Of a stretch of DNA of 48,645 nucleotides, positions 1 to 48,645 are shown piece by piece. Under the pieces are notes generated by a model. It saw nothing but the letters and a program-made list of their open reading frames with translations, searched no databases and had not been told where the DNA came from. Where the stretch lies: positions 1,936 through 50,580 of the forward strand of contig MFUU01000010.1 of assembly GCA_001785805.1 (NCBI GenBank). The letters are read 5' to 3'. The translations under genes were made by a program, and so were the position numbers. Numbering within the stretch: the stretch's first letter is position 1; the number at the start of each line of letters is the position of its first letter. This DNA comes from Candidatus Nomurabacteria bacterium RIFCSPLOWO2_01_FULL_39_17. GTDB lineage: Bacteria > Patescibacteriota > Minisyncoccia > Phycocordibacterales > UBA9973.

Positions 1-2481
1 TATACATATACCCTAATTTGCAGCAATGCCAATGGTACCGGTTCTCCATCGAGCGCCATGGTAAATGTAACGGCTCAAGCTACCACTGGTCCAAACTTAA
101 TTGTTTCAGTGGCGCCCTCTCCAGCCTCGGCTACGGCTGGCGTCGCCCAAACATACAACGCAACTATTTTAAACAACGGCGATACTTCAACGGTAACTTC
201 CTTTAGCAACTTCTTCCAGACGGCTACCGCAAGTAATGGTGGGGGAACAATCACCGATCAAACTTCTGCTTCCACTACCGCTCTGGGTATTGGAGCCAGT
301 CGAGTGATTACTTCTTCCGCTATTAATTTCCCTTCAGCCGGCACTTACTCCATCAGACTTTGCGCTGACAAAACCAGTTCGGCTGATGTGACTGGAGTAA
401 TTGCCGAATCAAATGAAAATGATAACTGTAGCTCCCCTTGGCAATCGGTGACGGTAAATGCAGCTACTACTCCACTTACTTCTATTGGAGCTATTACTGG
501 CACAACTCAAGTGGGTCAGACATTAACAGCTGGCGCTCTGTCTCCAGCTGGGGCAACTGCCACCTATCAATGGCAAAATGCGACTACTTCCGGGGGCACA
601 TATTCTAATATTTCTGGAGCGACATCTAGTACTTACGTATTAACTAGTACTGAATTAAATAAATATATAAGGGTTGTAGCTACTGGTAATGGTAGTTATT
701 CTGGAACAGTTACAAGTGCCGTAAGGGGACCAGTGATTGGATTAATGTCCGGAACCCTTACCCCGGGCCCATCCACTTTTTGTACGATTGCCTCAGGTAG
801 TAGTAGTTGTACGATTGCTCTAACTTGGACCACGACTAATCCAATAGGTACTTCCGCTGTCACCAGTCCGACCGGCACACCAAGTCCTGGAAATTCTCTC
901 AACAATGGTACACAAACATTTACTGCTCCCTACAATTCTTCTGGTGTTAATTTCTTCCTCTACAATACTGGAATACAACTAGCACAAACTAATGTGGCTA
1001 CTATCTGTACCTCCGGCACCACCTGGAATGGGGTTCAATGTATAGATGCCGATGCTCCTGTAAATGGCGGATGGAGTAATAATTGGAGCGCTTGCAGTTT
1101 GTCATGCGGCGGCGGAACCCAGACCCGCACTTGCACCAATCCGGAGCCGGCCAATGGCGGAGCCGAATGTGTTGGTTCTTCCACTCAATCTTGCAATACC
1201 CAAGCTTGTATTACTAATCTTCCTGATTTGACGGCTGATAATCCCACACCGAACATAGCTACAGCCGGCACAGCTGTAACATTTTCCACAATTATTAGAA
1301 ATGTGGGGAATGTGGCTACCGGCCCTTCCGGTTCTAATTTTAGAAATTTCTTTCAGATATCAGCTACAGCGGGTGGAGGTGGTGAATATACTGATTTGTC
1401 TTCCAATTCTATGCCTAGGATAGTTGCTGGAGGACAGCGAACATATAATAAATCTTACACCTTTGTCTCTAATGGCACATACTCGGTGAGAGTGTGTGCG
1501 GATAAATCTGATTCTTCAGATACAGGGACTGTTACTGAATCGGATGCATTAAATAATTATGAGAACAACAACTGTAGTGGCTGGACGGATGTGGTTGTTG
1601 GTGGAGAAGCTGGTGTTCCTATTGACGGCGGATGGAGTAATAATTGGAGCGCTTGCAGTTTGTCATGCGGCGGCGGAACCCAGACCCGCACTTGCACTAA
1701 TCCAGAGCCGGCCAATGGCGGAGCCGAATGTGTTGGTTCAGGAATCCAGTCTTGCAACACACAATCCTGCCTTGCAGATCTGATAGCTGATAATCCAACC
1801 TTTGATTCACCTACAGGAAGTGTAGTTTTTGTCAATGTACCTATTACTCTTTCTTCCATGATTTACAATTGGGGATATTCTTCTACCAATATATCTTTTC
1901 CGAATTTCTTTCAAATATCAGTTACCCCAGACGGCGGTGGCGGATTTACCGATATTCCTTATACCGACACTTATCCCAACCCTATGCCGGCGCTTGCTTT
2001 TGGTTCTGGCGATGTGGTTACTACGTCTTATGCTTTTCCATCAGCTACCACGTATTCGGTTAGAGCTTGCGCAGACATGACTTTATATGCCAGTGGAGGC
2101 GTAATAACTGAATCTGATTCTAATAATAATTGTAGTGGCTGGGTAAACATAACAACCAATGCAATACCACCCTATGATCCCAATAATCCTAATCTCGGCA
2201 CCGTTCTTACTGCCGAACCGGCAAGTGTTCCCGAGGGACAAACTACCACTCTTACAATAACGACCTTAAATCTTACTGAGACTGTTGCGTGCTCTATTGA
2301 TGGAATTGGTCCGCTGACTATGACCCAGGTTGGCGGACAATACTGGACCGGCTCAACAGATAATTCAATAGGTACGGGTACTTATACGGCAACATGCGTT
2401 GGCGGTAGTGGTGGCTCCCAAACTTCCACAGCTCAAATTACAGTCTCAAATGTAAAAAAACCAATCTTTATAGAGCGCTAA
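1..2481 (+). CDS. Large secreted surface/adhesin-like protein, 5' end outside window; repeated CARDB-like beta-sandwich modules, an Ig-like YQW module and two thrombospondin type-1 repeats
   Basis: Frame 1 is open from nt 1 to the TAA at 2479-2481, so the ORF-track Met at 58 is internal. Three modules end in YS(I/V)R(L/V/A)CAD...ES(N/D)..NNCS(S/G)W. Two [24 protein letters not shown] segments. Thr/Ser/Gly/Asn-rich with no enzyme motifs. Confidence 0.8.
1066..1209 (+). repeat. Thrombospondin type-1 repeat (TSR) coding unit, copy 1
   Basis: Encodes [48 protein letters not shown] with six Cys in TSR spacing. Nt 1066-1178 are 111/113 identical to 1627-1739. Confidence 0.75.
1627..1770 (+). repeat. 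Thrombospondin type-1 repeat (TSR) coding unit, copy 2
   Basis: Encodes [48 protein letters not shown]. The only two differences from copy 1 in the first 113 nt are synonymous (ACC/ACT, CCG/CCA). Confidence 0.75.
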
Positions 2482-2511
2482 AATTTATATTTGTTTCTGC
2501 TCCTCGTTTGT

Positions 2512-2520
2512 TGCTATAAT
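2512..2520 (+). promoter_or_regulatory. Extended -10 box TGCTATAAT, 8 nt upstream of the pilB ATG (leaderless-type promoter)
   Basis: Exact TGnTATAAT. No Shine-Dalgarno in the 8-nt spacer AGTTAGAC. Confidence 0.45.
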
Positions 2521-2528
2521 AGTTAGAC

Positions 2529-4277
2529 ATGCAAATCAATGAAGAACAATTGAAGAAATTTATTTTGGATTCCAAACTGGTTTCCAAAACAGATCTGGAT
2601 AAAGCGAGCGCTGAAGCGATAGAAAAAAAACAAAAACTTGGAAACATTTTGCTCTCAAGTGGCAAGATATCAGAATCAGATTTAAGAAAAACAGAAGCCT
2701 TCGTTCTGGGCATTCCTTTTATTAACCTGGTTAATGAAAAGATTGGTTTTTCTGTCCTTTCTTTGATTCCCGAGCCGATTGCGCGCAATTCCAATATAAT
2801 TGCCTACAAAAAAAACGCCGATAATCTGGAAGTGGCAATGCTTGACGTAGAAGACATGCCGGTTATTGATTTTATAAAGAAACGTTCCGGGTTAAAAATT
2901 TTGCCTCGTCTCACCGATGTTAATTCTATAAAATCCGCGCTTATTCAATACAGGGAAAGTTTGCAGATTGAGTTTGGCAATATTATTCAAAAAGAATCGG
3001 CATCTCTAAAAGCTATTTCTAAAGATGAAGGTGAAAAATCAGAAGCCGAATTGAAAGAAATGGCCGAAGATTTGCCGGTGGTCAAAATTGTTGACTCGCT
3101 TATTTTTCACGCTATCCTGCAGAATGCATCGGACATTCATATTGAGCCGGGAGAAAAGGATCTAACCGTGCGATACAGAATAGACGGCATTCTTCATGAC
3201 GCAATGGTTCTGGAAAAAAAAGCTGCTGCCGGAATAACCGCCCGCATAAAAGTGCTGTCAAATTTAAAACTTGATGAAAAAAGATTGCCCCAAGACGGTA
3301 GATTCAAGATAGACCAGAACGGAGAAAAGGTTTCCTTCCGTGTTTCCACTCTGCCAACTTTCTATGGCGAGAAAACTGTTATAAGAATTTTAAAAGAAAA
3401 TGCCCACGGATTTTCGTTGGAGTCGCTCGGTTTCCACGGTGAGGGACTTGAGAGAATACATGATTCTTTGAAACAGAAGACAGGGATGGTGTTAGCGACT
3501 GGACCGACCGGTAGCGGAAAAACTACGACTCTCTATACCATGCTTGATATTTTAAATAAACCTGAGGTAAATATATCTACAGTTGAAGATCCGATTGAGT
3601 ACCAAATGCCCAGAGTTAATCAAACGCAAGTAAAACCCGAGATAGGGCTTACTTTTGCTAACGGTCTTCGCTCGCTTCTTCGCCAAGACCCGGACGTAGT
3701 GATGGTCGGAGAGATTCGCGATAAAGAAACAGCGGGACTTGCCATCAACGCTTCTCTTACCGGACATTTGGTGCTTTCTACAATTCATACCAATTCCGCT
3801 TCAGGAGCGATTCCGAGGTTGATAGATATGGGCGTGGAACCATTTTTAATAGTTTCAACTGTCAAGACAATAATTGCGCAAAGATTGGTGCGTAAATTGA
3901 TGGCCAGTAAAAAAAAGCACTTTCTATCGCCTGTGGAAATAAAAAATTTAGGCAAACTTGTGGATTTAGACAGAATGCTTGTCATGCTAAGGGAAGAAAA
4001 AATTGTAGGAGCCAAAGACACTTGGGACAAAATTTCTTTTTATAAGGCAGTAAAAAATGCCGAATCAGAAGACGGATACGCAAGCCGTGTCGGTATTCAT
4101 GAAGTTCTAAAAGTTACTCCCACTATAAGGGAATTAATCTTAAAAGGCAGTTCTCAGGATGATATTGAAGTGCAGGCAAAAAAAGAAGGGATGATGACCA
4201 TGCTTGAGGATGGAGTTTTTCAAGCGGTGTTGGGGCAAACAACCCTGGAAGAAATATTCCGTGTTGTTTCCGAGTAA
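2529..4277 (+). CDS. pilB: Type IV pilus assembly ATPase PilB (GspE family)
   Basis: 582 aa. Walker A GPTGSGKTTTLY, Asp box VEDPIEY, His box GHLVLSTIHTN, N-terminal T2SSE_N-like region. Confidence 0.9.
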   Translation: MQINEEQLKKFILDSKLVSKTDLDKASAEAIEKKQKLGNILLSSGKISESDLRKTEAFVLGIPFINLVNEKIGFSVLSLIPEPIARNSNIIAYKKNADNLEVAMLDVEDMPVIDFIKKRSGLKILPRLTDVNSIKSALIQYRESLQIEFGNIIQKESASLKAISKDEGEKSEAELKEMAEDLPVVKIVDSLIFHAILQNASDIHIEPGEKDLTVRYRIDGILHDAMVLEKKAAAGITARIKVLSNLKLDEKRLPQDGRFKIDQNGEKVSFRVSTLPTFYGEKTVIRILKENAHGFSLESLGFHGEGLERIHDSLKQKTGMVLATGPTGSGKTTTLYTMLDILNKPEVNISTVEDPIEYQMPRVNQTQVKPEIGLTFANGLRSLLRQDPDVVMVGEIRDKETAGLAINASLTGHLVLSTIHTNSASGAIPRLIDMGVEPFLIVSTVKTIIAQRLVRKLMASKKKHFLSPVEIKNLGKLVDLDRMLVMLREEKIVGAKDTWDKISFYKAVKNAESEDGYASRVGIHEVLKVTPTIRELILKGSSQDDIEVQAKKEGMMTMLEDGVFQAVLGQTTLEEIFRVVSE

Positions 4278-4353
4278 ATCCGCCAAAATTTTTTACAGCA
4301 CTAAGATAAAATTATAAGTATACAATATAGAAAAATTTAGGAGAATAAATAAG

Positions 4354-5574
4354 ATGCTTTTTTCTTATAAAGCAAAATCAAAAAATGGCGAATTAGTGGA
4401 CGGTATTTTAGAGTCTGCGGATCGTTTTGCTCTTTCTCGTGAACTGAGATCTCGCGAACTCACCCCCGTTTCTATTGCAGAGAAAAATAGCAGTTATTCC
4501 TTTAATCTAATGGCTTTCCTGAATAATTTTTTCAGCAGAGTCAGTATTGTCGAATTGATTCTTTTCACCAAGAATTTAAGCGGAATGCTTCGAGCCGGGC
4601 TTTCACTTTCGCGGGCGTTATCGGTTCTGGAGAAACAAACGAAAAAACAAAACTTCAATAAAATTTTAGTCGCCCTTTCCCAGGAAGTTAATGCTGGAGG
4701 AACATTATCCTCGGGTTTTGCGAAATTTCCAAATGTTTTTTCCAAACTTTTCGTATCCATGACCAAAGCCGGAGAAGAATCTGGCAATCTCACCGGCGCT
4801 ATTTCTGAAGTCGGGGCAAATTTAGAAAAAGCGCATTCTTTGACCAAAAAAGTGCGTGGTGCGCTCATCTACCCCGGAGTTATTCTATCGGCTATGATTG
4901 TCATAGGCATACTGATGTTTGCTTTCGTTGTGCCGACTCTAGCCAAAACCTTTAAAGAACTTGATGTTGCATTGCCATTTTCTACCAGAATTATTGTTTG
5001 GTTAGGTAATTTTTTCTCCAATAATTTAATTTTGACTTTTATAATTTTGATCTTATTGGTAATTACTATAATCAAACTTTCCCACTCTAAATTTATGGCA
5101 AAATATATTGATTTTTTAACTATCAGACTGCCGATAATTGGCGGCTTAACGAAAGAATTAAATACTGCCCGCACTGCCCGCACCATGTCCTCACTCTTAT
5201 TGTCTGGGGTTTCCATAACCCGGGCGGTTGAAATAACAGAAGATGTTGTGCAGAATATTTATTTTAAAGAAGTTTTAAATAAAGTAAAAATCGCAATAGA
5301 AAAAGGTTCCCCTTTTTCTGCCGTATTTGAAGAAAATTCTAATCTTTATCCCATAATGATGTCTGAGATGACAGAAGTTGGAGAAGAAACGGGGAAGCTC
5401 TCTGATATGTTGCTTCAAATTGCATTATTTTATGAGGAAGAGATAGAAAACAAAACCAAGAACCTTTCTACTGTTATTGAACCCATATTAATGATAATTA
5501 TCGGCGCCGGGGTAGGGTTTTTTGCTATTTCTATGATTTCACCGCTTTATTCAGTTTTAGACAACATAAAATGA
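4354..5574 (+). CDS. pilC: Type IV pilus platform protein PilC (GspF family)
   Basis: 406 aa with duplicated T2SS-F type domains and hydrophobic segments. Directly follows pilB. AGGAG lies 10 nt upstream of the ATG. Confidence 0.88.
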   Translation: MLFSYKAKSKNGELVDGILESADRFALSRELRSRELTPVSIAEKNSSYSFNLMAFLNNFFSRVSIVELILFTKNLSGMLRAGLSLSRALSVLEKQTKKQNFNKILVALSQEVNAGGTLSSGFAKFPNVFSKLFVSMTKAGEESGNLTGAISEVGANLEKAHSLTKKVRGALIYPGVILSAMIVIGILMFAFVVPTLAKTFKELDVALPFSTRIIVWLGNFFSNNLILTFIILILLVITIIKLSHSKFMAKYIDFLTIRLPIIGGLTKELNTARTARTMSSLLLSGVSITRAVEITEDVVQNIYFKEVLNKVKIAIEKGSPFSAVFEENSNLYPIMMSEMTEVGEETGKLSDMLLQIALFYEEEIENKTKNLSTVIEPILMIIIGAGVGFFAISMISPLYSVLDNIK

Positions 5575-6029
5575 TGCTTAATTTTAAAAAAGGATTTACC
5601 ATCCTCGAAACATTTATTGTTTTATCCATAACGACACTTCTGATTGTAATTGTTTTACCTTCTTTCCAGGCGATGAGAAATAATCAAGTTTTAAAAGCGA
5701 CGGCATCCGAAGTTGTTTCGGCGCTTGATGAAGCCAGATCGCAATCTCTTTCTTCAGTAGATTCTTCAGAATACGGGATACATTTTGAATCAGATGAAAT
5801 AATTATATTTAAGGGTACAACTTTCTCATCTCTCGACCCCGATAATGAGAATATTTCTATTACTTCTCCGGCATCCATTTCCAGTATAAATTTGACAGGC
5901 GGGGCAGTGGATGTTTATTTTGACAGACTGTCCGGCGCGCCGAATAAAACAGGAACAATTACTATATCTATTTCTCATTTTTCAAAAATTATTACCATAT
6001 CTGCTACTGGGGCAGTTAGCATGAATTAG
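5571..6029 (+). CDS. Prepilin-type N-terminal cleavage/methylation domain protein (pilin or pseudopilin)
   Basis: 152 aa. Class III signal KKG/FTILE (Gly-1, Glu+5) followed by a hydrophobic helix. ATGA overlap with the pilC stop. Confidence 0.8.
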   Translation: MMLNFKKGFTILETFIVLSITTLLIVIVLPSFQAMRNNQVLKATASEVVSALDEARSQSLSSVDSSEYGIHFESDEIIIFKGTTFSSLDPDNENISITSPASISSINLTGGAVDVYFDRLSGAPNKTGTITISISHFSKIITISATGAVSMN

Positions 6030-6073
6030 TTTTTTATATTAAACTTTAAGAGTGTATCTAATGGAATTATTAT

Positions 6074-6562
6074 ATGAAGATTAATCGCGATTTAAAAAGT
6101 TTTTTTCAGCAAGGCTCTCTAATGGTTGAAGTAATTGTTGTTGTTTCTATTGTTACTGTTTCAATTCTAGTGGCTTTAACTGTTGCTCAAAAATCTATTT
6201 ATCTAGCCAGACAATCTCTGCACCATTCTCAATCCGCTTTTCTCTTAGAGGAAGGAGCGGAAGCTGTTAAAGTTATACGCGACAATGCTTGGTCTGGGAT
6301 ATCTAGTTTGACTCTCTCCACTGATTATTATTTGTCTTTTTCTGGTGACACTTGGACTCTTTCTACTACCCCCTCGCAGGTTGGCGCTTTTACCAGAAGA
6401 ATAGTTTTTTCTTCCGCTTATAGAGATGCAAATCAAGACCTTGCTCCTTCCGGCACGCTAGATGATCAGACCAGACTTGTAACGGTAACTGTATCTTGGA
6501 CTGAAGGGGCACAAACTCTCTCTAAAACTTTGCAATTTTATTTAACTGACCTTTTTTCATAA
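6074..6562 (+). CDS. Prepilin-type pseudopilin
   Basis: 162 aa. QQG/SLMVE with Glu+5 and hydrophobic helix VIVVVSIVTVSILVAL. Confidence 0.7.
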   Translation: MKINRDLKSFFQQGSLMVEVIVVVSIVTVSILVALTVAQKSIYLARQSLHHSQSAFLLEEGAEAVKVIRDNAWSGISSLTLSTDYYLSFSGDTWTLSTTPSQVGAFTRRIVFSSAYRDANQDLAPSGTLDDQTRLVTVTVSWTEGAQTLSKTLQFYLTDLFS

Positions 6563-6565
6563 TTC

Positions 6566-7072
6566 ATGAAAAATCAAATACAAAAAGTAAAAGGAGGATA
6601 TACACTAGTTGAGATACTTTTTTACATCGCTCTTTTCTCGGTTCTTACTTTGGCGATAATTAATTCTTTTGTTACCATGACCAAAGCTTTCAAAGAAATA
6701 TCCATACAATCGGATCTAGTTCAAAGTTCTTTGGCTATTGAAAGAATGTCACGAGAAATTCGGCAAGCATATGGGATAAATTCCATTACTACAAGCGACC
6801 TTAAACTTAACACCAAAGACGAACTGGATAATAATGAAACGGTAAGATTTTTACTGTCGGGTTCCGATATACAACTTTTTGAAAATGATGTTCTTACAGG
6901 CAACTTAAACACCCCCAATATTCAAGTGGTTAATTTGTCTTTTACTCAAATTACAACCGTGAATGGAAATGCCATAAAAATAAGTCTATCAGTAAAAAGT
7001 GGCAGAGATATGACAAATCGAGTTGAAAACTTTTACAATACAGTTTTGTTGCGGGGAGATTATGGTAGTTAA
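6566..7072 (+). CDS. Prepilin-type pseudopilin
   Basis: 168 aa. KGG/YTLVE with Glu+5 and hydrophobic helix ILFYIALFSVLTLAII. Confidence 0.75.
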   Translation: MKNQIQKVKGGYTLVEILFYIALFSVLTLAIINSFVTMTKAFKEISIQSDLVQSSLAIERMSREIRQAYGINSITTSDLKLNTKDELDNNETVRFLLSGSDIQLFENDVLTGNLNTPNIQVVNLSFTQITTVNGNAIKISLSVKSGRDMTNRVENFYNTVLLRGDYGS

Positions 7073-7083
7073 TTTATTTACCA

Positions 7084-8340
7084 ATGAATAAATTTAAAAA
7101 AATTAAAAAGAACAGGGGGCAAGCGATGATTATATCGGTAGTATTTTTCCTTTTTATTTCACTGGCGATAATCTCGGGGCTGGTTTCGCCTTCAGTGCGT
7201 GAATTTAAAATAGCCAACGATTTACTAAAATCCAGCCAGAGTTTTTTCCTCTCCGAATCGGCCATTGAAGATTCATATTTTCGCTTGAAAAACGCTAAAA
7301 CCATAGGATCCACAAATACTGTTACACTGGGAGGATACTCGGCCACAGCTACAATAACGGATTCCGGCTATAACGAGAAAACTGTTTCTTCATTGGGTGA
7401 TGTTTCATCGAGGCAGAGAAAAAATCAACTTGTATTAAGCACTGACACTAGAGTTTCGTTTAATTACGGCATCCAATCTGGCGTGGGGGGATTTGTTATT
7501 GGCAACGCAACAGTTCACGGTAATGTATATTCTAATGGAACCATTCTTGGATCCAATGGGGCTTCTATTACCGGATCCGCTTTTTCCGCCGGAGCTTCTG
7601 GCCTTATCGATAATATAGATGTGGGAGAAGATGGCGTAGGCGATGCCAAAGCTCACACAGTGCAAAATTCTACCATAGAAGGCAGCCTTTATTGTCAAAT
7701 TGGAGCAAGTAATAACAAGTCTTGCGATACATCACAGGTCGATCCGGATATGGTTGGTATGCCTCTTACCCAAGCAATGACAGATCAATGGAAAGCTGAT
7801 GCAGAATTAGGAGGAATCCATATTGGCAATTTAACTATTTCTTCACCGACTTCATTGGGTCCAAGAAAAATTACCGGTAATTTGGCCATAAATGATGATG
7901 TCACTATAACCGGAACTATTTATGTGGTGGGTAATATCACCACAGATAATGGAGCCGAAATTTCTTTGCATGGTTCTTATGGCGCTACAGGCGGCATTAT
8001 TATTGCCGATGGGCGGGTAAGGCTGAATAACCTTGTTAAATTTTACGGTTCTGGAAGCGAAGGATCTTACATATTACTCACAACAACCAGCTTTTGCCCT
8101 ACTGACTGTTCTGGAATAAATGCTCTTGAGATTTTAAATAATGTTGGTGCCATACTTGTAAGCGCCCAGAACGGCACAGTTCATCTAAATAATAATGTTG
8201 AATTAAATGAAGTAGTGGGGAATAAAATTATTATAGACAACGGCGCAAAAGTGACCTATATTTCCGGATTGGCAAATGCAGCTTTTACTTCTGGTCCTGC
8301 CGGGGGCTGGAATATTAAAAGTTGGAAAGAAATTAAATAA
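7084..8340 (+). CDS. PilX/GspK-like minor pilin-associated protein with Gly/Asn-rich beta-helix-like C-terminal region
   Basis: 418 aa. N-terminal RG/QAMIISVVFFLFISLAII helix without Glu+5. Repeats such as GNATVHGNVYSNGTILGSNGASITGSAFSAG. Last gene of the pilus cluster. Confidence 0.55.
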   Translation: MNKFKKIKKNRGQAMIISVVFFLFISLAIISGLVSPSVREFKIANDLLKSSQSFFLSESAIEDSYFRLKNAKTIGSTNTVTLGGYSATATITDSGYNEKTVSSLGDVSSRQRKNQLVLSTDTRVSFNYGIQSGVGGFVIGNATVHGNVYSNGTILGSNGASITGSAFSAGASGLIDNIDVGEDGVGDAKAHTVQNSTIEGSLYCQIGASNNKSCDTSQVDPDMVGMPLTQAMTDQWKADAELGGIHIGNLTISSPTSLGPRKITGNLAINDDVTITGTIYVVGNITTDNGAEISLHGSYGATGGIIIADGRVRLNNLVKFYGSGSEGSYILLTTTSFCPTDCSGINALEILNNVGAILVSAQNGTVHLNNNVELNEVVGNKIIIDNGAKVTYISGLANAAFTSGPAGGWNIKSWKEIK

Positions 8341-8344
8341 ATAT

Positions 8345-9106
8345 ATGAAGAAAATTATTATAGCTAATTGGAAAATGAATCCGTCTTCTCCAAAAGAAGC
8401 GGGACAATTATTCTCAAACACTGTTAAATTAATTTCCGGTGTTAAAAAAACTGAAGTTGTAATTTGTGCGCCCTATGTTTATTTAAGCGGGTTGAAAAAG
8501 CTATCTTCCAAGATTTCTTTAGGCGGACAAAATATTTTTAAAGTGGAAGAGGGCGCTTATACGGGAGAAATATCGGCTGATATGCTCTATAATATAGGAG
8601 TCCAGTATGTCATTTTAGGTCATTCTGAGCGACGTGCCTTGGGTGAGAATAATCTGAATGTAAATAAAAAGATAAAAATAGCACTCAGAGCTGGACTTAC
8701 GCCCATACTTTGCGTAGGAGAGGACAAAAGAGATGAAAATCACGGATATTTTAATTTCGTTAAGAACCAACTGGAAGAATGTCTGAATGGAGTTCAAAAA
8801 GATTCTTTGTCTAAGATAATTATTGCTTATGAACCAGTCTGGGCTATTTCCAGCACTCTCAATCGTCGGGATGCCAATGCGAATGATTCTCGAGAAATGG
8901 CTATCTTTATTCGTAAAACTATTTCTGACAAATTAAATAATCAAAATAAAATGCCGAGAATAATTTATGGCGGTTCAGTTAATGAACGAGACGCCGAAGA
9001 TTTCATAAAAAATGGAGGCGTAGATGGATTATTGGTCGGCCGAGCGAGCTTAAACGCCAAGAAGTTCTCCTCGATTGTAAAAATATGCGAAGCATCAGAG
9101 AGATAA
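8345..9106 (+). CDS. tpiA: Triosephosphate isomerase
   Basis: MKKIIIANWKMN start, GHSERR motif, AYEPVWAI, YGGSV. Start placed at ATG 8345 rather than the upstream ORF-track Met, which overlaps the previous gene. Confidence 0.9.
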   Translation: MKKIIIANWKMNPSSPKEAGQLFSNTVKLISGVKKTEVVICAPYVYLSGLKKLSSKISLGGQNIFKVEEGAYTGEISADMLYNIGVQYVILGHSERRALGENNLNVNKKIKIALRAGLTPILCVGEDKRDENHGYFNFVKNQLEECLNGVQKDSLSKIIIAYEPVWAISSTLNRRDANANDSREMAIFIRKTISDKLNNQNKMPRIIYGGSVNERDAEDFIKNGGVDGLLVGRASLNAKKFSSIVKICEASER

Positions 9107-10011
9107 AAAATTTAAATGGAAAAACGGTGCTCCTCCGAGTAGACTGGAATGTTCCAATTGAAAACGGTCGGGTGCTAGATGATTTTCGCATCAAGCGTTC
9201 TATGCCGACCATAGAATATCTCCAAAATGCTGGCGCTAAAGTTATCATTGCGACGCATCTTGAGCCGGAAGAAATATCTACCGAAATTTTACATGACTTC
9301 ATACCAAAAGGCTCTGAAATACTTGAGAATCTAAGAAAAGATCCGGGAGAAAAAAATAATTCTCCCGAATTTGCTAAAAGTTTGGCTAGTCGGGCGGATA
9401 TGTATGTCAACGAAGCATTTTCCGCTTCTCATCGTTCACATGCTTCAATAATCGGTGTGCCCAAGCTCCTGCCGAGTTTTGCCGGACTTGAGTTTTTAAG
9501 TGAAGTTGAAAATCTATCCAAAGCTTTCAATCCGCCACACCCATTTTTACTCATCTTGGGCGGAGCAAAGTTTGAAACCAAACTGCCGCTGGTGGAAAAG
9601 TTTCTTCAAATTGCCGACAGTATTCATATTGCCGGACTCAATGCCGCAGCCGCTTTGAAGATGAAAATTTCAGAGAATAGTAAAGTTTCTTTACCGCTTG
9701 GGGATATTACCGCGCTCGATATTGACGAGGCAAATCTCAATTTACTGCGGACCAAGATAAATGATGCCAAGTTCATAATCTGGAACGGTCCGCTTGGAAA
9801 ATATGAGGATGGTTACAAGGAGGGTACGAATAAACTCGCTCAAATCCTCGCGGAAAGTGGCAAGGAAGTAATAGTGGGCGGCGCCGATACGCTAGCGGTG
9901 ATCAAAGAACTTAATCTTTACGATAAATTCAATTTTGTTTCAACCGGCGGGGGAGCGATGCTTGAGTTTCTAGCCAAGGGGACTCTACCCGGCATTAAAG
10001 CGCTGAACTAA
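9085..10011 (+). CDS. pgk: Phosphoglycerate kinase, unusually short (308 aa)
   Basis: LLRVDWNVP, NEAFSASHRSHAS, GGAKFETK, WNGPLG, GGAD and STGGGAMLEFL motifs are present. Overlaps the tpiA 3' end by 22 nt. Confidence 0.85.
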   Translation: MRSIREIKNLNGKTVLLRVDWNVPIENGRVLDDFRIKRSMPTIEYLQNAGAKVIIATHLEPEEISTEILHDFIPKGSEILENLRKDPGEKNNSPEFAKSLASRADMYVNEAFSASHRSHASIIGVPKLLPSFAGLEFLSEVENLSKAFNPPHPFLLILGGAKFETKLPLVEKFLQIADSIHIAGLNAAAALKMKISENSKVSLPLGDITALDIDEANLNLLRTKINDAKFIIWNGPLGKYEDGYKEGTNKLAQILAESGKEVIVGGADTLAVIKELNLYDKFNFVSTGGGAMLEFLAKGTLPGIKALN

Positions 10012-10387
10012 TTTTCTCCGCAATTTTATTTGCTTCTTCGCCTTGGTATTTTTTAGTTGGCCAATTGGAAAATTTATCATTTAAAAGTCGTGGTATTAGG
10101 TGTACATGAAAATGAGGGACATCTTTTCCTACAACAGATATGACTACATAATCACAGCCAAGACTAATTTTCTGTGCATGCATTAATTTTTTTGATAATT
10201 TAAAAATTTCCGAGATTGTTTCATCCTCAGCATCTTGCATCCAGACCACATGTTCTTTGGGTATTATCAAAAGATGCCCATCCATAACAGGCTCTATGTC
10301 TAAAAAAGCCAAGAAATTTTCATCCTCATAAACTTTTACGCAAGGTATTTCCTTTTTTACAATTTTGCAAAAAATACAGTTTTCCAT
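9995..10387 (-). CDS. HIT (histidine triad) family nucleotide hydrolase/transferase
   Basis: Histidine triad HFHVHLIPR and CIFCKIV N-terminus. Start set at ATG 10387 because the 24 upstream codons in the ORF track are encoded by a repeat element. 3' end overlaps pgk by 17 nt (convergent). Confidence 0.85.
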   Translation of the reverse strand: MENCIFCKIVKKEIPCVKVYEDENFLAFLDIEPVMDGHLLIIPKEHVVWMQDAEDETISEIFKLSKKLMHAQKISLGCDYVVISVVGKDVPHFHVHLIPRLLNDKFSNWPTKKYQGEEANKIAEKISSAL

Positions 10388-10405
10388 ATAAAGTTTCGCA
10401 AAATC

Positions 10406-10466
10406 AAAGTTTTTTGTGTCCTCGGTTCCCCGGGTCCCTATCCCGGCCAAACCATTCAAAAACTTT
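10406..10466 (-). repeat. Nested-hairpin interspersed element, family 1, long-form copy E
   Basis: Minus-strand reading: AAAGTTTTT-GAATGGTTTGGCCGGGATAGGGACCCGGGGAACCGAGGACAC-AAAAACTTT. Homologous to copy D. Confidence 0.8.
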
Positions 10467-10500
10467 ATTTTGCTTCACTTTATATATTATATACTATTTG

Positions 10501-10509
10501 TGCTAAAAT
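10501..10509 (+). promoter_or_regulatory. Extended -10 box TGCTAAAAT, 7 nt upstream of the recJ ATG
   Basis: TGn plus TAAAAT. Spacer TTGCTCT lacks a Shine-Dalgarno. Confidence 0.4.
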
Positions 10510-10516
10510 TTGCTCT

Positions 10517-12172
10517 ATGCAGAAGTATGGCGAATTATTACAGTTATTGCTAGGAAAAAGGGGAATTACCGACGAAAATCAAGCTCAAGTTTTTCTCAAC
10601 CCAGATTATGCAAGAGATTTTCACGACCCATTTCTGATGCGCGATATGGAGAAAGCTTGTGTAAGACTATATGAGGCAATCGATGCTGGTGAAAAAATAG
10701 TAATTTATGCCGATTATGATTGCGATGGCATACCCGGAGCGCTAATTTTGCGGGATTTATTTAAAAAGGTAGACTATAAAAATTTTGAAGTCTATATTCC
10801 AAAAAGAAATTCTGAAGGCTACGGCCTTAACCTTTCGGCTATGAAACAATTTGCAGAAAATGGGGTGAAACTTATCATAACGGTAGACCTGGGCATTACG
10901 GCAGTGGCCGAAGTGACGCAAGCGGAAGTAAATGGTATTGATGTTATTATAATGGACCATCATTTATCAAGCGCTGTTTTACCCCGCGCTTATGCGATTT
11001 TAAATCCTAAAATAGATGATTATCCCGAGAAAATGTTATGCGGAGCCGGAGTTGTTTTTAAATTTATACAGGGTTTTATAAAAAAATATGGCGAATATTT
11101 TAAAATAAAAAATGGTGCTGAAAAATGGATGCTCGATATGGCAGGCCTTGCCACGCTCTCTGATATGGTTCCCCTCTTGGGAGAGAATAGAGCCATTGCC
11201 TATTTTGGTTTGAAAGTTTTGCGCAAATCTCCTCGCCCGGGTTTACAGAAACTTTTAGCCAAAATGAATATTGACCAGAAACATCTCACCGAAGACGATA
11301 TAGGCTTTATGGTGACCCCGAGATTAAACGCCGCTTCGCGCATGGACGACCCCATGCGCGCCTTTGAACTTCTTTCTACAGAAAACGAAAAAGAGGCAGA
11401 TTTGCTGGCTGACCATCTATCGAAGATAAATGATGAAAGAAAATTAATTGTTGCTTCTATTATGCGAGAAGTGGGAAGAAAATTTGAGACGCGAGAAGTA
11501 AAAGATGTGATAGTAATAGGCAATCCGTCATGGAAGGTGGGAGTTTTAGGGCTAGTGGCGGGTAAAATGTCGGATGAATACAAAAGACCAGTTTTTGTCT
11601 GGGGTAAAGACGAGAACGATTTATTGAAGGGTTCTTGTCGGAGCGACGGTTCGGTGTCCGTGGTTGAACTTATGCATGAAACAAAAGAATCCTTTTTAGA
11701 ATTTGGCGGTCACGAACTTGCGGGCGGATTTACAGTGCATAACGATAAAATTCATTTTCTAGAAGACGCTCTATCTCTATCTTATACAAAAATAAAACGC
11801 CCCTTGTCAAAAGAATTGAATGAACAAGCCGACATTGTTGATGATTTCAGCTTGATAAATATGAAGAATTGGCGCGAAATAGAAAAACTTGCCCCATTCG
11901 GACTTGGCAACCCAAAACCCATATTTCTTTTCTCGGGAGCAAAAGTAGAGAAGATCAAGAAATTCGGGAAAAATGGCTCAGGAGAGCACCTGGAAGTTAC
12001 CTTTTCTGATTCGAATAATAATAAAGCTAAAGCGATTTCTTTTTTTTCTAACCATGAATCTTTTGAAGTTCCTTTGTCAGAAGGTTTGAGGGTAAATCTT
12101 CTTGCTACTTTTGATTTGTCTCGTTTTCGCGGACGGGAAGAATTAAGACTGAGAATTGTTGACATATGTTAA
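10517..12172 (+). CDS. recJ: Single-stranded-DNA-specific exonuclease RecJ
   Basis: 551 aa. DHH-family motifs DYDCDG, DLG, MDHH and the DHHA1 motif GGHELAGGF. Confidence 0.88.
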   Translation: MQKYGELLQLLLGKRGITDENQAQVFLNPDYARDFHDPFLMRDMEKACVRLYEAIDAGEKIVIYADYDCDGIPGALILRDLFKKVDYKNFEVYIPKRNSEGYGLNLSAMKQFAENGVKLIITVDLGITAVAEVTQAEVNGIDVIIMDHHLSSAVLPRAYAILNPKIDDYPEKMLCGAGVVFKFIQGFIKKYGEYFKIKNGAEKWMLDMAGLATLSDMVPLLGENRAIAYFGLKVLRKSPRPGLQKLLAKMNIDQKHLTEDDIGFMVTPRLNAASRMDDPMRAFELLSTENEKEADLLADHLSKINDERKLIVASIMREVGRKFETREVKDVIVIGNPSWKVGVLGLVAGKMSDEYKRPVFVWGKDENDLLKGSCRSDGSVSVVELMHETKESFLEFGGHELAGGFTVHNDKIHFLEDALSLSYTKIKRPLSKELNEQADIVDDFSLINMKNWREIEKLAPFGLGNPKPIFLFSGAKVEKIKKFGKNGSGEHLEVTFSDSNNNKAKAISFFSNHESFEVPLSEGLRVNLLATFDLSRFRGREELRLRIVDIC

Positions 12173-12178
12173 TATAAT
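12173..12178 (+). promoter_or_regulatory. -10 box TATAAT, 6 nt upstream of the rnhA ATG
   Basis: Perfect hexamer in the 12-nt recJ-rnhA spacer. May be a chance match in AT-rich DNA. Confidence 0.25.
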
Positions 12179-12184
12179 ATAATT

Positions 12185-12670
12185 ATGAAAAGTAAAATTA
12201 TAATTTATACAGACGGTTCGGCAAGAGGTAATCCTGGAAAAGCTGGCTGGGCTGCGATTTTAGTTAATGGAAAGAAAATTTTAGAAATTGGAGGCAGAAG
12301 CGACCATGCGACCAACAACCAGATGGAACTTACTGCGCCAATAGAAGCGTTGAAGTATTTAAAGAAACACCTATCTCGCCGAGCCAAGGCGGATAAAAAA
12401 ACTTCACCCATGGAAATATTTTCTGATTCAAAATATGTGATTTTAGGAATTACCGAGTGGATTTTTAATTGGCAGAAAAATAATTGGCGTAATGCCAATA
12501 AAAAGTTGGTATTAAACCGCGAACTCTGGGAGAGACTTTATAAACTTGCGGAAGAATTAAAGCCCAAATGGGTTTATATTGAAGGCCACAATGGCGACAA
12601 GTGGAATGAACGGGCCGACGTCATTGCCACCAGTTTCGCTGACAATATACCTATAAAACTTAGAAAATAA
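12185..12670 (+). CDS. rnhA: Ribonuclease HI
   Basis: 161 aa. IYTDGSARGNPG, NNQMEL, SDSKYV and NERAD (DEDD catalytic pattern). Confidence 0.88.
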   Translation: MKSKIIIYTDGSARGNPGKAGWAAILVNGKKILEIGGRSDHATNNQMELTAPIEALKYLKKHLSRRAKADKKTSPMEIFSDSKYVILGITEWIFNWQKNNWRNANKKLVLNRELWERLYKLAEELKPKWVYIEGHNGDKWNERADVIATSFADNIPIKLRK

Positions 12671-12680
12671 AAAATTTTAA

Positions 12681-14162
12681 ATGCAGGATAAGGTTTTTTA
12701 TGCAATATGTCTAGGGTTTATATGCGGAGTGCTCTTGCGCTCTTTTGTTTTTATAAATATTTTCACAATAATATTTGTGAGTATTATTGGATTAGCGCTT
12801 ATTTTATTTTTCACCTTAATTTCTAAAAATAGGTGGGGGATTATCTTTTCCATTTTTGTGCTGATGTTTGCTTTCGGAATTTTGAGATTTCATCTCGCCG
12901 ACAAGCCCGCGCCTTACGTCCTTAAATCACAAACAGATCAAAAGATATCTTTGATTGGAAATATTGTAGATGAACCAAATATTGGCGAGAATAGCCAGAG
13001 ATTGACCGTAGAAATAGAAGTGGAGAAAAGTAAAGTAAAAATTTTACTGACTGTAAAAAATCAAGGTGAAGATTTTAAATATGGCGATAGGGTAGATTTT
13101 TCCGGGAAACTGGATAAAATAGAAAATTTTATCACCGACCAAGGTAAAGAATTCAATTATGTAAATTATTTGCGCAAAGACGGAATATTATATTCGATGT
13201 ATTATCCAAAAATTGAAATTATTTCTCGCGATGGTGGTAATTTTATAAAACGCGGACTTTTCTCTATTAAAGAAAAATTTCTAGAAAAAATAAATTTAGT
13301 AATCCCAAATCCCGAAAGTCTGCTTATGGGCGGGCTGATATTAGGCGAAAGGTCTTCTTTTACCAGAGACCTAAGACAGAGTTTTGTAGATACAGGCACT
13401 ATACATATTGTAGCCCTATCTGGTTATAATGTTACAATTGTCGCCGAGTGGATTATGAAAGTTTTTTCATTCTTACCGTATAGTTGGGGTTTTGGGATTG
13501 GAATATTTGGGATTTTTCTTTTTATAATTATGTCAGGCGGGTCCTCTACAGCTATTCGCGCGGGAGTGATGGCTTCTTTAGCGCTTATCGCCCGCGCGAC
13601 TGGAAGAAACTATGATGTTGCGCGAGCGCTTATTTTGGCCGGTGTTGCGATGATACTCTTGAACCCGCTTATTTTGGTTTATGACGTATCTTTTCAGCTT
13701 TCTTTTATTGCGACTGTGGCAGTGATATTTATTGCTCCGAGGATTGAAAGACATTTCTCATGGGTTACCGAGCGCTTCCAGTTGCGAGATATTATCACAG
13801 TTACTTGCGCGGTCTATGTCTTTGTCTTGCCCTTTATCCTGTATAAGATGGGAAACTTGTCGTTGGTTGCTTTGCCGGCGAATATTTTAATTTTACCGTT
13901 TATTCCATTTACCATGTTCCTTGGTTTTATGACTGGATTTTTGGGATCGGTTTTTTACATTTTAGCTATCCCTTTCGGCTATCTGTCATATTTTATTCTT
14001 CACTACGAATTGGGGGTAGTTAATTTTTTCGCCCATGTACCCTTTGCTTCGTTTACTATTCCCAACTTTCCGTTTCTCATCACACTTCTGATTTACGCCT
14101 ATTTCATTTATAGACTTTTTGGGAGAAATATAAAAAGTTTTTTTAGTACCAACAAAATATAG
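12681..14162 (+). CDS. comEC: ComEC/Rec2 DNA internalisation channel, N-terminal OB (DUF4131-like) plus competence membrane domain only
   Basis: 493 aa polytopic membrane protein. Soluble insert after the first TM segments, then the ComEC-like core with HIVALSGYNV. No beta-lactamase domain. Confidence 0.75.
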   Translation: MQDKVFYAICLGFICGVLLRSFVFINIFTIIFVSIIGLALILFFTLISKNRWGIIFSIFVLMFAFGILRFHLADKPAPYVLKSQTDQKISLIGNIVDEPNIGENSQRLTVEIEVEKSKVKILLTVKNQGEDFKYGDRVDFSGKLDKIENFITDQGKEFNYVNYLRKDGILYSMYYPKIEIISRDGGNFIKRGLFSIKEKFLEKINLVIPNPESLLMGGLILGERSSFTRDLRQSFVDTGTIHIVALSGYNVTIVAEWIMKVFSFLPYSWGFGIGIFGIFLFIIMSGGSSTAIRAGVMASLALIARATGRNYDVARALILAGVAMILLNPLILVYDVSFQLSFIATVAVIFIAPRIERHFSWVTERFQLRDIITVTCAVYVFVLPFILYKMGNLSLVALPANILILPFIPFTMFLGFMTGFLGSVFYILAIPFGYLSYFILHYELGVVNFFAHVPFASFTIPNFPFLITLLIYAYFIYRLFGRNIKSFFSTNKI

Positions 14163-14240
14163 AATTTTGAGGCACGGATATTTTTCTGCTAAAAAATTCC
14201 TCGTGTTCGCTCCGTCGAGCTCGCAAGCCCCCAAAATCCT
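14161..14240 (+). repeat. Nested-hairpin interspersed element, family 2, copy 1 (between convergent comEC and SOD genes)
   Basis: GGCACGGATATTTTTCTGCTAAAAAATTCCTCGTGTTCGCTCCGTCGAGCTCGCAAGCCCCC with outer arms AGAATTTTGAGG / CCCCAAAATCCT. Homologous to 34675-34769 and, inverted, to 39482-39583. Confidence 0.7.
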
Positions 14241-14245
14241 ATATT

Positions 14246-14854
14246 TTATTTTCCCTCAGCTTTGATAAAGTTTTCTTCTATTACTTTCCAATTTAGATTT
14301 TCAAAAAATGCTTCTACATATTTCTTCTTTTCCGATGTCGGGTAGTCGTATACAAAAGCATGCTCCCACATATCAAGAGCCAAAACTAAAGTACAGTCTT
14401 GCAGCTGTCCCAAATGCTGTTCATCCACCCAAGTAGACAATAGCCTTTTTTCTTTTCTGTCGTAATAAAGCATAGCCCAGCCAATACCGCGAGTGAGGGC
14501 AATAGCCTTAAAACGGCTCATCCATAAGTCAAAAGACCCCCATTCTTCTATAACCATTTCTCTTAATTTACTATCATCTGCAAGCGTTTTTGCTCCTCCA
14601 GATAAAGATTGGAAGTATACCTCATGGTTTCGCATGCCGTTATATTCAAAACTAAATCGACGATGAAGCTCACCCACAACATAAGGGGCAAAAGCGTCTT
14701 CTTTTGTATACCCTTCATACTCAAGTATTTTTTCCAAAATAGAATTGGCGTTTTTTACATATCCAGCATAGAGCTTCAAGTGCTCTTCAATGTTTTTCTT
14801 TGATATGCCCTTTAATTCTCCCATATTAAACTTTATTTCTTCAAATTTTTTCAT
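14246..14854 (-). CDS. Fe/Mn superoxide dismutase
   Basis: 202 aa. HLKLYAGYV, NHEVYF and DMWEHAFVYDY motifs of the Fe/Mn SOD family. Confidence 0.88.
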   Translation of the reverse strand: MKKFEEIKFNMGELKGISKKNIEEHLKLYAGYVKNANSILEKILEYEGYTKEDAFAPYVVGELHRRFSFEYNGMRNHEVYFQSLSGGAKTLADDSKLREMVIEEWGSFDLWMSRFKAIALTRGIGWAMLYYDRKEKRLLSTWVDEQHLGQLQDCTLVLALDMWEHAFVYDYPTSEKKKYVEAFFENLNWKVIEENFIKAEGK

Positions 14855-14925
14855 CCCAGTACTAAAATTTTAACTAATAATGTTTATCTTTATACCCCGT
14901 AATCAAAAATTTAGTACGGGATATG

Positions 14926-14934
14926 TGTTAATAT
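14926..14934 (+). promoter_or_regulatory. Extended -10 box TGTTAATAT, 6 nt upstream of ATG 14941
   Basis: TGn plus TAATAT. No Shine-Dalgarno. Confidence 0.35.
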
Positions 14935-14940
14935 TATAAC

Positions 14941-15810
14941 ATGTTTGTGACCTGTAAAAAGTACTTTTTACTCATTCTGGTTTTGTGTCTTCTACTTGCC
15001 ACTATTTTTATCTTTTACCTTGATTGGCAAAGTTCAAAAAAAGAATTAACTTTTGCCATGCTTGATATCGGCCAGGGAGATGCGCTTTTTATAGAATCCC
15101 CGACCGGAACTCAAATATTAATAGACGGAGGGCCAACAGGTAAGATTCTAGGCCGGCTTTCTCGCGTGATGCCACCCTTTGATAGGCACATAGATGGGAT
15201 TATTATTACTAATCCCGACCAAGACCATATTGGCGGATTTCTGGATGTTTTAAAAGTTTATAAAGTTGGTAAAGTTTTTGAACCTGGTACTTTCACTGAT
15301 TCTAAAACTTATCAGAACTTAAGGACCGAAATAGAAAATAAGAATATTCCTGATTTTCTGGCGAGAGGAGGGATGAGACTAAATATCGGCGGTGAAGCAT
15401 TTATTGATATTTTATTTCCCGACCGCGATGTATTGTCTTGGCCAACGAATGACGGGTCAATTGTTGCAAAACTTGTTTATGGCGGTGTTTCTATAATGTT
15501 GACCGGAGATGCTACGACAAAAACCGAAAAATTAATTATGGAAAAAACCAAAGCTACAGAATTAAGAAGCACCTTACTTAAAATCGGACACCATGGCTCG
15601 CGCACTTCCACCTCTCCAGAATTTGTAAAAACTGTTGCGCCAACTTACGCCCTCATTTCAGACGGCAAAGATAATAAATACGGACATCCGCATCAGGAAA
15701 CGCTAAATGCCCTGTCTTCTTTGGGTGCAGAAATCTTCAGAACCGACCTTTTAGGCAATATCATTATGAAATCTAACGGTCAAAATACCACCTTTTCTTT
15801 TCGTAAATAG
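14941..15810 (+). CDS. Membrane-anchored metallo-beta-lactamase-fold protein corresponding to the ComEC C-terminal domain
   Basis: 289 aa. N-terminal TM helix, DIGQGDALFIESP, NPDQDHIGG, GHHGS, KYGHP. This resembles the MBL domain normally fused to ComEC. Confidence 0.75.
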   Translation: MFVTCKKYFLLILVLCLLLATIFIFYLDWQSSKKELTFAMLDIGQGDALFIESPTGTQILIDGGPTGKILGRLSRVMPPFDRHIDGIIITNPDQDHIGGFLDVLKVYKVGKVFEPGTFTDSKTYQNLRTEIENKNIPDFLARGGMRLNIGGEAFIDILFPDRDVLSWPTNDGSIVAKLVYGGVSIMLTGDATTKTEKLIMEKTKATELRSTLLKIGHHGSRTSTSPEFVKTVAPTYALISDGKDNKYGHPHQETLNALSSLGAEIFRTDLLGNIIMKSNGQNTTFSFRK

Positions 15811-15827
15811 TTATGATAGAGTTAAGA

Positions 15828-15891
15828 CAGAATTTACTTTTTCGAACGGTCTGGGGATTTTTTCCGAGGACCTGAGAAAAAGAAAATTCTG
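15828..15891 (+). repeat. Nested-hairpin interspersed element, family 1, short-form copy A
   Basis: CAGAATTTACTTTTTC-GAACGGTCTGGGGATTTTTTCCGAGGACCTGA-GAAAAAGAAAATTCTG. Lies in the spacer before glyA. Confidence 0.85.
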
Positions 15892-15902
15892 AATTAACTT
15901 TT

Positions 15903-17144
15903 ATGAAAGATAAAAAAGTAAAAAAGCTAATAAAGGGAGAAGAAAAAAGGCAAAGAGATGGATTGGAGCTTATTCCGTCAGAAAATTATGTTTCCAGGGA
16001 TGTTCTTGAGGCCAACGGTTCTATTTTTACCAATAAATATTCTGAAGGATATCCGGGAAAACGTTATTATGGGGGACAAGATTATACCGATAAAGTGGAA
16101 CGTTTGGCCATTGAACGCGCCTGCAAGCTCTTTAATTGCAAATTTGCCAATGTCCAACCGCTCTCCGGCGCTCCAGCTAATGTTGCGACTTATTTTGCTC
16201 TGCTTGAGCCGGGTGACACGGTGCTCGGGATGGATCTCTCTCACGGCGGACATCTTACTCATGGTCACCCCGTTACCTATATAGCCAAGCTTTTCAACTT
16301 TGTTCGTTACAAAATGAAAGATACCAGAACAGGCGAAATCGATTACAAAGGTCTTCGTGAAATTGCTTTAAAAACCAAGCCGAAGATAATTTTGGCTGGT
16401 TTTTCGGCGTATTCCCGAGAGCTTAATTATAAAAAGTTTGTAGATATCGCGCATGAAGTTGGCGCTATCACTATGGCGGATATGGCGCACATTGCCGGAT
16501 TGATTGCAGGGAAAGCTGTGCGAAATCCATTTGACGATGGTTTTGATATTATTACAACCACCACTCATAAAACTCTGCGCGGACCGCGCGGGGGAATGAT
16601 TTTAGTTCGAAATAATGAAGAAATCGCGAAAAAGATAGATAAATCTGTTTTCCCCGGATTTCAAGGAGGTCCGCATATGAACAACATTGCTGCTAAGGCT
16701 GTAGCCTTCGGAGAAGCTTTAACCCCGGCATTCAAGAAATATGCAAGACAGATTTTAAAAAATGCGAAAGCGATGGAGAAAGTTTTTCATAAGCACAAAA
16801 TTCGCATGATTGGCGGGGGTACCGATAACCACTTGATTCTCGCCGATGTATATGGTTCTCTGGGCGTCTCTGGCAAAGAAGCCCAAACAGTTCTAGATGA
16901 AGTTGGCATAACGCTTAACATGAATATGATTGCCGACGACACCAGAAAGCCGATGGATCCCTCAGGTATCCGCTTCGGCACGCCGGCTATTACCACCCGC
17001 GGGTTTAAAGAAAAAGAATGCGCACTTGTTGCTGAATTGATGATAGAAACGCTTCGTAATAAAGATAATAAAAAGAAAAAGGAAGAAATAAGAAAGAAAA
17101 TAAAAACTCTCGCTAAAAAATTCCCGATACCGAATTATTTTTAA
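15903..17144 (+). CDS. glyA: Serine hydroxymethyltransferase
   Basis: 413 aa. LIPSENY, GYPGKRYYGG and TTTTHKTLRGPRGG (PLP lysine). Confidence 0.92.
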   Translation: MKDKKVKKLIKGEEKRQRDGLELIPSENYVSRDVLEANGSIFTNKYSEGYPGKRYYGGQDYTDKVERLAIERACKLFNCKFANVQPLSGAPANVATYFALLEPGDTVLGMDLSHGGHLTHGHPVTYIAKLFNFVRYKMKDTRTGEIDYKGLREIALKTKPKIILAGFSAYSRELNYKKFVDIAHEVGAITMADMAHIAGLIAGKAVRNPFDDGFDIITTTTHKTLRGPRGGMILVRNNEEIAKKIDKSVFPGFQGGPHMNNIAAKAVAFGEALTPAFKKYARQILKNAKAMEKVFHKHKIRMIGGGTDNHLILADVYGSLGVSGKEAQTVLDEVGITLNMNMIADDTRKPMDPSGIRFGTPAITTRGFKEKECALVAELMIETLRNKDNKKKKEEIRKKIKTLAKKFPIPNYF

Positions 17145-17152
17145 TAGAAACT

Positions 17153-17881
17153 ATGTTAAAAAGTAAAAATATTTTAATAACTGGTTCATCGTCTGGTATC
17201 GGGGCGGCAACTGCACGGTTGGCGAAAAAATACGGGGCAAATCCAATTTTACACGGCAAAACCGAAAGCGACGAGTTAAAAGCATTAGCTAAAGAATTGA
17301 ACTGTGAATATATTTTCTGCGATGTTGCTGATAAGGTAGCTGTTGAGTCTGAAGTTAATAAGATTTTAATAAAGTTCAAAAGAATTGATATATTGGTAAA
17401 TTCTGCAGGAATTTCTAAAGGACAAAACTTTTTAGAAGGAACTGATGATCTCTGGCTAGAAATATTTAAAGTAAATGTTTTAGGGACGAAACATTTTTGC
17501 CAGGAAATTATTCCCCACATGCAAAAGAATAAATACGGAAGAGTAGTAAATGTAGCTTCAATTAGAGGTTATGCGAACACTACTGGTAATTCTGCTTACG
17601 GAGCTTCTAAAGCTGCAATATTGACGATGACTGCTTCTTTAGCTAAAGAATTTGCACCAAAAATTGCAGTAAATGCTGTTGCTCCTGGTTTTACAGATAC
17701 AAGGATGGCTCTTGATCGTACGGAAAAGACTAAACAACAAGTAAAAGAAGCTTTACTGGGCAGAGCGGCATTGCCAGAAGAAATTGCCGAGGTGATTTTA
17801 TTTTTAGCTAGTGACAAAGCTAGTTTTATCACAGGTCAAACGATTATAGTGGATGGAGGTTATTCAATTTCAGGGAAATAA
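17153..17881 (+). CDS. Short-chain dehydrogenase/reductase (FabG-like)
   Basis: 242 aa. TGSSSGIGAATA cofactor motif, NSAG and the YGASKAA catalytic motif. Confidence 0.85.
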   Translation: MLKSKNILITGSSSGIGAATARLAKKYGANPILHGKTESDELKALAKELNCEYIFCDVADKVAVESEVNKILIKFKRIDILVNSAGISKGQNFLEGTDDLWLEIFKVNVLGTKHFCQEIIPHMQKNKYGRVVNVASIRGYANTTGNSAYGASKAAILTMTASLAKEFAPKIAVNAVAPGFTDTRMALDRTEKTKQQVKEALLGRAALPEEIAEVILFLASDKASFITGQTIIVDGGYSISGK

Positions 17882-17882
17882 T

Positions 17883-18356
17883 ATGCCTCATATTCATGAA
17901 AAAATTGATTTTACAGTAGAGGTTTTTATTGTTCATAAAAATAAAGTTTTACTGCGTATACATGATAAATATGGTATTTGGCTTTCTATCGGTGGACATA
18001 TTGAACTTCACGAGAACCCAGTGGAAGCAGCTATCCGTGAAGTGAAAGAAGAAGTTGGACTGGATATAAAAATAATCGGTGATGCACATGGTCCATTGAG
18101 TGGTAAAAAAGAGAACAGGAATTACACTTACCTTATTCCACCGCGGTATCTGGGGAGACATCCCGTCTCCAATAACCACGAACACATAGCCTTTGTTTAT
18201 TTTGCCACAGCTGATACTTATGTTATTGCAGAATCTATAAGTGCACACGAAAGATCAAATGCACGCTGGGTGAGCATGGAAGAACTTGAGAAAATGGATC
18301 TTGTTCCGAATATATATTTCTACGCCACCGAAGCGCTAAAAGAGCTCGGTAAATAG
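17883..18356 (+). CDS. Nudix hydrolase
   Basis: Nudix box GGHIELHENPVEAAIREVKEEVGL. Start set at ATG 17883 (MPHIHEK), right after the SDR stop. Confidence 0.85.
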   Translation: MPHIHEKIDFTVEVFIVHKNKVLLRIHDKYGIWLSIGGHIELHENPVEAAIREVKEEVGLDIKIIGDAHGPLSGKKENRNYTYLIPPRYLGRHPVSNNHEHIAFVYFATADTYVIAESISAHERSNARWVSMEELEKMDLVPNIYFYATEALKELGK

Positions 18357-18376
18357 TTTTGTTTTAAAGCTTTTTC

Positions 18377-18385
18377 TGCTATATT
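18377..18385 (+). promoter_or_regulatory. Extended -10 box TGCTATATT, 6 nt upstream of the tmk ATG
   Basis: TGn plus TATATT. No Shine-Dalgarno. Confidence 0.4.
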
Positions 18386-18391
18386 TTATCA

Positions 18392-19096
18392 ATGACTAAA
18401 AGGGGTAAATTGATAGTAATAGATGGCACGGATGGGAGCGGGAAGGCTACGCAGACAGATTTCTTGATTAAACATTTAAAGAAAGATGGTTTTAAGGTCA
18501 AGGTAGTTGATTTCCCTGAATATTATTCAAACTTTTTCGGTGCCTTTATTGGGCACTGTCTTTCAGAGCAATACTATAATTTCGTGAAGATACACCCGAA
18601 GATTGCTTCGGTGCTTTATGCGGTGGATCGTTTTGAATCGAAAGACAGGATAGAAAAATGGTTAAAAGATGGATATGTGGTGATAGCGAACAGATATGCC
18701 AGCGCGAATCAGATACACCAGGGTGGTAAAATCGCTAATACTAAGAAGCGCAAAGCCTTTATCAAATGGCTGGCGAAGATGGAATATAAGATTTTTAAAA
18801 TTCCCAGACCTGACGTTATATTTTATTTAAGTGTTCCAATACCGATAGTTCTGAAATTAATCCACGAGAGGAATAAAAATAATCATCGTGGATATTTGGG
18901 CAAGAAAAAGGCAAAAAAGACTGATGTCCACGAGAAAGATGTTCAATTTTTAGAAAATTCCCGTAAGAGTGCGCTCTGGCTGACGAAAACGCAAAAAGGA
19001 TGGATTAAAGTTGAATGTGTGAGAGATGGAAAATTAGATACGCGCGCGAATATTCATAATAAAATTTATGAAAAAGTTAAAAAAATTTTTAAATAA
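18392..19096 (+). CDS. tmk: Thymidylate kinase
   Basis: 234 aa. P-loop IDGTDGSGKATQ and a DRF/DRY-like motif. Confidence 0.8.
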   Translation: MTKRGKLIVIDGTDGSGKATQTDFLIKHLKKDGFKVKVVDFPEYYSNFFGAFIGHCLSEQYYNFVKIHPKIASVLYAVDRFESKDRIEKWLKDGYVVIANRYASANQIHQGGKIANTKKRKAFIKWLAKMEYKIFKIPRPDVIFYLSVPIPIVLKLIHERNKNNHRGYLGKKKAKKTDVHEKDVQFLENSRKSALWLTKTQKGWIKVECVRDGKLDTRANIHNKIYEKVKKIFK

Positions 19097-19522
19097 ATGA
19101 AAATCAAAGTTAAAAAATTAAGGGAAGATGCGAAGTTGCCGACGCACGGGCATCCGGGGGATGCGGGGGTAGATTTTTATGCGATAGAGAAAGTCGTCTT
19201 TGCCCCAGGGAAACAAGCGCGGGTGCATACAGGGATAGCGATAGAAATACCCGAAGAACATGTGGGCCTTATTTGGGACAAATCAAGCATCTCTTTTAAT
19301 CTGGGGCTTAAGGTCTTTGGCGGGGTGATTGATTCGGGGTACAGGGGAGAAATCATAATGTGCCTTTTAAATACTTCCGACAAAGAAGTTATAATAGAGA
19401 AAGGCCACAAAGTAGCCCAAATGATTATTCAGAAGTTTGAGCATTGCGAGATCGTTGAGGTAAATGAAATAACAGAAACCGTACGTGGCGCCGGGCGCGA
19501 AGGAAGCACAGGGCATAAATAG
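19097..19522 (+). CDS. dut: dUTP diphosphatase
   Basis: 141 aa. GDAGVD, GVIDSGYRGE and RGAGREGSTG motifs of trimeric dUTPases. Confidence 0.88.
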   Translation: MKIKVKKLREDAKLPTHGHPGDAGVDFYAIEKVVFAPGKQARVHTGIAIEIPEEHVGLIWDKSSISFNLGLKVFGGVIDSGYRGEIIMCLLNTSDKEVIIEKGHKVAQMIIQKFEHCEIVEVNEITETVRGAGREGSTGHK

Positions 19523-19554
19523 TTGAAAGTTGTAAAGTTCATAAAGTAAAAAGT

Positions 19555-21300
19555 ATGGAGGAAGAAATAAAAAAATTAATTAAAGACGCCCTGGGGAACC
19601 TCGCGATAGAGGTTGGTAATTTCACTATTGAGCATCCAGAAGATTTAAAGAATGGGGATTATTCCACGAATGTCGCCCTGGTCATAGCTAAAAGTGTTGA
19701 GAGAAATCCGCAAGAACTGGCCGAAAAAATAGTTGCCGAAATAATTAGACTAAACATAGATAAAAATATTGAAAAAGTAGAAGTTGCCGGCGCGGGATTT
19801 ATTAATTTTTATTTGTCCCGAAAGTTTTTCAGTGGTAGTGTTGAGGAAATCCTGAATATTAAAGATTTCGGTACAAATAAAATCTTTGCTAGCAAGAAAA
19901 TAATGGTTGAATACACTGACCCCAATCCTTTCAAGCCCTTTCATATCGGCCACCTGATGACGAATGCGATTGGGGAATCAATCGCGAGGATTTTGGAATA
20001 TTCTGACGCCGATGTTTCTCGGGCGAATTATCAAGGCGATGTGGGGCTACATGTGGCGAAAGCTTTTTATAGTATGCGAAAGAGAGGAATGCCGAAAGAT
20101 ATGGATGCTCCGGTATCGGTTTTAGCCCAATATATAGGCGAATCTTATGCCAAGGGCAATGAGGCTTATGAAAATGATATAAAAGCCAAAAAAGAAATTG
20201 AAGTTTTGAATAAAAAGATTTACGACAAAAATGATGAAGAAATAAATAAAGTTTACAACTGGGGTTTTAAAGTTACGATGGAAGCTTTTGAAGATTTGTA
20301 CAGAATACTCGGGACAAAATTTGATTTTTATTTTTTGGAGAGCGAAGTCTCTTTGTTCGGAGAACAAATAGTAAAAGATAATATCGGTCGGGTTTTTGAA
20401 AAATCTGACGGGGCAGTTGTTTTCAAAGCAGAGAAACACAACCCTAAACTTCACACCAGAGTTTTCATAACCTCTGAAGGTCTTCCTACTTATGAGGCCA
20501 AAGAGCTTGGGCTTACTGAAGAAAAATTTAAAGTTAAACCCGATATGGATCTTTCACTCGTTGTTACCGCCAACGAACAGGCAGACTATATGAAAGTGGT
20601 TGATAAAGCTCTTTCCTTGATTCATCCCGAATATGAAAACAAAATGCTCCATATCACGCACGGGATGATGCGCCTCCTCGCCCGTAGCCGGGCTACGGCC
20701 GAGGAGCTTACTTCTATAAAAATGAGCTCGCGGAAGGGTAATGTGATTACTGGCGAAAAGCTTATCCGCGACACGATTGCCTTGATAGTCGAGAAAATGA
20801 AAGATAGGAGTTGGAACCAGGAGGAGAAAAATAAGGTTGCCGAAAATGTGGGCGTAGCGGCGATAAAATATTCTATTCTTCGCTCCAAGGCGGGGAACGA
20901 TATTGTCTATAATGTTGAAGAGTCAATTTCGGTGGAGGGGGACTCGGGTCCATACTTGCAATATTCTTTCGCCCGAGCAAATTCAGTCATAGAAAAAGCG
21001 CAGAAGGAAAATATTTTGCCGGACTTTGAAAAAGTTCCCGATGAAGTGTCGGAAGTGGAAAAATTATTATATAGATTTCCGGAAGTTGTATCTCGTTCCG
21101 CATCTTTATACGAACCGCACCATATTGCGACTTACCTCATAGAACTAGCTCGTGCTTTTAATAACTTTTATGGGCATACTTTGATTGTAGATAAAAAGGA
21201 CATTACTTCTTCTTATAAAATAGCTTTAACTTATGCATTTTCTTTTGTAATGAAAACAGGCCTGCATCTCCTGGGCATCGAAGCCCCAAAGCGGATGTAA
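19555..21300 (+). CDS. argS: Arginine--tRNA ligase
   Basis: 581 aa. NPFKPFHIGHL (HIGH), KMSSRKG (KMSKS-like), C-terminal anticodon-binding DALR-type region ending in M. Confidence 0.9.
   Translation: MEEEIKKLIKDALGNLAIEVGNFTIEHPEDLKNGDYSTNVALVIAKSVERNPQELAEKIVAEIIRLNIDKNIEKVEVAGAGFINFYLSRKFFSGSVEEILNIKDFGTNKIFASKKIMVEYTDPNPFKPFHIGHLMTNAIGESIARILEYSDADVSRANYQGDVGLHVAKAFYSMRKRGMPKDMDAPVSVLAQYIGESYAKGNEAYENDIKAKKEIEVLNKKIYDKNDEEINKVYNWGFKVTMEAFEDLYRILGTKFDFYFLESEVSLFGEQIVKDNIGRVFEKSDGAVVFKAEKHNPKLHTRVFITSEGLPTYEAKELGLTEEKFKVKPDMDLSLVVTANEQADYMKVVDKALSLIHPEYENKMLHITHGMMRLLARSRATAEELTSIKMSSRKGNVITGEKLIRDTIALIVEKMKDRSWNQEEKNKVAENVGVAAIKYSILRSKAGNDIVYNVEESISVEGDSGPYLQYSFARANSVIEKAQKENILPDFEKVPDEVSEVEKLLYRFPEVVSRSASLYEPHHIATYLIELARAFNNFYGHTLIVDKKDITSSYKIALTYAFSFVMKTGLHLLGIEAPKRM
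20674..20706. repeat. 33-nt GC-rich imperfect palindrome in frame inside argS
   Basis: CTCCTCGCCCGTAGCCGGGCTACGGCCGAGGAG: 15/16 arm positions are complementary and 25/33 are G or C, in an AT-rich gene. Encodes LLARSRATAEE just before the KMSSRKG motif. Confidence 0.7.
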
Positions 21301-21314
21301 AAATAAAGATTTTA

Positions 21315-21323
21315 TGTTAAAAT
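21315..21323 (+). promoter_or_regulatory. Extended -10 box TGTTAAAAT, 8 nt upstream of ATG 21332 (ileS)
   Basis: TGn plus TAAAAT. It overlaps the alternative upstream ATG at 21314. Confidence 0.35.
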
Positions 21324-21331
21324 CAGTCATA

Positions 21332-24300
21332 ATGACTGAAAAAGAAGAAAATACTAAATCCGATATGGTGCTTCGGGAGGAGCGAGTTTTGGAATTCTGG
21401 CAAAAAAATAAAATTTTTGATAAATCTTTAAAACAAACTGAGGGAGGTAAAGAATTTATTTTTTACGAAGGTCCGCCAACTGCCAACGGTAAACCGGGCA
21501 TTCACCACTTGGAAGCGCGGGCTTTTAAGGATGCAATTCCGAGGTATAAGACAATGCAGGGTTATCATGTCCGCCGAAAGGGCGGATGGGACACGCATGG
21601 ACTCCCCGTTGAACTGCAAGTAGAGAAAAAGTTGGGGTTAAATTCAAAAAAAGCGATTGAGGAATATGGTATTGCCAGGTTTAACCAAAAATGCCAAGAA
21701 AGCGTCTGGGAATATTTGAATATGTGGGAAAAATTTACCGAGCGCATCGGTTTCTGGCTTGATCAGGAGAATCCATATGTGACTTATCATAACAATTTTA
21801 TTGAATCTGTCTGGAATGTAGTAAAAAAAGTTGATAAGCAGGGGCTTCTCTATAAAGATTATAAAGTTGTGCCATGGTGCCCGAGGTGCGGAACAGTGCT
21901 TTCTTCGCATGAACTTGCACTAGGATATGAGGATGTAAAAGATTTGTCGATATATGCGAAATTCAAAATTCGCTCCGTCGGTGAAAAATTTTCTCAGGTC
22001 CTCGGAAAAAATCCCCAGACCGTTCGAAAATCTTCCCCCGACTCCGCTTTACCATTGTACTTTCTTGCATGGACCACTACACCGTGGACTCTGCCTGGCA
22101 ATGTCGCTCTGGCAGTGGGAGAGAAAATTATTTATGTAAAAGTGAAATTGAATAATGAAATATTTATTCTGGCGAAAGAACGAATTTCTATATTGCCAGA
22201 ACCTTATGAAATTCTGGAAGAAATACATGGACAGGATTTGATTGGTTTGGAATACGAACCGCTTTTCCCATATCTTGCCGAGATTATTCCCGAGAACGAA
22301 AAATCAAAGTTAGAAAAAGCATACAAGGTTTACGGGGCAGACTTCGTGACTACTATTGATGGTACAGGCATAGTGCACACGGCTGTGATGTATGGGCAGG
22401 ATGACTTTGAACTTGGCACCAAAGTTGGCTTGCCGAAGCATCACCTCGTTAATTCCGAAGGTAAATTTATCAAAGGGACGGGACTCCTGGAAGGTCGGTT
22501 TGTAAAAGAAAAAGATAACAACAATAAACCGACACTTGATGTAGACATCATTAAATATCTGACCGATAAAAATTTATTCTTCAAAAAAGAAAATTATGAG
22601 CACTCATATCCGCACTGCTGGCGCTGTAAAACAGCGCTTATCTACTATGCGCGAGATTCTTGGTATTTTAAAATGTCCGACCAAAAGATAAAAGAAAAAT
22701 TAATTGCCGAGAATAAAAAAATAAACTGGGAGCCTTCGCACATCGGGGAAGGGCGTTTCGGCGAATGGCTGAGGGAAGTAAAAGATTGGGCAATCTCCCG
22801 CGAGCGGTACTGGGGCACGCCATTGCCGGTCTGGGAGTGCAGTAAGTGTAACAAGAAACATGTAATTGGAAGCTTGGAAGAATTAAAAAAGAAAACAAAA
22901 AAGTCCGGCAACAAGTATTTCGTAATGCGCCACGGCGAAGCGGGTAATAATATTAAAAATGGCATTCATCATAGAGATTTGGAATATAGCGCCAAATTAA
23001 CAGAAAAAGGGAAAAAACAAGTATTAGAGAGTTTAAGGAATTTTAAAGAGAGAGTAGATATCATTATTTCTTCTACATTTGAAAGAGCAAAGGAAACCAC
23101 TGAAATAGTTTGTGGACAAATTAATTTTCCGTTAGGAAAAGTTATTTATAACCAACAAATTAAAGAACAAGAAACTAGTTCGTTTTTTGACGGCAAGGAT
23201 AAAGCAGTTTTTGATGAATATTATGATGGAGGTTATTTACTGGATAATCCAAATGAAATTTTACCAGATAGTGAAAGTTTTGCTCAGGTAATTAAAAGAA
23301 TTGGGCAATTTATTTATGATTTAGAAACGAACTATTCTAATAAAAATATTTTAATTATTGGTCATGGGAATGCGACTAATGCTTTGAGTTTTATAGTAAA
23401 AGGATTATCATTAAATAATTTATCAAGTAAAAATAATCCATTTATTTCTCTTAAAAATGCCGAAATCAGGGGATTTGATTTTATCCCACTTCCGCATAAT
23501 GAAAACTTTGAACTTGATTTACACCGGCCCTATATTGATGAAATTAATCTTGTCTGCGAATGCGGAAGCAAGCTGACGCGCACGAAAGAAGTAATGGATG
23601 TTTGGCTTGATTCTGGCACGATGCCGTTCGCGCAGGACCATTATCCATTTGAGAATAAAGATTGGGTAGAAGGAAAAGGTTATCCGGCAGATTATATTTC
23701 CGAAGCGATTGATCAGACTCGCGGGTGGTTTTATACGTTACACGCCGTTGGCGTCCTGATGGGTCGCGGGAGAGCATTTAAGAATGTTATTTGTCTCGGA
23801 CATTTACTTGATGCCACTGGCAAGAAAATGTCGAAATCTCTGGGAAATATAGTTAATCCGTGGGTGATGATAGAAAAATACGGAGCAGATACACTTCGTT
23901 TATGGATGTATTCTGTCAATCAGCCCGGAGAGTCTAAGAACTTCGACGAAAAGACAGTTGCTCTGCTTTCCCAGCAAGTTTTTGGACTGCTTTATAACGT
24001 GCTCGCATTTTATGAACTTTACCGCGATAGGGTGCTGGAAAAGAACAACCGACCCAAAATATCTAAAAATGTTTTAGATATTTGGATTCTTGCCAAACTT
24101 GATGAGTTGATAGGACTTTCAACTAAAAATTTAGACAATTATAAATTGCTTGAACCAGTAAGAGGCATGAAAGACTTTATCGGCGACCTTTCAACTTGGT
24201 ACTTGCGCCGTTCGCGAGAGAGAATAAAAGAAGGGGACGTGGAAGCAAAACAAACTTTATACTTTGTATTAAAAACTCTTACGAAATTATTAGCCCCATT

Positions 24301-24913
24301 TGCTCCACTTTCTGCGGAAGATATTTGGCTACGATTGAAAAACGACAAAGATACCGAAAGTGTGCATCTAGTAGAGTGGCCAAAAATGTCAAAGAGACTC
24401 TTTGACATTTTTGGCAGTGGAGAAGATGAAATTTTAAAGAATATGCAAACGGTGCGTGACATTTGTACTGCGGGTAAAGCAGAAAGACAGAGGTTAAATA
24501 TTCCTATTCGCCAGCCCCTAAATAGATTAGATATGCCACAAGGGTTACCCATTGAATATGTTGAGATTATAAAAAGTGAGTTAAATGTAAAAAGTCTAAA
24601 TTATACACTAAAAGCGGAGACAGGTATTTATAAAATAGGGTTTGATTCAGAAATTACCCCGGGATTAAAACAAGAAGGGAATTATCGCGAACTTGTTCGC
24701 GCCCTGCAAGATATGAGGAAGAAAATGGAGCTTACACCGAGCGATGTCATAGCCATAGCTTTCGAAACGAACGATATGGGTAAAGCTCTAATTGGAAAAT
24801 TTGAAGCTGATATAAAGAAAACCGTACTTGTGTCCAAAATAGAGTTTAAAGCAAATGACGGTCAAGAAATCAAAATAGACGAATTGGTATTTAAGGTAAA
24901 AATTGATAAATAA
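21332..24913 (+). CDS. ileS: Isoleucine--tRNA ligase with two insertions (repeat-derived ~18 aa, and a ~208-aa histidine-phosphatase domain)
   Basis: PPTANGKPGIHH (HIGH region), [27 protein letters not shown]-terminal anticodon-binding region. An alternative start at ATG 21314 would add 6 aa. Confidence 0.9.
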   Translation: MTEKEENTKSDMVLREERVLEFWQKNKIFDKSLKQTEGGKEFIFYEGPPTANGKPGIHHLEARAFKDAIPRYKTMQGYHVRRKGGWDTHGLPVELQVEKKLGLNSKKAIEEYGIARFNQKCQESVWEYLNMWEKFTERIGFWLDQENPYVTYHNNFIESVWNVVKKVDKQGLLYKDYKVVPWCPRCGTVLSSHELALGYEDVKDLSIYAKFKIRSVGEKFSQVLGKNPQTVRKSSPDSALPLYFLAWTTTPWTLPGNVALAVGEKIIYVKVKLNNEIFILAKERISILPEPYEILEEIHGQDLIGLEYEPLFPYLAEIIPENEKSKLEKAYKVYGADFVTTIDGTGIVHTAVMYGQDDFELGTKVGLPKHHLVNSEGKFIKGTGLLEGRFVKEKDNNNKPTLDVDIIKYLTDKNLFFKKENYEHSYPHCWRCKTALIYYARDSWYFKMSDQKIKEKLIAENKKINWEPSHIGEGRFGEWLREVKDWAISRERYWGTPLPVWECSKCNKKHVIGSLEELKKKTKKSGNKYFVMRHGEAGNNIKNGIHHRDLEYSAKLTEKGKKQVLESLRNFKERVDIIISSTFERAKETTEIVCGQINFPLGKVIYNQQIKEQETSSFFDGKDKAVFDEYYDGGYLLDNPNEILPDSESFAQVIKRIGQFIYDLETNYSNKNILIIGHGNATNALSFIVKGLSLNNLSSKNNPFISLKNAEIRGFDFIPLPHNENFELDLHRPYIDEINLVCECGSKLTRTKEVMDVWLDSGTMPFAQDHYPFENKDWVEGKGYPADYISEAIDQTRGWFYTLHAVGVLMGRGRAFKNVICLGHLLDATGKKMSKSLGNIVNPWVMIEKYGADTLRLWMYSVNQPGESKNFDEKTVALLSQQVFGLLYNVLAFYELYRDRVLEKNNRPKISKNVLDIWILAKLDELIGLSTKNLDNYKLLEPVRGMKDFIGDLSTWYLRRSRERIKEGDVEAKQTLYFVLKTLTKLLAPFAPLSAEDIWLRLKNDKDTESVHLVEWPKMSKRLFDIFGSGEDEILKNMQTVRDICTAGKAERQRLNIPIRQPLNRLDMPQGLPIEYVEIIKSELNVKSLNYTLKAETGIYKIGFDSEITPGLKQEGNYRELVRALQDMRKKMELTPSDVIAIAFETNDMGKALIGKFEADIKKTVLVSKIEFKANDGQEIKIDELVFKVKIDK
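21983..22035 (-). repeat. Family 1 nested-hairpin element, copy F, in frame inside ileS
   Basis: Contains TTCTCAGGTCCTCGGAAAAAATCCCCAGACCGTTCGAAAA, 40/40 identical to the reverse complement of copy A. Translated as [18 protein letters not shown]. Confidence 0.85.
22886..23509 (+). other. Histidine-phosphatase (phosphoglycerate-mutase-like) domain inserted within IleRS
   Basis: KYFVMRHGEAGNN (RHG motif, His codon 22931-22933), ISSTFERAKETT, ILIIGHGNATNAL (second His codon 23363-23365). Bounded by WECSKC (22838-22849) and VCEC (23555-23563). Confidence 0.75.
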
Positions 24914-24917
24914 AATA

Positions 24918-25499
24918 ATGCATCACATTTATCACACCGAAGGAATAATACTAGGGAGTAAGAATTACGGAGAGGCGGGGAAATATTATTCTATTTTCAC
25001 CCGCGATTTAGGGATGGTATACGCCTCCGCGCAGGGTGTGCGTAAAATGTCTTCCAAGCTCCGTTTTATCCTGCAAGACTTTGCTTATTTGAAAATTGAC
25101 CTTGTTCAGGGCAAGGACTTCTGGCGAGTGACCAGCGCATCAAAGACAAATAAACTAGAACAGCTTACGAAAAATCCGCGAACTTTAAAAGTTTTCAGCA
25201 ATATTGCGAAATTATTGAAGAGGTTGCTGGCTGGTGTGGAGCGCAATGATGTCTTATTTACGGATTTAGTAAATGGCTTATCTATTCTAGAAAAAACGAA
25301 AACGAACGAAGAATTACGGAATATTGAAGCCATTATTGTTCTGCGCATACTTAGTAATTTGGGATATATAGGCAGAGATGAAAAATTACAGAGTCTCGTC
25401 AAATCTCCGTTTGAAGAGAATTTAATATTTGAAGCAATGAAATCTAGGCGACAAATCCTATCTCAGATTAACAAAGCGCTTAAAGAAACTCATTTATAA
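24918..25499 (+). CDS. recO: DNA repair protein RecO
   Basis: 193 aa from ATG 24918. N-terminal OB-fold pattern TEGIILGSKNYGEAGKYYSIFTRDLG. Small RecO-like architecture. Confidence 0.7.
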   Translation: MHHIYHTEGIILGSKNYGEAGKYYSIFTRDLGMVYASAQGVRKMSSKLRFILQDFAYLKIDLVQGKDFWRVTSASKTNKLEQLTKNPRTLKVFSNIAKLLKRLLAGVERNDVLFTDLVNGLSILEKTKTNEELRNIEAIIVLRILSNLGYIGRDEKLQSLVKSPFEENLIFEAMKSRRQILSQINKALKETHL

Positions 25500-25538
25500 A
25501 AGTCTGTCCCGTAAGAGGTTTTTTAATCTCGTTCGGGG

Positions 25539-25547
25539 TGGTATAAT
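25539..25547 (+). promoter_or_regulatory. Extended -10 box TGGTATAAT, 8 nt upstream of ATG 25556
   Basis: Exact TGnTATAAT. No Shine-Dalgarno. Confidence 0.45.
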
Positions 25548-25555
25548 GGTGTAAT

Positions 25556-27478
25556 ATGCTCGAAGACAGAGAGAAATTAAATAGGATAGAAGACATGAAA
25601 AGCCGACTCTTCGGTAGAAGCTATAAGACAGAAATAGAACATCGTAATATCATTCGGCATACGGAGCCGAAAAGTGTTCCGGATTCTTGGCGGAAAGACG
25701 AAGAACAGAGTTTCATAAAAGAATTTTCCACTAGAACTTCGCTTTTTAAAAAGTTTTTTATTTTTTCTGTGGTTTTTTTTATTTTAGCTCTGGCTTACGC
25801 CTCTTATAACTTCTTCGCCGGTGGCAATACTGTATCTACTGACAATATAGAAATATCTGTGCTCGGGAATACTTTTACCGCAGGCGGAGAGGAATTACCT
25901 CTTCAGATTGATATAGCGAACAAGAACAATACTCCCCTAGATCTGGTTGATTTAGTGGTGGAATATCCGAAAAGTTCCGCCACCGGCCTTTCGGAGAATA
26001 CTGAACGCCTTCGCCAATCTCTGGGCACAATACCGGCTGGCGCGGTTCGCAGTGAAAACGTTAAAGTAACGCTTTTCGGTAAACAAGGAAGTATGCGCCC
26101 CATAAAAATTTCTTTAGAGTATAGGGTAGAAGGTTCGAATGCCATCTTCGTAAAAGACAAACTTTTTAATATTAATATTAATTCAACTCCCGTAAACCTT
26201 TCTATTGATGCTCCCGCCGAGATAAGCCCCAACCAAGACGTAGTTCTCGAAGTAAAGGCCACACTCAATGCAAATAAAGTGCTACCTTCAATGCTACTAC
26301 GGCTTGACTATCCGGCAGGCTTTCAATTTGCACTAGCCAAGCCGGCACCCTCGTTCGGCAACAATGTCTGGAACCTAGGCGATCTCGCCCCCAGCGTGGA
26401 ACACAGTATTTCAATAACTGGGAAGATGATCGATGTTTTCGACGGAGAAGAGAAGACATTTCGCGCTTGGACCGGCACGCAATCTCCGTCGGATAAATCT
26501 GCGATTGAGGTTATTTTCAATTCCATAGACCATACTCTGGCCATCAAAAAAGCATTTATCGAAGCCAAACTTTTTATCAACGGAGTTTACCAGAGGGAAT
26601 ACGCCACTAATACGATTACCCCTATTCAAGGAGAAATCAGATGGACTAATAATTTAGATACAAAGATCAATGATCTGGAAATTAAAGCGAAAATTTCTGG
26701 CAATGCCGTAGATCGAAGAACGATCAATTCACGAGAGGGTTTTTATGATTCGTTGGCTGATTCTGTTATTTGGGACAAAAATTATATAAATGATTTTGCT
26801 TCGGTAAATCCGGGGGACTCGGGTTCAGTTCGGTTTTCCATTTCTTCGCTTTCGTTATTCTCTGCCATCGGCGGGATGCTTTCTGAACCAACCATGAACA
26901 TAGAAATTTCTATTGCCGGCAAGCAAGCGATCGAAGGCAATATACTTAAAACGCTCTCCAATGGAGAAACAAAAATTGTACGTATTATTTCTGATGTTGG
27001 ATTTGCCAATAAGATTCTTTACTATTCTGGAGCGTTTCAAAACACCGGAACTATTCCTCCGAAAGCAGAAAAAGAAACCACCTACACGGTAGTCTGGACT
27101 CTCTCCAACACCGCGAACAGTATTTCAAACACAAAAATAAAATCTACTCTTCCGCCCTGGGTGCGTTTTGTGGGTGTAATTTCTCCAGCCAGTGAAAATC
27201 TGGACTATAATGCGTCTACCAAGGAAATAGTCTGGAACGTGGGTGCAATACCGAGAGGAGCCGGCATCACCACCAAAGAAAAAGAAGTTGCTTTCCAAGT
27301 GGCATTTATTCCTTCGCTCTCCCAAATCGGTAATGCGCCAACTCTCATCAATGACGCTATTTTGACTGGGCATGATGATTTTGCCAATGTGAATGTTAGA
27401 ATAAACAAATCATCGCTTAATACTAATCTTACCAACGACCCACTTTTCCCTTCCGGGGGTGATAGAGTGACAGAATAA
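25556..27478 (+). CDS. Single-pass membrane protein with a large extracytoplasmic beta-rich domain, function unknown
   Basis: 640 aa. One TM helix (FFIFSVVFFILALAYASYNFF), then repeated beta-sandwich-like segments. No catalytic motif recognised. Confidence 0.6.
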   Translation: MLEDREKLNRIEDMKSRLFGRSYKTEIEHRNIIRHTEPKSVPDSWRKDEEQSFIKEFSTRTSLFKKFFIFSVVFFILALAYASYNFFAGGNTVSTDNIEISVLGNTFTAGGEELPLQIDIANKNNTPLDLVDLVVEYPKSSATGLSENTERLRQSLGTIPAGAVRSENVKVTLFGKQGSMRPIKISLEYRVEGSNAIFVKDKLFNININSTPVNLSIDAPAEISPNQDVVLEVKATLNANKVLPSMLLRLDYPAGFQFALAKPAPSFGNNVWNLGDLAPSVEHSISITGKMIDVFDGEEKTFRAWTGTQSPSDKSAIEVIFNSIDHTLAIKKAFIEAKLFINGVYQREYATNTITPIQGEIRWTNNLDTKINDLEIKAKISGNAVDRRTINSREGFYDSLADSVIWDKNYINDFASVNPGDSGSVRFSISSLSLFSAIGGMLSEPTMNIEISIAGKQAIEGNILKTLSNGETKIVRIISDVGFANKILYYSGAFQNTGTIPPKAEKETTYTVVWTLSNTANSISNTKIKSTLPPWVRFVGVISPASENLDYNASTKEIVWNVGAIPRGAGITTKEKEVAFQVAFIPSLSQIGNAPTLINDAILTGHDDFANVNVRINKSSLNTNLTNDPLFPSGGDRVTE

Positions 27479-27491
27479 GTCATAAAGTAAA

Positions 27492-28745
27492 ATGATAAAT
27501 TCAAAAGATACAAACGAGAATGATTTGATGGACAAGATAGTTTCCCTGTGTAAAAGGCGAGGTTTTGTTTTTCAAGGTTCGGAAATTTATGGCGGACTGG
27601 CTGGCACTTATGACTGGGGGCACTATGGTGTAGCTTTAAAAAATAATATTAAGCAGAATTGGTGGAAAAAATTTGTAGATGGCAGACGCGACATATATGG
27701 AATTGATGCGGCAATACTGATGAATCGCAAGGTTTGGGAGACCTCGGGGCATGTGGCCGGGTTTGTAGACCCGATGGAAGATGGTAAGCAATTCAATGTG
27801 ATGTTTAAAACGCAAATTGGTGCCGGCGATGAAGCAGTTGTTTCATATTTACGCCCCGAGACGGCGCAAGGAATGTTCGTCAACTTTAAAAATATAGTGG
27901 ACGCTTTTCATCCGAAACTTCCTTTTGGCACGGCACAAATCGGCAAGGCATTTCGCAATGAAATTGCCCCGCGGGATTTTATTTTCCGCCAGAGAGAGTT
28001 TGAGCAAATGGAGATAGAATATTTTATTCGTGCGAACGATTGGGAAAAATATTTTGAATATTGGAAAAGTGAAATGCTGGAATGGATGGAAGAAGTGGGA
28101 CTTGATATGGCAAAGGTGCGCGAGCTTGAGATCCCTAAAGAAAACCGGGCGCATTATTCCAGCCGAACGATTGATTTCGAATTTGATTATCCGTTTGGCC
28201 GGAAAGAACTTTTCGGCTTGGCGTATCGTACTGACTTTGATTTGAAGAATCACAAGCTTGAATATGTGGACGAAGTCCCGACATCCGAGGGAACCGGGAT
28301 CCCGATCGAAAGTAAAGTAATAATTCCACATGTTATTGAACCGACTTTCGGCGTTGACCGAGCCATACTCGCGCTTCTTTTGTCCGCTTACACTGAAGAT
28401 AAGCAGGGCGGGGAAATTCGATCATATTTGAAATTCAAGCCCAACATCGCACCGGTAATTTGTGCCGTTTCACCGCTTCTTAAAAACAAAAAAGAATTAG
28501 TGGAATATGCTAACATAAAAGTCTATGCTCCGCTCAAAGAAGAGTTTGGCCGTGTGGCTTGGGACGACAATGGCAATATTGGCAAACGCTATCGCCGACA
28601 AGACGAAATCGGCACGCCTTTTTGTATCGTAATTGATTTTGATACCCTTACTGATAATACTGTAACTGTCCGCGACCGAGATACAGGAGAACAAGAGAGA
28701 GTGAAAGTTTCTGATCTGCAGAATTACATAAAAGAGAAAATTTAA
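27492..28745 (+). CDS. glyQS: Glycine--tRNA ligase (class II, homodimeric type)
   Basis: 417 aa. RRGFVFQGSEIYGG, YLRPETAQG, FRNEIAPR, RQREFEQME and the anticodon-binding C-terminus. Confidence 0.9.
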   Translation: MINSKDTNENDLMDKIVSLCKRRGFVFQGSEIYGGLAGTYDWGHYGVALKNNIKQNWWKKFVDGRRDIYGIDAAILMNRKVWETSGHVAGFVDPMEDGKQFNVMFKTQIGAGDEAVVSYLRPETAQGMFVNFKNIVDAFHPKLPFGTAQIGKAFRNEIAPRDFIFRQREFEQMEIEYFIRANDWEKYFEYWKSEMLEWMEEVGLDMAKVRELEIPKENRAHYSSRTIDFEFDYPFGRKELFGLAYRTDFDLKNHKLEYVDEVPTSEGTGIPIESKVIIPHVIEPTFGVDRAILALLLSAYTEDKQGGEIRSYLKFKPNIAPVICAVSPLLKNKKELVEYANIKVYAPLKEEFGRVAWDDNGNIGKRYRRQDEIGTPFCIVIDFDTLTDNTVTVRDRDTGEQERVKVSDLQNYIKEKI

Positions 28746-30014
28746 ATGAAATTCTCCAAGAAAGTTTTAAAGAATGGCTTACGGGTGATTACAGTGCCGA
28801 TGAAAGATAATCCGACGGCGACAGTGCTGATACTCGTTGAAGCTGGTTCTAAATACGAGTCGAAAAAGGTGAATGGAATTTCACACTTTTTAGAGCATAT
28901 GTGCTTCAAGGGCACGGCTAAAAGGCCCAAAGCCATTGATATTTCAAAAGAATTGGACGCACTTGGTAGTCAATATAACGCTTTTACCGCGCAGGAATAT
29001 ACGGGCTACTATGCGAAATCCGATGCGAAACATTTTAAGCAGATTTTCAATATTGTTTCTGATATCTATCTTAATTCCACTTTTCCGGATATGGAAATGC
29101 AAAAAGAAAAAGGAGTGATTATTGAAGAAATAAACATGTATGAAGATATGCCTCAACGACATGTGCAAGATTTGATGATGAAATTGCTTTATGGTAATCA
29201 GCCGGCAGGCTGGAGTATAGCCGGCGAAAAGAAAAATATTCTCAATATGAAACGCAACGAGCTTGTTAAATACAAAAATCAGCACTATCTGCCGGAAGCC
29301 ACAGTACTTGTAATTTCAGGGCAAGTGGCGGAAAAGGAAGTAATAAAAGAAGTGAATAAAATTTTTGATAAAATTCCAAGGGGCGAAAAGGTGCAGAAGA
29401 TTACGACGAAAGACATGCAAACGAGACCCAAAATTCTGGTTAAGTTTAAAAAGACAGACCAGACGCATTTTGTTCTCGGTGTTCGCACGTATGATTTATT
29501 CAGTAAAAAGAACCCCGTACTGTCAGTCCTGGCTGGCGTGCTCGGCGGCGGAATGAGTTCCAGACTTTTTCAAAAGTTTCGCGAAGAAATGGGGGTGGGA
29601 TACTATGTTCGTGCTTATAATGACGCTTATACCGACCACGGATTTTTCCAGATTTCTGCCGGTGTGGACAATAAAAGAATTGATGAAGTGATACAAGCCG
29701 TCTTAGAAGAATGTAGAAAATTAAAAGTTGTAAAAGTGAGTGAAGAAGAATTAAATAAAGCAAAAGAGTGTTTAATAGGCAATATGAAACTTTCTCTAGA
29801 GTCTACTGACGACATTGCGAATTTTTTCGGCGGGCAGGAACTCTTAAAACGCGAACTCTATAATGTAGAATATAAGGCACAGGAAATACGCAGAGTTACC
29901 GCAAGTCAAGTTCAAGATCTGGCGAATAATATTTTTAAGAATGAAGGGCTTAATTTAGCCCTGATAGGTCCTTTTAAAGAAAACTCAAAATTTCTGCAAA
30001 TACTAAAATTCTAA
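28746..30014 (+). CDS. M16 (pitrilysin) family zinc peptidase
   Basis: 422 aa. Inverted zinc motif HFLEHMCFKG plus a downstream EE. Confidence 0.85.
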   Translation: MKFSKKVLKNGLRVITVPMKDNPTATVLILVEAGSKYESKKVNGISHFLEHMCFKGTAKRPKAIDISKELDALGSQYNAFTAQEYTGYYAKSDAKHFKQIFNIVSDIYLNSTFPDMEMQKEKGVIIEEINMYEDMPQRHVQDLMMKLLYGNQPAGWSIAGEKKNILNMKRNELVKYKNQHYLPEATVLVISGQVAEKEVIKEVNKIFDKIPRGEKVQKITTKDMQTRPKILVKFKKTDQTHFVLGVRTYDLFSKKNPVLSVLAGVLGGGMSSRLFQKFREEMGVGYYVRAYNDAYTDHGFFQISAGVDNKRIDEVIQAVLEECRKLKVVKVSEEELNKAKECLIGNMKLSLESTDDIANFFGGQELLKRELYNVEYKAQEIRRVTASQVQDLANNIFKNEGLNLALIGPFKENSKFLQILKF

Positions 30015-30047
30015 GTTTTTTTACCGTAAGTATTTTAAGTATTTTTG

Positions 30048-30056
30048 TGGTATTAT
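30048..30056 (+). promoter_or_regulatory. Extended -10 box TGGTATTAT, 6 nt upstream of ATG 30063
   Basis: TGn plus TATTAT. The ORF-track start at 30045 is a GTG inside this box. Confidence 0.4.
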
Positions 30057-30062
30057 ACTTTT

Positions 30063-31139
30063 ATGTTTGAAAGGATTAACACCAGTCATATTTCAATATC
30101 TACCGGCACAATAATACGGGCTGTTTTAGTCCTTCTTGGGATTTTATTGATTTGGATTTTAAGGAATTTAGTCCTTGTGCTTCTCACCGCTATTGTGATA
30201 GCTTCTTTTGTTGAGTCGGCGGTCCCATTTTTAAAAAAGATAAAGATCAACCGAATTGTCGGGATAGTCATTTTATATATTATTTGCCTTGTTGTTTTTG
30301 CCGGATTGTTTTATCTTTTTGCTCCGCTTCTTATAACTGAAATTTTTAATTTTTCTTCTTTTCTTTCTTCTTATATACCCGGTATTAGCTTCCTTGATTA
30401 TTTCCAGAGTGATGAATTCTCGGGCGCAAAGGAGATTGTTGCCAATCTGCCCCAGAATGTATCGCTCTCTACGCTTCTTTCTGTGTCAAAAGCTTTCGTA
30501 GTCAACCTCTCCGGCGGATTTTTCCAGACACTCTCGGTGGCCTTCGGGGGCATCTTTAATGTAATATTAATCGTTCTTATTTCTTTCTATCTTTCGATTC
30601 AAGAAAGGGGTATAGAAAATTTTCTACGAATAATTTTACCTATTCAATATGAAGAATATGCGATAGATTTATGGCAGCGCTCCAGTCGTAAAATTGCTCT
30701 TTGGGTGAAGGGGCAAATGCTTCTTGGACTTATCGTTACTGTTTTAATTTATCTTGTACTTTCTTTATTGGGGATGAAATATGCGCTTCTCTTAGCAATT
30801 ATCGCAGGTGTAATGGAACTTGTGCCCTACGGTATTTTAGTTGCTCTCATTCCGGCAGTTTCTTTTTCTTATATTTCCGGGGGGATTTCAAGCGCATTTA
30901 TGGTGGCTGGCGCTTACATCATTATTCATCAATTCGAAGTTTTCTTATTTGCTCCGTTAGTTATAAAAAGCGTGGTTGGTTTATCGCCGATTGTCATTAT
31001 ACTTTCCGCCTTGATAGGTTTTGAGCTGGCTGGTTTCTGGGGGGTGTTGCTGGCTATTCCCTTTGCCGTTCTATTTGTAGAATTAATGAACGATATTGAA
31101 AAGCACAAGAATTTTACCAGAACCAGCAATGAAAAATAG
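30063..31139 (+). CDS. AI-2E family (PerM/UPF0118) membrane transporter
   Basis: About 358 aa polytopic membrane protein with the conserved ELVPYG-like segment ([14 protein letters not shown]). Confidence 0.75.
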
Positions 31140-32562
31140 TTTCTTTATTACGACAACAATTCCTTATGTGAATGCCAATCCTCACATTGGTTTTGCTCTT
31201 GAACTTGTGCAATCGGATGCCATTGCTCGATATAAACGTCTTCTTGGACAGGATGTCTTTTTTAGCACGGGGACGGATGAATATGGCCAGAAAATTTTTG
31301 CAGCAAGTGTTAAAGAAGGCAAGAATATTCAAGATTATGTAGACCACTATGCGCAAAAATTTCTAGATTTAAAAAATACGCTTAATCTTTCATGTGATAA
31401 TTTTATCAGAACCACTAGTCCCGAGCATGTGCTTGCGGCGCAAGAATTCTGGCGCCTGTGTGATAAAAAAGGAGATATTTATAAAAAAATATACACAGGA
31501 CTTTACTGCATTGGCTGCGAAAAATTTATTACCGGGAAAGATATTGCAGATGATAAATGTATGCTGCACCCCAATCAAAAACTTGAAACTGTTGAAGAAG
31601 AGAATTATTTTTTCCGACTAGAAAATTACAAAAAACAACTTCTAGAATATTTAAATGGCGAGAAAGTTATTTTCCCGGAGTGGCGCCGGAAGGAAGCGAT
31701 TGATTTTGTAGAGAATGCAATGGAAGACTTTTCAATTTCCCGCAAGAAAGAACGTTTGTCCTGGGGAATACCGATCCCGGGGGACGATACACAAGTTATG
31801 TATGTTTGGTTTGGCGCTTTTGTGAATTATATTTCAACATTGGGCTGGCCGGGGAAAAAAGATAATTTTGATAAATTTTGGTTAAGTGGAGAGAAAGTTC
31901 AAACTGCCGGTAAAGATATGGTTAAATTCCAGTCGGTAATGTGGCAGGGGATGCTAATGTCTGCCGGGATGCCCACGACCGATACCATTGTCTACCATGG
32001 CTTTATTACAGGAGAGGGTGGCATAAAGATGTCTAAATCTCTGGGCAATGTGATAAATCCGAATGAAATTGTGAAAGAATACGGCACCGACGCGCTTCGA
32101 TATTTTCTTCTTCGCGAGATTTCTACCTTTGAAGATAGTCCTTTTACTATGGAGCGCTTCAAAGATGCTTACAATGCAGGACTTGCGAATGGTTTAGGGA
32201 ATTTAACTTCTAGAATTATAAAAATGGCTGAAGATAATCTATCTCAACCCGTGGATATATTTTCACTTCGCCCCGATGCAAAATTTATAAAGCATATGGA
32301 AAATTTCGACACTCAAAAATCTATTGAGCTCGTCTGGCTATGGATTGGCGAACTTGATTCAATTATTCAATCAGAAGAACCTTTCAAATTAGTAAAAACC
32401 AATCCCAAAAAAGCTAAAGAAATTATAACAAAACTAGTTCTTGGATTAGATAACATAGCTGAACATTTAAAATATTTTCTTCCAGAGACATCAGAAAAAA
32501 TACAAGAATCAATTACAGAAAACAAGAAACCCGAGAAGCCATTATTTTTACGTAAAGATTAA
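31129..32562 (+). CDS. metG: Methionine--tRNA ligase
   Basis: [15 protein letters not shown] (HIGH), CIGCEKF knuckle, KMSKSLGN. Start at ATG 31129 overlaps the upstream gene by 11 nt. Confidence 0.9.
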
Positions 32563-32563
32563 T

Positions 32564-33403
32564 ATGCCCAAGTATATAGACATACACTCCCACGTTAATT
32601 TTAAGGCCTTTGATGCAGATAGAGATGAAGTAATAAAACGGGCGCTTGCAGAAGATACTTGGGTAATAAATGTCGGCACACAAGTAGATACTTCAAGGAA
32701 AGCTGTTGAGATGGCGCATCAATACGAGAAGGGTGTGTACGCAATCATTGGACTTCACCCTATACATACTGGTGCATCTTTTCACGATGAGAAAGAATTG
32801 GGCGAGAGTGGCAAGGAGTTTACTTCTCGCGGAGAAGTTTTTGACGAAGAAGTTTATAGGAAACTTTTAGCAGACCCGAAGACGGTAGCGATAGGAGAAT
32901 GCGGGCTAGACTATTATCATCTTGATAAAGAATCTATCGTGAAGCAGAAAGAAGCTTTTTTCGCGCAGATAGAATTGGCGAATGAATTGGGTAAGCCGCT
33001 GATGCTACATATTCGCAATAATCCGAAAGAAAAGAAAAACAATGCGTATCTTGATTCATTAAAACTCTTAAAAAAACATTCTAAGGTTAAGGGAGATGTT
33101 CATTTTTTTGCCGGAACTTTGGAAGAAGCTAGAATGTTCGTAGACTTTGGTTTTACCCTTTCTTTTACAGGAGTTATAACTTTTACGAATGATTATGATG
33201 AAATTATAAGGAATACACCGCTTAATATGATTATGTCCGAAACGGACGCCCCATATGTCTCTCCGGCGCCGTATCGGGGCAAGCGCAATGAGCCCTCGTA
33301 TGTAAGGGAAGTGGTTAAAAAAATAGCCCAAGTGAAGGATTTGTCGGAGAACGAAGTCGCAGAAACAATAATTGCAAATGCCAAACGAGTGTTCGGGATT
33401 TAG
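32564..33403 (+). CDS. TatD family metal-dependent hydrolase/DNase
   Basis: 279 aa. IDIHSHVNF, GECGLDY, HIRN, HFF and SETDAPY motifs. Confidence 0.85.
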   Translation: MPKYIDIHSHVNFKAFDADRDEVIKRALAEDTWVINVGTQVDTSRKAVEMAHQYEKGVYAIIGLHPIHTGASFHDEKELGESGKEFTSRGEVFDEEVYRKLLADPKTVAIGECGLDYYHLDKESIVKQKEAFFAQIELANELGKPLMLHIRNNPKEKKNNAYLDSLKLLKKHSKVKGDVHFFAGTLEEARMFVDFGFTLSFTGVITFTNDYDEIIRNTPLNMIMSETDAPYVSPAPYRGKRNEPSYVREVVKKIAQVKDLSENEVAETIIANAKRVFGI

Positions 33404-33425
33404 GGTTGCGTTTTTAAGGGGTTTT

Positions 33426-33434
33426 TGCTAGTAT
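33426..33434 (+). promoter_or_regulatory. Extended -10 box TGCTAGTAT, 7 nt upstream of ATG 33442
   Basis: The same 9-mer is found 7 nt upstream of the efp ATG on the other strand. Confidence 0.35.
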
Positions 33435-33441
33435 GAAATCC

Positions 33442-33936
33442 ATGTCAGATAAAGATTTAGACTTAGAAGACAACGCAGATTCTCGAATTTACGAGGTTGG
33501 GTATCTTTTAGTGCCCACGATAGAAGAGGGTGGAATTCCGGCTGTCTATGGTAATTTAAAAGAACTTGTTCTAAGCTTAAGCGGACAAGTTATTTCAGAT
33601 GAAATTCCAAGAATGCGAGAGCTTGCTTATACTCTAGGTAAAGACGTGCAAAATGTACGCAATAAATTTGATACTGCCTACTTTGGCTGGACTAAATTTG
33701 AAATGGAACCGGAAAAAGTTCTAGAACTAAAAAAGAAATTAGATCTTGACTCAAACTTTTTGAGATTTTTAATAATAAAGACAATAAAAGAAAATACTGT
33801 CGCCGCTAGAAGATTTATTCGTCGGGATACAATTCATCGCAAAACTCCAGGCGTGGGTGGAACGGATATCGGAGTTCCAGTAGAAATAAATAAAGAAGAG
33901 ATTGATAAAGAAATAGAAGCTATGGTGGCGATATAA
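33442..33936 (+). CDS. rpsF: 30S ribosomal protein S6 with a C-terminal extension
   Basis: YEVGYLLVP core and conserved rpsF-ssb-rpsR order. An alternative in-frame ATG at 33433 overlaps the putative -10 box. Confidence 0.8.
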   Translation: MSDKDLDLEDNADSRIYEVGYLLVPTIEEGGIPAVYGNLKELVLSLSGQVISDEIPRMRELAYTLGKDVQNVRNKFDTAYFGWTKFEMEPEKVLELKKKLDLDSNFLRFLIIKTIKENTVAARRFIRRDTIHRKTPGVGGTDIGVPVEINKEEIDKEIEAMVAI

Positions 33937-33965
33937 TTATTAGTAAAAAGTTGTAAAGTAAAACA

Positions 33966-34415
33966 ATGTATTTAAACAAAGCAATTGTAATAGGAAATCT
34001 TACCCGCGACCCGGAGCTTCGTTCGCTTCCATCCGGTGTAAAAGTTTGTTCATTTTCTCTTGCCACGAATCGTGTCTGGAAAGATAAGAACGGCGCGCGT
34101 CAAGAATCCGCAGATTATCATAATATTGTGGTTTTCGGGCGTCAGGCAGAAACAGTAGCGCAATATATGAAAAAAGGCAGTTCGATGCTGATAGAAGGTA
34201 GAATGCAGACCAGAAGTTGGGAAGATAAAACCAGCGGAGAGAAGAAGTATCGCACGGAGATAGTTGCCGATCGCACGCAGTTCGGCCCCAAGGGAGGTGC
34301 CAGTAGCGGGGGACAAACCACAAATGGCAAAGCTCAACCAGCCACCGGATCCGAAGATGTTGACACGATAGAATACCCAGAGGAAGATATTAACCCGGAA
34401 GACATACCGTTCTAG
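33966..34415 (+). CDS. ssb: Single-stranded DNA-binding protein
   Basis: 149 aa. OB-fold N-terminus MYLNKAIVIGNLTRDPELR, Gly-rich linker, acidic tail ending in EDIPF. Confidence 0.92.
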   Translation: MYLNKAIVIGNLTRDPELRSLPSGVKVCSFSLATNRVWKDKNGARQESADYHNIVVFGRQAETVAQYMKKGSSMLIEGRMQTRSWEDKTSGEKKYRTEIVADRTQFGPKGGASSGGQTTNGKAQPATGSEDVDTIEYPEEDINPEDIPF

Positions 34416-34464
34416 TTATAAAGTAGAAAGTTCGTAAAGTTATAAAGAAAATACAAAATAACAA

Positions 34465-34665
34465 ATGAAACAAGATTACTTTTCGACCAACAATATAAAA
34501 TATATAGACTATAAAGATATTGAAATTTTAAAGAAGTTTCTGAATCCAAACGGTAAAATCATAAGCCACAAGCGTACTGGTGTGACGTCCAGAAACCAGC
34601 GCAAACTCGCTACAGCTATCAAAAACGCTCGTTTTTTGGGCCTTTTGCCCTTTGTCGCTAAATAG
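34465..34665 (+). CDS. rpsR: 30S ribosomal protein S18
   Basis: 66 aa. YIDYKD...LKKFL...GKIISHKRTGV...QRKLATAIKNARFLGLLPF. Confidence 0.9.
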   Translation: MKQDYFSTNNIKYIDYKDIEILKKFLNPNGKIISHKRTGVTSRNQRKLATAIKNARFLGLLPFVAK

Positions 34666-34674
34666 AAATTCATA

Positions 34675-34769
34675 AAAAATCTCTAAAAAAGAGCACGAAT
34701 ATTTTTCTGCTGAAAAATTTCTCAAGACTCGCGCCGTCGCGCTCCATAGTCTCTTTTTGTGAGATTTTT
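34675..34769 (+). repeat. Nested-hairpin interspersed element, family 2, copy 2 (between convergent rpsR and efp)
   Basis: Outer arms AAAAATCTCTAAAAAAGAG / CTCTTTTTGTGAGATTTTT enclose GCACGAATATTTTTCTGCTGAAAAATTTCTCAAGACTCGCGCCGTCGCGCTCC. Confidence 0.75.
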
Positions 34770-34775
34770 TATTTC

Positions 34776-35354
34776 CTATACTCTTTCCACGTATTCTCCA
34801 GTTTCAGTGTTTACGCGGATAGTATCTCCTTCGTTTATAAACATCGGAACATTTAGAGTTGCTCCGTTTTCGAGGGTGATTATTTTCATCCCTCCCTTTG
34901 AAGTGTCTCCGCGGACGGCCGGCGGAGCTTCTTTTACCTTAAATTCCATTTTAATCGGCAGGGTCACTTTTATAATCTTCTCTTCGCCGTCATTATTCCA
35001 AACCAAAGCAATAGCGTTGCTGTTCTGTTTTAAGAATTTCATCGTATCTCCGATTAAGGATTCTGTAAGTTTAAATCTGTTGCTTTTATCATTCGGATTG
35101 CAGAACCAATATTCTCCCCTGTTTGCATATAAAAACGCAACATCTCTTTTTTCAATCTCCGCTTCATACGCAGAATCAGCCACGTGGAACGTAGCGGGGA
35201 AAACCTTACCTGAAATCAGACTTCTTAATTTCACCTGATTTTGCGGTTTGCGCTGTTGGGTGCGGGCGACATGACTCTCCACTACTTCGCAGGGCTCGTC
35301 ATCATAAATAATTATTTTCTTTTCACGAATTTCGCTGTATTGAAGTTGAGACAT
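34776..35354 (-). CDS. efp: Translation elongation factor P, with a divergent modification loop
   Basis: 192 aa from ATG 35354 (the ORF-track TTG at 35360 is less likely). C-terminal GDTIRVNTETGEYVERV is typical of EF-P. Confidence 0.88.
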   Translation of the reverse strand: MSQLQYSEIREKKIIIYDDEPCEVVESHVARTQQRKPQNQVKLRSLISGKVFPATFHVADSAYEAEIEKRDVAFLYANRGEYWFCNPNDKSNRFKLTESLIGDTMKFLKQNSNAIALVWNNDGEEKIIKVTLPIKMEFKVKEAPPAVRGDTSKGGMKIITLENGATLNVPMFINEGDTIRVNTETGEYVERV

Positions 35355-35361
35355 AGGCAAT

Positions 35362-35370
35362 ATACTAGCA
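35362..35370 (-). promoter_or_regulatory. Extended -10 box TGCTAGTAT (minus strand), 7 nt upstream of the efp ATG
   Basis: Minus-strand reading is TGCTAGTAT-ATTGCCT-ATG. No Shine-Dalgarno. Confidence 0.4.
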
Positions 35371-35404
35371 GAACAATTTTAAAAATCAAATTTTAATTTG
35401 AGTG

Positions 35405-35482
35405 GAAGTTTGGTGTTTTATGAATGGTCTGGCTGGGATAGGGACCCAGAGATCCGAGGACCTGAATAAAATACCAAACTTC
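35405..35482 (+). repeat. Family 1 nested-hairpin element, long-form copy D
   Basis: GAAGTTTGGTGTTTTAT-GAATGGTCTGGCTGGGATAGGGACCCAGAGATCCGAGGACCTGA-ATAAAATACCAAACTTC. Lies between the recA stop and the efp start. Confidence 0.85.
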
Positions 35483-35522
35483 TGCGAGATAAATATTCGC
35501 GCTCTAAAATCTTATAATTTCT

Positions 35523-36566
35523 TTACGACTCCTCTTCAGCGAACTTTTTTCTAATTTCCTTCAGGATTTGGTCTCCGATTTTTTTATTTTCTTTCAAGAA
35601 TGTTCGGGTAGCATCATAACCCACACCCAACTTAACTTTCTCTTTCGCTTCACCTCTCGGCGCATAAAAGTATGAATTTCCGCTTTTTTCTACGATCTTG
35701 AACTTTTCTCCCAAGGCCATGATTTCTCCTTCTTTAGAGATTCCCTCGTTATAAATAATATCAAATTCTGTTTGCTTAAAAGGTGCAGCCACTTTATTTT
35801 TCACGACTTTTACCCGCGTACGGCTTCCCACTACTTCCTCTCCTTTTTTGATTTGGGCGATTTTTCTAATATCAAGGCGGACCGAAGTATAGAATTTCAG
35901 CGCCTTACCCCCGGGAGTAGTTTCTGGATTACCAAACATCACTCCGATTTGCATCCTGATTTGATTGATGAAGATTACAACGGTTTTAGATCTAGCAACT
36001 ATGGCGGTTAATTTGCGGAGCGCTTGCGACATCAGACGGGCTTGTTTTCCCACATGATATGCTCCCATGTCGCCTTCTATCTCGTCTTTCGGCGTCAACG
36101 CTGCCACTGAATCTACCACTACTACATCAATTTTTCCTGTTCGTACCAAGGACTCCACTATTTCAAGCGCCTGTTCACCATTGTCCGGCTGGGAAATCAA
36201 CAGATTATTTATATTTACCCCAAGTTTTTTTGTGTATTCAGGGTCCATTGCGTGCTCGGCATCTATATAGGCGCAAACCCCGCCTTTTTTCTGCGCTTCG
36301 GCAACGATATGTAAAGATAGTGTGGTTTTTCCGGAAGACTCCGGTCCAAATATTTCAATAATCCTACCCCGCGGAATTCCCCCAACACCGAGTGCCATAT
36401 CCAGCCCAATGGAACCGGTGGGAATTACATTGATATCCACTTTTGGCGAATCGCCAAACTTCATAATAGCGCCCTCGCCGAATTTTGTCTGGATTGCCTT
36501 GACGGTATCGTCCAGCATTGATATTCCTACTCCTTTATCTTCTTTTTTCTCTTTTTTCTTCAACAT
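35523..36566 (-). CDS. recA: Recombinase RecA
   Basis: 347 aa. Walker [26 protein letters not shown] and [19 protein letters not shown]. Confidence 0.95.
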
Positions 36567-36575
36567 AATAATTTC

Positions 36576-36641
36576 GCGGGAAATACTTTTTATAAGGTCC
36601 TCGGAAAAAATCCCCAGACCATTCTAAAAAGTATTTCCCGC
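36576..36641 (-). repeat. Family 1 nested-hairpin element, short-form copy C
   Basis: Perfect 17-bp arms GCGGGAAATACTTTTTA / TAAAAAGTATTTCCCGC around TAAGGTCCTCGGAAAAAATCCCCAGACCATTC. Lies 9 nt upstream of the recA ATG and contains the stop codon of the upstream ORF. Confidence 0.88.
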
Positions 36642-36986
36642 TTCATATATTAATTTATAATTTTTTTCATTTATATTTCCAAATTTATCTTTGGCTGTTA
36701 TATTAACTATATTATAGCCCGAAAGCAAAACAATTGTTTCATTGAAATTTCCATCTTTGTCTATTGAAATTTCTCTGCCATTTAGGCTCAAGTTTATCGC
36801 ATTTTTAGCATTCCCGTGTACCTCCATGACGCTATTGGTAACTCTTGCTCCATCTGTTAGGTTTACATTTCTTATTTTTACTCCGAAAATCAAATTTTTT
36901 GACACGAAAAAAGCGTAGATTATAATAAAAATAAAAAAGACAGACAACACGCCGATTTTTAATATTTTTTTTACATCTTGATTCAT
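36624..36986 (-). CDS. Small membrane-anchored protein with an Ig-like/beta-sandwich ectodomain, function unknown
   Basis: 120 aa. N-terminal TM helix ILKIGVLSVFFIFIIIYAFFV. The last five codons and the stop lie inside repeat copy C. Confidence 0.5.
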   Translation of the reverse strand: MNQDVKKILKIGVLSVFFIFIIIYAFFVSKNLIFGVKIRNVNLTDGARVTNSVMEVHGNAKNAINLSLNGREISIDKDGNFNETIVLLSGYNIVNITAKDKFGNINEKNYKLIYEAGNTF

Positions 36987-36997
36987 TTTCTTTTGTA

Positions 36998-37063
36998 GCA
37001 GGAATTACTTTTACGAATGGTCTGGGGATTTTTTCCGAGGATCTGAGAAAAAGAAATTCCTGC
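36998..37063 (+). repeat. Family 1 nested-hairpin element, short-form copy B
   Basis: GCAGGAATTACTTTTAC-GAATGGTCTGGGGATTTTTTCCGAGGATCTGA-GAAAAAGAAATTCCTGC. Lies between the ftsK stop and the next gene start. Confidence 0.88.
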
Positions 37064-37070
37064 GAAAAAA

Positions 37071-39296
37071 TTATATTATATTATCACCATTTTCGTCGCG
37101 CATTATTTTTTCTAATACTTCTCTCGGCTTGGCGCCGTCCCCGGGTCCTATCACTCCGCGCTCTTCCAATTTATCCATCAGCCTGGCCGCCCGCGCATAC
37201 CCCAACTTTAATTTTCTCTGCAAATATGAAGTTGAAGCTTTGCCTGCTTCTACTACGCACATCCTTGCTTCCTCATACATTTCATCGTCGTCAGCACCTT
37301 CATCTTCGAGCGTGCTTTCGAAAATACTTTTTTCTGCCGAAATACTTCCGGAAGTTATAGAAATTTCTTCCGACACTTCGTCTCTATACGTATCTGCCAG
37401 ATATTTGACAACTTTCTTTACTTCACTCTCCGAAATAAAAGCGGATTGCAGTCGTTCCGGCTGGGCATCTCCCGAAGAATAGAGCATATCGCCGGCACCC
37501 AACAACTTCTCTGCTCCGCCCGTGTCAAGGATTGTGCGTGAATCAACTTGTGAAGAAACTTTCAACGCAATGCGGGCAGGAATGTTGGCTTTAATCAAAC
37601 CGGTGATAACATTTACTTCCGGACGCTGGGTTGAGAGAATAAGATGTATGCCCACCGCTCTGGACATTTGCGCCAGCCGCACGATGGCGGATTCAAGCTC
37701 TCTCGGGTAAGTGCTCATTATATCTGCCAATTCGTCTATTATGATAATAATATATGGCAGGCGGTCGGCATTTTCCACCATCTCGCCCGCGCCATTAGCT
37801 TTGGTTTTCTTCGGGTCTTTGTTGAAGACATTGTTATGATAAGACTCTATATCTCTCACGGATTCTGCTTCCAATATGTCATAGCGTCGGTCCATTTCTT
37901 TGGCTGCCCATTTAAGCGCTAATATAGTTTTCTTTGCTTCGGTTATAACGGGGGTAAGCAAGTGGGGGATATTCTTATAAAGAGTAAGTTCTACGCGTTT
38001 CGGGTCTATCATTATCAATTTTAAGTCGTCCGGGCCATTTTTATATAAAAGGGAAGTGATTATAGAGTGTATCGTGACTGATTTTCCAGAACCGGTTGCT
38101 CCAGCCACTAGGCAATGTGGCATTTTTACCAGAGTGTCAAACATCGCCTTGCCGGAAATAGCGCGGCCCAGCGCTATGGTAAGGGGTTTTGAAGCATTTT
38201 TGAATTTATCATCCGCGAGGAGGGTAGCAAGCCCGACCAGCGATTTTGTTCTATTGGGAATCTCGATACCGACTAATGATTTTCCGGGAATCGGAGCCTC
38301 TATTCTTATCGGATGGGCAGCCAGAGCAAGCGCCAAATCATTTTGCAGTCCGACTATCCTTGAGAGCTTCATTCCTTCGGCCGGTTTTAGGGCATAACGA
38401 GTGACCGTGGGGCCAATGGTTATTTCATCCATCTCAACTTCAATGCCGAAGTTGGCAAGTGTGCGTTTGATAATATTTGCGTTAGCCTTGATGTCGCCGG
38501 TGTTTGGTTTGCCCCTGTCTTCTTCAAGTAACGAAAGCGGAGGGGGAACATAATTAGGCGTTAGGCCATAGGCTTTAGGCTTTAGCTTTTTAAATTCAAT
38601 TTCTTCCATTGCCTCGCCATAGCTTTCAGCGTCGGCGGGTTCATCTTTACTTTTCTTTTTTCCGACACCCAATGCACTTTTGATTTTTTCTTTTGTGGTT
38701 AACTCCTCTTCTTCTGACATAGATTTTTCAACTTCCTCTATCTCATCTTCATTTAAGGTTAAAACCGGTTCTTCTTTCCTCTTTCTTTTTATTAATGACC
38801 AAATTTTAGCAAAAATCGGCGTGAATATCGGTCTAGCATCGAACATTACAAGAATTGAAATTATTAAAAGCGCGCCCAAAAGAACGATACTTGCATAACT
38901 ATCAAAAAGAAATATGAATGGGGTAGATAAAACCCTCCCCAAGAATCCGCCCGAGTGTTCGCCCGAAGCGACATCAATAATACCGAGAGAAGAAAGAAGG
39001 AAAATTACAGAACTTATGGTTCGCGTCCATCCGATATTTGGAGTTTCCGATTTTAAAAACGAAGATCCGAGCAGCATAAAGAGAGAGGGAAGCAGTATAT
39101 ATCCGACACCCAGTAAATAGTGCAGGTTTTCATAAAAGAATTTTCCAGCTACTCCCGCCACGTTAAATGCAGACATCAAAAAAAATAATGCTAAAACGAA
39201 AAACACAATCGCTAAAATACTGTGCTTAGTTTCAGTTTTTAACTTATTAGTTGGAAAATTATTTTTAGAATATCTTTGTCTGTCTTTTTTTGCCAT
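37071..39296 (-). CDS. ftsK: DNA translocase FtsK/SpoIIIE
   Basis: 741 aa. N-terminal TM segments, acidic/basic linker, Walker A GATGSGKS, IIIDELAD, C-terminal gamma wHTH SYLQRKLKLGYARAARLMD. Confidence 0.92.
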   Translation of the reverse strand: MAKKDRQRYSKNNFPTNKLKTETKHSILAIVFFVLALFFLMSAFNVAGVAGKFFYENLHYLLGVGYILLPSLFMLLGSSFLKSETPNIGWTRTISSVIFLLSSLGIIDVASGEHSGGFLGRVLSTPFIFLFDSYASIVLLGALLIISILVMFDARPIFTPIFAKIWSLIKRKRKEEPVLTLNEDEIEEVEKSMSEEEELTTKEKIKSALGVGKKKSKDEPADAESYGEAMEEIEFKKLKPKAYGLTPNYVPPPLSLLEEDRGKPNTGDIKANANIIKRTLANFGIEVEMDEITIGPTVTRYALKPAEGMKLSRIVGLQNDLALALAAHPIRIEAPIPGKSLVGIEIPNRTKSLVGLATLLADDKFKNASKPLTIALGRAISGKAMFDTLVKMPHCLVAGATGSGKSVTIHSIITSLLYKNGPDDLKLIMIDPKRVELTLYKNIPHLLTPVITEAKKTILALKWAAKEMDRRYDILEAESVRDIESYHNNVFNKDPKKTKANGAGEMVENADRLPYIIIIIDELADIMSTYPRELESAIVRLAQMSRAVGIHLILSTQRPEVNVITGLIKANIPARIALKVSSQVDSRTILDTGGAEKLLGAGDMLYSSGDAQPERLQSAFISESEVKKVVKYLADTYRDEVSEEISITSGSISAEKSIFESTLEDEGADDDEMYEEARMCVVEAGKASTSYLQRKLKLGYARAARLMDKLEERGVIGPGDGAKPREVLEKIMRDENGDNII

Positions 39297-39400
39297 AAAA
39301 TTAAGGAATGTTAATGACTATAATTTTTGAGCATCCGCCCCCTGGAGGACTGCCATTGATGTATTTTAACACACTAAATTTTCTTGGCATACTCTGTTCT

Positions 39401-39467
39401 GTTGCTTGCATTTTTTTTCCCTACATACGGCCCAGCCGAATTCCTCGCTCGAAAAAATGTAAGCAAC
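39401..39467. repeat. Degenerate hairpin element related to families 1 and 2
   Basis: Arms GTTGCTTGCATTTTTT / AAAAAATGTAAGCAAC around TCCCTACATACGGCCCAGCCGAATTCCTCGCTCG. The core partly aligns with the TCCCTATCCCGGCCAAACCATTC part of copy E. Confidence 0.45.
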
Positions 39468-39481
39468 TTCATCTGAGTCTT

Positions 39482-39583
39482 CCGGAAACAAATTTTTAAG
39501 GGGTTTGGCGAGCGACGGCGAACCAATTTCAGGATTTTTCAAGCTTCGAAAAATCCGTACCGGCAAAAATTTCGGTTTCTGGA
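39482..39583 (-). repeat. Family 2 nested-hairpin element, copy 3 (inverted)
   Basis: GGGGTTTGGCGAGCGACGGCGAACC...AGGATTTTTCAAGCTTCGAAAAATCCGTACCGGC aligns with the reverse complement of copy 1. Outer arms CCGGAAACAAATTTTT / AAAAATTTCGGTTTCTGG. Confidence 0.6.
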
Positions 39584-39620
39584 AAACTCTAAATTAACTT
39601 GCCTTTTTTCTTGTCCTATA

Positions 39621-39626
39621 TATAAT
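39621..39626 (+). promoter_or_regulatory. -10 box TATAAT, 6 nt upstream of ATG 39633
   Basis: Perfect hexamer. No Shine-Dalgarno. Confidence 0.35.
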
Positions 39627-39632
39627 GGACAA

Positions 39633-40418
39633 ATGTTTGGAGATCAAAAAGACACACAGAAAAATCTCAAAGACTCCGAAAATAAGTCCGTAACACCCTA
39701 CGGAGCTAGCTCTCAAGGCATGCCTTTTATGTTGTCTTATACGAAGACAAATAAGCTTATTACAGCGCTTTATATGGTAACGGACATAATAGACAAAGAA
39801 GAACCATTGAGGAATAAATTAAGGACATTAGGAACTGGGATTATATCAGACATCAATACCGCGCCAATCAACATTTGCAGTAAGATATCTGAAATAATGT
39901 CCTTTTTAGATATTGCCGGAGCGGTTAATATCATATCTTCAATGAATTGCAATATTTTAAGAAAAGAGTTTATGGAACTGGATCAATCTATAAGAGAGTC
40001 TACTAATACAGTTGGGAGCATAAGTAAACAAATAAATCTTTCGGAATTTTTCACAGGAGAACTTTCTCCCAAGCTAGATAGAAAACAATCCAAATCTATT
40101 GGACATAAGAATTCAGCAAGACTTGGTGTCCAAAAGGGCGGTACTTTAATGCAAGCTCTGTCCGATACGACTTTAAACAGTCCAAACACAGTTGCCCCTA
40201 ACGTTTTTAAAAAGGAAAGACGTGAAGAAATAATTAAAATTATTAAAAATAGTTCAAATGGGACTACTATAACGGACATTAAAACCCAAGCGAGCGGGCC
40301 CCTTGTTTCTTGTAGTGAGAAAACTCTTCAAAGAGAGTTGATTTCTATGGTAAAAGACAATGTCCTTTATAAAACAGGAAAGAAACGCTGGAGTCGATAT
40401 TTTTTAGCTAGGCCTTAG
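39633..40418 (+). CDS. Putative transcriptional regulator with a C-terminal winged-helix domain
   Basis: 261 aa. The C-terminal TITDIKTQASGPLVSCSEKTLQRELISMVKDNVLYKTGKKRWSRYFL resembles a wHTH. The N-terminal helical region LITALYMVTDII...EPLRNKLR is of unknown family. Confidence 0.5.
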   Translation: MFGDQKDTQKNLKDSENKSVTPYGASSQGMPFMLSYTKTNKLITALYMVTDIIDKEEPLRNKLRTLGTGIISDINTAPINICSKISEIMSFLDIAGAVNIISSMNCNILRKEFMELDQSIRESTNTVGSISKQINLSEFFTGELSPKLDRKQSKSIGHKNSARLGVQKGGTLMQALSDTTLNSPNTVAPNVFKKERREEIIKIIKNSSNGTTITDIKTQASGPLVSCSEKTLQRELISMVKDNVLYKTGKKRWSRYFLARP

Positions 40419-40428
40419 CCACTAGGCG

Positions 40429-40472
40429 TTAGGCTTTAGTTTTTTGCATTAAGCTAGTTGCCTAAAGCCTAA
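40429..40472 (+). terminator. Hairpin after the regulator gene (11-bp perfect stem, 22-nt loop); possible terminator
   Basis: TTAGGCTTTAG ... CTAAAGCCTAA. There is no clear U-tract after the stem, so terminator function is uncertain. Confidence 0.3.
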
Positions 40473-40566
40473 AAGCTAGGGTCTATTTTCTTGCTTTTAA
40501 ATTAGAAATATGCGAATATAGATTTACGGATGATTTTACCCTTCCCCTTCAAAAAGGGTGAATTGT

Positions 40567-40580
40567 AAGTTATCCACATA
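40567..40580 (+). promoter_or_regulatory. AAGTTATCCACATA motif (contains the consensus DnaA-box 9-mer TTATCCACA), 31 nt upstream of a TATAAT
   Basis: The identical 14-mer recurs at 46854-46867 in the same position relative to a -10 box, upstream of the other large surface-protein gene. Confidence 0.4.
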
Positions 40581-40609
40581 ATATATTGCCGTGTTTTATG
40601 GCTATATTA

Positions 40610-40615
40610 TATAAT
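40610..40615 (+). promoter_or_regulatory. -10 box TATAAT of the putative S-layer gene promoter (about 370-nt leader)
   Basis: Perfect hexamer downstream of the shared 14-mer. Long non-coding stretch up to ATG 40986. Confidence 0.35.
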
Positions 40616-40985
40616 ACTCCTGTATTACGGACCGCGTATTTCTGCGTATTCCGTATTTACGGTTTTCGTTTGTTTTCGCTCACGATTTCGTCGAAAAAAT
40701 CTTGAGGGAGGACAAGCCCAACAAAAGATCAAAAATTTGTTTGGGTAAGTCCGTACACTTAATAGTTAAGTGTTCGGATAAAAGTAAGGTCATTGAAAAC
40801 AAAATACGAGAATTCTTGCATTTTTTGCAAGAAGAGTTTTGTTTTCAGTTTAGTTCAAATCTGTTCATTATTGTATATATCCGTCGCATTAATAATATTT
40901 ATCAAATATAGGCGGGTTAAAAATAATGAAAGGAAAAATACGCCTTTAGTTTTGTCGAAACTAATTAATGGCGTAGAAAAAAATT

Positions 40986-43900
40986 ATGAGTAAATTATTA
41001 AAGTTAAAATCTGCTAAGATAGCAATTACTTTGATGCTTGGCGTAGCCATGCTTTCTGTTGGAGGGACAGCTAACGCTGCTCTTACTACAGATCAAGTAA
41101 ATGCGATTTTAGCCCTGCTTAACTCTTTTGGAGCAGATGCGGCTACGGTAGCGAATGTTTCTGCATCTTTGACTGGCGGTACTCCTGTAGTATCTCAGCC
41201 ATCTTCACTTAACTTCGGTACGGTGACTCTAAAGGTAGGAAGCAAAGGAGATTATGTTAAAAATCTTCAAACGTTAGTTGGCGCTGTAGCCGACGGAAAC
41301 TTTGGTCCTATAACCAAAGCTAAAGTTATGGCTTGGCAATCAGCTAATGGTTTAACAGCTGACGGTGTCTTCGGTCCTGTTTCAAGAGCTAAGGCTATGG
41401 GGGGCAGTACTGCAGTAGTTACCCCTCCCGTAGTTTCAAATCCTACAGGTCCGGTAGCAGTAGTGCTTTCTTCAGACACTCCGGCATCCGGCACAGTAGT
41501 AACATCGGCAACTAGCTCGCAAGCTGGCGTTGATCTTGCTCACTTTGTCTTTACCGGTAGCGGCACAGTTACAAATCTAACCTTGAAAAGAATCGGTATT
41601 TCTTCCGACTCTTTGTTAAACGATATTTACCTCTATGATGGTAGTACTCGTTTGACAGACAGTTCATCTGTAACTAGTGGAAGCGTGATTACTTTCAACG
41701 ACCCGACCGGATTATTTGTTGTAAATGGTTCAAGAGTCATTTCAGTTCGCGCTGACCTTGCTCTTACCGCTACGACAGGTGAGACAGTCGGTGTTCAGCT
41801 TACTGGATACACGGCTTCCGGCCAGACTGCAGTTGTGCTCTCAAGTCCTCTTTCAGGTAACTTGATGAATACGGCTGGAGCATCACTAGGCGCTGTTGCC
41901 TTCGGAACTGTCACACCTACAGCCAATACCGCCCTTAATCCGGGATTGGATATTGTTGGTTGGCAGAGTACAGCTACAATTACAACTCGCGACGCTTGGT
42001 TGACTCGTTTCGCCATCAACGTTACTGGTTCTGTGGCAAAAGCTGATTTGCAAAATTTCCGTTTGATTATCGGCAGTACGACAGTAGCTACTGTCGCTTC
42101 TGCAGATGACGACGGATTTGTAACCTTCGTTCCGGCAACTCCATACAAAATGATTACCGGTAGTTCAACTTTTAAAGTCATGGTGGATGTTATCGGCGGA
42201 GCGTCTAAGAACTTCACGCTTAAATTCAAGAGTAAAACGGATATTGGTCTAGTTGATAGCCAATACAATGTTGCATTCTTGGCCTCGGACACGCTTTCAG
42301 ACCTTACGGGTTTTCAACAGACTATCATCGGTGGTACGATGACAGTACAGAAGGATGTTACTTCTCCTTCATCTACCGTTGTCCTAAGTGGCACAGACGT
42401 AGTTCTGGCTAAATACAAGGTTACAACCTACGGTGAAGCGGTTAAAGCGGACACTCTTACTGTTGACTTCACATCTTCAAACGCTGATGCCGTTCTGCGT
42501 AACGGTCGCGTGCTTGTAGATGGTCAGCAAGTAGGCAGTACCGCTAACATCAATCGTGATGCGGACACTACGGCTACCGATGCCGGTACCGCATATAACA
42601 TCAATTACACCTTCCAGCCCGGAACTTCTATGATAGAAGTTCGCGCTGACGTATATGCTGCGAGTGGCACTGCGCTTGCCAACGGACACACCATCTTGAT
42701 TAGCTTGTATGGCGATGCAACCTTGAACAACGCTACAGGAAAAGTTTCTGGCAATACCATAGACTTCCCTGGGGCTGCTAATATTGCCGCAAATACTTTG
42801 ACTGTCGGTGTTGGTACCCTTACTCTTGCGAAAAATCAGGGCTATGGTGACCAGACGGCTGTTCTTCCTGCAACCGCAGTAGAGCTTGCTCGTTTCACCT
42901 TGACCTCCGGGTCAAATGAATCTATCAATGTTGATACGATTACTTTGGCTCTCACCGGTACAGGTACGCCTGCGGATGATGTAACGAATGTTTTTGTTAC
43001 CTACGGTACAAAGACCTCTTCAGTCAAACCTATTGGCGCAGCCAGCCAATCATGGTCAGTTTCCGAGACGATTGCCGCCAATGCAACAATGACCTTTAAA
43101 GTCTTTGCTGACCTTGGTACTACTCTTAGTACGAACACAGTTATCTCCACGCTTACAGTTGCTGGAACCACAAATTCTGGAACTACTGCAAGTACGGGAG
43201 CTGTTGTAGGTCAGACAACAACTGGCGCCACGTCCGGAGCTCTTAGCGTTTACCTTGACAGTACTACTCCTCAGGCCGCGCAAGTTGTGGCTGGGATGAC
43301 AGATTCAACCGGTATGTTGAAACTCAAGCTTTCCGGCACCAATGAAGATATCTATGTCAAGAAAGTTACTCTATACGCAGATACAACTGCCAATAGCGTG
43401 GCTATTTCTTCTCTGGACCTTATGTGGTCCGCAACATCTGCCGGCACCTATGCTTCTGTTGGTACTGCTCAGACCATCAGCAATGATGGTACGAATCCCG
43501 GTAGTGCTACCTGGAACCTTACCGGCACAGGTCGCGTAACAGTTCCTGCTAACGGTAGCGTATACCTGAAAGCGGTTCCGACTTATGTTTCAAGCGGTGA
43601 GGCAGCAGTTTCCGGACTTACTCCTAAATTGTTCTTAGGAACATTAGAGGCGGAAGGCGTTGCTACGCTTACTGCTGGTGGTTCTGCTCTCATAAACTCA
43701 ACCGGTATTCTTGTTCACGCAAACAGCACCGCTGTTGGCGGACGCTCATATGTTGATTCAACATTTACTGATGCAGCCGCTATTGTGGCTGCTACAGCGA
43801 CGACAATCACTCCTAACGGTGGTGTATTCCAGCCAGGCGATATCATCTTCGTAGATAACGACGGTGGTAGTGATTGGGACCCAACAACGGAAGAGTTAAT

Positions 43901-45110
43901 GGTTGTTCTTATTGATAATGGCGGAACACTTACTGTAACTCGTGGCGCATTCGGCACAACCGCTACAGCAATGGATGCAGACGCCGATAAGATCTATCGT
44001 TTAAACAACACTATTGCATCAGCAACCAATGCCGGTATCATTGGTAATGCAATGACAGTTCTCAATACCAAGCTTAGTGTTGCCCTCAAATCCGATTCTC
44101 CGTCTGGAGCATCTAACGGCGCTTCAGCTATGTATGTGTTCGGCTTCACGGTTTCAGCCGCAAACAATTCAGCTGATACTGCGGCCAATACCGCAACATT
44201 AACTTATGTTGATATCACAGCTAGCAAGTCTTCTAACGCAAGTGCCAACGTAGCCAATATGTTATTGTATCCTTCTGAATACGATAATAATGGTACTTAT
44301 GTCACGACTTGTGTCGGTCTCTCAGCTACGAAATGGCGATGTACTTTGAGTTCAGCCGGTGCTACAAACGAGATTGATGAAAATACTTCACGAAGTTATG
44401 TAGTTCGCGCTGATATCGGATTTGCCGCTAATGGTAATGTAAAGTTTAGCTTTGCAGCTCTTGGTTCATCTTCCACTACACTAAATCTTGTTGCAGGAAA
44501 TAGCGTAAGTTGGAGTGATGGCTTGACTGCAACTACAACCGCTCAACAGTGGGTAAATCAAGCAACATCTATCATCAACGGCGGTCAATTGTCTTCAGTC
44601 TTGGCATCTGGCACAACTGAAACAACTGCTCCAGTAATTGCTAGCGCTACCTTAACCTCAAGTGGAACTACCGATGATTTAGTTGATGCCGGTGATGTTA
44701 TATTGATTGTATTTAGTGAAATGGTTGATGCCTCCACCATAAACACAACCATGGTTCCTGGTGGTTCTGCTGTAGAAGACGTAGTTGCTACAAGTACTGG
44801 TACGATTACAATGTCAACTGCTGGTGTTGTAACTGTTGCCGGTATTGCCACATTTGATGTTTCATCGGGTGCTGGTGAAACCGCTGTGACTGCAAGTACT
44901 GTAGATCTTTCCCTAAACTCAACAGGAAAGCAATTGACAATTACCCTTGCTTCTGTGACTGGTGCTGTTGCGTTAGTTGACGCAAAAGCTCCTGATACGC
45001 TAGCTGATGTTGCCGGTACGGTAAAAGATATGCAGGGCACCGCTTTGGCGGGAGCTGCTGCTACAGATACGACCCCAACTATTGCTGGTGGTGGTACCTC
45101 GGGATTCTAG
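40986..45110 (+). CDS. Secreted, peptidoglycan-anchored S-layer-like surface protein
   Basis: 1374 aa. Signal peptide ending TANA/AL. PG_binding_1-like motif GSKGDYVKNLQTLVGAVADGNFGPITKAKVMAWQSANGLTADGVFGP. The remaining ~1200 aa are Thr/Ala/Ser/Gly/Val-rich and beta-like. Followed by a strong terminator. Confidence 0.8.
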   Translation: MSKLLKLKSAKIAITLMLGVAMLSVGGTANAALTTDQVNAILALLNSFGADAATVANVSASLTGGTPVVSQPSSLNFGTVTLKVGSKGDYVKNLQTLVGAVADGNFGPITKAKVMAWQSANGLTADGVFGPVSRAKAMGGSTAVVTPPVVSNPTGPVAVVLSSDTPASGTVVTSATSSQAGVDLAHFVFTGSGTVTNLTLKRIGISSDSLLNDIYLYDGSTRLTDSSSVTSGSVITFNDPTGLFVVNGSRVISVRADLALTATTGETVGVQLTGYTASGQTAVVLSSPLSGNLMNTAGASLGAVAFGTVTPTANTALNPGLDIVGWQSTATITTRDAWLTRFAINVTGSVAKADLQNFRLIIGSTTVATVASADDDGFVTFVPATPYKMITGSSTFKVMVDVIGGASKNFTLKFKSKTDIGLVDSQYNVAFLASDTLSDLTGFQQTIIGGTMTVQKDVTSPSSTVVLSGTDVVLAKYKVTTYGEAVKADTLTVDFTSSNADAVLRNGRVLVDGQQVGSTANINRDADTTATDAGTAYNINYTFQPGTSMIEVRADVYAASGTALANGHTILISLYGDATLNNATGKVSGNTIDFPGAANIAANTLTVGVGTLTLAKNQGYGDQTAVLPATAVELARFTLTSGSNESINVDTITLALTGTGTPADDVTNVFVTYGTKTSSVKPIGAASQSWSVSETIAANATMTFKVFADLGTTLSTNTVISTLTVAGTTNSGTTASTGAVVGQTTTGATSGALSVYLDSTTPQAAQVVAGMTDSTGMLKLKLSGTNEDIYVKKVTLYADTTANSVAISSLDLMWSATSAGTYASVGTAQTISNDGTNPGSATWNLTGTGRVTVPANGSVYLKAVPTYVSSGEAAVSGLTPKLFLGTLEAEGVATLTAGGSALINSTGILVHANSTAVGGRSYVDSTFTDAAAIVAATATTITPNGGVFQPGDIIFVDNDGGSDWDPTTEELMVVLIDNGGTLTVTRGAFGTTATAMDADADKIYRLNNTIASATNAGIIGNAMTVLNTKLSVALKSDSPSGASNGASAMYVFGFTVSAANNSADTAANTATLTYVDITASKSSNASANVANMLLYPSEYDNNGTYVTTCVGLSATKWRCTLSSAGATNEIDENTSRSYVVRADIGFAANGNVKFSFAALGSSSTTLNLVAGNSVSWSDGLTATTTAQQWVNQATSIINGGQLSSVLASGTTETTAPVIASATLTSSGTTDDLVDAGDVILIVFSEMVDASTINTTMVPGGSAVEDVVATSTGTITMSTAGVVTVAGIATFDVSSGAGETAVTASTVDLSLNSTGKQLTITLASVTGAVALVDAKAPDTLADVAGTVKDMQGTALAGAAATDTTPTIAGGGTSGF

Positions 45111-45156
45111 TTCTAAGTTAATCTAAATTTTGTAGAGGTCGAATACTACAAACTTC

Positions 45157-45186
45157 AAAAAACACCCCTTCAGGGGTGTTTTTTGT
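45157..45186 (+). terminator. Rho-independent terminator
   Basis: AAAAAACACCCC-TTCA-GGGGTGTTTTTTG: GC stem, 4-nt loop, T-run. Lies 47 nt after the stop codon. Confidence 0.85.
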
Positions 45187-45214
45187 TTGCTTCCTTTTCC
45201 CTCTGGGCATCTTT

Positions 45215-45256
45215 CCCCACCAACAAGACTAGCAAGGACAGTCCTTGCTAGTGGGG
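45215..45256. repeat. Left flanking palindrome of the RAYT gene
   Basis: CCCCAC(caacaaga)CTAGCAAGGAC-A-GTCCTTGCTAGTGGGG. The left arm carries an 8-nt bulge. Confidence 0.8.
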
Positions 45257-45267
45257 AGGGATAGGAT

Positions 45268-45273
45268 TATAAT
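45268..45273 (+). promoter_or_regulatory. -10 box TATAAT, 6 nt upstream of ATG 45280
   Basis: Perfect hexamer. No Shine-Dalgarno. Confidence 0.3.
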
Positions 45274-45279
45274 TAAATA

Positions 45280-45951
45280 ATGCAAAGAAAAGATCCTTTT
45301 ATTCCTGGAGAGTATTATCATATTTACAATCGCGGTATCGATAAACGGATTATTTTTAAATCATTAAATGACTACCGTCGTTTTATGATGCTTTTATATG
45401 TTGCCAACAGTGACGAACCAATCAGGCTTGATAATCTTTTAAATATTCTTAAGAAAAGTTATAAGGAAATTTTGGAATGCGATAAAGGGAAGCCACTTGT
45501 TTCAATAGGCGCGTGGTGTCTTATGGCCAATCATTTTCACATTCTTCTTAAAGAAGAAACAGAAAGTGGAATTTCACAATTTATGAAAAAACTTGGTACT
45601 GGATATTCAATGTTTTTTAATATTAAATATCACCGCACCGGCGGACTTTTTGGTGGACCATTTAAATCAAAACATATTAAAGATGACAATTACCTTAAAC
45701 ATTTATTCGGATATATACACTTAAACCCGCTCGACTTAGAATTTTCTGGTTGGGAAAATTTGATATATAAACAAAATTCAAAGTCATGGAAAAGTTTTCT
45801 TGAAAAATATACATATTCAAGTTATCAAGACTATGTCGGGAAAGAACGTCCGGAAGGGAATATTATTAACAAGCATGTTTTCCCAAAGTATTTTTTGAAA
45901 GTAAAGGACTTTAGTAATTTTATTGATGATTATCTTTCTTTCGATTTATAA
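45280..45951 (+). CDS. REP-associated tyrosine transposase (RAYT) / IS200-like Y1 HUH transposase
   Basis: 223 aa. YHIYNRG N-terminus, HUH motif NHFHILL (45532-45540), catalytic Tyr context GYIHLNPL (Tyr codon 45712-45714). Confidence 0.8.
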   Translation: MQRKDPFIPGEYYHIYNRGIDKRIIFKSLNDYRRFMMLLYVANSDEPIRLDNLLNILKKSYKEILECDKGKPLVSIGAWCLMANHFHILLKEETESGISQFMKKLGTGYSMFFNIKYHRTGGLFGGPFKSKHIKDDNYLKHLFGYIHLNPLDLEFSGWENLIYKQNSKSWKSFLEKYTYSSYQDYVGKERPEGNIINKHVFPKYFLKVKDFSNFIDDYLSFDL

Positions 45952-45983
45952 ACCACTAGCAAGGACTGTCCTTGCTAGTGGTT
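45951..45983. repeat. Right flanking palindrome of the RAYT gene
   Basis: AACCACTAGCAAGGAC-T-GTCCTTGCTAGTGGTT: perfect 16-bp arms, beginning at the last base of the stop codon. Confidence 0.85.
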
Positions 45984-46044
45984 GCTAGTAAAATTCACTA
46001 CGGGGTTTGCGTTTATTGAGACATTCTATATAATAGAAATTGTT

Positions 46045-46767
46045 ATGAATCAAAATAAACAAAAATATATAAGTTTTATTGTTGTTATATTAATTATTAT
46101 TAGTGGAGTTTTTTTGTTGAAAAGTAAAAGCGTGATTGCTCCGGTAGATAATATTGAGGTAGAAATACCAGATGATGTTGTATCTGTGCCAGATAAACCG
46201 GCAGAGATAAAACCAAATACTAATAACACGCAATCTAATTTAACCACAGAACAAAAAGACCTTTTAACCAAGCTAAAAAAGACCGTAGATAATCGCGACT
46301 TTGAATCTTTCGCTTCATTATTGCAAGAAGTTTATAAAAATGGCTGGATGAACCAAGAGTTTACCGCTTTGGAGAGTCAATTATATGTTTACGCAACGGA
46401 TAAATACTGGGTGAAAGGGGATTTGGCAAATTCTCTTAGAGTTTCCACCATCGTCTACGATAAAGTTCCCGAAGCTTGGCGTTTCCGTTATATTCGCATT
46501 TTGACTCTAGAAAAATATGGCCGAGATGCTTTTAATGCTGGAGATTTGAATAGCGCTGAAAGTTATGCCAATAAAATTCTGCAAATGATGTTCCGTCCAG
46601 AAGGAGCGAACTTGCTGGCGGATGTATATATCTCTAAAATTAGAACCAATATCAAAAACGGCAACACAACTCTGGCCCAGCAAAATCTCGGTTTTATTTG
46701 GGATTTTGAAATCAACCAGGACCGCAGGGATATCTTAACTGATTTAAAGACGCAATTAGGAATGTAA
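46045..46767 (+). CDS. Membrane-anchored protein with a helical repeat (TPR-like?) ectodomain, function unknown
   Basis: 240 aa from ATG 46045 (the ORF-track TTG at 45982 lies in the palindrome). TM helix YISFIVVILIIISGVFLL. The remainder is helical-looking and rich in Tyr, Trp and Lys. Confidence 0.55.
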   Translation: MNQNKQKYISFIVVILIIISGVFLLKSKSVIAPVDNIEVEIPDDVVSVPDKPAEIKPNTNNTQSNLTTEQKDLLTKLKKTVDNRDFESFASLLQEVYKNGWMNQEFTALESQLYVYATDKYWVKGDLANSLRVSTIVYDKVPEAWRFRYIRILTLEKYGRDAFNAGDLNSAESYANKILQMMFRPEGANLLADVYISKIRTNIKNGNTTLAQQNLGFIWDFEINQDRRDILTDLKTQLGM

Positions 46768-46772
46768 TTTTT

Positions 46773-46819
46773 ATAAAGGACACCCTCCTTGAGAACTTTC
46801 TCAAAGGAATGTCCTTTAT
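46773..46819 (+). terminator. Long hairpin after the stop codon, probable terminator
   Basis: ATAAAGGACA...TGTCCTTTAT outer stem with inner CCTTGAGA / TCTCAAAGG pairing, followed by an A/T-rich tract. Confidence 0.5.
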
Positions 46820-46853
46820 TATTTATAAAAAATAATCTCTCATAAATTTTTAC

Positions 46854-46867
46854 AAGTTATCCACATA
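46854..46867 (+). promoter_or_regulatory. Second copy of AAGTTATCCACATA (DnaA-box-like 9-mer), 29 nt upstream of a TATAAT
   Basis: Identical to 40567-40580. Upstream of the second surface-protein gene. Confidence 0.4.
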
Positions 46868-46894
46868 TTTATGTTCTAATATTTTTCAATATTG

Positions 46895-46900
46895 TATAAT
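46895..46900 (+). promoter_or_regulatory. -10 box TATAAT of the putative promoter for the 47170 gene (about 265-nt leader)
   Basis: Perfect hexamer. Same arrangement as 40610-40615. Confidence 0.35.
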
Positions 46901-46992
46901 CATTAAATGCATCAGCGTGTCGAATGCGCTCTTGCCCGTCTTTGATTGTTTATAAATGCATTATTAAGCAATTAAAGAAAATTGTCCCAACA

Positions 46993-47138
46993 AGCGAGGA
47001 GCATGTGAAAGTTTATTTTGACTAGCGAGGAGCATATATAAATTTGTTTATATAATGTCCGAACGAAATCAAAACATTGTATCTAGTTATATTTTCATAA
47101 TGTCCGAACGAAGTTGAGATATGGAGTTAATACTCCAT
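46993..47138 (+). repeat. Two pairs of short direct repeats plus a hairpin in the leader of the 47170 gene
   Basis: AGCGAGGAGCAT at 46993 and 47024. ATAATGTCCGAACGAA at 47052 and 47097. Hairpin ATGGAGT-TAAT-ACTCCAT at 47121-47138. Confidence 0.6.
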
Positions 47139-47169
47139 CTTATTATTATTAAGTTTTTATTATTAAAAT

Positions 47170-48645
47170 ATGAAAAAAATACAAAAAATATTTTTAATTG
47201 GTTTTCTCACTCTAGCTCTTGTCGTGGGAGTAGGAGTTGGTTCTGCAGGTGCTACGCTCACCCTCGATGCGTTAACCGTTACCAGTAGTGGCGCGCTTAC
47301 CTTGACCGGAGCAGTAGGTTCGGCTATCACAATTGGCGCTGCTGGGCAAACCGGCACAATCAGTGTCGGCGACTCAACTGGCGCTATGACCATGAATTTG
47401 GCCAGTGGCAATAGCATAAAAACGATTAATCTTGGCACCGGAACGGGTGTTAAGACGATTCATATCGGCGATAATGCCACTCCAGCTAACGTTATCACAA
47501 TCGGTGGCGCAGCATCTGGTACGGTTGTAGGTGGAACATTCAAGATTGGAACCTTGAGTTCAACAGTTGCAGGAAGTGGATTGACTATTAATGCCACTAC
47601 TCCTAGAGCAGTGGACATCAATGTTGACGATAATGATGTTGCCACGACAGATACGGCCGTGCTCCTTTCCGCTGGTCGTTTTAGATTAATGAGATATGCT
47701 AACTCTGATTCAGAAGATTATGCAGTTCATGGTTTAGTTAAATATTCAGCGTTGACCAAAAGCCGATTTGGCGCTGGTGTAATGGGAGCGGCAGAAACAA
47801 CTGGCGCAGTTACCGCCTCTAATCTTTTAGCTGGTGTTTTGGGACGATTTGGAACAGCAGCTACGCTTACTTTGACCGGTGCTACTGATCGTGTTGCTGC
47901 CGTAGCTGCCTTCAACAACAATAGTGTTGCTTTAGCTGGTTCTGGAAAATCAGCCGGTTTGTTAGTAATGGAGACCGATGTTGGAACTCCGATTGATCTT
48001 GACTACGGTTTGGAAATCCAGAATAGTGCCGCGACAACAGGTATTCAGGTTGGAACTGCAACAACCGGTATTAATTTGGCCGGAACTTTCACCACAGGTA
48101 TGAGCGTTGCTAATACAGCAACTACTGGAATTAACTTTGCCGGCGGAGCAGCAACCCAGCCTATTCTAGTTGGAGCTTTTAGCTCGACTGTTCCGGGAAG
48201 CGGCGTGATTATTAACGACAGCAATGTAAGAGCGGTTGATGTCCATGTTGACGATAACGACGTTGCCTCGGCAGATACGGCTAAAACTCTCTCTGCCGCT
48301 CGCTTCAGATTGATAAGATATGCTGATTCTGTTGCAGAAGATTACGCGCTTCATGGCTTGGTTAAATATACAGATGGAGTGACCAAGAGCCGATGGGGTG
48401 CTGGTGTCATAGGAGCTGCCGAAATGACGGGCGCAGTTACTTTGTCTAATCTTACAACTGGTGTTTTGGGACGATTTGGAACATCAGCTACGCTTACTTT
48501 GACCGGTGCTACTGATCGTGTTGCTGCCGTAACTGCCTTTAACAACAACGGTGTTGCTTTAGCTGGTTCTGGAAAATCAGCCGGTTTGTTAGTAATGGAG
48601 ACCGATGTTGGAACTCCGATTGATCTTGACTACGGTTTGGAAATC
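47170..48645 (+). CDS. Secreted repeat-containing surface protein, 3' end outside window (absent from the ORF track)
   Basis: My manual translation from ATG 47170 gave 492 codons with no stop up to the window edge. Signal peptide MKKIQKIFLIGFLTLALVVGVGVGSAGA. Gly/Thr/Ala-rich. The five minus-strand track ORFs here are antisense artefacts. Confidence 0.8.
   Translation, partial: MKKIQKIFLIGFLTLALVVGVGVGSAGATLTLDALTVTSSGALTLTGAVGSAITIGAAGQTGTISVGDSTGAMTMNLASGNSIKTINLGTGTGVKTIHIGDNATPANVITIGGAASGTVVGGTFKIGTLSSTVAGSGLTINATTPRAVDINVDDNDVATTDTAVLLSAGRFRLMRYANSDSEDYAVHGLVKYSALTKSRFGAGVMGAAETTGAVTASNLLAGVLGRFGTAATLTLTGATDRVAAVAAFNNNSVALAGSGKSAGLLVMETDVGTPIDLDYGLEIQNSAATTGIQVGTATTGINLAGTFTTGMSVANTATTGINFAGGAATQPILVGAFSSTVPGSGVIINDSNVRAVDVHVDDNDVASADTAKTLSAARFRLIRYADSVAEDYALHGLVKYTDGVTKSRWGAGVIGAAEMTGAVTLSNLTTGVLGRFGTSATLTLTGATDRVAAVTAFNNNGVALAGSGKSAGLLVMETDVGTPIDLDYGLEI
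47554..48645 (+). repeat. Tandem ~209-codon coding repeat (units about 47554-48019 and 48178-48645, period 624-627 nt)
   Basis: The 3' parts, 47833-48019 versus 48460-48645, differ at only 5 positions. The 5' parts are much more diverged. Confidence 0.85.

Follow-up and report, generated by a model that had tools for sequence, protein, structure and literature searches.

A family of small hairpin-forming DNA repeats, hitherto undescribed, is widespread in one branch of ultra-small Patescibacteria

Do the six similar hairpins that lie in both orientations in a 48,645-nucleotide stretch of Candidatus Nomurabacteria DNA (the window) belong to a DNA-level repeat, or do they act as structured RNA? 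The original prediction, made from the letters of the window, had named six copies and preferred a MITE-, REP- or RPE-like DNA element to a strand-specific riboregulator, a preference supported by copies elsewhere, empty sites and orientation as described below. The copies were recovered by a covariance model at the predicted positions and on the predicted strands (Table 1), and exactly six were present, at 55–85 bits and E values of 1e-9 to 1e-15. With filters off, the runner-up match within the window scored 21 bits, and neither decayed copies nor a degenerate tail below the six were found there. CCGAGGAYCTGA occurred 5 times in the window (0.19 expected) and GAAYGGTYTGG 6 times exactly or, with one mismatch allowed, 9 times (2.3 expected).

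Table 1. Hairpin copies and selected genes of the window.
Feature	Position	Strand	Description	Score (bits)
HIT	9995–10459	-	gene divergent from recJ	
Copy E	10396–10475	-	long form, P3 CCGGG-AUAGGGA-CCCGG	55.5
recJ	10517–12172	+	gene divergent from HIT	
Copy A	15826–15893	+	short form, 9-nt apical loop GGAUUUUUU	62.1
IleRS (isoleucyl-tRNA synthetase)	21314–24913	+	host gene of copy F	
Copy F	21976–22043	-	short form, inside IleRS ORF, antisense	59.2
Copy D	35404–35483	+	long form, P3 CUGGG-AUAGGGA-CCCAG	85
Copy C	36575–36642	-	short form	65.8
Copy B	36997–37064	+	short form	57.4
RAYT-like HUH gene	45280–45951		sole HUH gene in the window (score against NCBIfam)	35.7

The division into short (A, B, C, F) and long (D, E) forms was as predicted, and the stretch common to A and F, given as a 40-mer, measured 42 nt. 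Copy E, whose core is shortened on its 3' side and lacks CCUGA, sits between HIT and recJ and overlaps the annotated HIT start. Copy A lies in the 92-nt spacer between a metallo-beta-lactamase-fold gene and glyA (SHMT), sense to both, and copy D about 40 nt past the recA stop, antisense to efp and recA. Copy C occupies the spacer between a small Glucodextran_B-like gene and recA, sense to both; the small gene takes its final codons and its stop from the 5' arm of this copy. Copy B is found in the spacer between ftsK and the small gene, antisense to both, and is 83% identical to copy C over its full length. Copy F lies within the IleRS ORF rather than between genes.

Each copy is one long imperfect hairpin of about 65–110 nt. 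Its apical module, which is almost invariant and asymmetric, consists of GAAYGGUCUGG, a variable hairpin P3 and CCGAGGACCUGA, and is enclosed by the long arms of P1 (about 16–25 bp), whose innermost pairs are always UUU../..AAA. Above P1 follow tandem G-A pairs and an A-U pair with a bulged pyrimidine (GAAY opposite UGA), then the invariant core helix GGUCUGG/CC-GA-GGACC with its 2-nt GA bulge; a purine-rich linker RGAW is a further part of the hairpin. P3 is replaceable: some copies have a 9-nt loop there, others a hairpin of one of several types, and across genomes its size ranges from the 9-nt loop to a 38-nt hairpin. The arms are part of the repeated unit: their sequence differs between distant loci and their complementarity is kept. 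The predicted complementarity of the arms held, but their length did not (typically 16–20 bp rather than 9–17 bp), and arms said to differ between copies are not fully unrelated, A, B and C sharing the consensus GCRGGAAWTACTTTT. Paired cells amounted to 88.6% versus 68% in shuffles, and changes on both sides were seen at 15 of 18 P1 pairs and all 5 P3 pairs. The predicted inner-hairpin covariation (CUGGG/CCCAG versus CCGGG/CCCGG) is real and recurs across 116 copies, of which 53 have C-G and 31 have U-A at the P3 pair 31:59. Rare core variants are likewise compensatory (GUUC/GAAC in locus L082; GAGCU..CGA replacing GAAY..UGA in L016 and L056).

The fold belongs to one strand. The strand carrying GAAYGG folded better in all six window copies, with folding-energy z-scores of -4 to -9.5 in five of them and -2.1 in copy E. 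On this strand P1 contained 102 G-T wobbles and 14 A-C mismatches (binomial p=1e-17), a ratio that may be somewhat inflated, as the script that walked along P1 accepted G-T more readily than A-C. Divided by position, the ratio was 56:10 where a copy runs antisense to an ORF, 11:1 where it runs in sense and 35:3 where it is not inside an ORF. Since the G-T excess tracks the strand of the element however the host gene is oriented, it is one specific single strand that folds, and not the mRNA. The suggestion of a structure read on both strands was not upheld, the non-canonical pairs (G-U, tandem G-A) marking a single folded strand. GNA/GNA flanks accompany about a third of the copies and could equally be a structural 3×3 internal loop; no clear or consistent target-site duplication was found among copies.

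A search of other genomes, proposed with the original prediction, yielded many further copies: among the matches listed, more than 115 in about 80 Patescibacteria assemblies (Nomurabacteria/Paceibacteria), most of those outside the window having been detected by a pattern that demands an intact core, with the ascertainment bias that this entails. The viral contigs searched contained none. The statement that no named repeat family is matched was borne out, with no corresponding Rfam family even at E<=10 and no paper in the searchable literature. Copy density was uneven, with 6 copies in the 48.6 kb of the window versus 11 matches in 365 kb of relatives' recA loci.

About 55% of copies lie within long ORFs (IleRS, MnmA, UvrA/B/D, GatA, TrmD, LeuRS and others), as called beyond the verified cases by an ORF heuristic. 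ORFs of at least 150 aa contain 64 copies in five frame/orientation combinations, and read-through in so many ways argues for a nucleic-acid element rather than a peptide motif. Domains assigned by Pfam run across the insert in MnmA, class-V aminotransferase, UvrA, UvrB, PheT, GatA, TrmD, UvrD, LeuRS and SMC. An intron or a peptide motif was considered and rejected, as all intragenic copies keep the frame open while frames and orientations vary. Both orientations occur, as predicted; about three quarters of copies, many of them inside ORFs, are antisense to their host genes (by 50 to 14 inside ORFs and by 22 to 9 between co-directional genes), and none was found between convergent gene pairs. 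The same gene positions are occupied by copies in several genera.

Copy F is inserted just ahead of the WTTTPWT motif of IleRS, in a loop of naturally varying length that has 12 residues in about 100 of the 120 closest homologues. The window protein has 23 extra residues here (69 nt), made up of the arms, the core and one copy of the 5-nt direct repeat (CGGAG on the element strand) that flanks the insert, and the element is translated through. AlphaFold2 placed the insert between two strands, as an excursion modelled with low confidence. The orthologous IleRS copy of locus L123 has the arms in common with copy F and a long instead of a short P3; the P3 hairpin can be exchanged in place. The core is unchanged between orthologous copies even though the flanking codons are saturated at synonymous sites. 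Within proteins, the surviving copies are only those that keep the frame open, and they are translated as 20–30 extra residues.

Close relatives differ by gain or loss of copies. Empty orthologous sites, sought as a check on the original prediction, were found in IleRS and at gene junctions. In at least 8 relatives (RecA 89–93% identical) the ftsK/small and small/recA spacers measure -4 to 17 nt, the site of copy B at ftsK/small being empty in at least 8, versus 57–131 nt with the element in the window, L153, L128, L130, L135/L137 and L140; at the L131 junction only one arm is left. Orthologues of copy B are present in L128, L130, L135/L137 and L153, and one of copy D in L128. Whole hairpins, arms included, have been copied to new places, mainly into tight junctions between genes and into protein surface loops. 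The paralogous copies of the B and C sites are 83–93% identical, arms included, and copy B has only 62% identity to its orthologue in L128. The edit distance of P3 was 0.36 within genomes versus 0.49 between them (reached in 0 of 2000 permutations); the apical modules of one genome's copies are kept alike by concerted evolution. In-place inversion was seen directly in a sister hairpin family, in strains 98.8% identical, and copy C was probably inverted in place relative to its relatives' copies at the same site.

Taken together, these repeats are probably, though by no means certainly, a lineage-specific, non-autonomous hairpin repeat of RPE/REP-like character that is mobile or converted and acts through a single-stranded DNA form. 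A particular strand would fold as single-stranded DNA and might be recognized by an enzyme that handles structured single-stranded DNA, by analogy with HUH Y1 transposases acting on REP or IS200/IS605 hairpins or, alternatively, with integron integrase acting on folded attC; arm complementarity may be upheld in part because one arm serves as template for correcting the other. In most cases it is the template of transcription that folds, presumably the leading-strand template, unlike the known IS200/IS605 arrangement. No transposase linked to the family was found. The HUH gene of the window encodes a RAYT-like protein that scores far below the NCBIfam cut-off of 80 bits, and is flanked by a different, simple palindrome; besides the window, 3 of 119 related loci have a RAYT-like HUH/Y gene of this kind, where the flanks are again other, simple palindromes. 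The core is conserved more than expected of decaying selfish DNA, which speaks against a mobile repeat; with an invariant core and no decayed copies in the window, ongoing conversion or selection is needed.

Such selection would be explained if the repeats were a domesticated DNA signal beneficial to the host, with the apex as binding or loading site of a chromosomal protein (for nucleoid organization, replication, repair, topoisomerase action or DNA uptake, on a cruciform or a single-stranded DNA hairpin) and mobility secondary. As a precedent, REP/BIME elements bind gyrase, IHF and Pol I. The invariance of the core across genera and at orthologous sites, the lack of a decayed tail in the window, the recurrence at the same positions of the same genes and a strand-specific fold independent of transcription direction all fit such a signal, which we nevertheless consider unlikely: many close relatives have empty orthologous sites with no sign of compensation, apical modules vary widely among genomes, density is very uneven and no candidate binding protein was identified.

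Selection on the core might instead act on RNA, be it a small ribozyme, a motif bound by protein or an element that affects processing or stability in cis. An asymmetric conserved core that combines tandem G-A, a GA bulge and a conserved U-G pair with an apical stem of variable length is typical of structured RNAs, and the z-scores, the strong covariation of arms and inner hairpin and the excess of G-U over A-C on one strand agree with this. It is quite improbable all the same. With about 75% of copies antisense to the surrounding genes, the well-folding strand would not be in the mRNA; orthologous sites differ in orientation, over half of the copies are read through within ORFs, the G-U asymmetry goes with the element and not the transcript, close relatives differ in presence, Rfam gives no match, and inverted repeats in DNA covary without any RNA function. 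That intergenic copies are (bidirectional) intrinsic terminators or mRNA-end stabilizers sharing a conserved loop, with intragenic copies accidental, is very improbable, for although the 24–28 bp stem of many intergenic copies is preceded by A-runs and followed by T-runs (for example L014, L037, L050, L093 and L118) and copies fill short spacers, none was found between convergent genes, over half lie inside ORFs, where termination would be lethal, others separate tightly coupled operon genes, which in relatives have a 4-nt overlap, and a 40-nt invariant asymmetric apex is superfluous for a terminator.

As a non-autonomous DNA repeat, the family does not show the full set of defining features of RPE, REP or MITE elements. 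Its closest analogue is RPE, ranked so on account of the in-frame insertions. Both are palindromic, hairpin-forming interspersed repeats of reduced genomes, have a large share of their copies in frame within housekeeping genes that are unrelated to one another, where read-through lengthens a tolerated loop by a peptide, occupy orthologous positions common to related species and have no known transposase (PMC10969869). RPEs are about 100–150 bp long, and the members of each family can be aligned from end to end (PMC10969869), whereas the present repeats measure 65–110 nt, are read in five frame/orientation combinations, combine an invariant asymmetric apex with fast-evolving arms and a swappable apical hairpin, and belong to an unrelated phylum; they are set apart from RPE by description. 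With MITEs (Correia, ERIC, Chunjie, QMITE) they share small size, lack of autonomy, AT-richness, stable stem-loops, presence or absence between relatives, occasional intragenic copies with in-frame fusions, and the occurrence of longer and shorter versions with insertions in their interior (PMC10969869). The definition of a MITE rests on terminal inverted repeats that are conserved, on target-site duplications and on a related IS; here the ends are the least conserved part, target-site duplication was not consistent and no parent IS was found.

The likeness to integron attC is a functional analogy only and lies in a folded single strand with a free but complementary stem. In attC, extrahelical bases mark the strand, and the terminal structure at the apex is variable and of very different lengths. 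Conserved unpaired bases likewise mark the strand in the present family, and apex length varies; R-box motifs (GTTRRRY / RYYYAAC) and a nearby intI gene were not found, and copies are dispersed and often intragenic, not in cassette arrays.

REP/REPIN repeats with RAYT resemble the family as short, strand-specific, imperfect hairpins dispersed in the genome, with complementarity kept by paired changes and with genome-specific variants, and the RAYT-like HUH/Y gene of the window adds to the likeness. REPs are extragenic, 20–40 nt long and conserved in the stem, whereas here conservation is at the apex, the stem is variable and 55% of copies lie within genes; the RAYT-like genes, moreover, have simple palindromes beside them and not copies of the present family. 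At the 5' foot of the hairpin, about a third of the copies have a head rich in purines, G[A/G/U]AG, which recalls the REP head GT(A/G)G (PMC2817692).

All six copies (A–F) of the family-1 hairpin repeat that the original prediction had located in the window were present and, when aligned in one orientation, they shared the core GAAYGGTYTGG-(9 or 21 nt)-CCGAGGAYCTGA within complementary arms; both halves of this core were far commoner in the window than in shuffled sequence. A covariance model was made from 116 family-1 copies and run over the window with filters off. It matched exactly the six copies (55–85 bits, E 1e-9 to 1e-15) and the next match scored only 21 bits, so that there is no tail of decayed copies. 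The six copies had folding energies between −19 and −39 kcal/mol and z-scores between −2.1 and −9.5; five folded well below shuffles (z −4.0 to −9.5) and copy E was weaker (z −2.1). The surrounding genes are ordinary Patescibacteria housekeeping genes (type IV pilus genes, tpi, pgk, a HIT-family gene, recJ, rnhA, comEC, sod, glyA, tmk, dut, argS, ileS, recO, metS, efp, recA and ftsK), and the nearest homologues of the window IleRS carry Nomurabacteria or Paceibacteria labels. A hairpin inside argS, missed by the covariance model, has a core faintly like that of family 1 and may be a decayed intragenic copy.

Positions of repeats, genes and compared regions, in window coordinates unless another locus is named
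Feature	Position	Strand	Remarks
Copy A	15826–15893	+	short form
Copy B	36997–37064	+	short form
Copy C	36575–36642	−	short form; 5' arm gives the last codons and stop of the small Glucodextran_B-like gene (120 aa here, called at 114–121 aa in relatives)
Copy D	35404–35483	+	long form
Copy E	10396–10475	−	long form; overlaps annotated start of HIT-family gene
Copy F	21976–22043	−	short form; within ileS
ileS	21314–24913	+	single 1199-aa ORF; His_Phos_1 histidine-phosphatase domain inserted at residues 536–705
Palindrome in ileS coding region	24379–24415		perfect, 18 bp, 1-nt centre (GCCAAAAATGTCAAAGAG / CTCTTTGACATTTTTGGC)
argS	19555–21300
Hairpin inside argS	19807–19882		22-nt arms 86% complementary; 32-nt core TCAGTGGTAGTGTTGAGGAAATCCTGAATATT
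Family 2 (nested hairpins)	14151–14250, 34672–34772, 39480–39584
Stretch compared with locus L120	31523–39371		~7.8 kb, 99.96% identical
Region upstream of ftsK	39372–39736		holds a family-2 copy and a third hairpin kind
Third hairpin kind	39400–39468
Counterpart of region upstream of ftsK	L120 864–1196		unrelated sequence
RAYT-like gene	45280–45951	+	223-aa HUH/Y protein; HFH and YIHLNP motifs
23-nt palindrome CTAGCAAGGACNGTCCTTGCTAG	45229–45251, 45956–45978		two inverted copies flanking the RAYT-like gene
TSP_1/CARDB gene	58–2481	+	807 aa
PilB-like gene	2529–4277
PilC-like gene	4354–5574
IleRS gene of locus L125	L125 1501–4215		called as three consecutive ORFs; middle one with His_Phos_1
LeuRS gene of locus L017	L017 1990–5037		inserted NUDIX domain

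The repeated unit of family 1 is a hairpin whose fold is specific to one strand. The long arms (P1) were typically 16–25 bp, free in sequence and 85% paired; 15 of 18 P1 pairs were changed on both sides, the three innermost U-A pairs were invariant, and 88.6% of the cells in the alignment were paired. Above P1 were tandem G-A pairs, an A-U pair and a bulged pyrimidine, and an invariant helix (GGUCU-GG / CC-GA-GGACC) carried a conserved U-G pair and a GA bulge. The conserved part of the family was the ~40-nt apex with the UUU/AAA pairs, the arm columns having no majority base. The replaceable apical module (P3), after which came an RGAW linker, was of several types: 9-nt loops (GGAUUUUUU or UGA......), CYGGG-NNAGGGA-CCCRG, CCGGGG-loop-CCCCGG, CC-GA-GC..GC-GA-GG hairpins of up to 34 nt, and UUGAGC..GCGAC. 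At the hairpin base about one-third of the copies had a short outer helix and a symmetric GNA/GNA internal loop. The three bases ending the 5' flank equalled the three starting the 3' flank in 16 of 116 copies (expected ~4), mostly as GAA/GAA, for which a structural internal loop is an equally possible reading. Hammerhead, hairpin and twister ribozymes, K-turns, C/D boxes and Y RNA were compared with the core by eye and rejected: the CUGA..GAAA likeness to the hammerhead breaks down in UUA variants and the core is only a two-way junction, and for a K-turn the bulge is too short and on the wrong strand.

All six window copies were more stable when folded on the element's own (GAAYGG) strand. 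In the P1 arms of 116 copies, read on this strand, G-T exceeded A-C by 102:14 (p = 1e-17; the pairing walk took G-T slightly more readily), the ratio being 56:10 where a copy runs antisense to an ORF, 11:1 where it runs in sense and 35:3 outside ORFs, and the tandem G-A motifs occurred on this strand only. The G-T excess in every gene context, together with the tandem G-A motifs, shows that the strand which folds is a single defined one and is independent of the mRNA.

The extent of the inserted DNA was given by copy F. In about 100 of the 120 closest IleRS homologues, WTTTPWT is preceded by a loop of 12 residues (K-I-K-G-Q-E-N-T-Y-I-L-A); the window IleRS has 35 residues at this position, equal to 69 nt more. 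This net insert comprises the core, one copy of a 5-nt direct repeat (CGGAG) and both arms, which therefore belong to the inserted DNA, and taking it out of ileS gives back the 12-residue loop. A mobile core entering pre-existing host hairpins was ruled out, as the empty IleRS site is without both arms and arms are common to neighbouring copies. AlphaFold2 modelled the insert as a low-confidence excursion (pLDDT 54–62) between two confident strands. When the copy was compared with that in the orthologous IleRS of locus L123 (76% protein identity), the arms were common to both; in them two double changes were compensatory and the wobble positions were conserved, and one apex was short and the other long. 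As separate observations, many IleRS homologues are 'partial' proteins of ~400–520 aa, and in a relative (locus L125) the gene is called as several ORFs; a domain insertion of another kind was seen in the LeuRS of locus L017 (table).

By an ORF heuristic, 74 of ~120 copies lay within long ORFs; when the ORF had to reach at least 150 aa and stay open for at least 40 aa to either side of the copy, 64 were left, and 55% of copies were intragenic. The 64 in-ORF copies were antisense in frame 1 (31), frame 0 (16) or frame 2 (3), or sense in frame 1 (12) or frame 0 (2), and the peptides from these five combinations were unrelated (FSQVLG.., FSSGPR.., FLNGLAG.., FEWSGR..), which rules out a conserved peptide motif. 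The element is tolerated in frame in proteins: Pfam placed domains to either side of the insert in all 10 proteins checked (MnmA, class-V aminotransferase, UvrA, UvrB, PheT, GatA-type amidase, TrmD, UvrD, LeuRS and SMC), which confirms them as real proteins, and did so in the window IleRS as well. An intron or bypass element was ruled out because the frame stays open through every intragenic copy and intergenic copies occupy short spacers between differing genes. Family 1 is a nucleic-acid entity that tolerates translation.

For the distribution outside the window, a degenerate core pattern was scanned over one genome per GTDB species, and at least 119 stretches matched. Of the matches listed, ~105 fall in Patescibacteria assemblies; ~12 in other phyla, without arms and without the CCUGA..AAA continuation, were taken as chance, so that among the matches listed all real ones are from Patescibacteria. 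In the pattern-matched loci the covariance model added ~10 copies with 1–3 core substitutions each, some of them compensatory, such as GGUC/GACC to GUUC/GAAC in L082; the change of GAAY..UGA to GAGCU..CGA in L016 and L056 shows that the third loop base pairs with the U. The motif was unmatched in IMG/VR viral contigs and phage carriage was set aside. Rfam 15 gave no match in the whole window at gathering thresholds and only chance-level matches (E at least 0.08) over 35300–37200 at E ≤ 10, and literature searches found no account of repeats like these in Patescibacteria.

Family-1 elements come and go, become inverted and are homogenised. For comparison, 80 metagenomic loci that code for relatives of RecA (72–95% identical) were taken; where long enough, they mostly had the order ftsK–small gene–recA, usually followed by efp. 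Among loci with a RecA identity of at least 89%, the ftsK/small gene and small gene/recA junctions were −4 to 17 nt in at least eight, and 57–131 nt with family 1 inside in the window and in L153, L128, L130, L135/L137 and L140; filled junctions occurred in seven loci, and in L131 a single family-1 arm was left. With these empty junctions, the empty IleRS site, the copies in many other Patescibacteria assemblies and no Rfam family matched, the predicted DNA-level repeat element was essentially right. Very recent gain or loss was not caught in two close strains, a groundwater metagenome scaffold (L120, 99.96% identical) and L121 (98.8%), which carry identical copies B, C and D; a search via SHMT for further strains covering A, E and F returned one contig only, equal to the L120 scaffold. 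Orientation at an identical gene position varied between genomes in the aminotransferase, MnmA and UvrA genes, and copy C lies the opposite way round from its counterparts in relatives. For the family-2 copy at 34672–34772, a whole hairpin inverted in place was seen directly, between the window and L121.

As to homogenisation, the normalised edit distance of P3 was 0.36 within genomes versus 0.49 between them (0 of 2000 permutations), and rare P3 types recurred at separate loci of one genome (DALYEI, JBAXFB, JBPOHQ, DATKGV). Neighbouring copies at the two junctions were 83–93% identical within a genome, arms included; the orthologous ftsK/small gene copies of the window and L128 were only 62% identical and differed in the whole P3 and the loop variant. 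Arms were common only to neighbouring or orthologous copies.

On the favoured reading, by analogy with REP/RAYT, IS200/IS605 ends and attC, one strand would be recognised as ssDNA by a structure-specific enzyme, and arm complementarity may be upheld partly through templated correction between the arms. A bolder and less likely reading is that the apical module is an active single-stranded device, more than the part of a decaying repeat that has lasted best, and that some machinery recognises the structured ssDNA (or RNA) motif and copies it from hairpin to hairpin within a genome, the arms staying locus-specific. Such apex replacement would be homing-like or conversion-like, and from it three observations would follow: orthologues keep an identical core with genome-specific P3, decayed copies are not seen, and paralogues are more alike than orthologues. 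If real, it would be a new propagation mode for bacterial repeats, inside essential genes of minimal genomes. That the element is instead a domesticated DNA signal kept by selection is rather doubtful: core conservation is extreme, as this would have it, but close relatives have empty sites and copy density is very uneven. A functional RNA, to which the RNA-like non-canonical pairs would be suited, is unlikely, given that copies are ~3:1 antisense to genes (50:14 in ORFs, 22:9 between co-directional genes), flip in orientation, are read through when intragenic and have no Rfam match; the sense core closes one frame by UGA, and stop codons account for only part of the antisense bias. An intrinsic terminator combines a GC-rich stem with a T-run behind it at the 3' end of a transcription unit, and a terminator role, very improbable for more than some intergenic copies with A-run/T-run feet, is opposed by the location of over half the copies within ORFs and by the absence, among ~120 copies, of any between convergent genes.

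As a lead, not evidence, towards an enzyme acting on family 1, the window encodes an IS200/RAYT-like protein (Pfam Y1_Tnp, 28.6 bits; best NCBIfam match REP-associated tyrosine transposase, 35.7 bits against a cut-off of 80). Its assignment to family 1 is unsupported, since the gene is flanked by its own palindrome and not by family 1; its homologues in L050, L066 and L069 also have other, genome-specific simple palindromes on their flanks.

Family 1 is of the small palindromic-repeat kind, yet lacks some defining features of RPE, REP and MITE alike. RPEs, palindromic insertions in frame in protein genes (PMC10969869), are closest in their working, being interspersed palindromes with stable hairpins that are frequently inserted in frame in unrelated genes with the ORF intact; however, RPE families have one conserved peptide frame and are alignable over 100–150 bp, and family 1 neither. 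REPs are extragenic imperfect palindromes of ~20–40 nt with a 5' GT(A/G)G head, two inverted copies of the same REP flank the RAYT gene, and they resemble family 1 in their strand-specific hairpins and genome-specific variants (PMC2817692). Family 1 differs in its length (65–110 nt), its intragenic share and in not flanking a RAYT gene; a REP-head-like G[AGU]AG is found at the hairpin foot in only about one-third of copies, and GNA mirrors the head on the 3' side. MITEs have conserved terminal inverted repeats in all copies, a parent IS and target-site duplication. Family 1 shares with them presence or absence at orthologous sites, but its outer arm columns have no consensus and there is no clear target-site duplication; the window showed no IS whose ends match those of family 1. 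attC sites have R''/R' core sites (RYYYAAC / GTTRRRY) in a cassette array with an adjacent intI; no such core-site motifs were found at the family-1 hairpin base and no integrase among the window ORFs, and the copies are dispersed.

Family 1 is a widespread Patescibacteria repeat inside essential genes; its structured apex is invariant, and there are signs that homogenisation is still going on. To our knowledge, palindromic in-frame insertions in housekeeping proteins have so far been essentially a Rickettsia curiosity, and an RPE-type phenomenon would have arisen independently in Patescibacteria, whose genomes rank with the smallest and most streamlined on record. Genes for aminoacyl-tRNA synthetases, tRNA-modification enzymes and DNA-repair proteins are among those hit; family 1 explains a class of odd insertions in Patescibacteria proteins and warns annotators and structure predictors of peptide segments derived from repeats. 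A structured apex that does not vary, apical hairpins that can be swapped, inversion in place and homogenisation across the genome make it a tractable system for asking how hairpin repeats multiply and remain alike when no transposase is obvious, and it is usable as a lineage marker for Nomurabacteria/Paceibacteria bins.

Other hairpin elements were noted at the same loci. Family 2 has variable arms, T-run/A-run inner ends and a common core (..CACGRATATTTTTCTGCTRAAAAATTYCT.. and ..CGCNCCGTCGNGCTC..), and is also found downstream of recA in L133 and L136. The region upstream of ftsK is swapped for unrelated sequence in L120 (table), where the next 700 nt are only ~90% identical, and looks like a local hot spot of hairpin-element turnover. 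Different hairpin families occupied the junctions around the small gene in other RecA loci; at least two further families were seen in L127, L132, L135 and L142 (in the small gene/recA or ftsK/small gene spacers) and in L130, L142 and L144, one of ~125 nt (GAGCGAATATATTTTA..CCCTGTTAAATGATTTTTGC..) and the other reading AAATCAAAAATTTTTGAGCCTTCGCCCTCGGAGTCATAAG.., and tight operon junctions seem to be landing sites common to several hairpin families. At the start of the window, the protein with thrombospondin type 1 (TSP_1) and CARDB domains, the former unusual for a bacterium, is encoded next to the type IV pilus genes.

Follow-up and report, generated by a model that had tools for sequence, protein, structure and literature searches.

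The window analysed here is a 48,645-nt stretch of contig MFUU01000010.1 from Candidatus Nomurabacteria bacterium RIFCSPLOWO2_01_FULL_39_17, and it carries the essential gene for isoleucyl-tRNA synthetase (ileS) together with, among others, glyA, efp, recA, ftsK and recJ (Table 1). The ileS product combines the expected synthetase domains with a His_Phos_1 domain (aa 536-705, Pfam) and is interrupted by a segment in which GTCGGTGAAAAATTTTC pairs with GAAAATCTTCCCCCGAC to form a 66-nt hairpin between two TCC flanks. The reading frame runs intact across this hairpin, as the original prediction had maintained, and its interpretation of the segment as an in-frame hairpin element is supported by the analysis, although the dimensions had to be revised. 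The identity to the reverse complement of an intergenic copy (copy A), previously given as 40 of 40 nt, comprises in fact 42 of 42 (21989-22030 against 15839-15880), and the 40-mer itself lies at 21991-22030, one base away from where it had been placed; no comparable match to copy A arose in 100 dinucleotide shuffles. The inverted arms, described as partial, are present and longer than had been thought. Likewise, the element measures 66-69 nt instead of 53, and the net excess in ileS is exactly 23 codons (69 nt, one of the two flanking TCC counting within it) instead of about 18. In this copy the purine-rich strand, here termed the G strand, folds better; it is the minus one and runs antisense to ileS. 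The computed folding energy is -21.1 kcal/mol (z -2.9) for the sense and -35.5 kcal/mol (z -4.9) for the antisense strand, and two A.C mismatches of the basal stem P2 on the former are G.U pairs on the latter. The outer 12 nt of the left arm are specific to this copy, and may bear a slight resemblance to the host codons GTTGGT(TTT)GATAAA of the empty allele in a syntenic relative (L127).

Table 1. Host gene, hairpin and hairpin parts in ileS, and further copies of the element in the window
Feature	Position	Strand	Remarks
ileS ORF, host gene	21314..24913	+	1199 aa; Pfam tRNA-synt_1, Anticodon_1, His_Phos_1; PDB 1ILE match E 7.6e-149
Element in ileS, 66-nt hairpin	21977..22042	-	22 codons; covariance-model match 21982-22037 (-), 55.7 bits, E 1.8e-10
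Core plus inner 5 bp of stem	21989..22030	+	42/42 identical to reverse complement of copy A
Left arm of basal stem P2	21977..21993	+	GTCGGTGAAAAATTTTC
Right arm of basal stem P2	22026..22042	+	GAAAATCTTCCCCCGAC
Left member of 3-nt flank motif	21974..21976	+	TCC (GGA on G strand)
Right member of 3-nt flank motif	22043..22045	+	TCC
Copy A, intergenic, Lactamase_B-family gene / glyA (SHMT)	15828..15891	+	
Intergenic copy, recA / 120-aa gene	36576..36641	-	
Intergenic copy, 120-aa gene / ftsK	36999..37062	+	
Copy with longer apical hairpin P4, efp / recA	35404..35482	+	Covariance model 83.1 bits
Partly degenerate copy with P4, HIT-family gene / recJ	10398..10473	-	

Filled and empty alleles of the IleRS loop

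The insertion site is a loop directly ahead of the WTTTPWTLPGN editing motif, which had been expected to span about a dozen residues elsewhere and proved to comprise 11 aa in roughly one half to three quarters of the relatives. The search for empty sites was successful, with a short, unstructured loop in 90 of 120 protein relatives and in 36 of 78 metagenomic ileS loci; the corresponding DNA folds with 0 to -6 kcal/mol in empty alleles versus -30 to -77 kcal/mol in filled ones. One of the empty sites belongs to a syntenic relative in which intergenic copy A is missing as well. Once the 23 codons are removed, KIRS joined to ALPLYFLAW equals in length the KIVGFDKAYFIAW of a syntenic relative. 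Filled alleles are scattered over the IleRS tree, and unrelated hairpins of other kinds are found in the same loop. The protein search and the metagenome scan returned no near-identical strain with an empty ileS site (the closest ileS is 77-78% identical), and no insertion polymorphism was seen between near-identical genome pairs.

In the predicted structure, the inserted segment appears as a low-confidence loop (pLDDT 51-57 versus 95 for the flanks) between two confidently modelled beta strands close to the editing motif, and it maps to a 4-residue gap in PDB 8C8W, in agreement with the location anticipated for it. On the reading favoured below, the 23 residues extend the tip of a beta-hairpin that stands at the entrance to the CP1 editing domain. 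The segment is presumably translated as part of IleRS, for which the insertion would be neutral or at least tolerated.

A dispersed family with a common core

The covariance model detects six copies of the element within the window. The spacer occupied by copy A is reduced to 18 element-free nt in the syntenic relative L127, whereas the syntenic spot between the HIT-family gene and recJ is also filled in two other genomes (L024 and L075). The copy between efp and recA had originally been assigned to a second family, but its core boxes are the same. In the copy next to ftsK, a C-to-T change in helix P3 is compatible with pairing on the G strand alone, as G.U. Beyond the window, a pattern scan yielded at least 110 copies in Patescibacteria genomes, and at least 119 matching stretches are found in genome contigs, nearly all of them Patescibacteria records and many of them metagenome-assembled genomes labelled as different groups of the phylum; around 10 of the pattern matches are due to chance and are rejected by the covariance model. 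No element matches were obtained in viral contigs, and hence there is no sign of a phage vector. The original prediction underestimated the scale of what it described: the ileS copy is one case of a clade-wide phenomenon in which the same protein loops are reused.

Read on the purine-rich strand, the element (56-105 nt) has at its base a variable stem, P2, with a median of 18 bp. Above it follow the internal loop GAAY/UGA, a conserved helix GGUCU(GG)/(CC)GAGGACC and an apical hairpin P4 that is optional among copies. The core of about 45 nt, with its purine-rich GA-type internal loops, is nearly invariant across divergent genomes, and the outer stems and termini differ in every copy; the invariance of helix P3 in this data set is partly a matter of ascertainment, because the search pattern demanded P3. 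In spite of its variability, P2 is maintained as a helix, with 91.7% of cells paired versus 74.3% in shuffled and 42-62% in slid controls, and with double changes at 11 of 12 pairs. Mismatches are also strongly asymmetric: on the purine strand, G.T exceeds A.C by 78:23 over all copies and by 47:14 in those where this strand is antisense to the host gene. Whichever way the gene runs, the better fold is that of the purine-rich strand, which points to an element that acts at the level of single-stranded DNA and not as an mRNA signal. Rfam 15 gave no matches in the window at gathering score and only sub-threshold, generic miRNA-hairpin matches at permissive thresholds, and the tRNA/tmRNA scan found none. 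A reading of the GAAY/UGA loop as a K-turn was discarded on reasoning, its geometry being off consensus.

Most copies lie inside genes. Among 128 core matches, 96 fall within ORFs of at least 150 aa, and stricter rules leave 72 of 114 copies as intragenic; about two thirds of the copies sit in frame in housekeeping genes, dozens of which are affected in related uncultured bacteria. Besides ileS, the same core is present in at least 25 genes, as well as in spacers, in both orientations and in five frames. The host genes identified through Pfam include those for UvrA/B/C/D, PolA, Tgt, LeuRS, PheT, IscS-like proteins, GatA and TrmD, and different genomes are often occupied at the same protein site. 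The frames used are QVLG (38), SGPR (17), RGPE (10), EDL (5) and RSS (1), and orientation is biased at 56:16. Every genic copy stays in frame, and the stop-containing frame is avoided, the single use of the TGA-containing frame being by a TGA-less variant, a pattern expected only if the copies are translated. Occupation is also far from random, since the 849 kb surrounding ileS in 80 relatives contain six model matches, every one of them in ileS, and a filter of tolerance alone may not explain this.

On these grounds, we consider it probable that ileS harbours in frame one copy of a dispersed DNA element of the Patescibacteria that is non-coding and forms a hairpin. Three other accounts fare much worse. 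A strong hairpin within a coding region might be removed before the protein works, be it as an RNA intron, by ribosomal bypass or through intein-like excision, and yeast mitochondria do have bypass elements of the hairpin type; yet the preserved frames and the avoided stop just described speak against removal, RNA-family and Pfam models reveal no intein, group I or group II intron signatures in the window, and a 22-aa peptide is below intein size, all of which makes this account highly improbable. Even more improbable is that the segment represents a native, lineage-specific IleRS loop from which the intergenic copies derive. It is true that ileS is the most consistently occupied site in its own neighbourhood, but the spread of the core over other genes and spacers, the lack of the segment in most IleRS and the filling of the same loop by unrelated hairpins are all contrary to such an origin. 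The least credible account is a repeat-induced chimera that placed a repeat copy into ileS during assembly. Repeats are certainly able to mis-join contigs, but here the frame is exactly preserved, ileS continues on both flanks, and homologous insertions occur in at least ten independently assembled contigs, including assemblies from other samples that share the same arms (L001, L128, L136, L146 and L174).

Stem arms, junctions and turnover

Comparison of filled and empty alleles bears on the origin of the stems. In several such pairs, one stem arm corresponds to the old host codons and the other to their inverted copy: for L069 against L020, arm and inverted copy extend over 19 nt with 6 nt of microhomology at the junction, and the same arrangement is seen in L044 against L077 and in L050 against L054. 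A host-derived arm is seen in only about 40% of the filled/empty pairs and its polarity is inconsistent; the notion that, on the pyrimidine strand, the freshly copied arm is invariably the 3' one was abandoned, as an automated arm test gave 4 versus 6 and hence no polarity. In 17 of 37 pairs the hairpin exceeds the net insertion in length. TTTTC is present in duplicate in L069, and no consistent direct repeat flanks the element across copies. Similarly, the TCC pair bordering the ileS hairpin belongs to a GRA/GAA-type flank motif that is present in only about 40% of copies and goes with an extra outer helix, so that it does not qualify as a clean, 3-bp target-site duplication.

Copies also vary at shared sites. 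The window and L001 share the same ileS site with homologous arms and a swapped apical part, five compensatory stem variants are seen among the ileS copies, and L174 retains a half-deleted remnant at ileS which, together with a copy in L003 and the partly degenerate copy of the window, represents a product of decay. At one UvrA site, the cores are flipped between copies. Core boxes, in turn, are identical among orthologous ileS copies even though the IleRS proteins are only 65-77% identical. Such constancy calls for frequent conversion or re-insertion, or else for a function. The 42/42 identity to copy A is likewise no evidence of a recent jump, since other genomes have an identical core. Decay would be expected of a copy that is purely selfish and inherited vertically.

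Under the reading that we favour, of a dispersed DNA element tolerated in frame, persistence would take place at the level of single-stranded DNA and not through peptide or mRNA. Copying or conversion between copies would keep the core uniform. The stem would arise, stay paired and grow through templating within one strand (snap-back or template switching), a process able to reproduce adjoining host codons in inverted form. The ileS copy, which is stop-free and a multiple of three, would simply be translated, as 23 extra residues at a tolerant site. Over evolutionary time copies would be gained, apically swapped, flipped and partly or wholly deleted, resulting in a patchy distribution over a small set of permissive protein loops. 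We infer a template-switch mechanism, and a dedicated enzyme may be absent. Against this reading count the constancy of the core, the clustering at ileS, the failure to link a mobilising enzyme, the lack of any recent insertion among the genomes compared, and host-derived arms of inconsistent polarity in only about 40% of pairs.

The strand asymmetry, which holds regardless of gene orientation, would also fit a nucleic-acid signal that has a function and is retained for it by the host or some resident system. Such a signal might be a structured motif of single-stranded DNA or antisense RNA to which a protein binds, in replication, recombination or uptake or as the site of an HUH enzyme, and its presence in ileS would be selected for that function. 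The near-invariant core with its GA-type loops, found in divergent genomes and five frames, the orientation bias and the orthologous sites that remain filled with intact cores are all in line with this view. Still, we regard it as unlikely, because most relatives do well without the element at each site examined, copy density drops from 6 in the 49 kb of the window to 0 outside ileS in the 849 kb from relatives, decay products are found in L174, L003 and the window itself, Rfam holds no match, and neither a promoter nor a partner gene was found. A more active scheme is possible in our opinion but short of an even chance; in it, the core of about 45 nt is a single-strand signal for a candidate enzyme, perhaps of the HUH/RAYT type, that homes to few sites and seeds self-extending palindromes by inverted copying of neighbouring host codons. 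If so, the core signal would generate new surface loops throughout the clade in essential enzymes (aminoacyl-tRNA synthetases, Uvr proteins, PolA). Protein insertions would then evolve in a manner undescribed for bacteria beyond Rickettsia, and with a new structural logic in which the top is conserved and the stem host-derived. The Y1_Tnp/RAYT-like family is common in the clade, and the window harbors one such gene with flanking palindromes (45280-45951). The evidence for Y1 HUH mobilisation on single-stranded DNA is circumstantial, consisting of the strand asymmetry and the presence of this gene. As a mobiliser, the gene itself was rejected, given that the palindromes flanking it and five homologues are unrelated to the element; no mobilising enzyme could be linked to the element, and no parent insertion sequence was seen in 1.77 Mb of loci searched for the Y1 gene as sole target.

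Relation to known repeats

The analogy with Rickettsia palindromic elements (RPE), drawn in the original prediction, holds for behaviour, and RPE are the closest analogue. As summarised in PMC10969869, RPE (Ogata et al. 2000, 2002) are elements of about 100-150 bp, restricted to one genus and with a conserved peptide per family, which lie in frame in many unrelated housekeeping genes of reduced genomes and encode surface peptides that the fold can accommodate; they have no known transposase. As here, a palindromic repeat sits in frame in protein genes of reduced genomes, is tolerated as an extra peptide and occupies the same sites in related species. In contrast, the present element is 56-105 nt long, has a core of about 45 nt that is conserved as nucleotides, uses five frames that yield no shared peptide, has a copy-specific stem partly made of host codons and is hosted by many Patescibacteria metagenome-assembled genomes; size, encoded peptide and host phylum set it apart from the RPE families. 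REP and REPIN sequences are extragenic and 20-40 bp long; they have GTAG or CGTC as a tag and correspond to the palindromes on either side of their own RAYT (PMC3116915, PMC3733652). They resemble the element as short hairpins acting as single-stranded DNA, and a RAYT-like gene with palindromes is present in the window, but the element is larger, mostly intragenic, devoid of both tags in its consensus and unlike the palindromes of the RAYT-like genes. MITEs such as Correia, ERIC and Coxiella QMITE are small, non-autonomous repeats of inverted symmetry, sometimes tolerated in ORFs, whose terminal inverted repeats are fixed and which have target-site duplications and an insertion sequence as parent (PMC10969869, PMC5896051); the termini of the element, on the other hand, differ per copy, with no consistent duplication and no known parent.

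The literature yielded no report of such elements for Patescibacteria/CPR, in keeping with the original prediction, which knew of no description in this kind of genome. Patescibacteria proteins often contain unexplained insertions, and a hairpin element read in up to five frames provides a nucleotide-level source for one class of them, extending selfish DNA inside essential genes, known from Rickettsia, to a second, unrelated group with reduced genomes. These repeats can break assemblies, inflate apparent protein divergence and be confused with functional domains; as natural markers, they also show where aminoacyl-tRNA synthetases and repair enzymes permit insertions.

Among elements apparently mobile without an encoded enzyme, cyanobacterial small dispersed repeats (Elhai et al. 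2008) reportedly measure 21-27 nt, are associated with hairpins and lie in some cases within genes. They are said to share with the element a very small size and a hairpin, but are shorter and belong to another phylum. Quasipalindrome mutagenesis by template switching and the hairpin-loop inversions of plastids, reportedly described by Ripley in 1982, by Lovett and co-workers and by Kelchner and Wendel in 1996, would involve intrastrand templating that perfects or extends palindromes and can flip the loop. Paired double changes, a host-derived arm with its inverted copy, junction microhomology and flipped cores are the counterparts observed here, although those processes are local mutation and not a dispersed family with a conserved core, so that the arrival of the core at new loci is left unexplained by them. 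The host-derived stem arms, for their part, offer a view of palindrome growth by template switching in bacteria not yet cultured alone.

The hairpin in ileS and its empty alleles

The original prediction of a hairpin element inserted in frame in ileS is confirmed as a finding and supported in its interpretation. It had placed in ileS a 40-nt stretch identical to the reverse complement of the intergenic copy A; the repeat is present, with this 40-mer lying one base away from the coordinates proposed. The reverse complement of 15839-15880 matches 21989-22030 at 42 of 42 positions, and none of 100 dinucleotide shuffles contained a matching repeat. In this window of ~39% G+C, the ileS copy folds at -35.5 kcal/mol (z -4.9) on the antisense strand and at -21.1 kcal/mol (z -2.9) on the sense strand.

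Coordinates of the hairpin copies and other features within the window
Feature	Position	Strand	Description
Large TSP1/CARDB-repeat protein; tandem repeats	58-2481; 47546-48645		561-nt internal repeat (1028-1781); ~625-nt tandem repeats extend past the window end (47546-48645)
HIT/recJ-spacer copy	10398-10473		Between HIT-family gene and recJ
Copy A	15828-15891	+	Intergenic
ileS ORF	21314-24913	+	Isoleucyl-tRNA synthetase, 1199 aa; best PDB match T. thermophilus IleRS 1ILE, E 7.6e-149
Full inverted symmetry of ileS copy	21977-22042		66 nt = 22 codons; TCC on either side
Histidine-phosphatase domain (PF00300) in IleRS	22919-23428		aa 536-705; common in the clade
Two copies in inverted orientation	36562-37077		Between recA and ftsK, on either side of a 120-aa gene (36624-36986) with a weak Glucodextran_B match
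TAGGC-rich short repeats	38552-38587; 40409-40488		Direct and inverted; one within the ftsK ORF
Terminator-like hairpin	45158-45183		AAAAACACCCCTTCAGGGGTGTTTTT; 3' of a 1374-aa ORF
Pair of perfect 29-31-nt palindromes	45226-45983		CCACTAGCAAGGAC(A/T)GTCCTTGCTAGTGG; bracket the transposase
RAYT-like Y1/HUH transposase	45280-45951		223 aa; HUH and YxxxNP (YIHLNP) motifs

The host is one of the Patescibacteria (Nomurabacteria/Paceibacteria-like), and its nearest IleRS relatives are 73-78% identical. As the prediction anticipated, empty alleles exist: in 90 of 120 protein relatives, the SSHE-to-WTTTPWTLPG span measures 43-47 residues, versus 67 in the window IleRS, and 36 of 78 metagenomic ileS loci encode an 11-aa loop (e.g. 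KIKGQENTYIL) whose DNA is nearly unstructured (0 to -6 kcal/mol). A short loop, KIVGFDKAYFIAW, is likewise found in L127, a syntenic relative (Lactamase_B, SHMT, ..., ArgRS, IleRS) in which the spacer equivalent to that of copy A measures only 18 nt and the covariance model finds no match over 12.8 kb. Removal of 23 codons from the window ileS, rather than the roughly 18 first estimated, yields the exact length of the empty allele. Residues 1-529 were modelled with AlphaFold2 from a shallow, 35-sequence alignment. The insertion receives a pLDDT of 51-57, its neighbouring strands ~95 and the subsequent CP1 domain 91-97, and it lies directly N-terminal to the Thr-rich editing peptide; in the alignment with PDB 8C8W, chain residues 213-218 correspond to query residues 221-249. 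The model is consistent with the predicted surface loop of the connective/editing region.

This loop is a recurrent site. Across 849 kb around the ileS genes of 80 relatives, all six covariance-model copies lie in ileS, in the same loop and in the window orientation, and the family-carrying alleles are dispersed among empty ones in a rough neighbour-joining IleRS tree. The ileS copies of the window and of four relatives (L001, L128, L136 and L146) have homologous stem arms and differ in their apical parts; their stem positions 4-6 (GGU/CCC, GCU/AGC, GGC/GCC, CCC/GGG and GCC/GGC) are five fully compensated variants. A further relative, L174 (IleRS ~72% identical), carries a half-deleted window-type insertion, with 39 identical nt spanning the left arm and half of the core and the 3' half gone. 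In other relatives (L123, L124, L145, L150, L155, L158, L159, L163, L167, L169, L175-L177, L185, L187, L193, L195, L196 and L200), this loop is filled by hairpins of at least six families unrelated to the present one (26-44 aa, -30 to -77 kcal/mol); one of these families (SILEGQ..SGRSEDS-like) also occurs in a UvrB. In yet another locus (L125, 10001-13521), IleRS is broken into two ORFs right after the histidine-phosphatase domain.

Distribution, architecture and host genes of the family

A relaxed pattern recovers five copies within the window, and a covariance model trained on 99 copies recovers six (E < 1e-9), with no signal over noise in the rest of the window; five of the six are in spacers, and only that of ileS is genic. 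The copy in the HIT/recJ spacer recurs at the same syntenic spot in two other genomes (L024, 6394-6461; L075, 4075-4142), RecJ being ~72% identical among the three genomes. The inverted pair around the 120-aa gene could be either a composite unit or a coincidence.

The copy set was gathered with a fixed pattern, AGGTCCTCGG-N6-26-CCAGACCRTTC, run over one genome per GTDB species, and the counts refer to the matches listed. The scan returned at least 119 matching stretches, the listed ones coming almost entirely from MAGs titled, as deposited, Nomurabacteria, Paceibacterota, Parcubacteria, Kaiserbacteria, Minisyncoccia, Patescibacteria and, in some cases, Saccharibacteria; the roughly 10 matches in other phyla are in line with chance, and the covariance model rejects them. 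None of the viral contigs searched carries the element, and no Rfam family matches it.

Read on the purine-rich, better-folding strand, all copies present one architecture: a copy-specific basal stem P2 (median 18 bp, maximum 28 bp), a 5'-GAAY/UGA-3' internal loop above it, the conserved helix P3 (GGUCU/GGACC, containing a U.G pair), a GA-bulged GG/CC step, and an apex that either ends without another helix ('family 1' of the window) or bears one of several types of apical hairpin, P4 ('family 2' and others). In ~40% of copies, the structure continues beneath P2 with a 3x3 loop (GRA/GAA) and a short outer helix. The invariance of P3 is due in part to the search pattern, which required it. P2 and P4 show strong covariation (91.7% paired cells versus 74.3% after shuffling and 42-62% after sliding), with two-sided changes at 11 of 12 P2 pairs. 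When both strands are scored by one symmetric rule, P2 of the purine strand has 78 G.T pairs to 23 A.C mismatches (p 4e-8), and the ratio is alike whether that strand is antisense to its host gene (47:14), as is the favoured strand of the ileS copy, sense (10:3) or intergenic (13:4), so that the constraint is tied to the element and not to the mRNA.

Among the core matches listed, 96 of 128 fall within stop-free ORFs of 150 aa or longer; strict criteria classify 72 of 114 listed matches as genic, 30 as intergenic and 12 as ambiguous. Hosts identified by Pfam include UvrA, UvrB, UvrC, UvrD, PolA, RecJ, SMC, Tgt, LeuRS, PheT, a class-V aminotransferase (IscS-like), a GatA-type amidase, the CCA-adding enzyme, TrmD, MnmA and more, with conserved host motifs on both sides of the copies and the frame unbroken. 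The pyrimidine strand is sense in 56 genic copies and antisense in 16, a stronger bias than the 3:2 that open frames would give (p 0.002). Among strictly genic copies, one strand is read as QVLG (38), SGPR (17) or RSS (1) and the other as RGPE (10) or EDL (5); the TGA-containing sixth frame is used once, by a variant without the TGA, as predicted if the element is translated through. More than 30 sites are filled in one genome and empty in another (protein identity up to 85%). Protein sites are shared by seven genomes in Tgt, six in PheT, five in UvrA and four each in LeuRS and PolA, and copies at one such site sometimes differ in orientation or frame. One LeuRS (L022, 1990-5037) harbors, besides the element, a NUDIX domain, which is inserted C-terminal to the editing domain.

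Origin of the stems and relation to known systems

Filled and empty alleles of an IscS-like gene (L069 and L020, respectively) reveal that the left arm, GGAAAAGAAGAAAGGTTTT, is prior host sequence, 18 of its 19 nt being identical in the empty allele, while the right arm is an inverted copy of it; the junction has TTTTCC in common with the host, and a hairpin of ~100 nt represents a net gain of 63 nt. The same pattern is seen in L044 versus L077 (UvrC) and in L050 versus L054, and in L013 and L020 the host homology covers the inner part of one arm and the outer part of the other. A comparison of hairpin and net insertion in 37 filled/empty pairs shows the hairpin to be longer by 6 nt or more in 17 and the net insertion to be longer by this margin in another 17. 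An automated test assigned one host-derived arm to 10 pairs and whole-hairpin insertion to 14, left 10 unclear, and detected no polarity of the host-derived arm. We infer that the core and a few T/A-rich stem pairs constitute the transferable unit; the ileS copy and copy A have exactly these in common. Snap-back or template-switch synthesis would then extend the stem and maintain its pairing, which would explain both covariation and flipped cores without selection on every pair. The core itself may reach a new locus through microhomology-guided template switching between copies or through an enzyme that acts on the purine strand once folded, and its conservation may stem from function or from continual copying.

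The analogy with Rickettsia palindromic elements drawn in the original prediction is apt, these being closest in behavior: in-frame, tolerated, at shared sites and without a known enzyme (PMC10969869). Membership of that family, or of the REP/REPIN and MITE families, was nevertheless rejected because the element is mostly intragenic, has no GTAG/CGTC tags or fixed termini, and is unlike the RAYT-flanking palindromes. A literature search found no description of such elements in Patescibacteria. The ileS copy is one case of a translated hairpin family, apparently undescribed, in which the core is conserved and the stems derive partly from the host.

The transposase of the window exceeds the Pfam Y1_Tnp cut-off, and its best NCBIfam model, REP-associated tyrosine transposase, falls under cut-off. 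Five homologues in the analysed loci each have their own simple flanking palindrome, none of which resembles the hairpin element, so that the link between transposase and element is circumstantial only. The transposase family comprises 2551 members at E <= 1e-10, mostly from Nomurabacteria/Paceibacteria.

Follow-up and report, generated by a model that had tools for sequence, protein, structure and literature searches.

A histidine-phosphatase domain nested in the zinc knuckle of isoleucyl-tRNA synthetase in Paceibacteria-type bacteria: a tentative case for a tethered phosphatase

The type-2 isoleucyl-tRNA synthetase (IleRS) of an uncultured Nomurabacteria-type bacterium carries a complete branch-1 histidine-phosphatase domain of about 200 residues, nested between the two cysteine pairs of the Zn knuckle in its connective peptide. 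This nested architecture is the rule in the genomes of Paceibacteria/Nomurabacteria-type members of the CPR. Its ileS gene lies in a stretch of 48,645 nucleotides from Candidatus Nomurabacteria bacterium RIFCSPLOWO2_01_FULL_39_17 (contig MFUU01000010.1), referred to here as the window, whose relevant features are collected in Table 1. Our best overall explanation, which we hold tentatively, is that the nested domain is a tethered phosphatase working together with IleRS.

To judge from its sequence, the ileS product appears to be the working IleRS of the organism: it is of type 2, with an editing domain, a KMSKS loop and a GXHH signature. The open reading frame is uninterrupted and keeps a single frame throughout. 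The database protein P0007 is 100% identical to its product and is 1193 aa long, the length that the earlier note had estimated, which fits a start at M7 (21332). As a whole, the protein scores 855.2 bits against the curated equivalog model TIGR00392 (ileS, cut-off 621.4), and its best PDB matches are the IleRS2 structures 8c8w and 8c8u and 1ile of T. thermophilus, with E-values of about 1e-222 or better. Pfam recognizes PF00133, PF08264 (aa 922-1069) and PF19302 (aa 1105-1199) in addition to PF00300. The combination of PF08264 with PF19302 (DUF5915/ARD3), and the absence of the C-terminal Zn-binding domain, correspond to the type-2 C-terminal organization in the classification of a 2026 preprint. 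Both class I motifs are present, KMSKS and the HXGH-type motif as GIHH; the GXHH variant is the mupirocin hyper-resistance form of IleRS2 and is documented as functional in IleRS2 (PMC10485003). No second ileS was seen in the window, where searches of Rfam found no RNA family either.

Alignment to the solved type-2 enzyme 8c8w locates the insert. Residues 10-527 of the window protein align with residues 2-477 of the chain, and those from 731 onward with 483 onward, leaving about 203 residues in the Zn-knuckle loop where 8c8w has about 5; the short linker that the earlier note had given for ordinary IleRS is therefore real. GSLEEL (22868-22885) and LDLHRPYIDE (23513-23542), between which the insertion had been placed, are found on either side of it, and so are the framing CSKC and CEC pairs. 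The first pair, C509 and C512, we take to be Cys461 and Cys464 of the T. thermophilus structure 1ile, by the alignment offset.

The segment 22886-23509, taken alone, scores 68.7 bits against His_Phos_1 (PF00300; E=7.2e-19, gathering score 21.7). AlphaFold2 models the insert alone with a pLDDT of 93.1 and a pTM of 0.90, and in a Foldseek search this model matches PspA, the S. pombe cofactor-dependent phosphoglycerate mutase (dPGM), 9mmh, Rv2419c, PhoE and CobC with probability 1.0. Its alpha/beta fold is that of the histidine phosphatase family, so that a call first made from motifs is borne out by profile and by predicted structure. As modelled, the insert is compact and folds autonomously. 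Structure prediction had also been proposed as a way to see where the insert docks relative to the tRNA path, and here it was of less help: the full-length model (built from a 116-sequence alignment, pTM 0.53) renders the insert well and the Rossmann core poorly, and the way the active site faces is not readable from it.

Table 1. Features of the ileS locus, with positions in the window
Feature	Positions	Strand	Basis or remark
argS (arginyl-tRNA synthetase), conserved upstream neighbour	19555..21300	+	ArgRS-like translation
ileS, type-2 IleRS with nested His_Phos domain	21314..24913	+	1199 aa from first ATG
Class I signature, non-canonical GXHH form (G62-I-H-H65)	21497..21508	+	sequence
First Cys pair of Zn knuckle (C509-S-K-C512)	22838..22849	+	C509, C512 kept in 119/121 relatives
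N-terminal junction KKKTKKSGNKY, aa 525-535, lysine-rich	22886..22918	+	strong conservation
Nested branch-1 histidine-phosphatase domain, aa 528-730	22895..23503	+	PF00300; boundaries from 8c8w alignment
RHG motif (R539, H540, G541)	22928..22936	+	invariant in 121/121
SSTFERAKETT	23069..23101	+	sequence
R591 of SSxxxRAxxT segment (phosphate pocket)	23084..23086	+	invariant in 121/121
E618, predicted general acid/base	23165..23167	+	invariant in 121/121; E86 in yeast PGM1 by alignment
Substrate 'cap' region, aa 619-653, variable	23168..23272	+	conservation profile
IIGHGN	23354..23371	+	sequence
H684, second catalytic histidine (GHG)	23363..23365	+	invariant in 121/121
C-terminal junction FIPLPHNENFELDLHRPYIDE, chain re-enters IleRS	23480..23542	+	residue conservation
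Second Cys pair of Zn knuckle (C748-E-C750)	23555..23563	+	kept in 118-119/121
KMSKS loop of IleRS	23825..23839	+	aa 838-842; K837-S842 invariant
recO-like gene, conserved downstream neighbour, overlaps ileS end	24903..25499	+	PF11967

The catalytic core is preserved without exception. R539, H540, R591, E618 and H684 are invariant in 121 of 121 sequences, as are R662 and G541, and the RHG, SSTFERAKETT and IIGHGN motifs are intact, as had been noted from the sequence. By analogy with the family, R539, R591 and H684 would line the phosphate pocket, E618 would donate the proton and H540 would be the phospho-accepting nucleophile. An autonomous fold together with the full phospho-histidine catalytic set makes the domain most likely an active phosphomonoesterase, and on the strength of these residues we regard catalytic activity as very probable.

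The rest of the insert is conserved unevenly. At the N-terminal junction S531, N533 and Y535 never vary, and at least 90% of sequences share K530 and G532; at the C-terminal junction F723, P727 and H728 are nearly invariant, and D735, H737, P739 and D742 fully so. Mean identity is 83.6% at the N-terminal junction against 47% over the insert as a whole; junctions that change so much less than the body between them suggest that the docking geometry is fixed. Conservation is lowest in the cap (28% mean identity, highest column entropy), the part on which substrate specificity usually depends, and in 6 of 116 relatives only 5-8 of its residues are left; such a variable, losable cap fits a substrate that is known mainly by its phosphate, or one that is presented by a partner. 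The insert has a net charge of about 0 per 100 aa and shows no basic enrichment and, lacking net positive charge, it gives no sign of RNA binding by itself. It evolves faster than its IleRS host and has its own composition. Recent horizontal transfer was considered as the source of its low GC and was rejected, since the dip in GC is systematic across relatives.

A survey of IleRS proteins in the databases finds the same insertion widely. PF00300 is present in all 120 of the best database matches to the full-length protein, and at E<=1e-30 an exhaustive search recovers the same architecture in the representatives of 157 clusters formed at 50% identity; among the matches listed in that search, nearly all cover the insert and both IleRS flanks or are fragments of such genes. 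In species-representative genomes, 391 stretches encode a relative, and the best 80 of these 391 are all Patescibacteria. The single-insert form is also found in RAAC4_OD1_1 (locus L080), the OD1 genome of Kantor et al. (2013). A word-indexed search with the insert alone had returned only 6 proteins and suggested rarity, but this was an artefact of index sensitivity, as the full-length and exhaustive searches gave hundreds. NCBI labels the Paceibacteria proteins only as 'class I tRNA ligase family protein', and one fragment as 'histidine phosphatase family protein'.

The genes around the fused ileS are conserved as well. In 42 of 50 fused loci ileS is preceded, on its own strand, by an argS homologue (ArgRS Pfam domains are found in the upstream products of L001, L002 and L083), and a recO-like gene lies downstream in all 50. 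The NUDIX gene of the window (17853-18356) is a neighbour in only 3 of 50 related loci and is not part of this conserved set. The neighbourhood of ArgRS and RecO is housekeeping synteny only.

Across lineages, the phosphatase occupies three different sites in IleRS, which can be read directly from the sequences. Site A is the Zn knuckle, used in the window protein, in P0243 and by copy 1 of P0240; site B lies about 65 aa past KMSKS, in P0254 and for copy 2 of both P0256 and P0240; site C follows WFESGSMPYAS and holds copy 1 of P0256. Two proteins, P0256 and P0240, thus have two copies each. At sites B and C, too, the copies retain R-H, R, E and H. The site-B form is that of Abawacabacteria/Gracilibacteria, groups whose nearest relatives are without the domain. 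There is also a split form, in loci L083, L084 and L087 and in the 53%-identical L088, in which ArgRS is followed by a stand-alone His_Phos protein of 187-188 aa that retains the catalytic residues, and then by an uninterrupted IleRS; the stop of the phosphatase gene overlaps the start of ileS (ATGA; ATGTTAA). In L083 the pair consists of P0006 and an IleRS of 916 aa. Copies at sites A, B and C and the stand-alone proteins form a star-like neighbour-joining tree, which is compatible both with independent captures and with a single ancestral one that later moved within the gene. Other domains have been added to IleRS in relatives: an HD domain (HDIG), a P-loop kinase-like domain (resembling APS, shikimate or guanylate kinase, all subtype assignments being at or below threshold and giving no clue to a substrate) and a second His_Phos. 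In P0159 IleRS carries a GNAT domain as well as His_Phos.

The earlier note knew of no such architecture, but it is common in Paceibacteria/Nomurabacteria-type CPR bacteria, its precomputed Pfam domains are public, the design is not unique to one organism, being shared by hundreds of related uncultured species, and a similar case in SR1 was noted in 2013. In that case, reported by Kantor et al. (2013, mBio; PMC3812714), IleRS is split by two phosphoglycerate-mutase domains and a Nudix domain. It resembles the window protein in being a CPR IleRS interrupted by PGAM/His_Phos domains, and its three interruptions, which leave four pieces, match the three sites mapped here in relatives. The window protein differs in coming from a Paceibacteria-type organism and in having a single His_Phos, placed in the Zn knuckle, and in lacking Nudix; it shares the interruption by a His_Phos/PGM domain and not the two-PGM and Nudix arrangement of the SR1 type. 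The sentence of Kantor et al. on interrupted synthetases concerns SR1 only and assigns no function (PMC3812714), and our literature searches for combinations of synthetase and phosphatase found nothing beyond that remark. What is new here is the mapping of three His_Phos sites in IleRS and of a separate gene between argS and ileS in two diverged loci. The recurrence of the domain at three sites and in a split operon points to a selected partnership with IleRS, and the pairing appears to be under selection.

Other enzymes offer partial precedents. The RNase H/acid phosphatase (NF005567, Rv2228c type) and the mycobacterial MutT1 (Nudix and His_Phos, NF052459) join a His_Phos domain to a nucleic-acid or nucleotide enzyme, but both models match the insert family only weakly, far below cut-off. 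These two types are end-to-end fusions with other partners. An IleRS with a different extra enzymatic domain is described by NF040702 ('isoleucine--tRNA ligase, N-acetyltransferase domain-containing'); the window protein reaches 302 bits against a cut-off of 1999 and is not a member, and the add-on of NF040702 differs in type and position.

We see the nested domain as an old, vertically inherited trait of Paceibacteria-type CPR bacteria, and propose that it acts as a tethered phosphatase that recognizes little of its substrate by itself, stripping a phosphate from a ligand or product of IleRS. The likeliest targets would be a 2'/3'-phosphate that blocks the acceptor end of a tRNA or, alternatively, an adenine nucleotide formed as a by-product. 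We lean slightly towards a functional coupling to IleRS that goes beyond mere co-expression, and are more reserved on the class of substrate, giving the tRNA 3' end a modest chance and a nucleotide by-product a slimmer one. The other phospho-chemistry domains found on IleRS (HD, P-loop kinase-like and second His_Phos in relatives, Nudix in SR1) count in favour of this tethered phosphatase, while it counts against it that every close structural neighbour of the insert is a small-molecule enzyme. The distances of the three insertion sites from the acceptor end do not look equal, and one of them, B, precedes the anticodon-binding domain. Exact placement may then be unimportant, and this would fit mere co-expression too. 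A specific form of the proposal, which we find unlikely as it stands, is a built-in tRNA end-healing or immunity function of the nested or operon-encoded phosphatase, in which the acceptor end of tRNA-Ile would be freed of a blocking 2'/3'-phosphate immediately ahead of charging. In relatives, Nudix and HD domains would act before it, turning a pyrophosphate or a cyclic phosphate into a monophosphate.

The strongest alternative is that the domain is an independent small-molecule phosphatase (specific for phosphoserine, a sugar phosphate or a nucleotide, for example) for which IleRS is only a carrier, the two activities not interacting; a streamlined CPR genome would have attached it to a constitutively expressed essential gene. 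We consider this possible, although on balance unlikely. The nearest structures are all metabolite phosphatases of about 200 aa, namely PspA (4ij5), PhoE (1h2e), CobC (3hjg), Rv2419c (4qih) and the riboflavin-pathway HFP (9mmh), which share fold, size and catalytic residues with the insert (TM-score 0.70-0.75, target-normalised). The domain also folds autonomously and exists as a separate protein, its faster evolution and distinct composition agree with an independent role, and its different insertion sites suggest that exact geometry is not critical. Identity to the short stand-alone branch-1 phosphatases is 19-24%, and the insert reaches no curated family cut-off (CobC 45.7 vs 162.9; PspA 35.3 vs 350; GpmB 30.5 vs 261). 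Those enzymes are free-standing, whereas the window domain is nested in a synthetase loop and its split forms are translationally coupled to ileS. Against this alternative, a mere carrier leaves unexplained why IleRS is the partner every time, at three sites, in several lineages and in a translationally coupled operon, and why nearly all of the matches listed in the exhaustive search consist of insert and both flanks, or of fragments thereof. A metabolite-specific enzyme would also be expected to keep its cap, which here varies more than any other part and in some cases is lost, and the junctions are strongly conserved.

An improbable alternative is a protein phosphatase that acts on IleRS itself, in cis or in trans, and reverses an inhibitory phosphorylation near KMSKS (as by HipA-type kinase toxins), so that the synthetase would protect itself. 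Some members of the His_Phos family are indeed protein phosphatases (SixA, PGAM5, Sts-1), the insertion sites lie grouped near the catalytic domain's second half, and a variable cap fits a macromolecular substrate. The match to SixA is weak, however, at 30.3 bits and under its cut-off of 74.5, and the Nudix, HD and P-loop kinase-like add-ons of relatives point more to nucleotide chemistry.

The earlier note had raised a moonlighting phosphoglycerate mutase, which would fill the PGM gap that Jaffe et al. report for some Parcubacteria clades. Jaffe et al. used TIGR01258 as their dPGM model, with listed values of 72.95, 81.7 and 67.1, and the window domain, with only 25-32 bits on this model, would have been missed by their survey. 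As the note had observed, no mutase gene adjoins tpiA (8276-9106) and pgk (9085-10011) in the window. The insert shares superfamily and fold with dPGM (TIGR01258, NF038349, S. pombe 1fzt), from which the label 'phosphoglycerate mutase domain' in Pfam and the literature derives; among NCBIfam models, the short archaeal dPGM (NF038349) scores best over the insert family (best E 1.9e-30), and the monomeric 211-aa dPGM of S. pombe is among the top fold matches. Nevertheless, the dPGM models all remain far under their curated cut-offs (TIGR01258 31.7 vs 81.7; NF038349 40.1 vs 225; PRK models likewise). When aligned to yeast PGM1, the window protein has E618-Q-E-T-S where dPGM has E-R-H-Y-G, and across the family column 619 is W, L or I, column 621 is V, T or A, and column 630, which aligns to K100, is W, R or K, so that signature and K100 equivalent are both missing. 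We take R90, Y92 and K100 to be important in dPGM, as the titles of PDB entries suggest. Nor is the Asn that follows the second His conserved; the cap varies and can be lost, and the specific tie to IleRS is left unexplained. On these sequence grounds a glycolytic role is disfavoured, and we find it quite improbable.

It is more improbable still that the domain is non-catalytic, a degenerate fold retained for no more than spacing within the structure or for binding tRNA on its surface. Class Ia synthetases commonly have idiosyncratic non-catalytic insertions, and the insert does evolve faster than its host, but none of its catalytic residues changes in any of 121 sequences, which elsewhere share about 47% identity, and copies at other sites and in stand-alone forms keep them. 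An assembly or gene-calling artefact that joined a separate phosphatase gene into ileS is excluded, as is a chance origin of the fusion, because the open reading frame is single and uninterrupted and the same architecture recurs in hundreds of independent assemblies, very long contigs included, among them two contigs of about 100 kb with frameshift-fragmented genes (L001 and L002).

To our knowledge, bacterial aminoacyl-tRNA synthetases rarely bear a second intact catalytic domain, and yet a large bacterial group keeps a phosphatase inside its IleRS. A partnership that recurs at other sites and as a coupled two-gene operon is a classic signature of a functional link. The vague NCBI names, together with domain scores that fall under published metabolic-survey thresholds, mean that both IleRS and phosphatase can be mis-scored in CPR genomes. 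Should the nested domain turn out to serve metabolism, it may fill gaps in reconstructions of CPR metabolism. If it acts on tRNA ends or on by-products of the synthetase, it would add a new layer of quality control or repair to minimal genomes; and, should the end-healing proposal be true, these bacteria would possess a synthetase that resists nucleases or tRNA-modifying toxins, and with it a synthetase-coupled RNA repair function not described before.

The earlier note read the ileS product as an IleRS with a histidine-phosphatase domain embedded in its zinc-knuckle loop, and this reading stands. The segment 22886-23509 alone matches His_Phos_1 (PF00300) in Pfam at E=7.2e-19 (68.7 bits, gathering score 21.7), the whole protein reaches 855 bits on the NCBIfam model TIGR00392 ileS (cut-off 621), and all the motifs that had been quoted lie at their quoted coordinates. 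Pfam finds IleRS catalytic, anticodon-binding and type-2 C-terminal domains, with PF00300 between them at aa 536-705. When aligned to 8c8w, a solved type-2 IleRS, residues 10-527 correspond to chain 2-477 and residues 731 onward to 483 onward, so that ~203 residues replace about five of ordinary IleRS2, in line with the short linker that the note gives for ordinary IleRS. The insert is framed by two cysteine pairs, C509/C512 and C748/C750, which are kept in 118-119 of 121 relatives in the alignment and which, by alignment offset, we take to be Cys461/464 and Cys502/504 of T. thermophilus IleRS. P0007, a database entry with the identical sequence, has 1193 aa, a length that fits a start at M7. 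The class I signature is GIHH (aa 62-65, 21497-21508), the non-canonical GXHH form, which Brkic et al. (2023, PMC10485003) connect with hyper-resistance of IleRS2 to mupirocin. GIHH also occurs in the split-form IleRS of the related locus L083, and that of L088 has canonical HYGH.

The novelty of this architecture had been overstated. PF00300 and IleRS domains occur together in all 120 best full-protein matches (63-100% identity, 1130-1335 aa), labelled Paceibacterota, Nomurabacteria, Minisyncoccia or Parcubacteria by their sources. A search with the insert alone gave six proteins, a low count due to the word-index limit; when the insert and 40 aa of IleRS on either side of it were used in an exhaustive HMMER scan (E<=1e-30), 157 representatives of 50%-identity clusters came up, and nearly all the matches listed cover the insert and both flanks without a break. 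Scanning one genome per species yielded 391 stretches encoding a relative, the best 80 being Patescibacteria throughout, including a 693-kb contig of RAAC4_OD1_1. An assembly artefact is ruled out by the intact ORF and by the same order in independent assemblies, including two ~100-kb contigs (L001, L002) in which the genes are fragmented by frameshifts and the order ArgRS, IleRS N-part, His_Phos, IleRS C-part is kept. In one MAG (isolate SO_2017_LW1_31), the fused region is matched over its full length on two separate contigs (L039 and L055), which suggests two ileS copies or a mixed bin.

Features of the window, His_Phos insertion sites in IleRS relatives (P-handles, database proteins) and split-form loci (L-handles)
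Feature	Position	Strand	Remarks
ileS ORF, uninterrupted	21314-24913	+	1199 aa counted from first ATG
807-aa protein	58-2481		CARDB and thrombospondin type-1 (TSP_1) repeat matches
Type IV pilus-like cluster, downstream of the 807-aa gene	2529-4277; 4354-5574; 6566-7072		T2SSE ATPase; T2SSF; pilin-like N_methyl protein
640-aa ORF	25556-27478		directly downstream of recO; without Pfam match
Site A	zinc-knuckle loop		window protein, P0243, P0240 copy 1
Site B	~65 residues past KMSKS, directly before anticodon-binding domain		P0254, second copies of P0256 and P0240
Site C	between WFESGSMPYAS and ADFIAEGLDQTRGWF		P0256 copy 1
Split form (187-188-aa His_Phos gene between argS and ileS)	L083 5001-8311; L084; L087; L088 685-2101		

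Elsewhere in the window, the 640-aa ORF is kept downstream in 50/50 related loci and is thus a clade-wide protein of unknown function, and the TSP_1/CARDB repeats of the 807-aa protein are unusual for bacteria. The 276-aa tpiA ORF runs into the start of a pgk ORF that is only 308 aa long (8276-10011 for the pair). Three stretches of the pgk ORF match the PGK profile of 379 positions, so that it appears to be truncated or to start in an odd place; RecJ comes next, at 10517. As had been noted, no mutase lies beside tpiA and pgk, nor is an enolase adjacent. No Rfam family reaches its gathering score across the 48.6 kb, which therefore hold no recognised tRNA, rRNA or riboswitch.

Within IleRS the insert sits at a fixed and conserved junction; it is a folded histidine phosphatase of branch 1 whose catalytic set is complete and invariant. 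In a model of the insert alone, built with 25 homologues, it folds independently (pLDDT 93.1, pTM 0.90), and Foldseek gives a probability of 1.0 for its matches to compact branch-1 enzymes that resemble it in fold and ~200-aa size at 19-24% identity (target-normalised TM-scores 0.70-0.75), among them PspA phosphoserine phosphatase, monomeric S. pombe dPGM, the riboflavin-pathway HFP 9mmh, Rv2419c, PhoE and CobC. The motifs described as intact are so: R539, H540, G541, R591, E618, R662 and H684 are invariant in 121 aligned sequences. Since mean identity over the insert is 47%, versus 75-84% in the IleRS catalytic parts, this invariance shows selection to act on catalysis. The junctions are far more conserved than the domain body, the N-terminal one (KKKTKKSGNKY) averaging 83.6% identity with S531, N533 and Y535 invariant, and the C-terminal one keeping F723, P727 and H728. 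The cap (aa 619-653), which in histidine phosphatases usually forms the substrate pocket, is the least conserved part (28%) and is down to 5-8 residues in 6/116 relatives. In base composition, the insert has a GC of 0.29 versus 0.40 for the host gene, and a GC3 of 0.21 versus 0.39; 60-codon blocks along ileS run from 0.60 to 0.13-0.22 in the insert and 0.43 after it. The dip is systematic, GC being below that of the host in 71/73 related loci (among L003-L082) and GC3 in 64/73; a loosened constraint combined with an AT mutational bias may account for it.

Longer relatives, scanned with Pfam and read directly, show His_Phos at three distinct IleRS positions, and all copies at sites A, B and C retain R-H, R, E and H. 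Nine clusters from Candidatus Abawacabacteria and Gracilibacteria, sharing 68-100% identity, have the domain at site B only. The proteins closest to them, ~1035 aa long and 62-63% identical, lack it (one of these, P0289, is named Gracilibacteria), so that the site-B-only insertion is specific to its lineage and distinct from that of Paceibacteria. The only relative that appears to stand alone, P0006, is encoded by a 187-aa gene between argS and an uninterrupted 916-aa ileS with a normal short zinc-knuckle linker, its TGA stop overlapping the ileS ATG (ATGA); a second split locus, 53% identical, has the same gene order and an ATGTTAA overlap. Split (L083) and fused (L001) loci share L20, IF3, SmpB and ArgRS upstream. 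The genetic association of the domain with IleRS is long-standing and recurrent. Fusion at several sites, alongside a split form that is translationally coupled, amounts to a Rosetta-stone pattern and is an argument that the pairing with IleRS is itself selected. The tree of domain copies is star-like and does not fix the count of independent captures. Further domains occur among the relatives P0030, P0034, P0092, P0054, P0243, P0240 and P0256: some, ~1330 aa long, end in an HD domain, P0243 has a P-loop kinase-like domain where site C lies, and P0240 and P0256 have a second His_Phos. P0159 may be a chimeric gene call: it has an IS200-like Y1 transposase domain (aa 340-461) and, at its C-terminus, a GNAT domain. 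No subtype could be assigned to the added HD, P-loop kinase-like or GNAT domains.

From its conserved residues, the insert is very probably an active phosphomonoesterase, and we lean slightly towards its working with IleRS, beyond mere co-expression. No curated subfamily takes it in: CobC, RNase H/acid phosphatase, archaeal short dPGM, PspA, GpmB and SixA match weakly, far below cut-offs, and NF038349 (dPGM_arch) and CobC are the best models over 25 insert-family members. A cap that varies and can be lost speaks against a narrowly defined metabolite, for example 3-PGA, and favours a substrate recognised mainly via its phosphate or presented by the partner. The main rival, an independent small-molecule phosphatase for which IleRS is the carrier, is possible, if less likely than a partnership. 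Our best guess at the substrate, itself rather doubtful, would be a blocking 2'/3'-phosphate on the tRNA acceptor end or, with slightly lower probability, an adenine-nucleotide by-product. Against both, the structural neighbours are all metabolite enzymes, the insert is not basic (charge analysis finds no enrichment), and it is not evident that site B lies close to the acceptor end. The moonlighting mutase proposed earlier is very improbable: E618 falls on the catalytic Glu of yeast PGM1, but the dPGM signature R-H-Y-G that follows is Q-E-T-S in the window insert, signature positions across the family are W/L/I and V/T/A, the K100 equivalent is W/R/K, so that dPGM-defining features are lacking, and dPGM models stay far below cut-off. 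PGM is missing from several shallow Parcubacteria clades (Jaffe et al., 2020); that survey used TIGR01258 as its dPGM model (listed values 72.95, 81.7, 67.1), on which the embedded domain scores 25-32 bits and would not have been counted.

This kind of architecture is already known: the SR1 IleRS is interrupted by two PGM domains and a Nudix, with no function proposed (Kantor et al., 2013, PMC3812714), and its three interruptions fit sites A, B and C. Literature searches found no report of the Paceibacteria single-insert form or of a functional test of such an insert, and a 2026 preprint on IleRS domain evolution lacks the words 'phosphatase', 'Patescibacteria' and 'candidate phyla'. The main new result is the multi-site and split-operon partnership with IleRS, which makes the embedded phosphatase a good experimental target. 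In NCBI, the fused IleRS of Paceibacteria goes by 'class I tRNA ligase family protein', a fragment by 'histidine phosphatase family protein, partial', and the site-B form of Abawacabacteria by 'isoleucine--tRNA ligase'. The site-A insertion may be an obstacle to a specific name, and a missing name could let IleRS seem absent in automated surveys.

Follow-up and report, generated by a model that had tools for sequence, protein, structure and literature searches.

A REPtron- or TIRtron-like locus in Patescibacteria: a Y1 HUH gene bracketed by short perfect palindromes

RAYT/REP systems are a textbook case of a domesticated prokaryotic transposase; to our knowledge, nearly all work on them concerns Proteobacteria. 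The E. coli REPtron (RayT, TnpA-REP, YafM; subclass 2.2, Bertels Group 2) consists of a single-copy, vertically inherited Y1 HUH gene and of cognate extragenic palindromes that are mirror-arranged around the gene and also dispersed between other genes. Its REPs, which are bulged and imperfect as palindromes and tagged with GTAG at the 5′ end, are conserved at the foot of the hairpin and occur in hundreds of copies; canonical REPs in general are extragenic, carry GT[AG]G at the hairpin foot and number tens to hundreds per genome. The signature of class 2 (TnpA-REP) enzymes is Y---NP, while that of IS200 is Y---Q (Quentin et al. 2018, PMC6006769). IS200 and IS608 (subclass 1.1) have the same Y1 HUH fold and hairpins on both sides of the gene in a unit of ~0.7 kb. 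IS200-type TnpA proteins have ~150 aa, are encoded by multiple near-identical and non-syntenic copies and are often found beside tnpB.

The largest RAYT group, called Group 1 or subclass 2.1, has been reported without associated palindromes, and Quentin et al. 2018 found no REP-like sequences near subclass 2.1 genes (PMC6006769). The TIRtron and its TIRYT protein (Di Nocera et al. 2013, PMC3733652) correspond to this subclass (PMC6006769) and to Bertels Group 1 (PMC5581495). Its proteins have ~238 aa, the motifs NHVH or NH[YF]H, YIELNP or Y[IV]HLNP, and W[EQ] or FQ, a tail with conserved Ser and often C-terminal HTH-like domains (PMC6006769). TIRtron repeats are long inverted repeats that flank the gene with a constant spacing to the coding sequence. 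They may overlap with the ends of the gene and may be self-complementary, and in some genomes they make up moderately abundant families.

Here, we describe a 769-bp unit from a Candidatus Nomurabacteria genome that consists of a palindrome, a Y1 HUH gene and a second palindrome (Table 1). The unit lies in a 48.6-kb stretch of DNA, the whole of which was analysed and is called the window below. We conclude, with a probability of about 75%, that it is a REPtron/TIRtron-type locus: a domesticated, vertically inherited, single-copy Y1 HUH gene from the RAYT side of the IS200 superfamily, bracketed by its cognate palindromes.

Table 1. Features of the locus, in window coordinates
Feature	Position	Strand	Description
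Left palindrome	45215..45256	.	Outer pairing CCCCAC...GTGGGG; DNA fold -15.1 kcal/mol, z -4.9
Perfect core of left palindrome	45228..45252	.	ACTAGCAAGGAC-A-GTCCTTGCTAGT, 12-bp stem
-35-like hexamer TTGCTA	45245..45250	+	Formed by right arm of left palindrome
-10 hexamer TATAAT	45268..45273	+	Ends 6 nt before ATG
Y1 HUH protein gene	45280..45951	+	223 aa; TnpA-Y1 class 2, subclass 2.1-like, RAYT/TIRYT-type
HUH motif codons H85-F86-H87	45532..45540	+	Aligns with EHMH of E. coli RayT
Putative catalytic Tyr145 codon, in YIHLNP	45712..45714	+	Aligns with YIYINP of E. coli RayT
Right palindrome	45951..45983	.	AACCACTAGCAAGGAC-T-GTCCTTGCTAGTGGTT, perfect 16-bp stem; DNA fold -16.6 kcal/mol, z -8.1
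Partial tandem copy of right arm	45982..45989	.	TTGCTAGT, outer side of right palindrome

The preliminary description ascribed Y1 HUH signatures to the 223-aa ORF, and the data bear this out: the translation carries MANHFHILL and FGYIHLNP, and the protein matches Pfam Y1_Tnp (PF01797) over residues 57-147 with 28.6 bits (cut-off 23); a paralog at a related locus, L008, reaches 32.5 bits. Among 30 orthologs, H87, Tyr145 and N149 are invariant (YIHLNP spans residues 145-150), H85 is at least 90% conserved, and the Ser-containing tail has an invariant S180-S181. The proposed classification by profile succeeded at the level of Y1_Tnp but not at that of the RAYT equivalog, where the score lies below the cut-off (NCBIfam NF047646, REP_Tyr_transpos; 35.7 bits, cut-off 80).

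We then compared the predicted structure (moderate confidence, pLDDT 70) to the PDB. The top match, with a probability of 1.00 and a TM of 0.55 (on the target), is 4ER8_A, the structure of E. coli TnpA-REP with a bound REP hairpin; the TnpA structures of IS608 and ISDra2 (2A6M/2A6O, 2VJV, 2XM3) come next. These matches fit the Y1 HUH pattern of a ferredoxin-like fold with the HUH metal-binding motif and one putative catalytic Tyr on the C-terminal helix. Identity to these solved relatives is ~12–15%; a profile search of PDB sequences returned nothing relevant, and the relatives were recovered by the fold search only. In the hhalign alignment with E. coli RayT, HUH falls on HUH and Tyr on Tyr; the protein is 58 aa longer than RayT and ~12% identical to it in the structural alignment. 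The protein has the class 2 motif Y---NP and not the IS200 motif Y---Q, no tnpB lies beside the gene (its neighbours encode a surface protein and a 240-aa protein without Pfam match), and the best structural match is 4ER8, all of which supports the earlier assignment to the RAYTs rather than to IS200 TnpA.

By its motifs (NHFH and YIHLNP, with S180-S181 and a length of 223 aa), compared with the published consensus only, the protein appears to be of the subclass 2.1 type of TnpA-Y1 (TIRYT-like; Bertels Group 1). It shares with TIRYT proteins a size of ~220–240 aa, NH[YF]H, Y[IV]HLNP, a conserved Ser tail after the core and a low copy number. Unlike subclass 2.1 and TIRYT proteins, it has no detected distal HTH or DnaA_C-like Pfam domain (no hit at E <= 1), and the W/FQ position of the consensus is FG in this ortholog group; in the L008 paralog it is FQ.

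The palindromes on both sides of the gene are copies of ACTAGCAAGGAC-N-GTCCTTGCTAGT, with sequences and coordinates as first described. The left element is composed of CCCCAC (45215-45220), an 8-nt interruption (CAACAAGA) and CTAGCAAGGAC-A-GTCCTTGCTAG-TGGGG (45229-45256). It includes a degenerate tandem copy of its own left arm at 45217-45228 (CCACCAACAAGA), and the related locus L007 has CCACTAGCAAAA at the aligned position. The right palindrome begins, as claimed, at the stop codon TAA (45949-45951), sharing its final base, and in a repeat search the segment 45977-45989 is 85% identical to its arm. The same search found that the 27-nt arms of the left and right sites are 100% complementary. 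Folded as single-stranded DNA and compared with shuffles, both sites fold far better than shuffled sequence. A window-wide search for the 11-mer CTAGCAAGGAC, with up to 1 mismatch allowed, hit these two sites and no other, with 4 strand hits compared to 0.46 expected (4 were reached in 0 of 100 shuffles); the earlier statement that the palindrome has no further copy in the 48.6-kb window was therefore correct. An Rfam search of the whole window returned no family.

The preliminary description also considered the window full of other hairpin repeats and hypothesised that the enzyme, or a paralogue, mobilises or maintains them. At a stem of at least 9 bp, the window is not rich in hairpin repeats, but a separate 64-nt repeat family with four copies and some tandem 7-mers (TAGGCNT) are present. 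Neither has sequence in common with the palindrome and both are absent from related loci, so the proposed link is not supported.

To compare the palindrome pair across relatives, we used ~80 orthologous loci from Patescibacteria metagenomes (77–80 non-redundant loci, depending on the analysis). The preliminary description had named the absence of palindromes at other RAYT copies as evidence against itself; we found that the palindrome is on both flanks in 74 of 77 non-redundant loci. All share a conserved family core, GCAAGRAC-N-GTYCTTGC. The outer stem co-varies on the two sides of a locus: left and right agree on average at 5.3 of the 6 outer nucleotides, compared to 2.9 +/- 0.17 when the pairings are shuffled. 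The half-site GCAAGRAC beside the loop is fixed, and the stem varies at its foot (GCAAG is preceded by TA, TC, AA, GC, CC and others). Relative to L007, the window's palindrome is 24/25 identical, differing only at the centre base, whereas the remaining intergenic region has diverged. The stop codon often lies inside the downstream palindrome at these loci, too.

The two centre bases had been read as complementary and thus as marking opposite orientation. Across 69 loci, they are identical in 38, complementary in 28 and neither in 3, and we rejected the centre base as an orientation mark. The 12-nt flanks give no orientation either, with 7.6 when compared direct and 7.7 when compared inverted. 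Mirror symmetry is better shown by the outer arms, which are frequently duplicated in tandem, on the upstream side for the left palindrome and on the downstream side for the right one (58 same-arm outer duplications across the family, compared to 2 in a wrong-arm control).

The L008 paralog (45% identical) is flanked on either side by its own, different palindrome. Its ORF contains an in-frame inserted copy of that palindrome, whose presence or absence also differs between orthologous intergenic regions. Together, these observations indicate mobile behaviour of the paralog's palindrome. That second-family palindrome (CCAGATAGGGC) has 12 hits in the window at up to 2 mismatches compared to 6.6 expected, none of them palindromic. 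We found no direct evidence for recent movement of the first family in this genome.

Copies of the palindrome also occur apart from the gene. A scan of genome contigs found the exact palindrome 21-mer in at least 117 stretches from at least 79 Patescibacteria assemblies (the window's own genome is not among the matches listed). Its chance expectation is estimated at ~0.5 in the whole 596-Gb genome collection, and the matches are essentially all from Patescibacteria. Among the matches listed, only ~18 of the 117 stretches have a RAYT-like gene, and ~100 orphan copies are spread at an apparently low copy number over 79 assemblies; 97 of these are interior orphans, and 88 of the 97 are intergenic. 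Orphans are closer to gene 3′ ends than to gene starts (45 versus 16), have a density of ~1 per 70–90 kb in unbiased loci and are sometimes clustered (L155, L112). Orphans of one genome share asymmetric flanks, for example those of L135, L163 and L043. The single 693,530-bp contig of RAAC4_OD1_1 has three sites, at 176, 368 and 688 kb, and totals per genome reach at least nine sites. Copies per genome may range from a few to perhaps tens.

Some orphans are located just past stop codons and are followed by T-runs, and on the minus strand the window's left palindrome has a weak terminator score. Palindromes of this kind could be ordinary terminators or structural elements unrelated to the protein, associated with it by chance or shared ancestry. 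We consider this extremely improbable: the gene upstream of the unit already has its own canonical terminator (45156-45185), the right palindrome is not followed by a T-run, the 17-nt core is kept on both sides at nearly every locus with a left/right co-variation far above that of shuffled pairings, the L008 paralog has a distinct palindrome of its own, and the 21-mer is found in far more stretches than the expected number.

We next examined whether the gene behaves as an insertion sequence. The gene occurs once in the window and exactly once in each of 34 long related loci, which together make up 527 kb; this count covers partial genomes. The gene order recA-ftsK-261 aa-surface protein-gene is common to the window, L047, L043 and L065, whose proteins are 60–63% identical, and L007 (77% identical) shares the immediate neighbours. 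The dN/dS ratio is 0.06–0.11 with saturated synonymous sites, indicating strong purifying selection. When clustered at 90% identity, the proteins form clusters with mostly 1–4 members. Among 2.9 million viral contigs, we found no relatives and only 2 matches to the palindrome core, and a phage or mobile-element origin is unsupported.

These data bear on the proposal that the whole 0.77-kb unit is an autonomous IS200-like insertion sequence with the subterminal hairpins as its ends. Its size and its hairpin-promoter-tnpA-hairpin layout resemble IS200, its stop codon lies within the right palindrome, as in transposase ORFs that run into IS ends, and Bertels et al. found that no other RAYT group is as IS-like as Group 1, in which 6.3% are duplicates and 1.2% lie on plasmids (PMC5581495). 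However, the gene does not behave as an IS: it is single-copy, remains in the same chromosomal neighbourhood at 60–77% protein identity and saturated dS, and is under purifying selection. Neither the small clusters of near-identical proteins, the absence of the unit from viral contigs nor the ~100 gene-less palindromes among the matches listed fit an autonomous element, and the protein differs from IS200 TnpA in its motif (Y---NP versus Y---Q), its length (223 versus ~150 aa) and the lack of tnpB. None of the multi-copy, near-identical, non-syntenic character of IS200-type genes holds here, and we judge an autonomous insertion sequence very unlikely.

The left palindrome overlaps a promoter-like sequence. 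TTGCTA and TATAAT, separated by a 17-nt spacer, have 10/12 matches and form the best site in the region. The arrangement recurs in the orthologous loci: in 65 of 79 non-redundant loci, the ATG follows the start of the core GCAAGRAC-N-GTYCTTGC by 46–49 nt, and in 48 of these the distance is exactly 48 nt; the -35/-10 spacer is 16–18 nt in 65 of 78, and the -10 element ends exactly 6 nt from the ATG in 71 of 80, with an extended TG in 49 of 80. Based on these sequences, the gene appears to have a conserved promoter whose -35 box is supplied by the left palindrome. A -10 element this close to the ATG points to a transcript that appears to be leaderless, with no room for a Shine-Dalgarno sequence.

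A palindrome that supplies a -35 box at a fixed distance in most loci is also what one would see if the protein were only a regulator, binding double-stranded DNA as a dimer, repressing itself without cutting, with the orphans as further operators. The palindromes, perfect around a 1-nt centre and free of a GT[AG]G tag, would suit such a dimeric binder, an 8-bp conserved half-site is typical of a dimer operator, and the tandem same-arm copies could be additional half-sites. Moreover, C-terminal HTH-like domains are frequent in subclass 2.1 (PMC6006769), and the C-terminal third of our predicted model is helical. Nevertheless, the protein is under strong purifying selection with an invariant or nearly invariant HUH and Tyr145, which is unexpected for a pure binder. 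The second palindrome is located at the stop codon and not at a promoter, and the L008 paralog's palindrome behaves as mobile. The orphans, which lie nearer to gene 3′ ends, have a -10 element at 16–18 nt on only 4 of 206 sides, which is the background level; we therefore rejected them as promoter -35 boxes or regulon operators. A regulator-only function is, in our assessment, unlikely.

Returning to the reading as a REPtron/TIRtron-type locus, its mechanism can be outlined by analogy with TnpA-REP and IS608 TnpA. The protein would bind palindromes that extrude from single-stranded DNA as hairpins, for instance on the lagging-strand template. It would nick near the hairpin using Tyr145 and a HUH-bound metal and could rejoin strands, as expected from the hairpin recognition and Tyr-mediated cleavage of IS200 and IS608. 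Nicking and rejoining would copy or homogenise palindromes and could yield the outer-arm duplications. By binding the left palindrome, the protein would repress transcription of its own gene. That the 223-aa protein binds and cleaves DNA and transfers strands is inferred by homology at ~12–15% identity to solved relatives.

Compared to described systems, the locus combines several characteristics. As in the E. coli REPtron, a single-copy, vertically inherited Y1 HUH gene has cognate extragenic palindromes mirror-arranged around it and dispersed between genes, and as in the TIRtron, inverted repeats flank the coding sequence at a fixed distance. The palindromes differ from E. coli REPs in being perfect, with a 1-nt centre and no tag, and their conserved part, GCAAGRAC, lies beside the loop and not at the foot, where canonical REPs have GT[AG]G. 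Like canonical REPs, they are mostly extragenic (88 of 97 orphans among the matches listed), though their copy number looks low. They also differ from the long TIRs of TIRtrons in being short and perfect, and no GGGGWSAS motif, as found in TIRs, stands out on inspection of the 80-locus upstream consensus. Unlike subclass 2.1 as surveyed, palindromes are found here at nearly every locus, with a core conserved across a class-level clade. The earlier 'REPtron-like' reading thus stands as far as the cognate palindrome pair, single copy, synteny and dispersed orphans are concerned, but the locus is not a canonical REPtron. Because the protein scores below the RAYT cut-off and its palindromes lack the GT[AG]G tag and appear to be low in copy number, we use 'REPtron-like' or 'TIRtron-like'. 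The REPtron/TIRtron layout itself is already known; our literature search found no report of RAYT or REP in Patescibacteria and none naming Patescibacteria as a host.

A more specific account is tentative and, in our view, less likely than not: across Paceibacteria, a subclass 2.1-type enzyme would have been retained over a very long period as a host gene, together with low-copy perfect palindromes, and would be self-repressed via the palindrome that forms its -35 box. In this account, the 8-nt half-site would have remained unchanged even as protein identity fell to 60%.

Throughout a class of ultra-small bacteria that depend on hosts, the subclass 2.1-like enzyme described here comes with a highly regular REPtron-like architecture, and a palindrome that doubles as a -35 box suggests autoregulation. 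Since the enzyme and its site are short, perfect and conserved, the pair offers a compact, testable model of perfect-palindrome recognition. For annotation, such genes should not be counted as active IS elements, although the practical consequence is small. Paceibacteria genomes are among the smallest known in bacteria, and the finding raises the question of why streamlined genomes of ~0.7–1 Mb keep such a system. If the enzyme has indeed been kept as a host gene, the locus would represent the first description of a REP/RAYT-type system from the Candidate Phyla Radiation and the first evidence of dispersed cognate hairpins for the 'REP-less' Group 1 / subclass 2.1 enzymes. It would point to a host function, such as the processing of single-stranded-DNA hairpins or the marking of gene 3′ ends, over selfish spread.

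Inspected directly in the window, the sequence of the locus agrees with the preliminary description, which had called it REPtron-like. Our repeat search found perfect stems in both palindromes (12 bp on the left and 16 bp on the right), and the two sites complement each other perfectly over 27 nt. The 11-mer core has 4 strand matches in the window, compared to 0.46 expected (0 of 100 shuffles reached 4), and neither the core nor the palindrome has a copy in the window beyond the two flanking ones. Folding of both sites as single-stranded DNA lies far above that of shuffled sequences (z = -4.9 for the left site and -8.1 for the right). A canonical terminator already serves the upstream surface-protein gene, so termination does not depend on the left palindrome. 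The gene downstream of the locus contains tandem repeats of 624–627 nt that are 74–91% identical, and encodes a repetitive, probably surface-exposed protein that runs past the end of the window.

Positions of features in the window and in related Patescibacteria metagenome loci (L handles)
Feature	Source	Position	Strand	Remark
ORF, 223 aa	window	45280-45951	+	contains MANHFHILL and FGYIHLNP
Left palindrome, CCCCAC-CAACAAGA-CTAGCAAGGAC-A-GTCCTTGCTAG-TGGGG	window	45215-45256		upstream of ORF
Right palindrome, AACCACTAGCAAGGAC-T-GTCCTTGCTAGTGGTT	window	45951-45983		downstream of ORF; first base is last base of stop codon
Weak left-arm duplication, CCACCAACAAGA	window	45217-45228		
Weak right-arm duplication, TTGCTAGT	window	45982-45989		
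Terminator of upstream surface-protein gene	window	45156-45185		
Downstream gene with 624–627-nt repeats	window	47546-48645		
64-nt family copy	window	15828-15891	+	
64-nt family copy	window	36999-37062	+	
64-nt family copy	window	21989-22030	reverse complement	
64-nt family copy	window	36588-36629	reverse complement	
TAGGCNT runs	window	38555-38610; 40409-40464		
Isoleucyl-tRNA synthetase-like gene	window	21314-24913	+	1199 aa
37-nt perfect palindrome, GCCAAAAATGTCAAAGAG-A-CTCTTTGACATTTTTGGC	window	24379-24415		inside coding region of 1199-aa IleRS gene
27-nt palindrome	window	24057-24083		inside coding region of 1199-aa IleRS gene
Paralog gene	L008	2422..3111	minus	229 aa
Paralog with its palindromes	L008	2403-3151		
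Further copy of paralog's palindrome	L007	5722-5748		left intergenic region
BIME-like cluster	L155	5855-6855		
BIME-like cluster	L112	3847-4780		

The 223-aa protein scores above the Pfam Y1_Tnp cut-off (28.6 versus 23 bits), but fails that of the NCBIfam RAYT equivalog by a wide margin (35.7 versus 80 bits). It has 2563 homologs, the best 120 of which are 61–100% identical and 220–249 aa long, with Candidatus Nomurabacteria, Paceibacterota or Patescibacteria as the named hosts among these 120. Among 30 aligned orthologs, H87, Y145 and N149 never vary and H85 hardly does, with further conserved motifs at the N-terminus (YYH.YNRG) and C-terminus (YSSY). A profile search of PDB sequences returned no match. 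The best structural match of the AlphaFold model (pLDDT 70, pTM 0.72) is E. coli TnpA-REP with a REP hairpin (4ER8_A, probability 1.00), followed by the TnpA proteins of IS608, ISDra2 and IS200, and hhalign with E. coli RayT pairs NHFH with EHMH and YIHLNP with YIYINP. According to Quentin et al. 2018, Y---NP denotes class 2 (TnpA-REP) and Y---Q denotes IS200 (PMC6006769); the motif places the predicted protein in class 2, not IS200. The protein would fit subclass 2.1 by its NH[YF]H and Y[IV]HLNP motifs, a size close to 238 aa and a tail that contains Ser, an assignment based solely on published consensus motifs. Subclass 2.1 corresponds to Bertels Group 1 and probably also to the TIRYT group (Di Nocera et al. 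2013, PMC3733652).

This HUH/Tyr protein is conserved and under selection, with a dN/dS of 0.06–0.11 at saturated synonymous sites (pS 0.70–0.80). The identical protein occurs on 12 assembled contigs, each time in the same context. In L007, a related metagenome locus, the ortholog is 77% identical and has the same neighbors as in the window (264-aa protein, 1364-aa PG_binding_1 protein, gene, 244-aa protein). The order recA, ftsK, 261-aa ORF, surface protein and gene also recurs in three other related loci (L047, L043 and L065), where the proteins are merely 60–63% identical. Exactly one such gene is present in the window and in each of 34 long related loci that together span 527 kb, a search of 2.9 million viral contigs yielded zero relatives, and no tnpB is adjacent to the gene, the downstream 240-aa protein having no Pfam match. 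Together, the constant context, synteny, low dN/dS, single copy, absence from viral contigs and lack of tnpB make an insertion sequence very unlikely.

The flanking palindromes belong to the gene and form a conserved, co-varying pair. Among 80 metagenome loci, nearly all orthologs are flanked by palindromes on the left and the right (both flanks in 74 of 77 after redundancy removal). The loop-proximal core is kept throughout (GCAAG[GA]AC-N-GT[CT]CTTGC, sometimes GCTAGGAC...), and the stem foot differs among loci (CTA, TCG, TAA, GCG and others), yet is equal on both sides of one gene. The outer six bases of left and right sites match at a mean of 5.3 of 6 positions, compared to 2.9 ± 0.17 when pairings are shuffled (highest value 3.36 over 1000 shuffles), and in 67 of 73 loci both flanks have the same G/A core variant. 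The palindromes of the window and L007 share 24 of 25 bases, the center base being the sole difference, while the intergenic sequence around them has diverged. The rule for REPtrons is 'one enzyme, one palindrome family' (PMC6006769). The stop codon often lies within the right palindrome, for example as the TAG of cTAGCAAG. The preliminary description had also taken complementary center bases as a mark of opposite orientation, a reading we rejected: the two centers agree in 38 loci, are complementary in 28 and show neither relation in 3.

The outer arm is often repeated in tandem, the left arm upstream of the palindrome and the right arm downstream, with 58 same-arm duplications compared to 2 in the wrong-arm control across 308 isolated, non-redundant palindromes. 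The duplicated units span approximately from the palindrome center to slightly past its foot. Both sides of the window's locus carry a weak duplication; at the left one, L007 has CCACTAGCAAAA. Arm duplication accounts for the 8-nt 'interruption' in the left element and for the mirror symmetry of the locus. The duplications could stem from cleavage footprints, replication slippage or iteron-like sites.

We scanned one genome per species (596 Gb, a sample from which the window's own genome is absent) for TAGCAAGGAC-N-GTCCTTGCTA and found at least 117 stretches, compared to approximately 0.5 chance matches expected by our estimate. Among the matches listed, all come from Patescibacteria MAGs except two short contigs, which are probably mis-binned; only about 18 of the stretches contain a RAYT-like gene, and 97 palindromes are orphans, with a distance above 1.2 kb both to the nearest such gene and to the stretch ends. 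According to rough ORF calling on these listed matches, 88 of the 97 are intergenic, with all gene-orientation contexts represented, and those between co-directional genes are more often closer to the upstream stop (45) than to the downstream start (16). At least 79 assemblies are represented, with up to at least six separate 8-kb blocks and at least nine sites per assembly; among the matches listed, RAAC4_OD1_1 has three sites at 176, 368 and 688 kb on a single 693,530-bp contig. Copies from one genome have asymmetric flanks in common (for example in loci L135, L163 and L043), which argues for copying and not independent origin. The palindrome family appears to be low-copy: distant orphans occur about once per 70–90 kb in loci picked for the gene and hence unbiased for orphans, and the copy number is near the 12 occurrences that Bertels et al. 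report for 16-mers flanking Group 1 genes (PMC5581495). Some loci, such as L155 and L112, carry palindromes of two or three subfamilies (GGAC and GAAC cores, differing feet) in BIME-like clusters placed symmetrically around the RAYT-like gene.

The window also contains other repeats. Four copies belong to a family with units about 64 nt long (core GGTCTGGGGATTTTTTCCGAGGA[CT]C), each copy framed by a separate short inverted repeat and one of them within the ileS ORF. The family is unrelated in sequence to the RAYT palindrome, has no Rfam match, is missing from all related loci but L001 (same organism), and may be the 'family 1' of the preliminary description. Tandem runs of the 7-nt unit TAGGCNT lie within ftsK (minus strand) and at the end of the 261-aa ORF. 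The isoleucyl-tRNA synthetase-like protein has a histidine phosphatase domain (His_Phos_1, aa 536–705) inserted in its class I synthetase domain.

A RAYT-like paralog, 45% identical over the core, lies beside the L007-type gene in L008, another related locus, and has a distinct palindrome, CCAGATAGGGC-N5-GCCCTATCTGG. One copy is upstream of the paralog, two are downstream and one lies in frame within its ORF, where it encodes ..TQIGPEALSG... The copy in the left intergenic region of L007 is missing at the aligned site of the window, and this presence and absence is mobile-element behavior.

The left palindrome overlaps the gene's promoter. The consensus derived from 80 upstream sequences reads GCAAGaAC-c-GTtCTTGC, 17 nt, TTTGaTATAAT, 6 nt, ATG. 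TTGCNN of the right arm is the -35 box, the spacer is 16–18 nt in 65 of 78 loci, and in 71 of 80 loci exactly 6 nt separate the end of the -10 box from the ATG; 49 of the 80 have an extended TG. The region's best promoter-like site in the window is TTGCTA (45245), 17 nt, TATAAT (45273). Because this spacing leaves no room for a Shine-Dalgarno sequence, the gene family appears to use a leaderless mRNA across the clade (window positions 45268-45282 and 80 related loci). Since the -35 box is inside the left palindrome, a bound protein would cover it, and we infer autorepression through this site. The orphans examined lack this -35/-10 arrangement. The protein could now be solely a dimeric, operator-binding autoregulator, the main rival explanation and one that the palindrome's geometry suits, but its catalytic residues are invariant, the orphans are placed away from promoters, and the paralog's palindrome behaves as mobile, all of which argue against this explanation.

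As an active enzyme, and by analogy to E. coli TnpA-REP and IS608 TnpA (PMC8266576 and the PDB structures matched above), the protein would instead recognize the palindrome as a single-stranded DNA hairpin, nick nearby via Tyr145 with an HUH-bound metal, and be able to rejoin strands; through nicking and rejoining it would copy or homogenize its palindromes. Recognition is probably at the hairpin tip, as in IS608, rather than at a GTAG tag at the foot, because it is the bases beside the loop that are conserved and the foot can vary.

The locus works like a REPtron, and its closest group by protein motifs is the TIRtron or subclass 2.1. Compared to canonical REPs, its palindromes have no GT[AG]G tag and an apparently low copy number; compared to subclass 2.1, no GGGGWSAS TIR motif stands out in the consensus of the 80 upstream sequences, and the protein has no Pfam match to the distal HTH domain that many members carry. 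Quentin et al. did not find REP-like sequences near subclass 2.1 genes (PMC6006769). Di Nocera et al. described TIRs that are self-complementary, moderately repeated and at a fixed distance from such genes (PMC3733652), and this kind of system is therefore already known. In our full-text searches of the literature, no account of RAYT or REP for Patescibacteria or Parcubacteria came up. The locus is a new member of this kind and stands out by its unusually clean architecture and its conservation across the clade.
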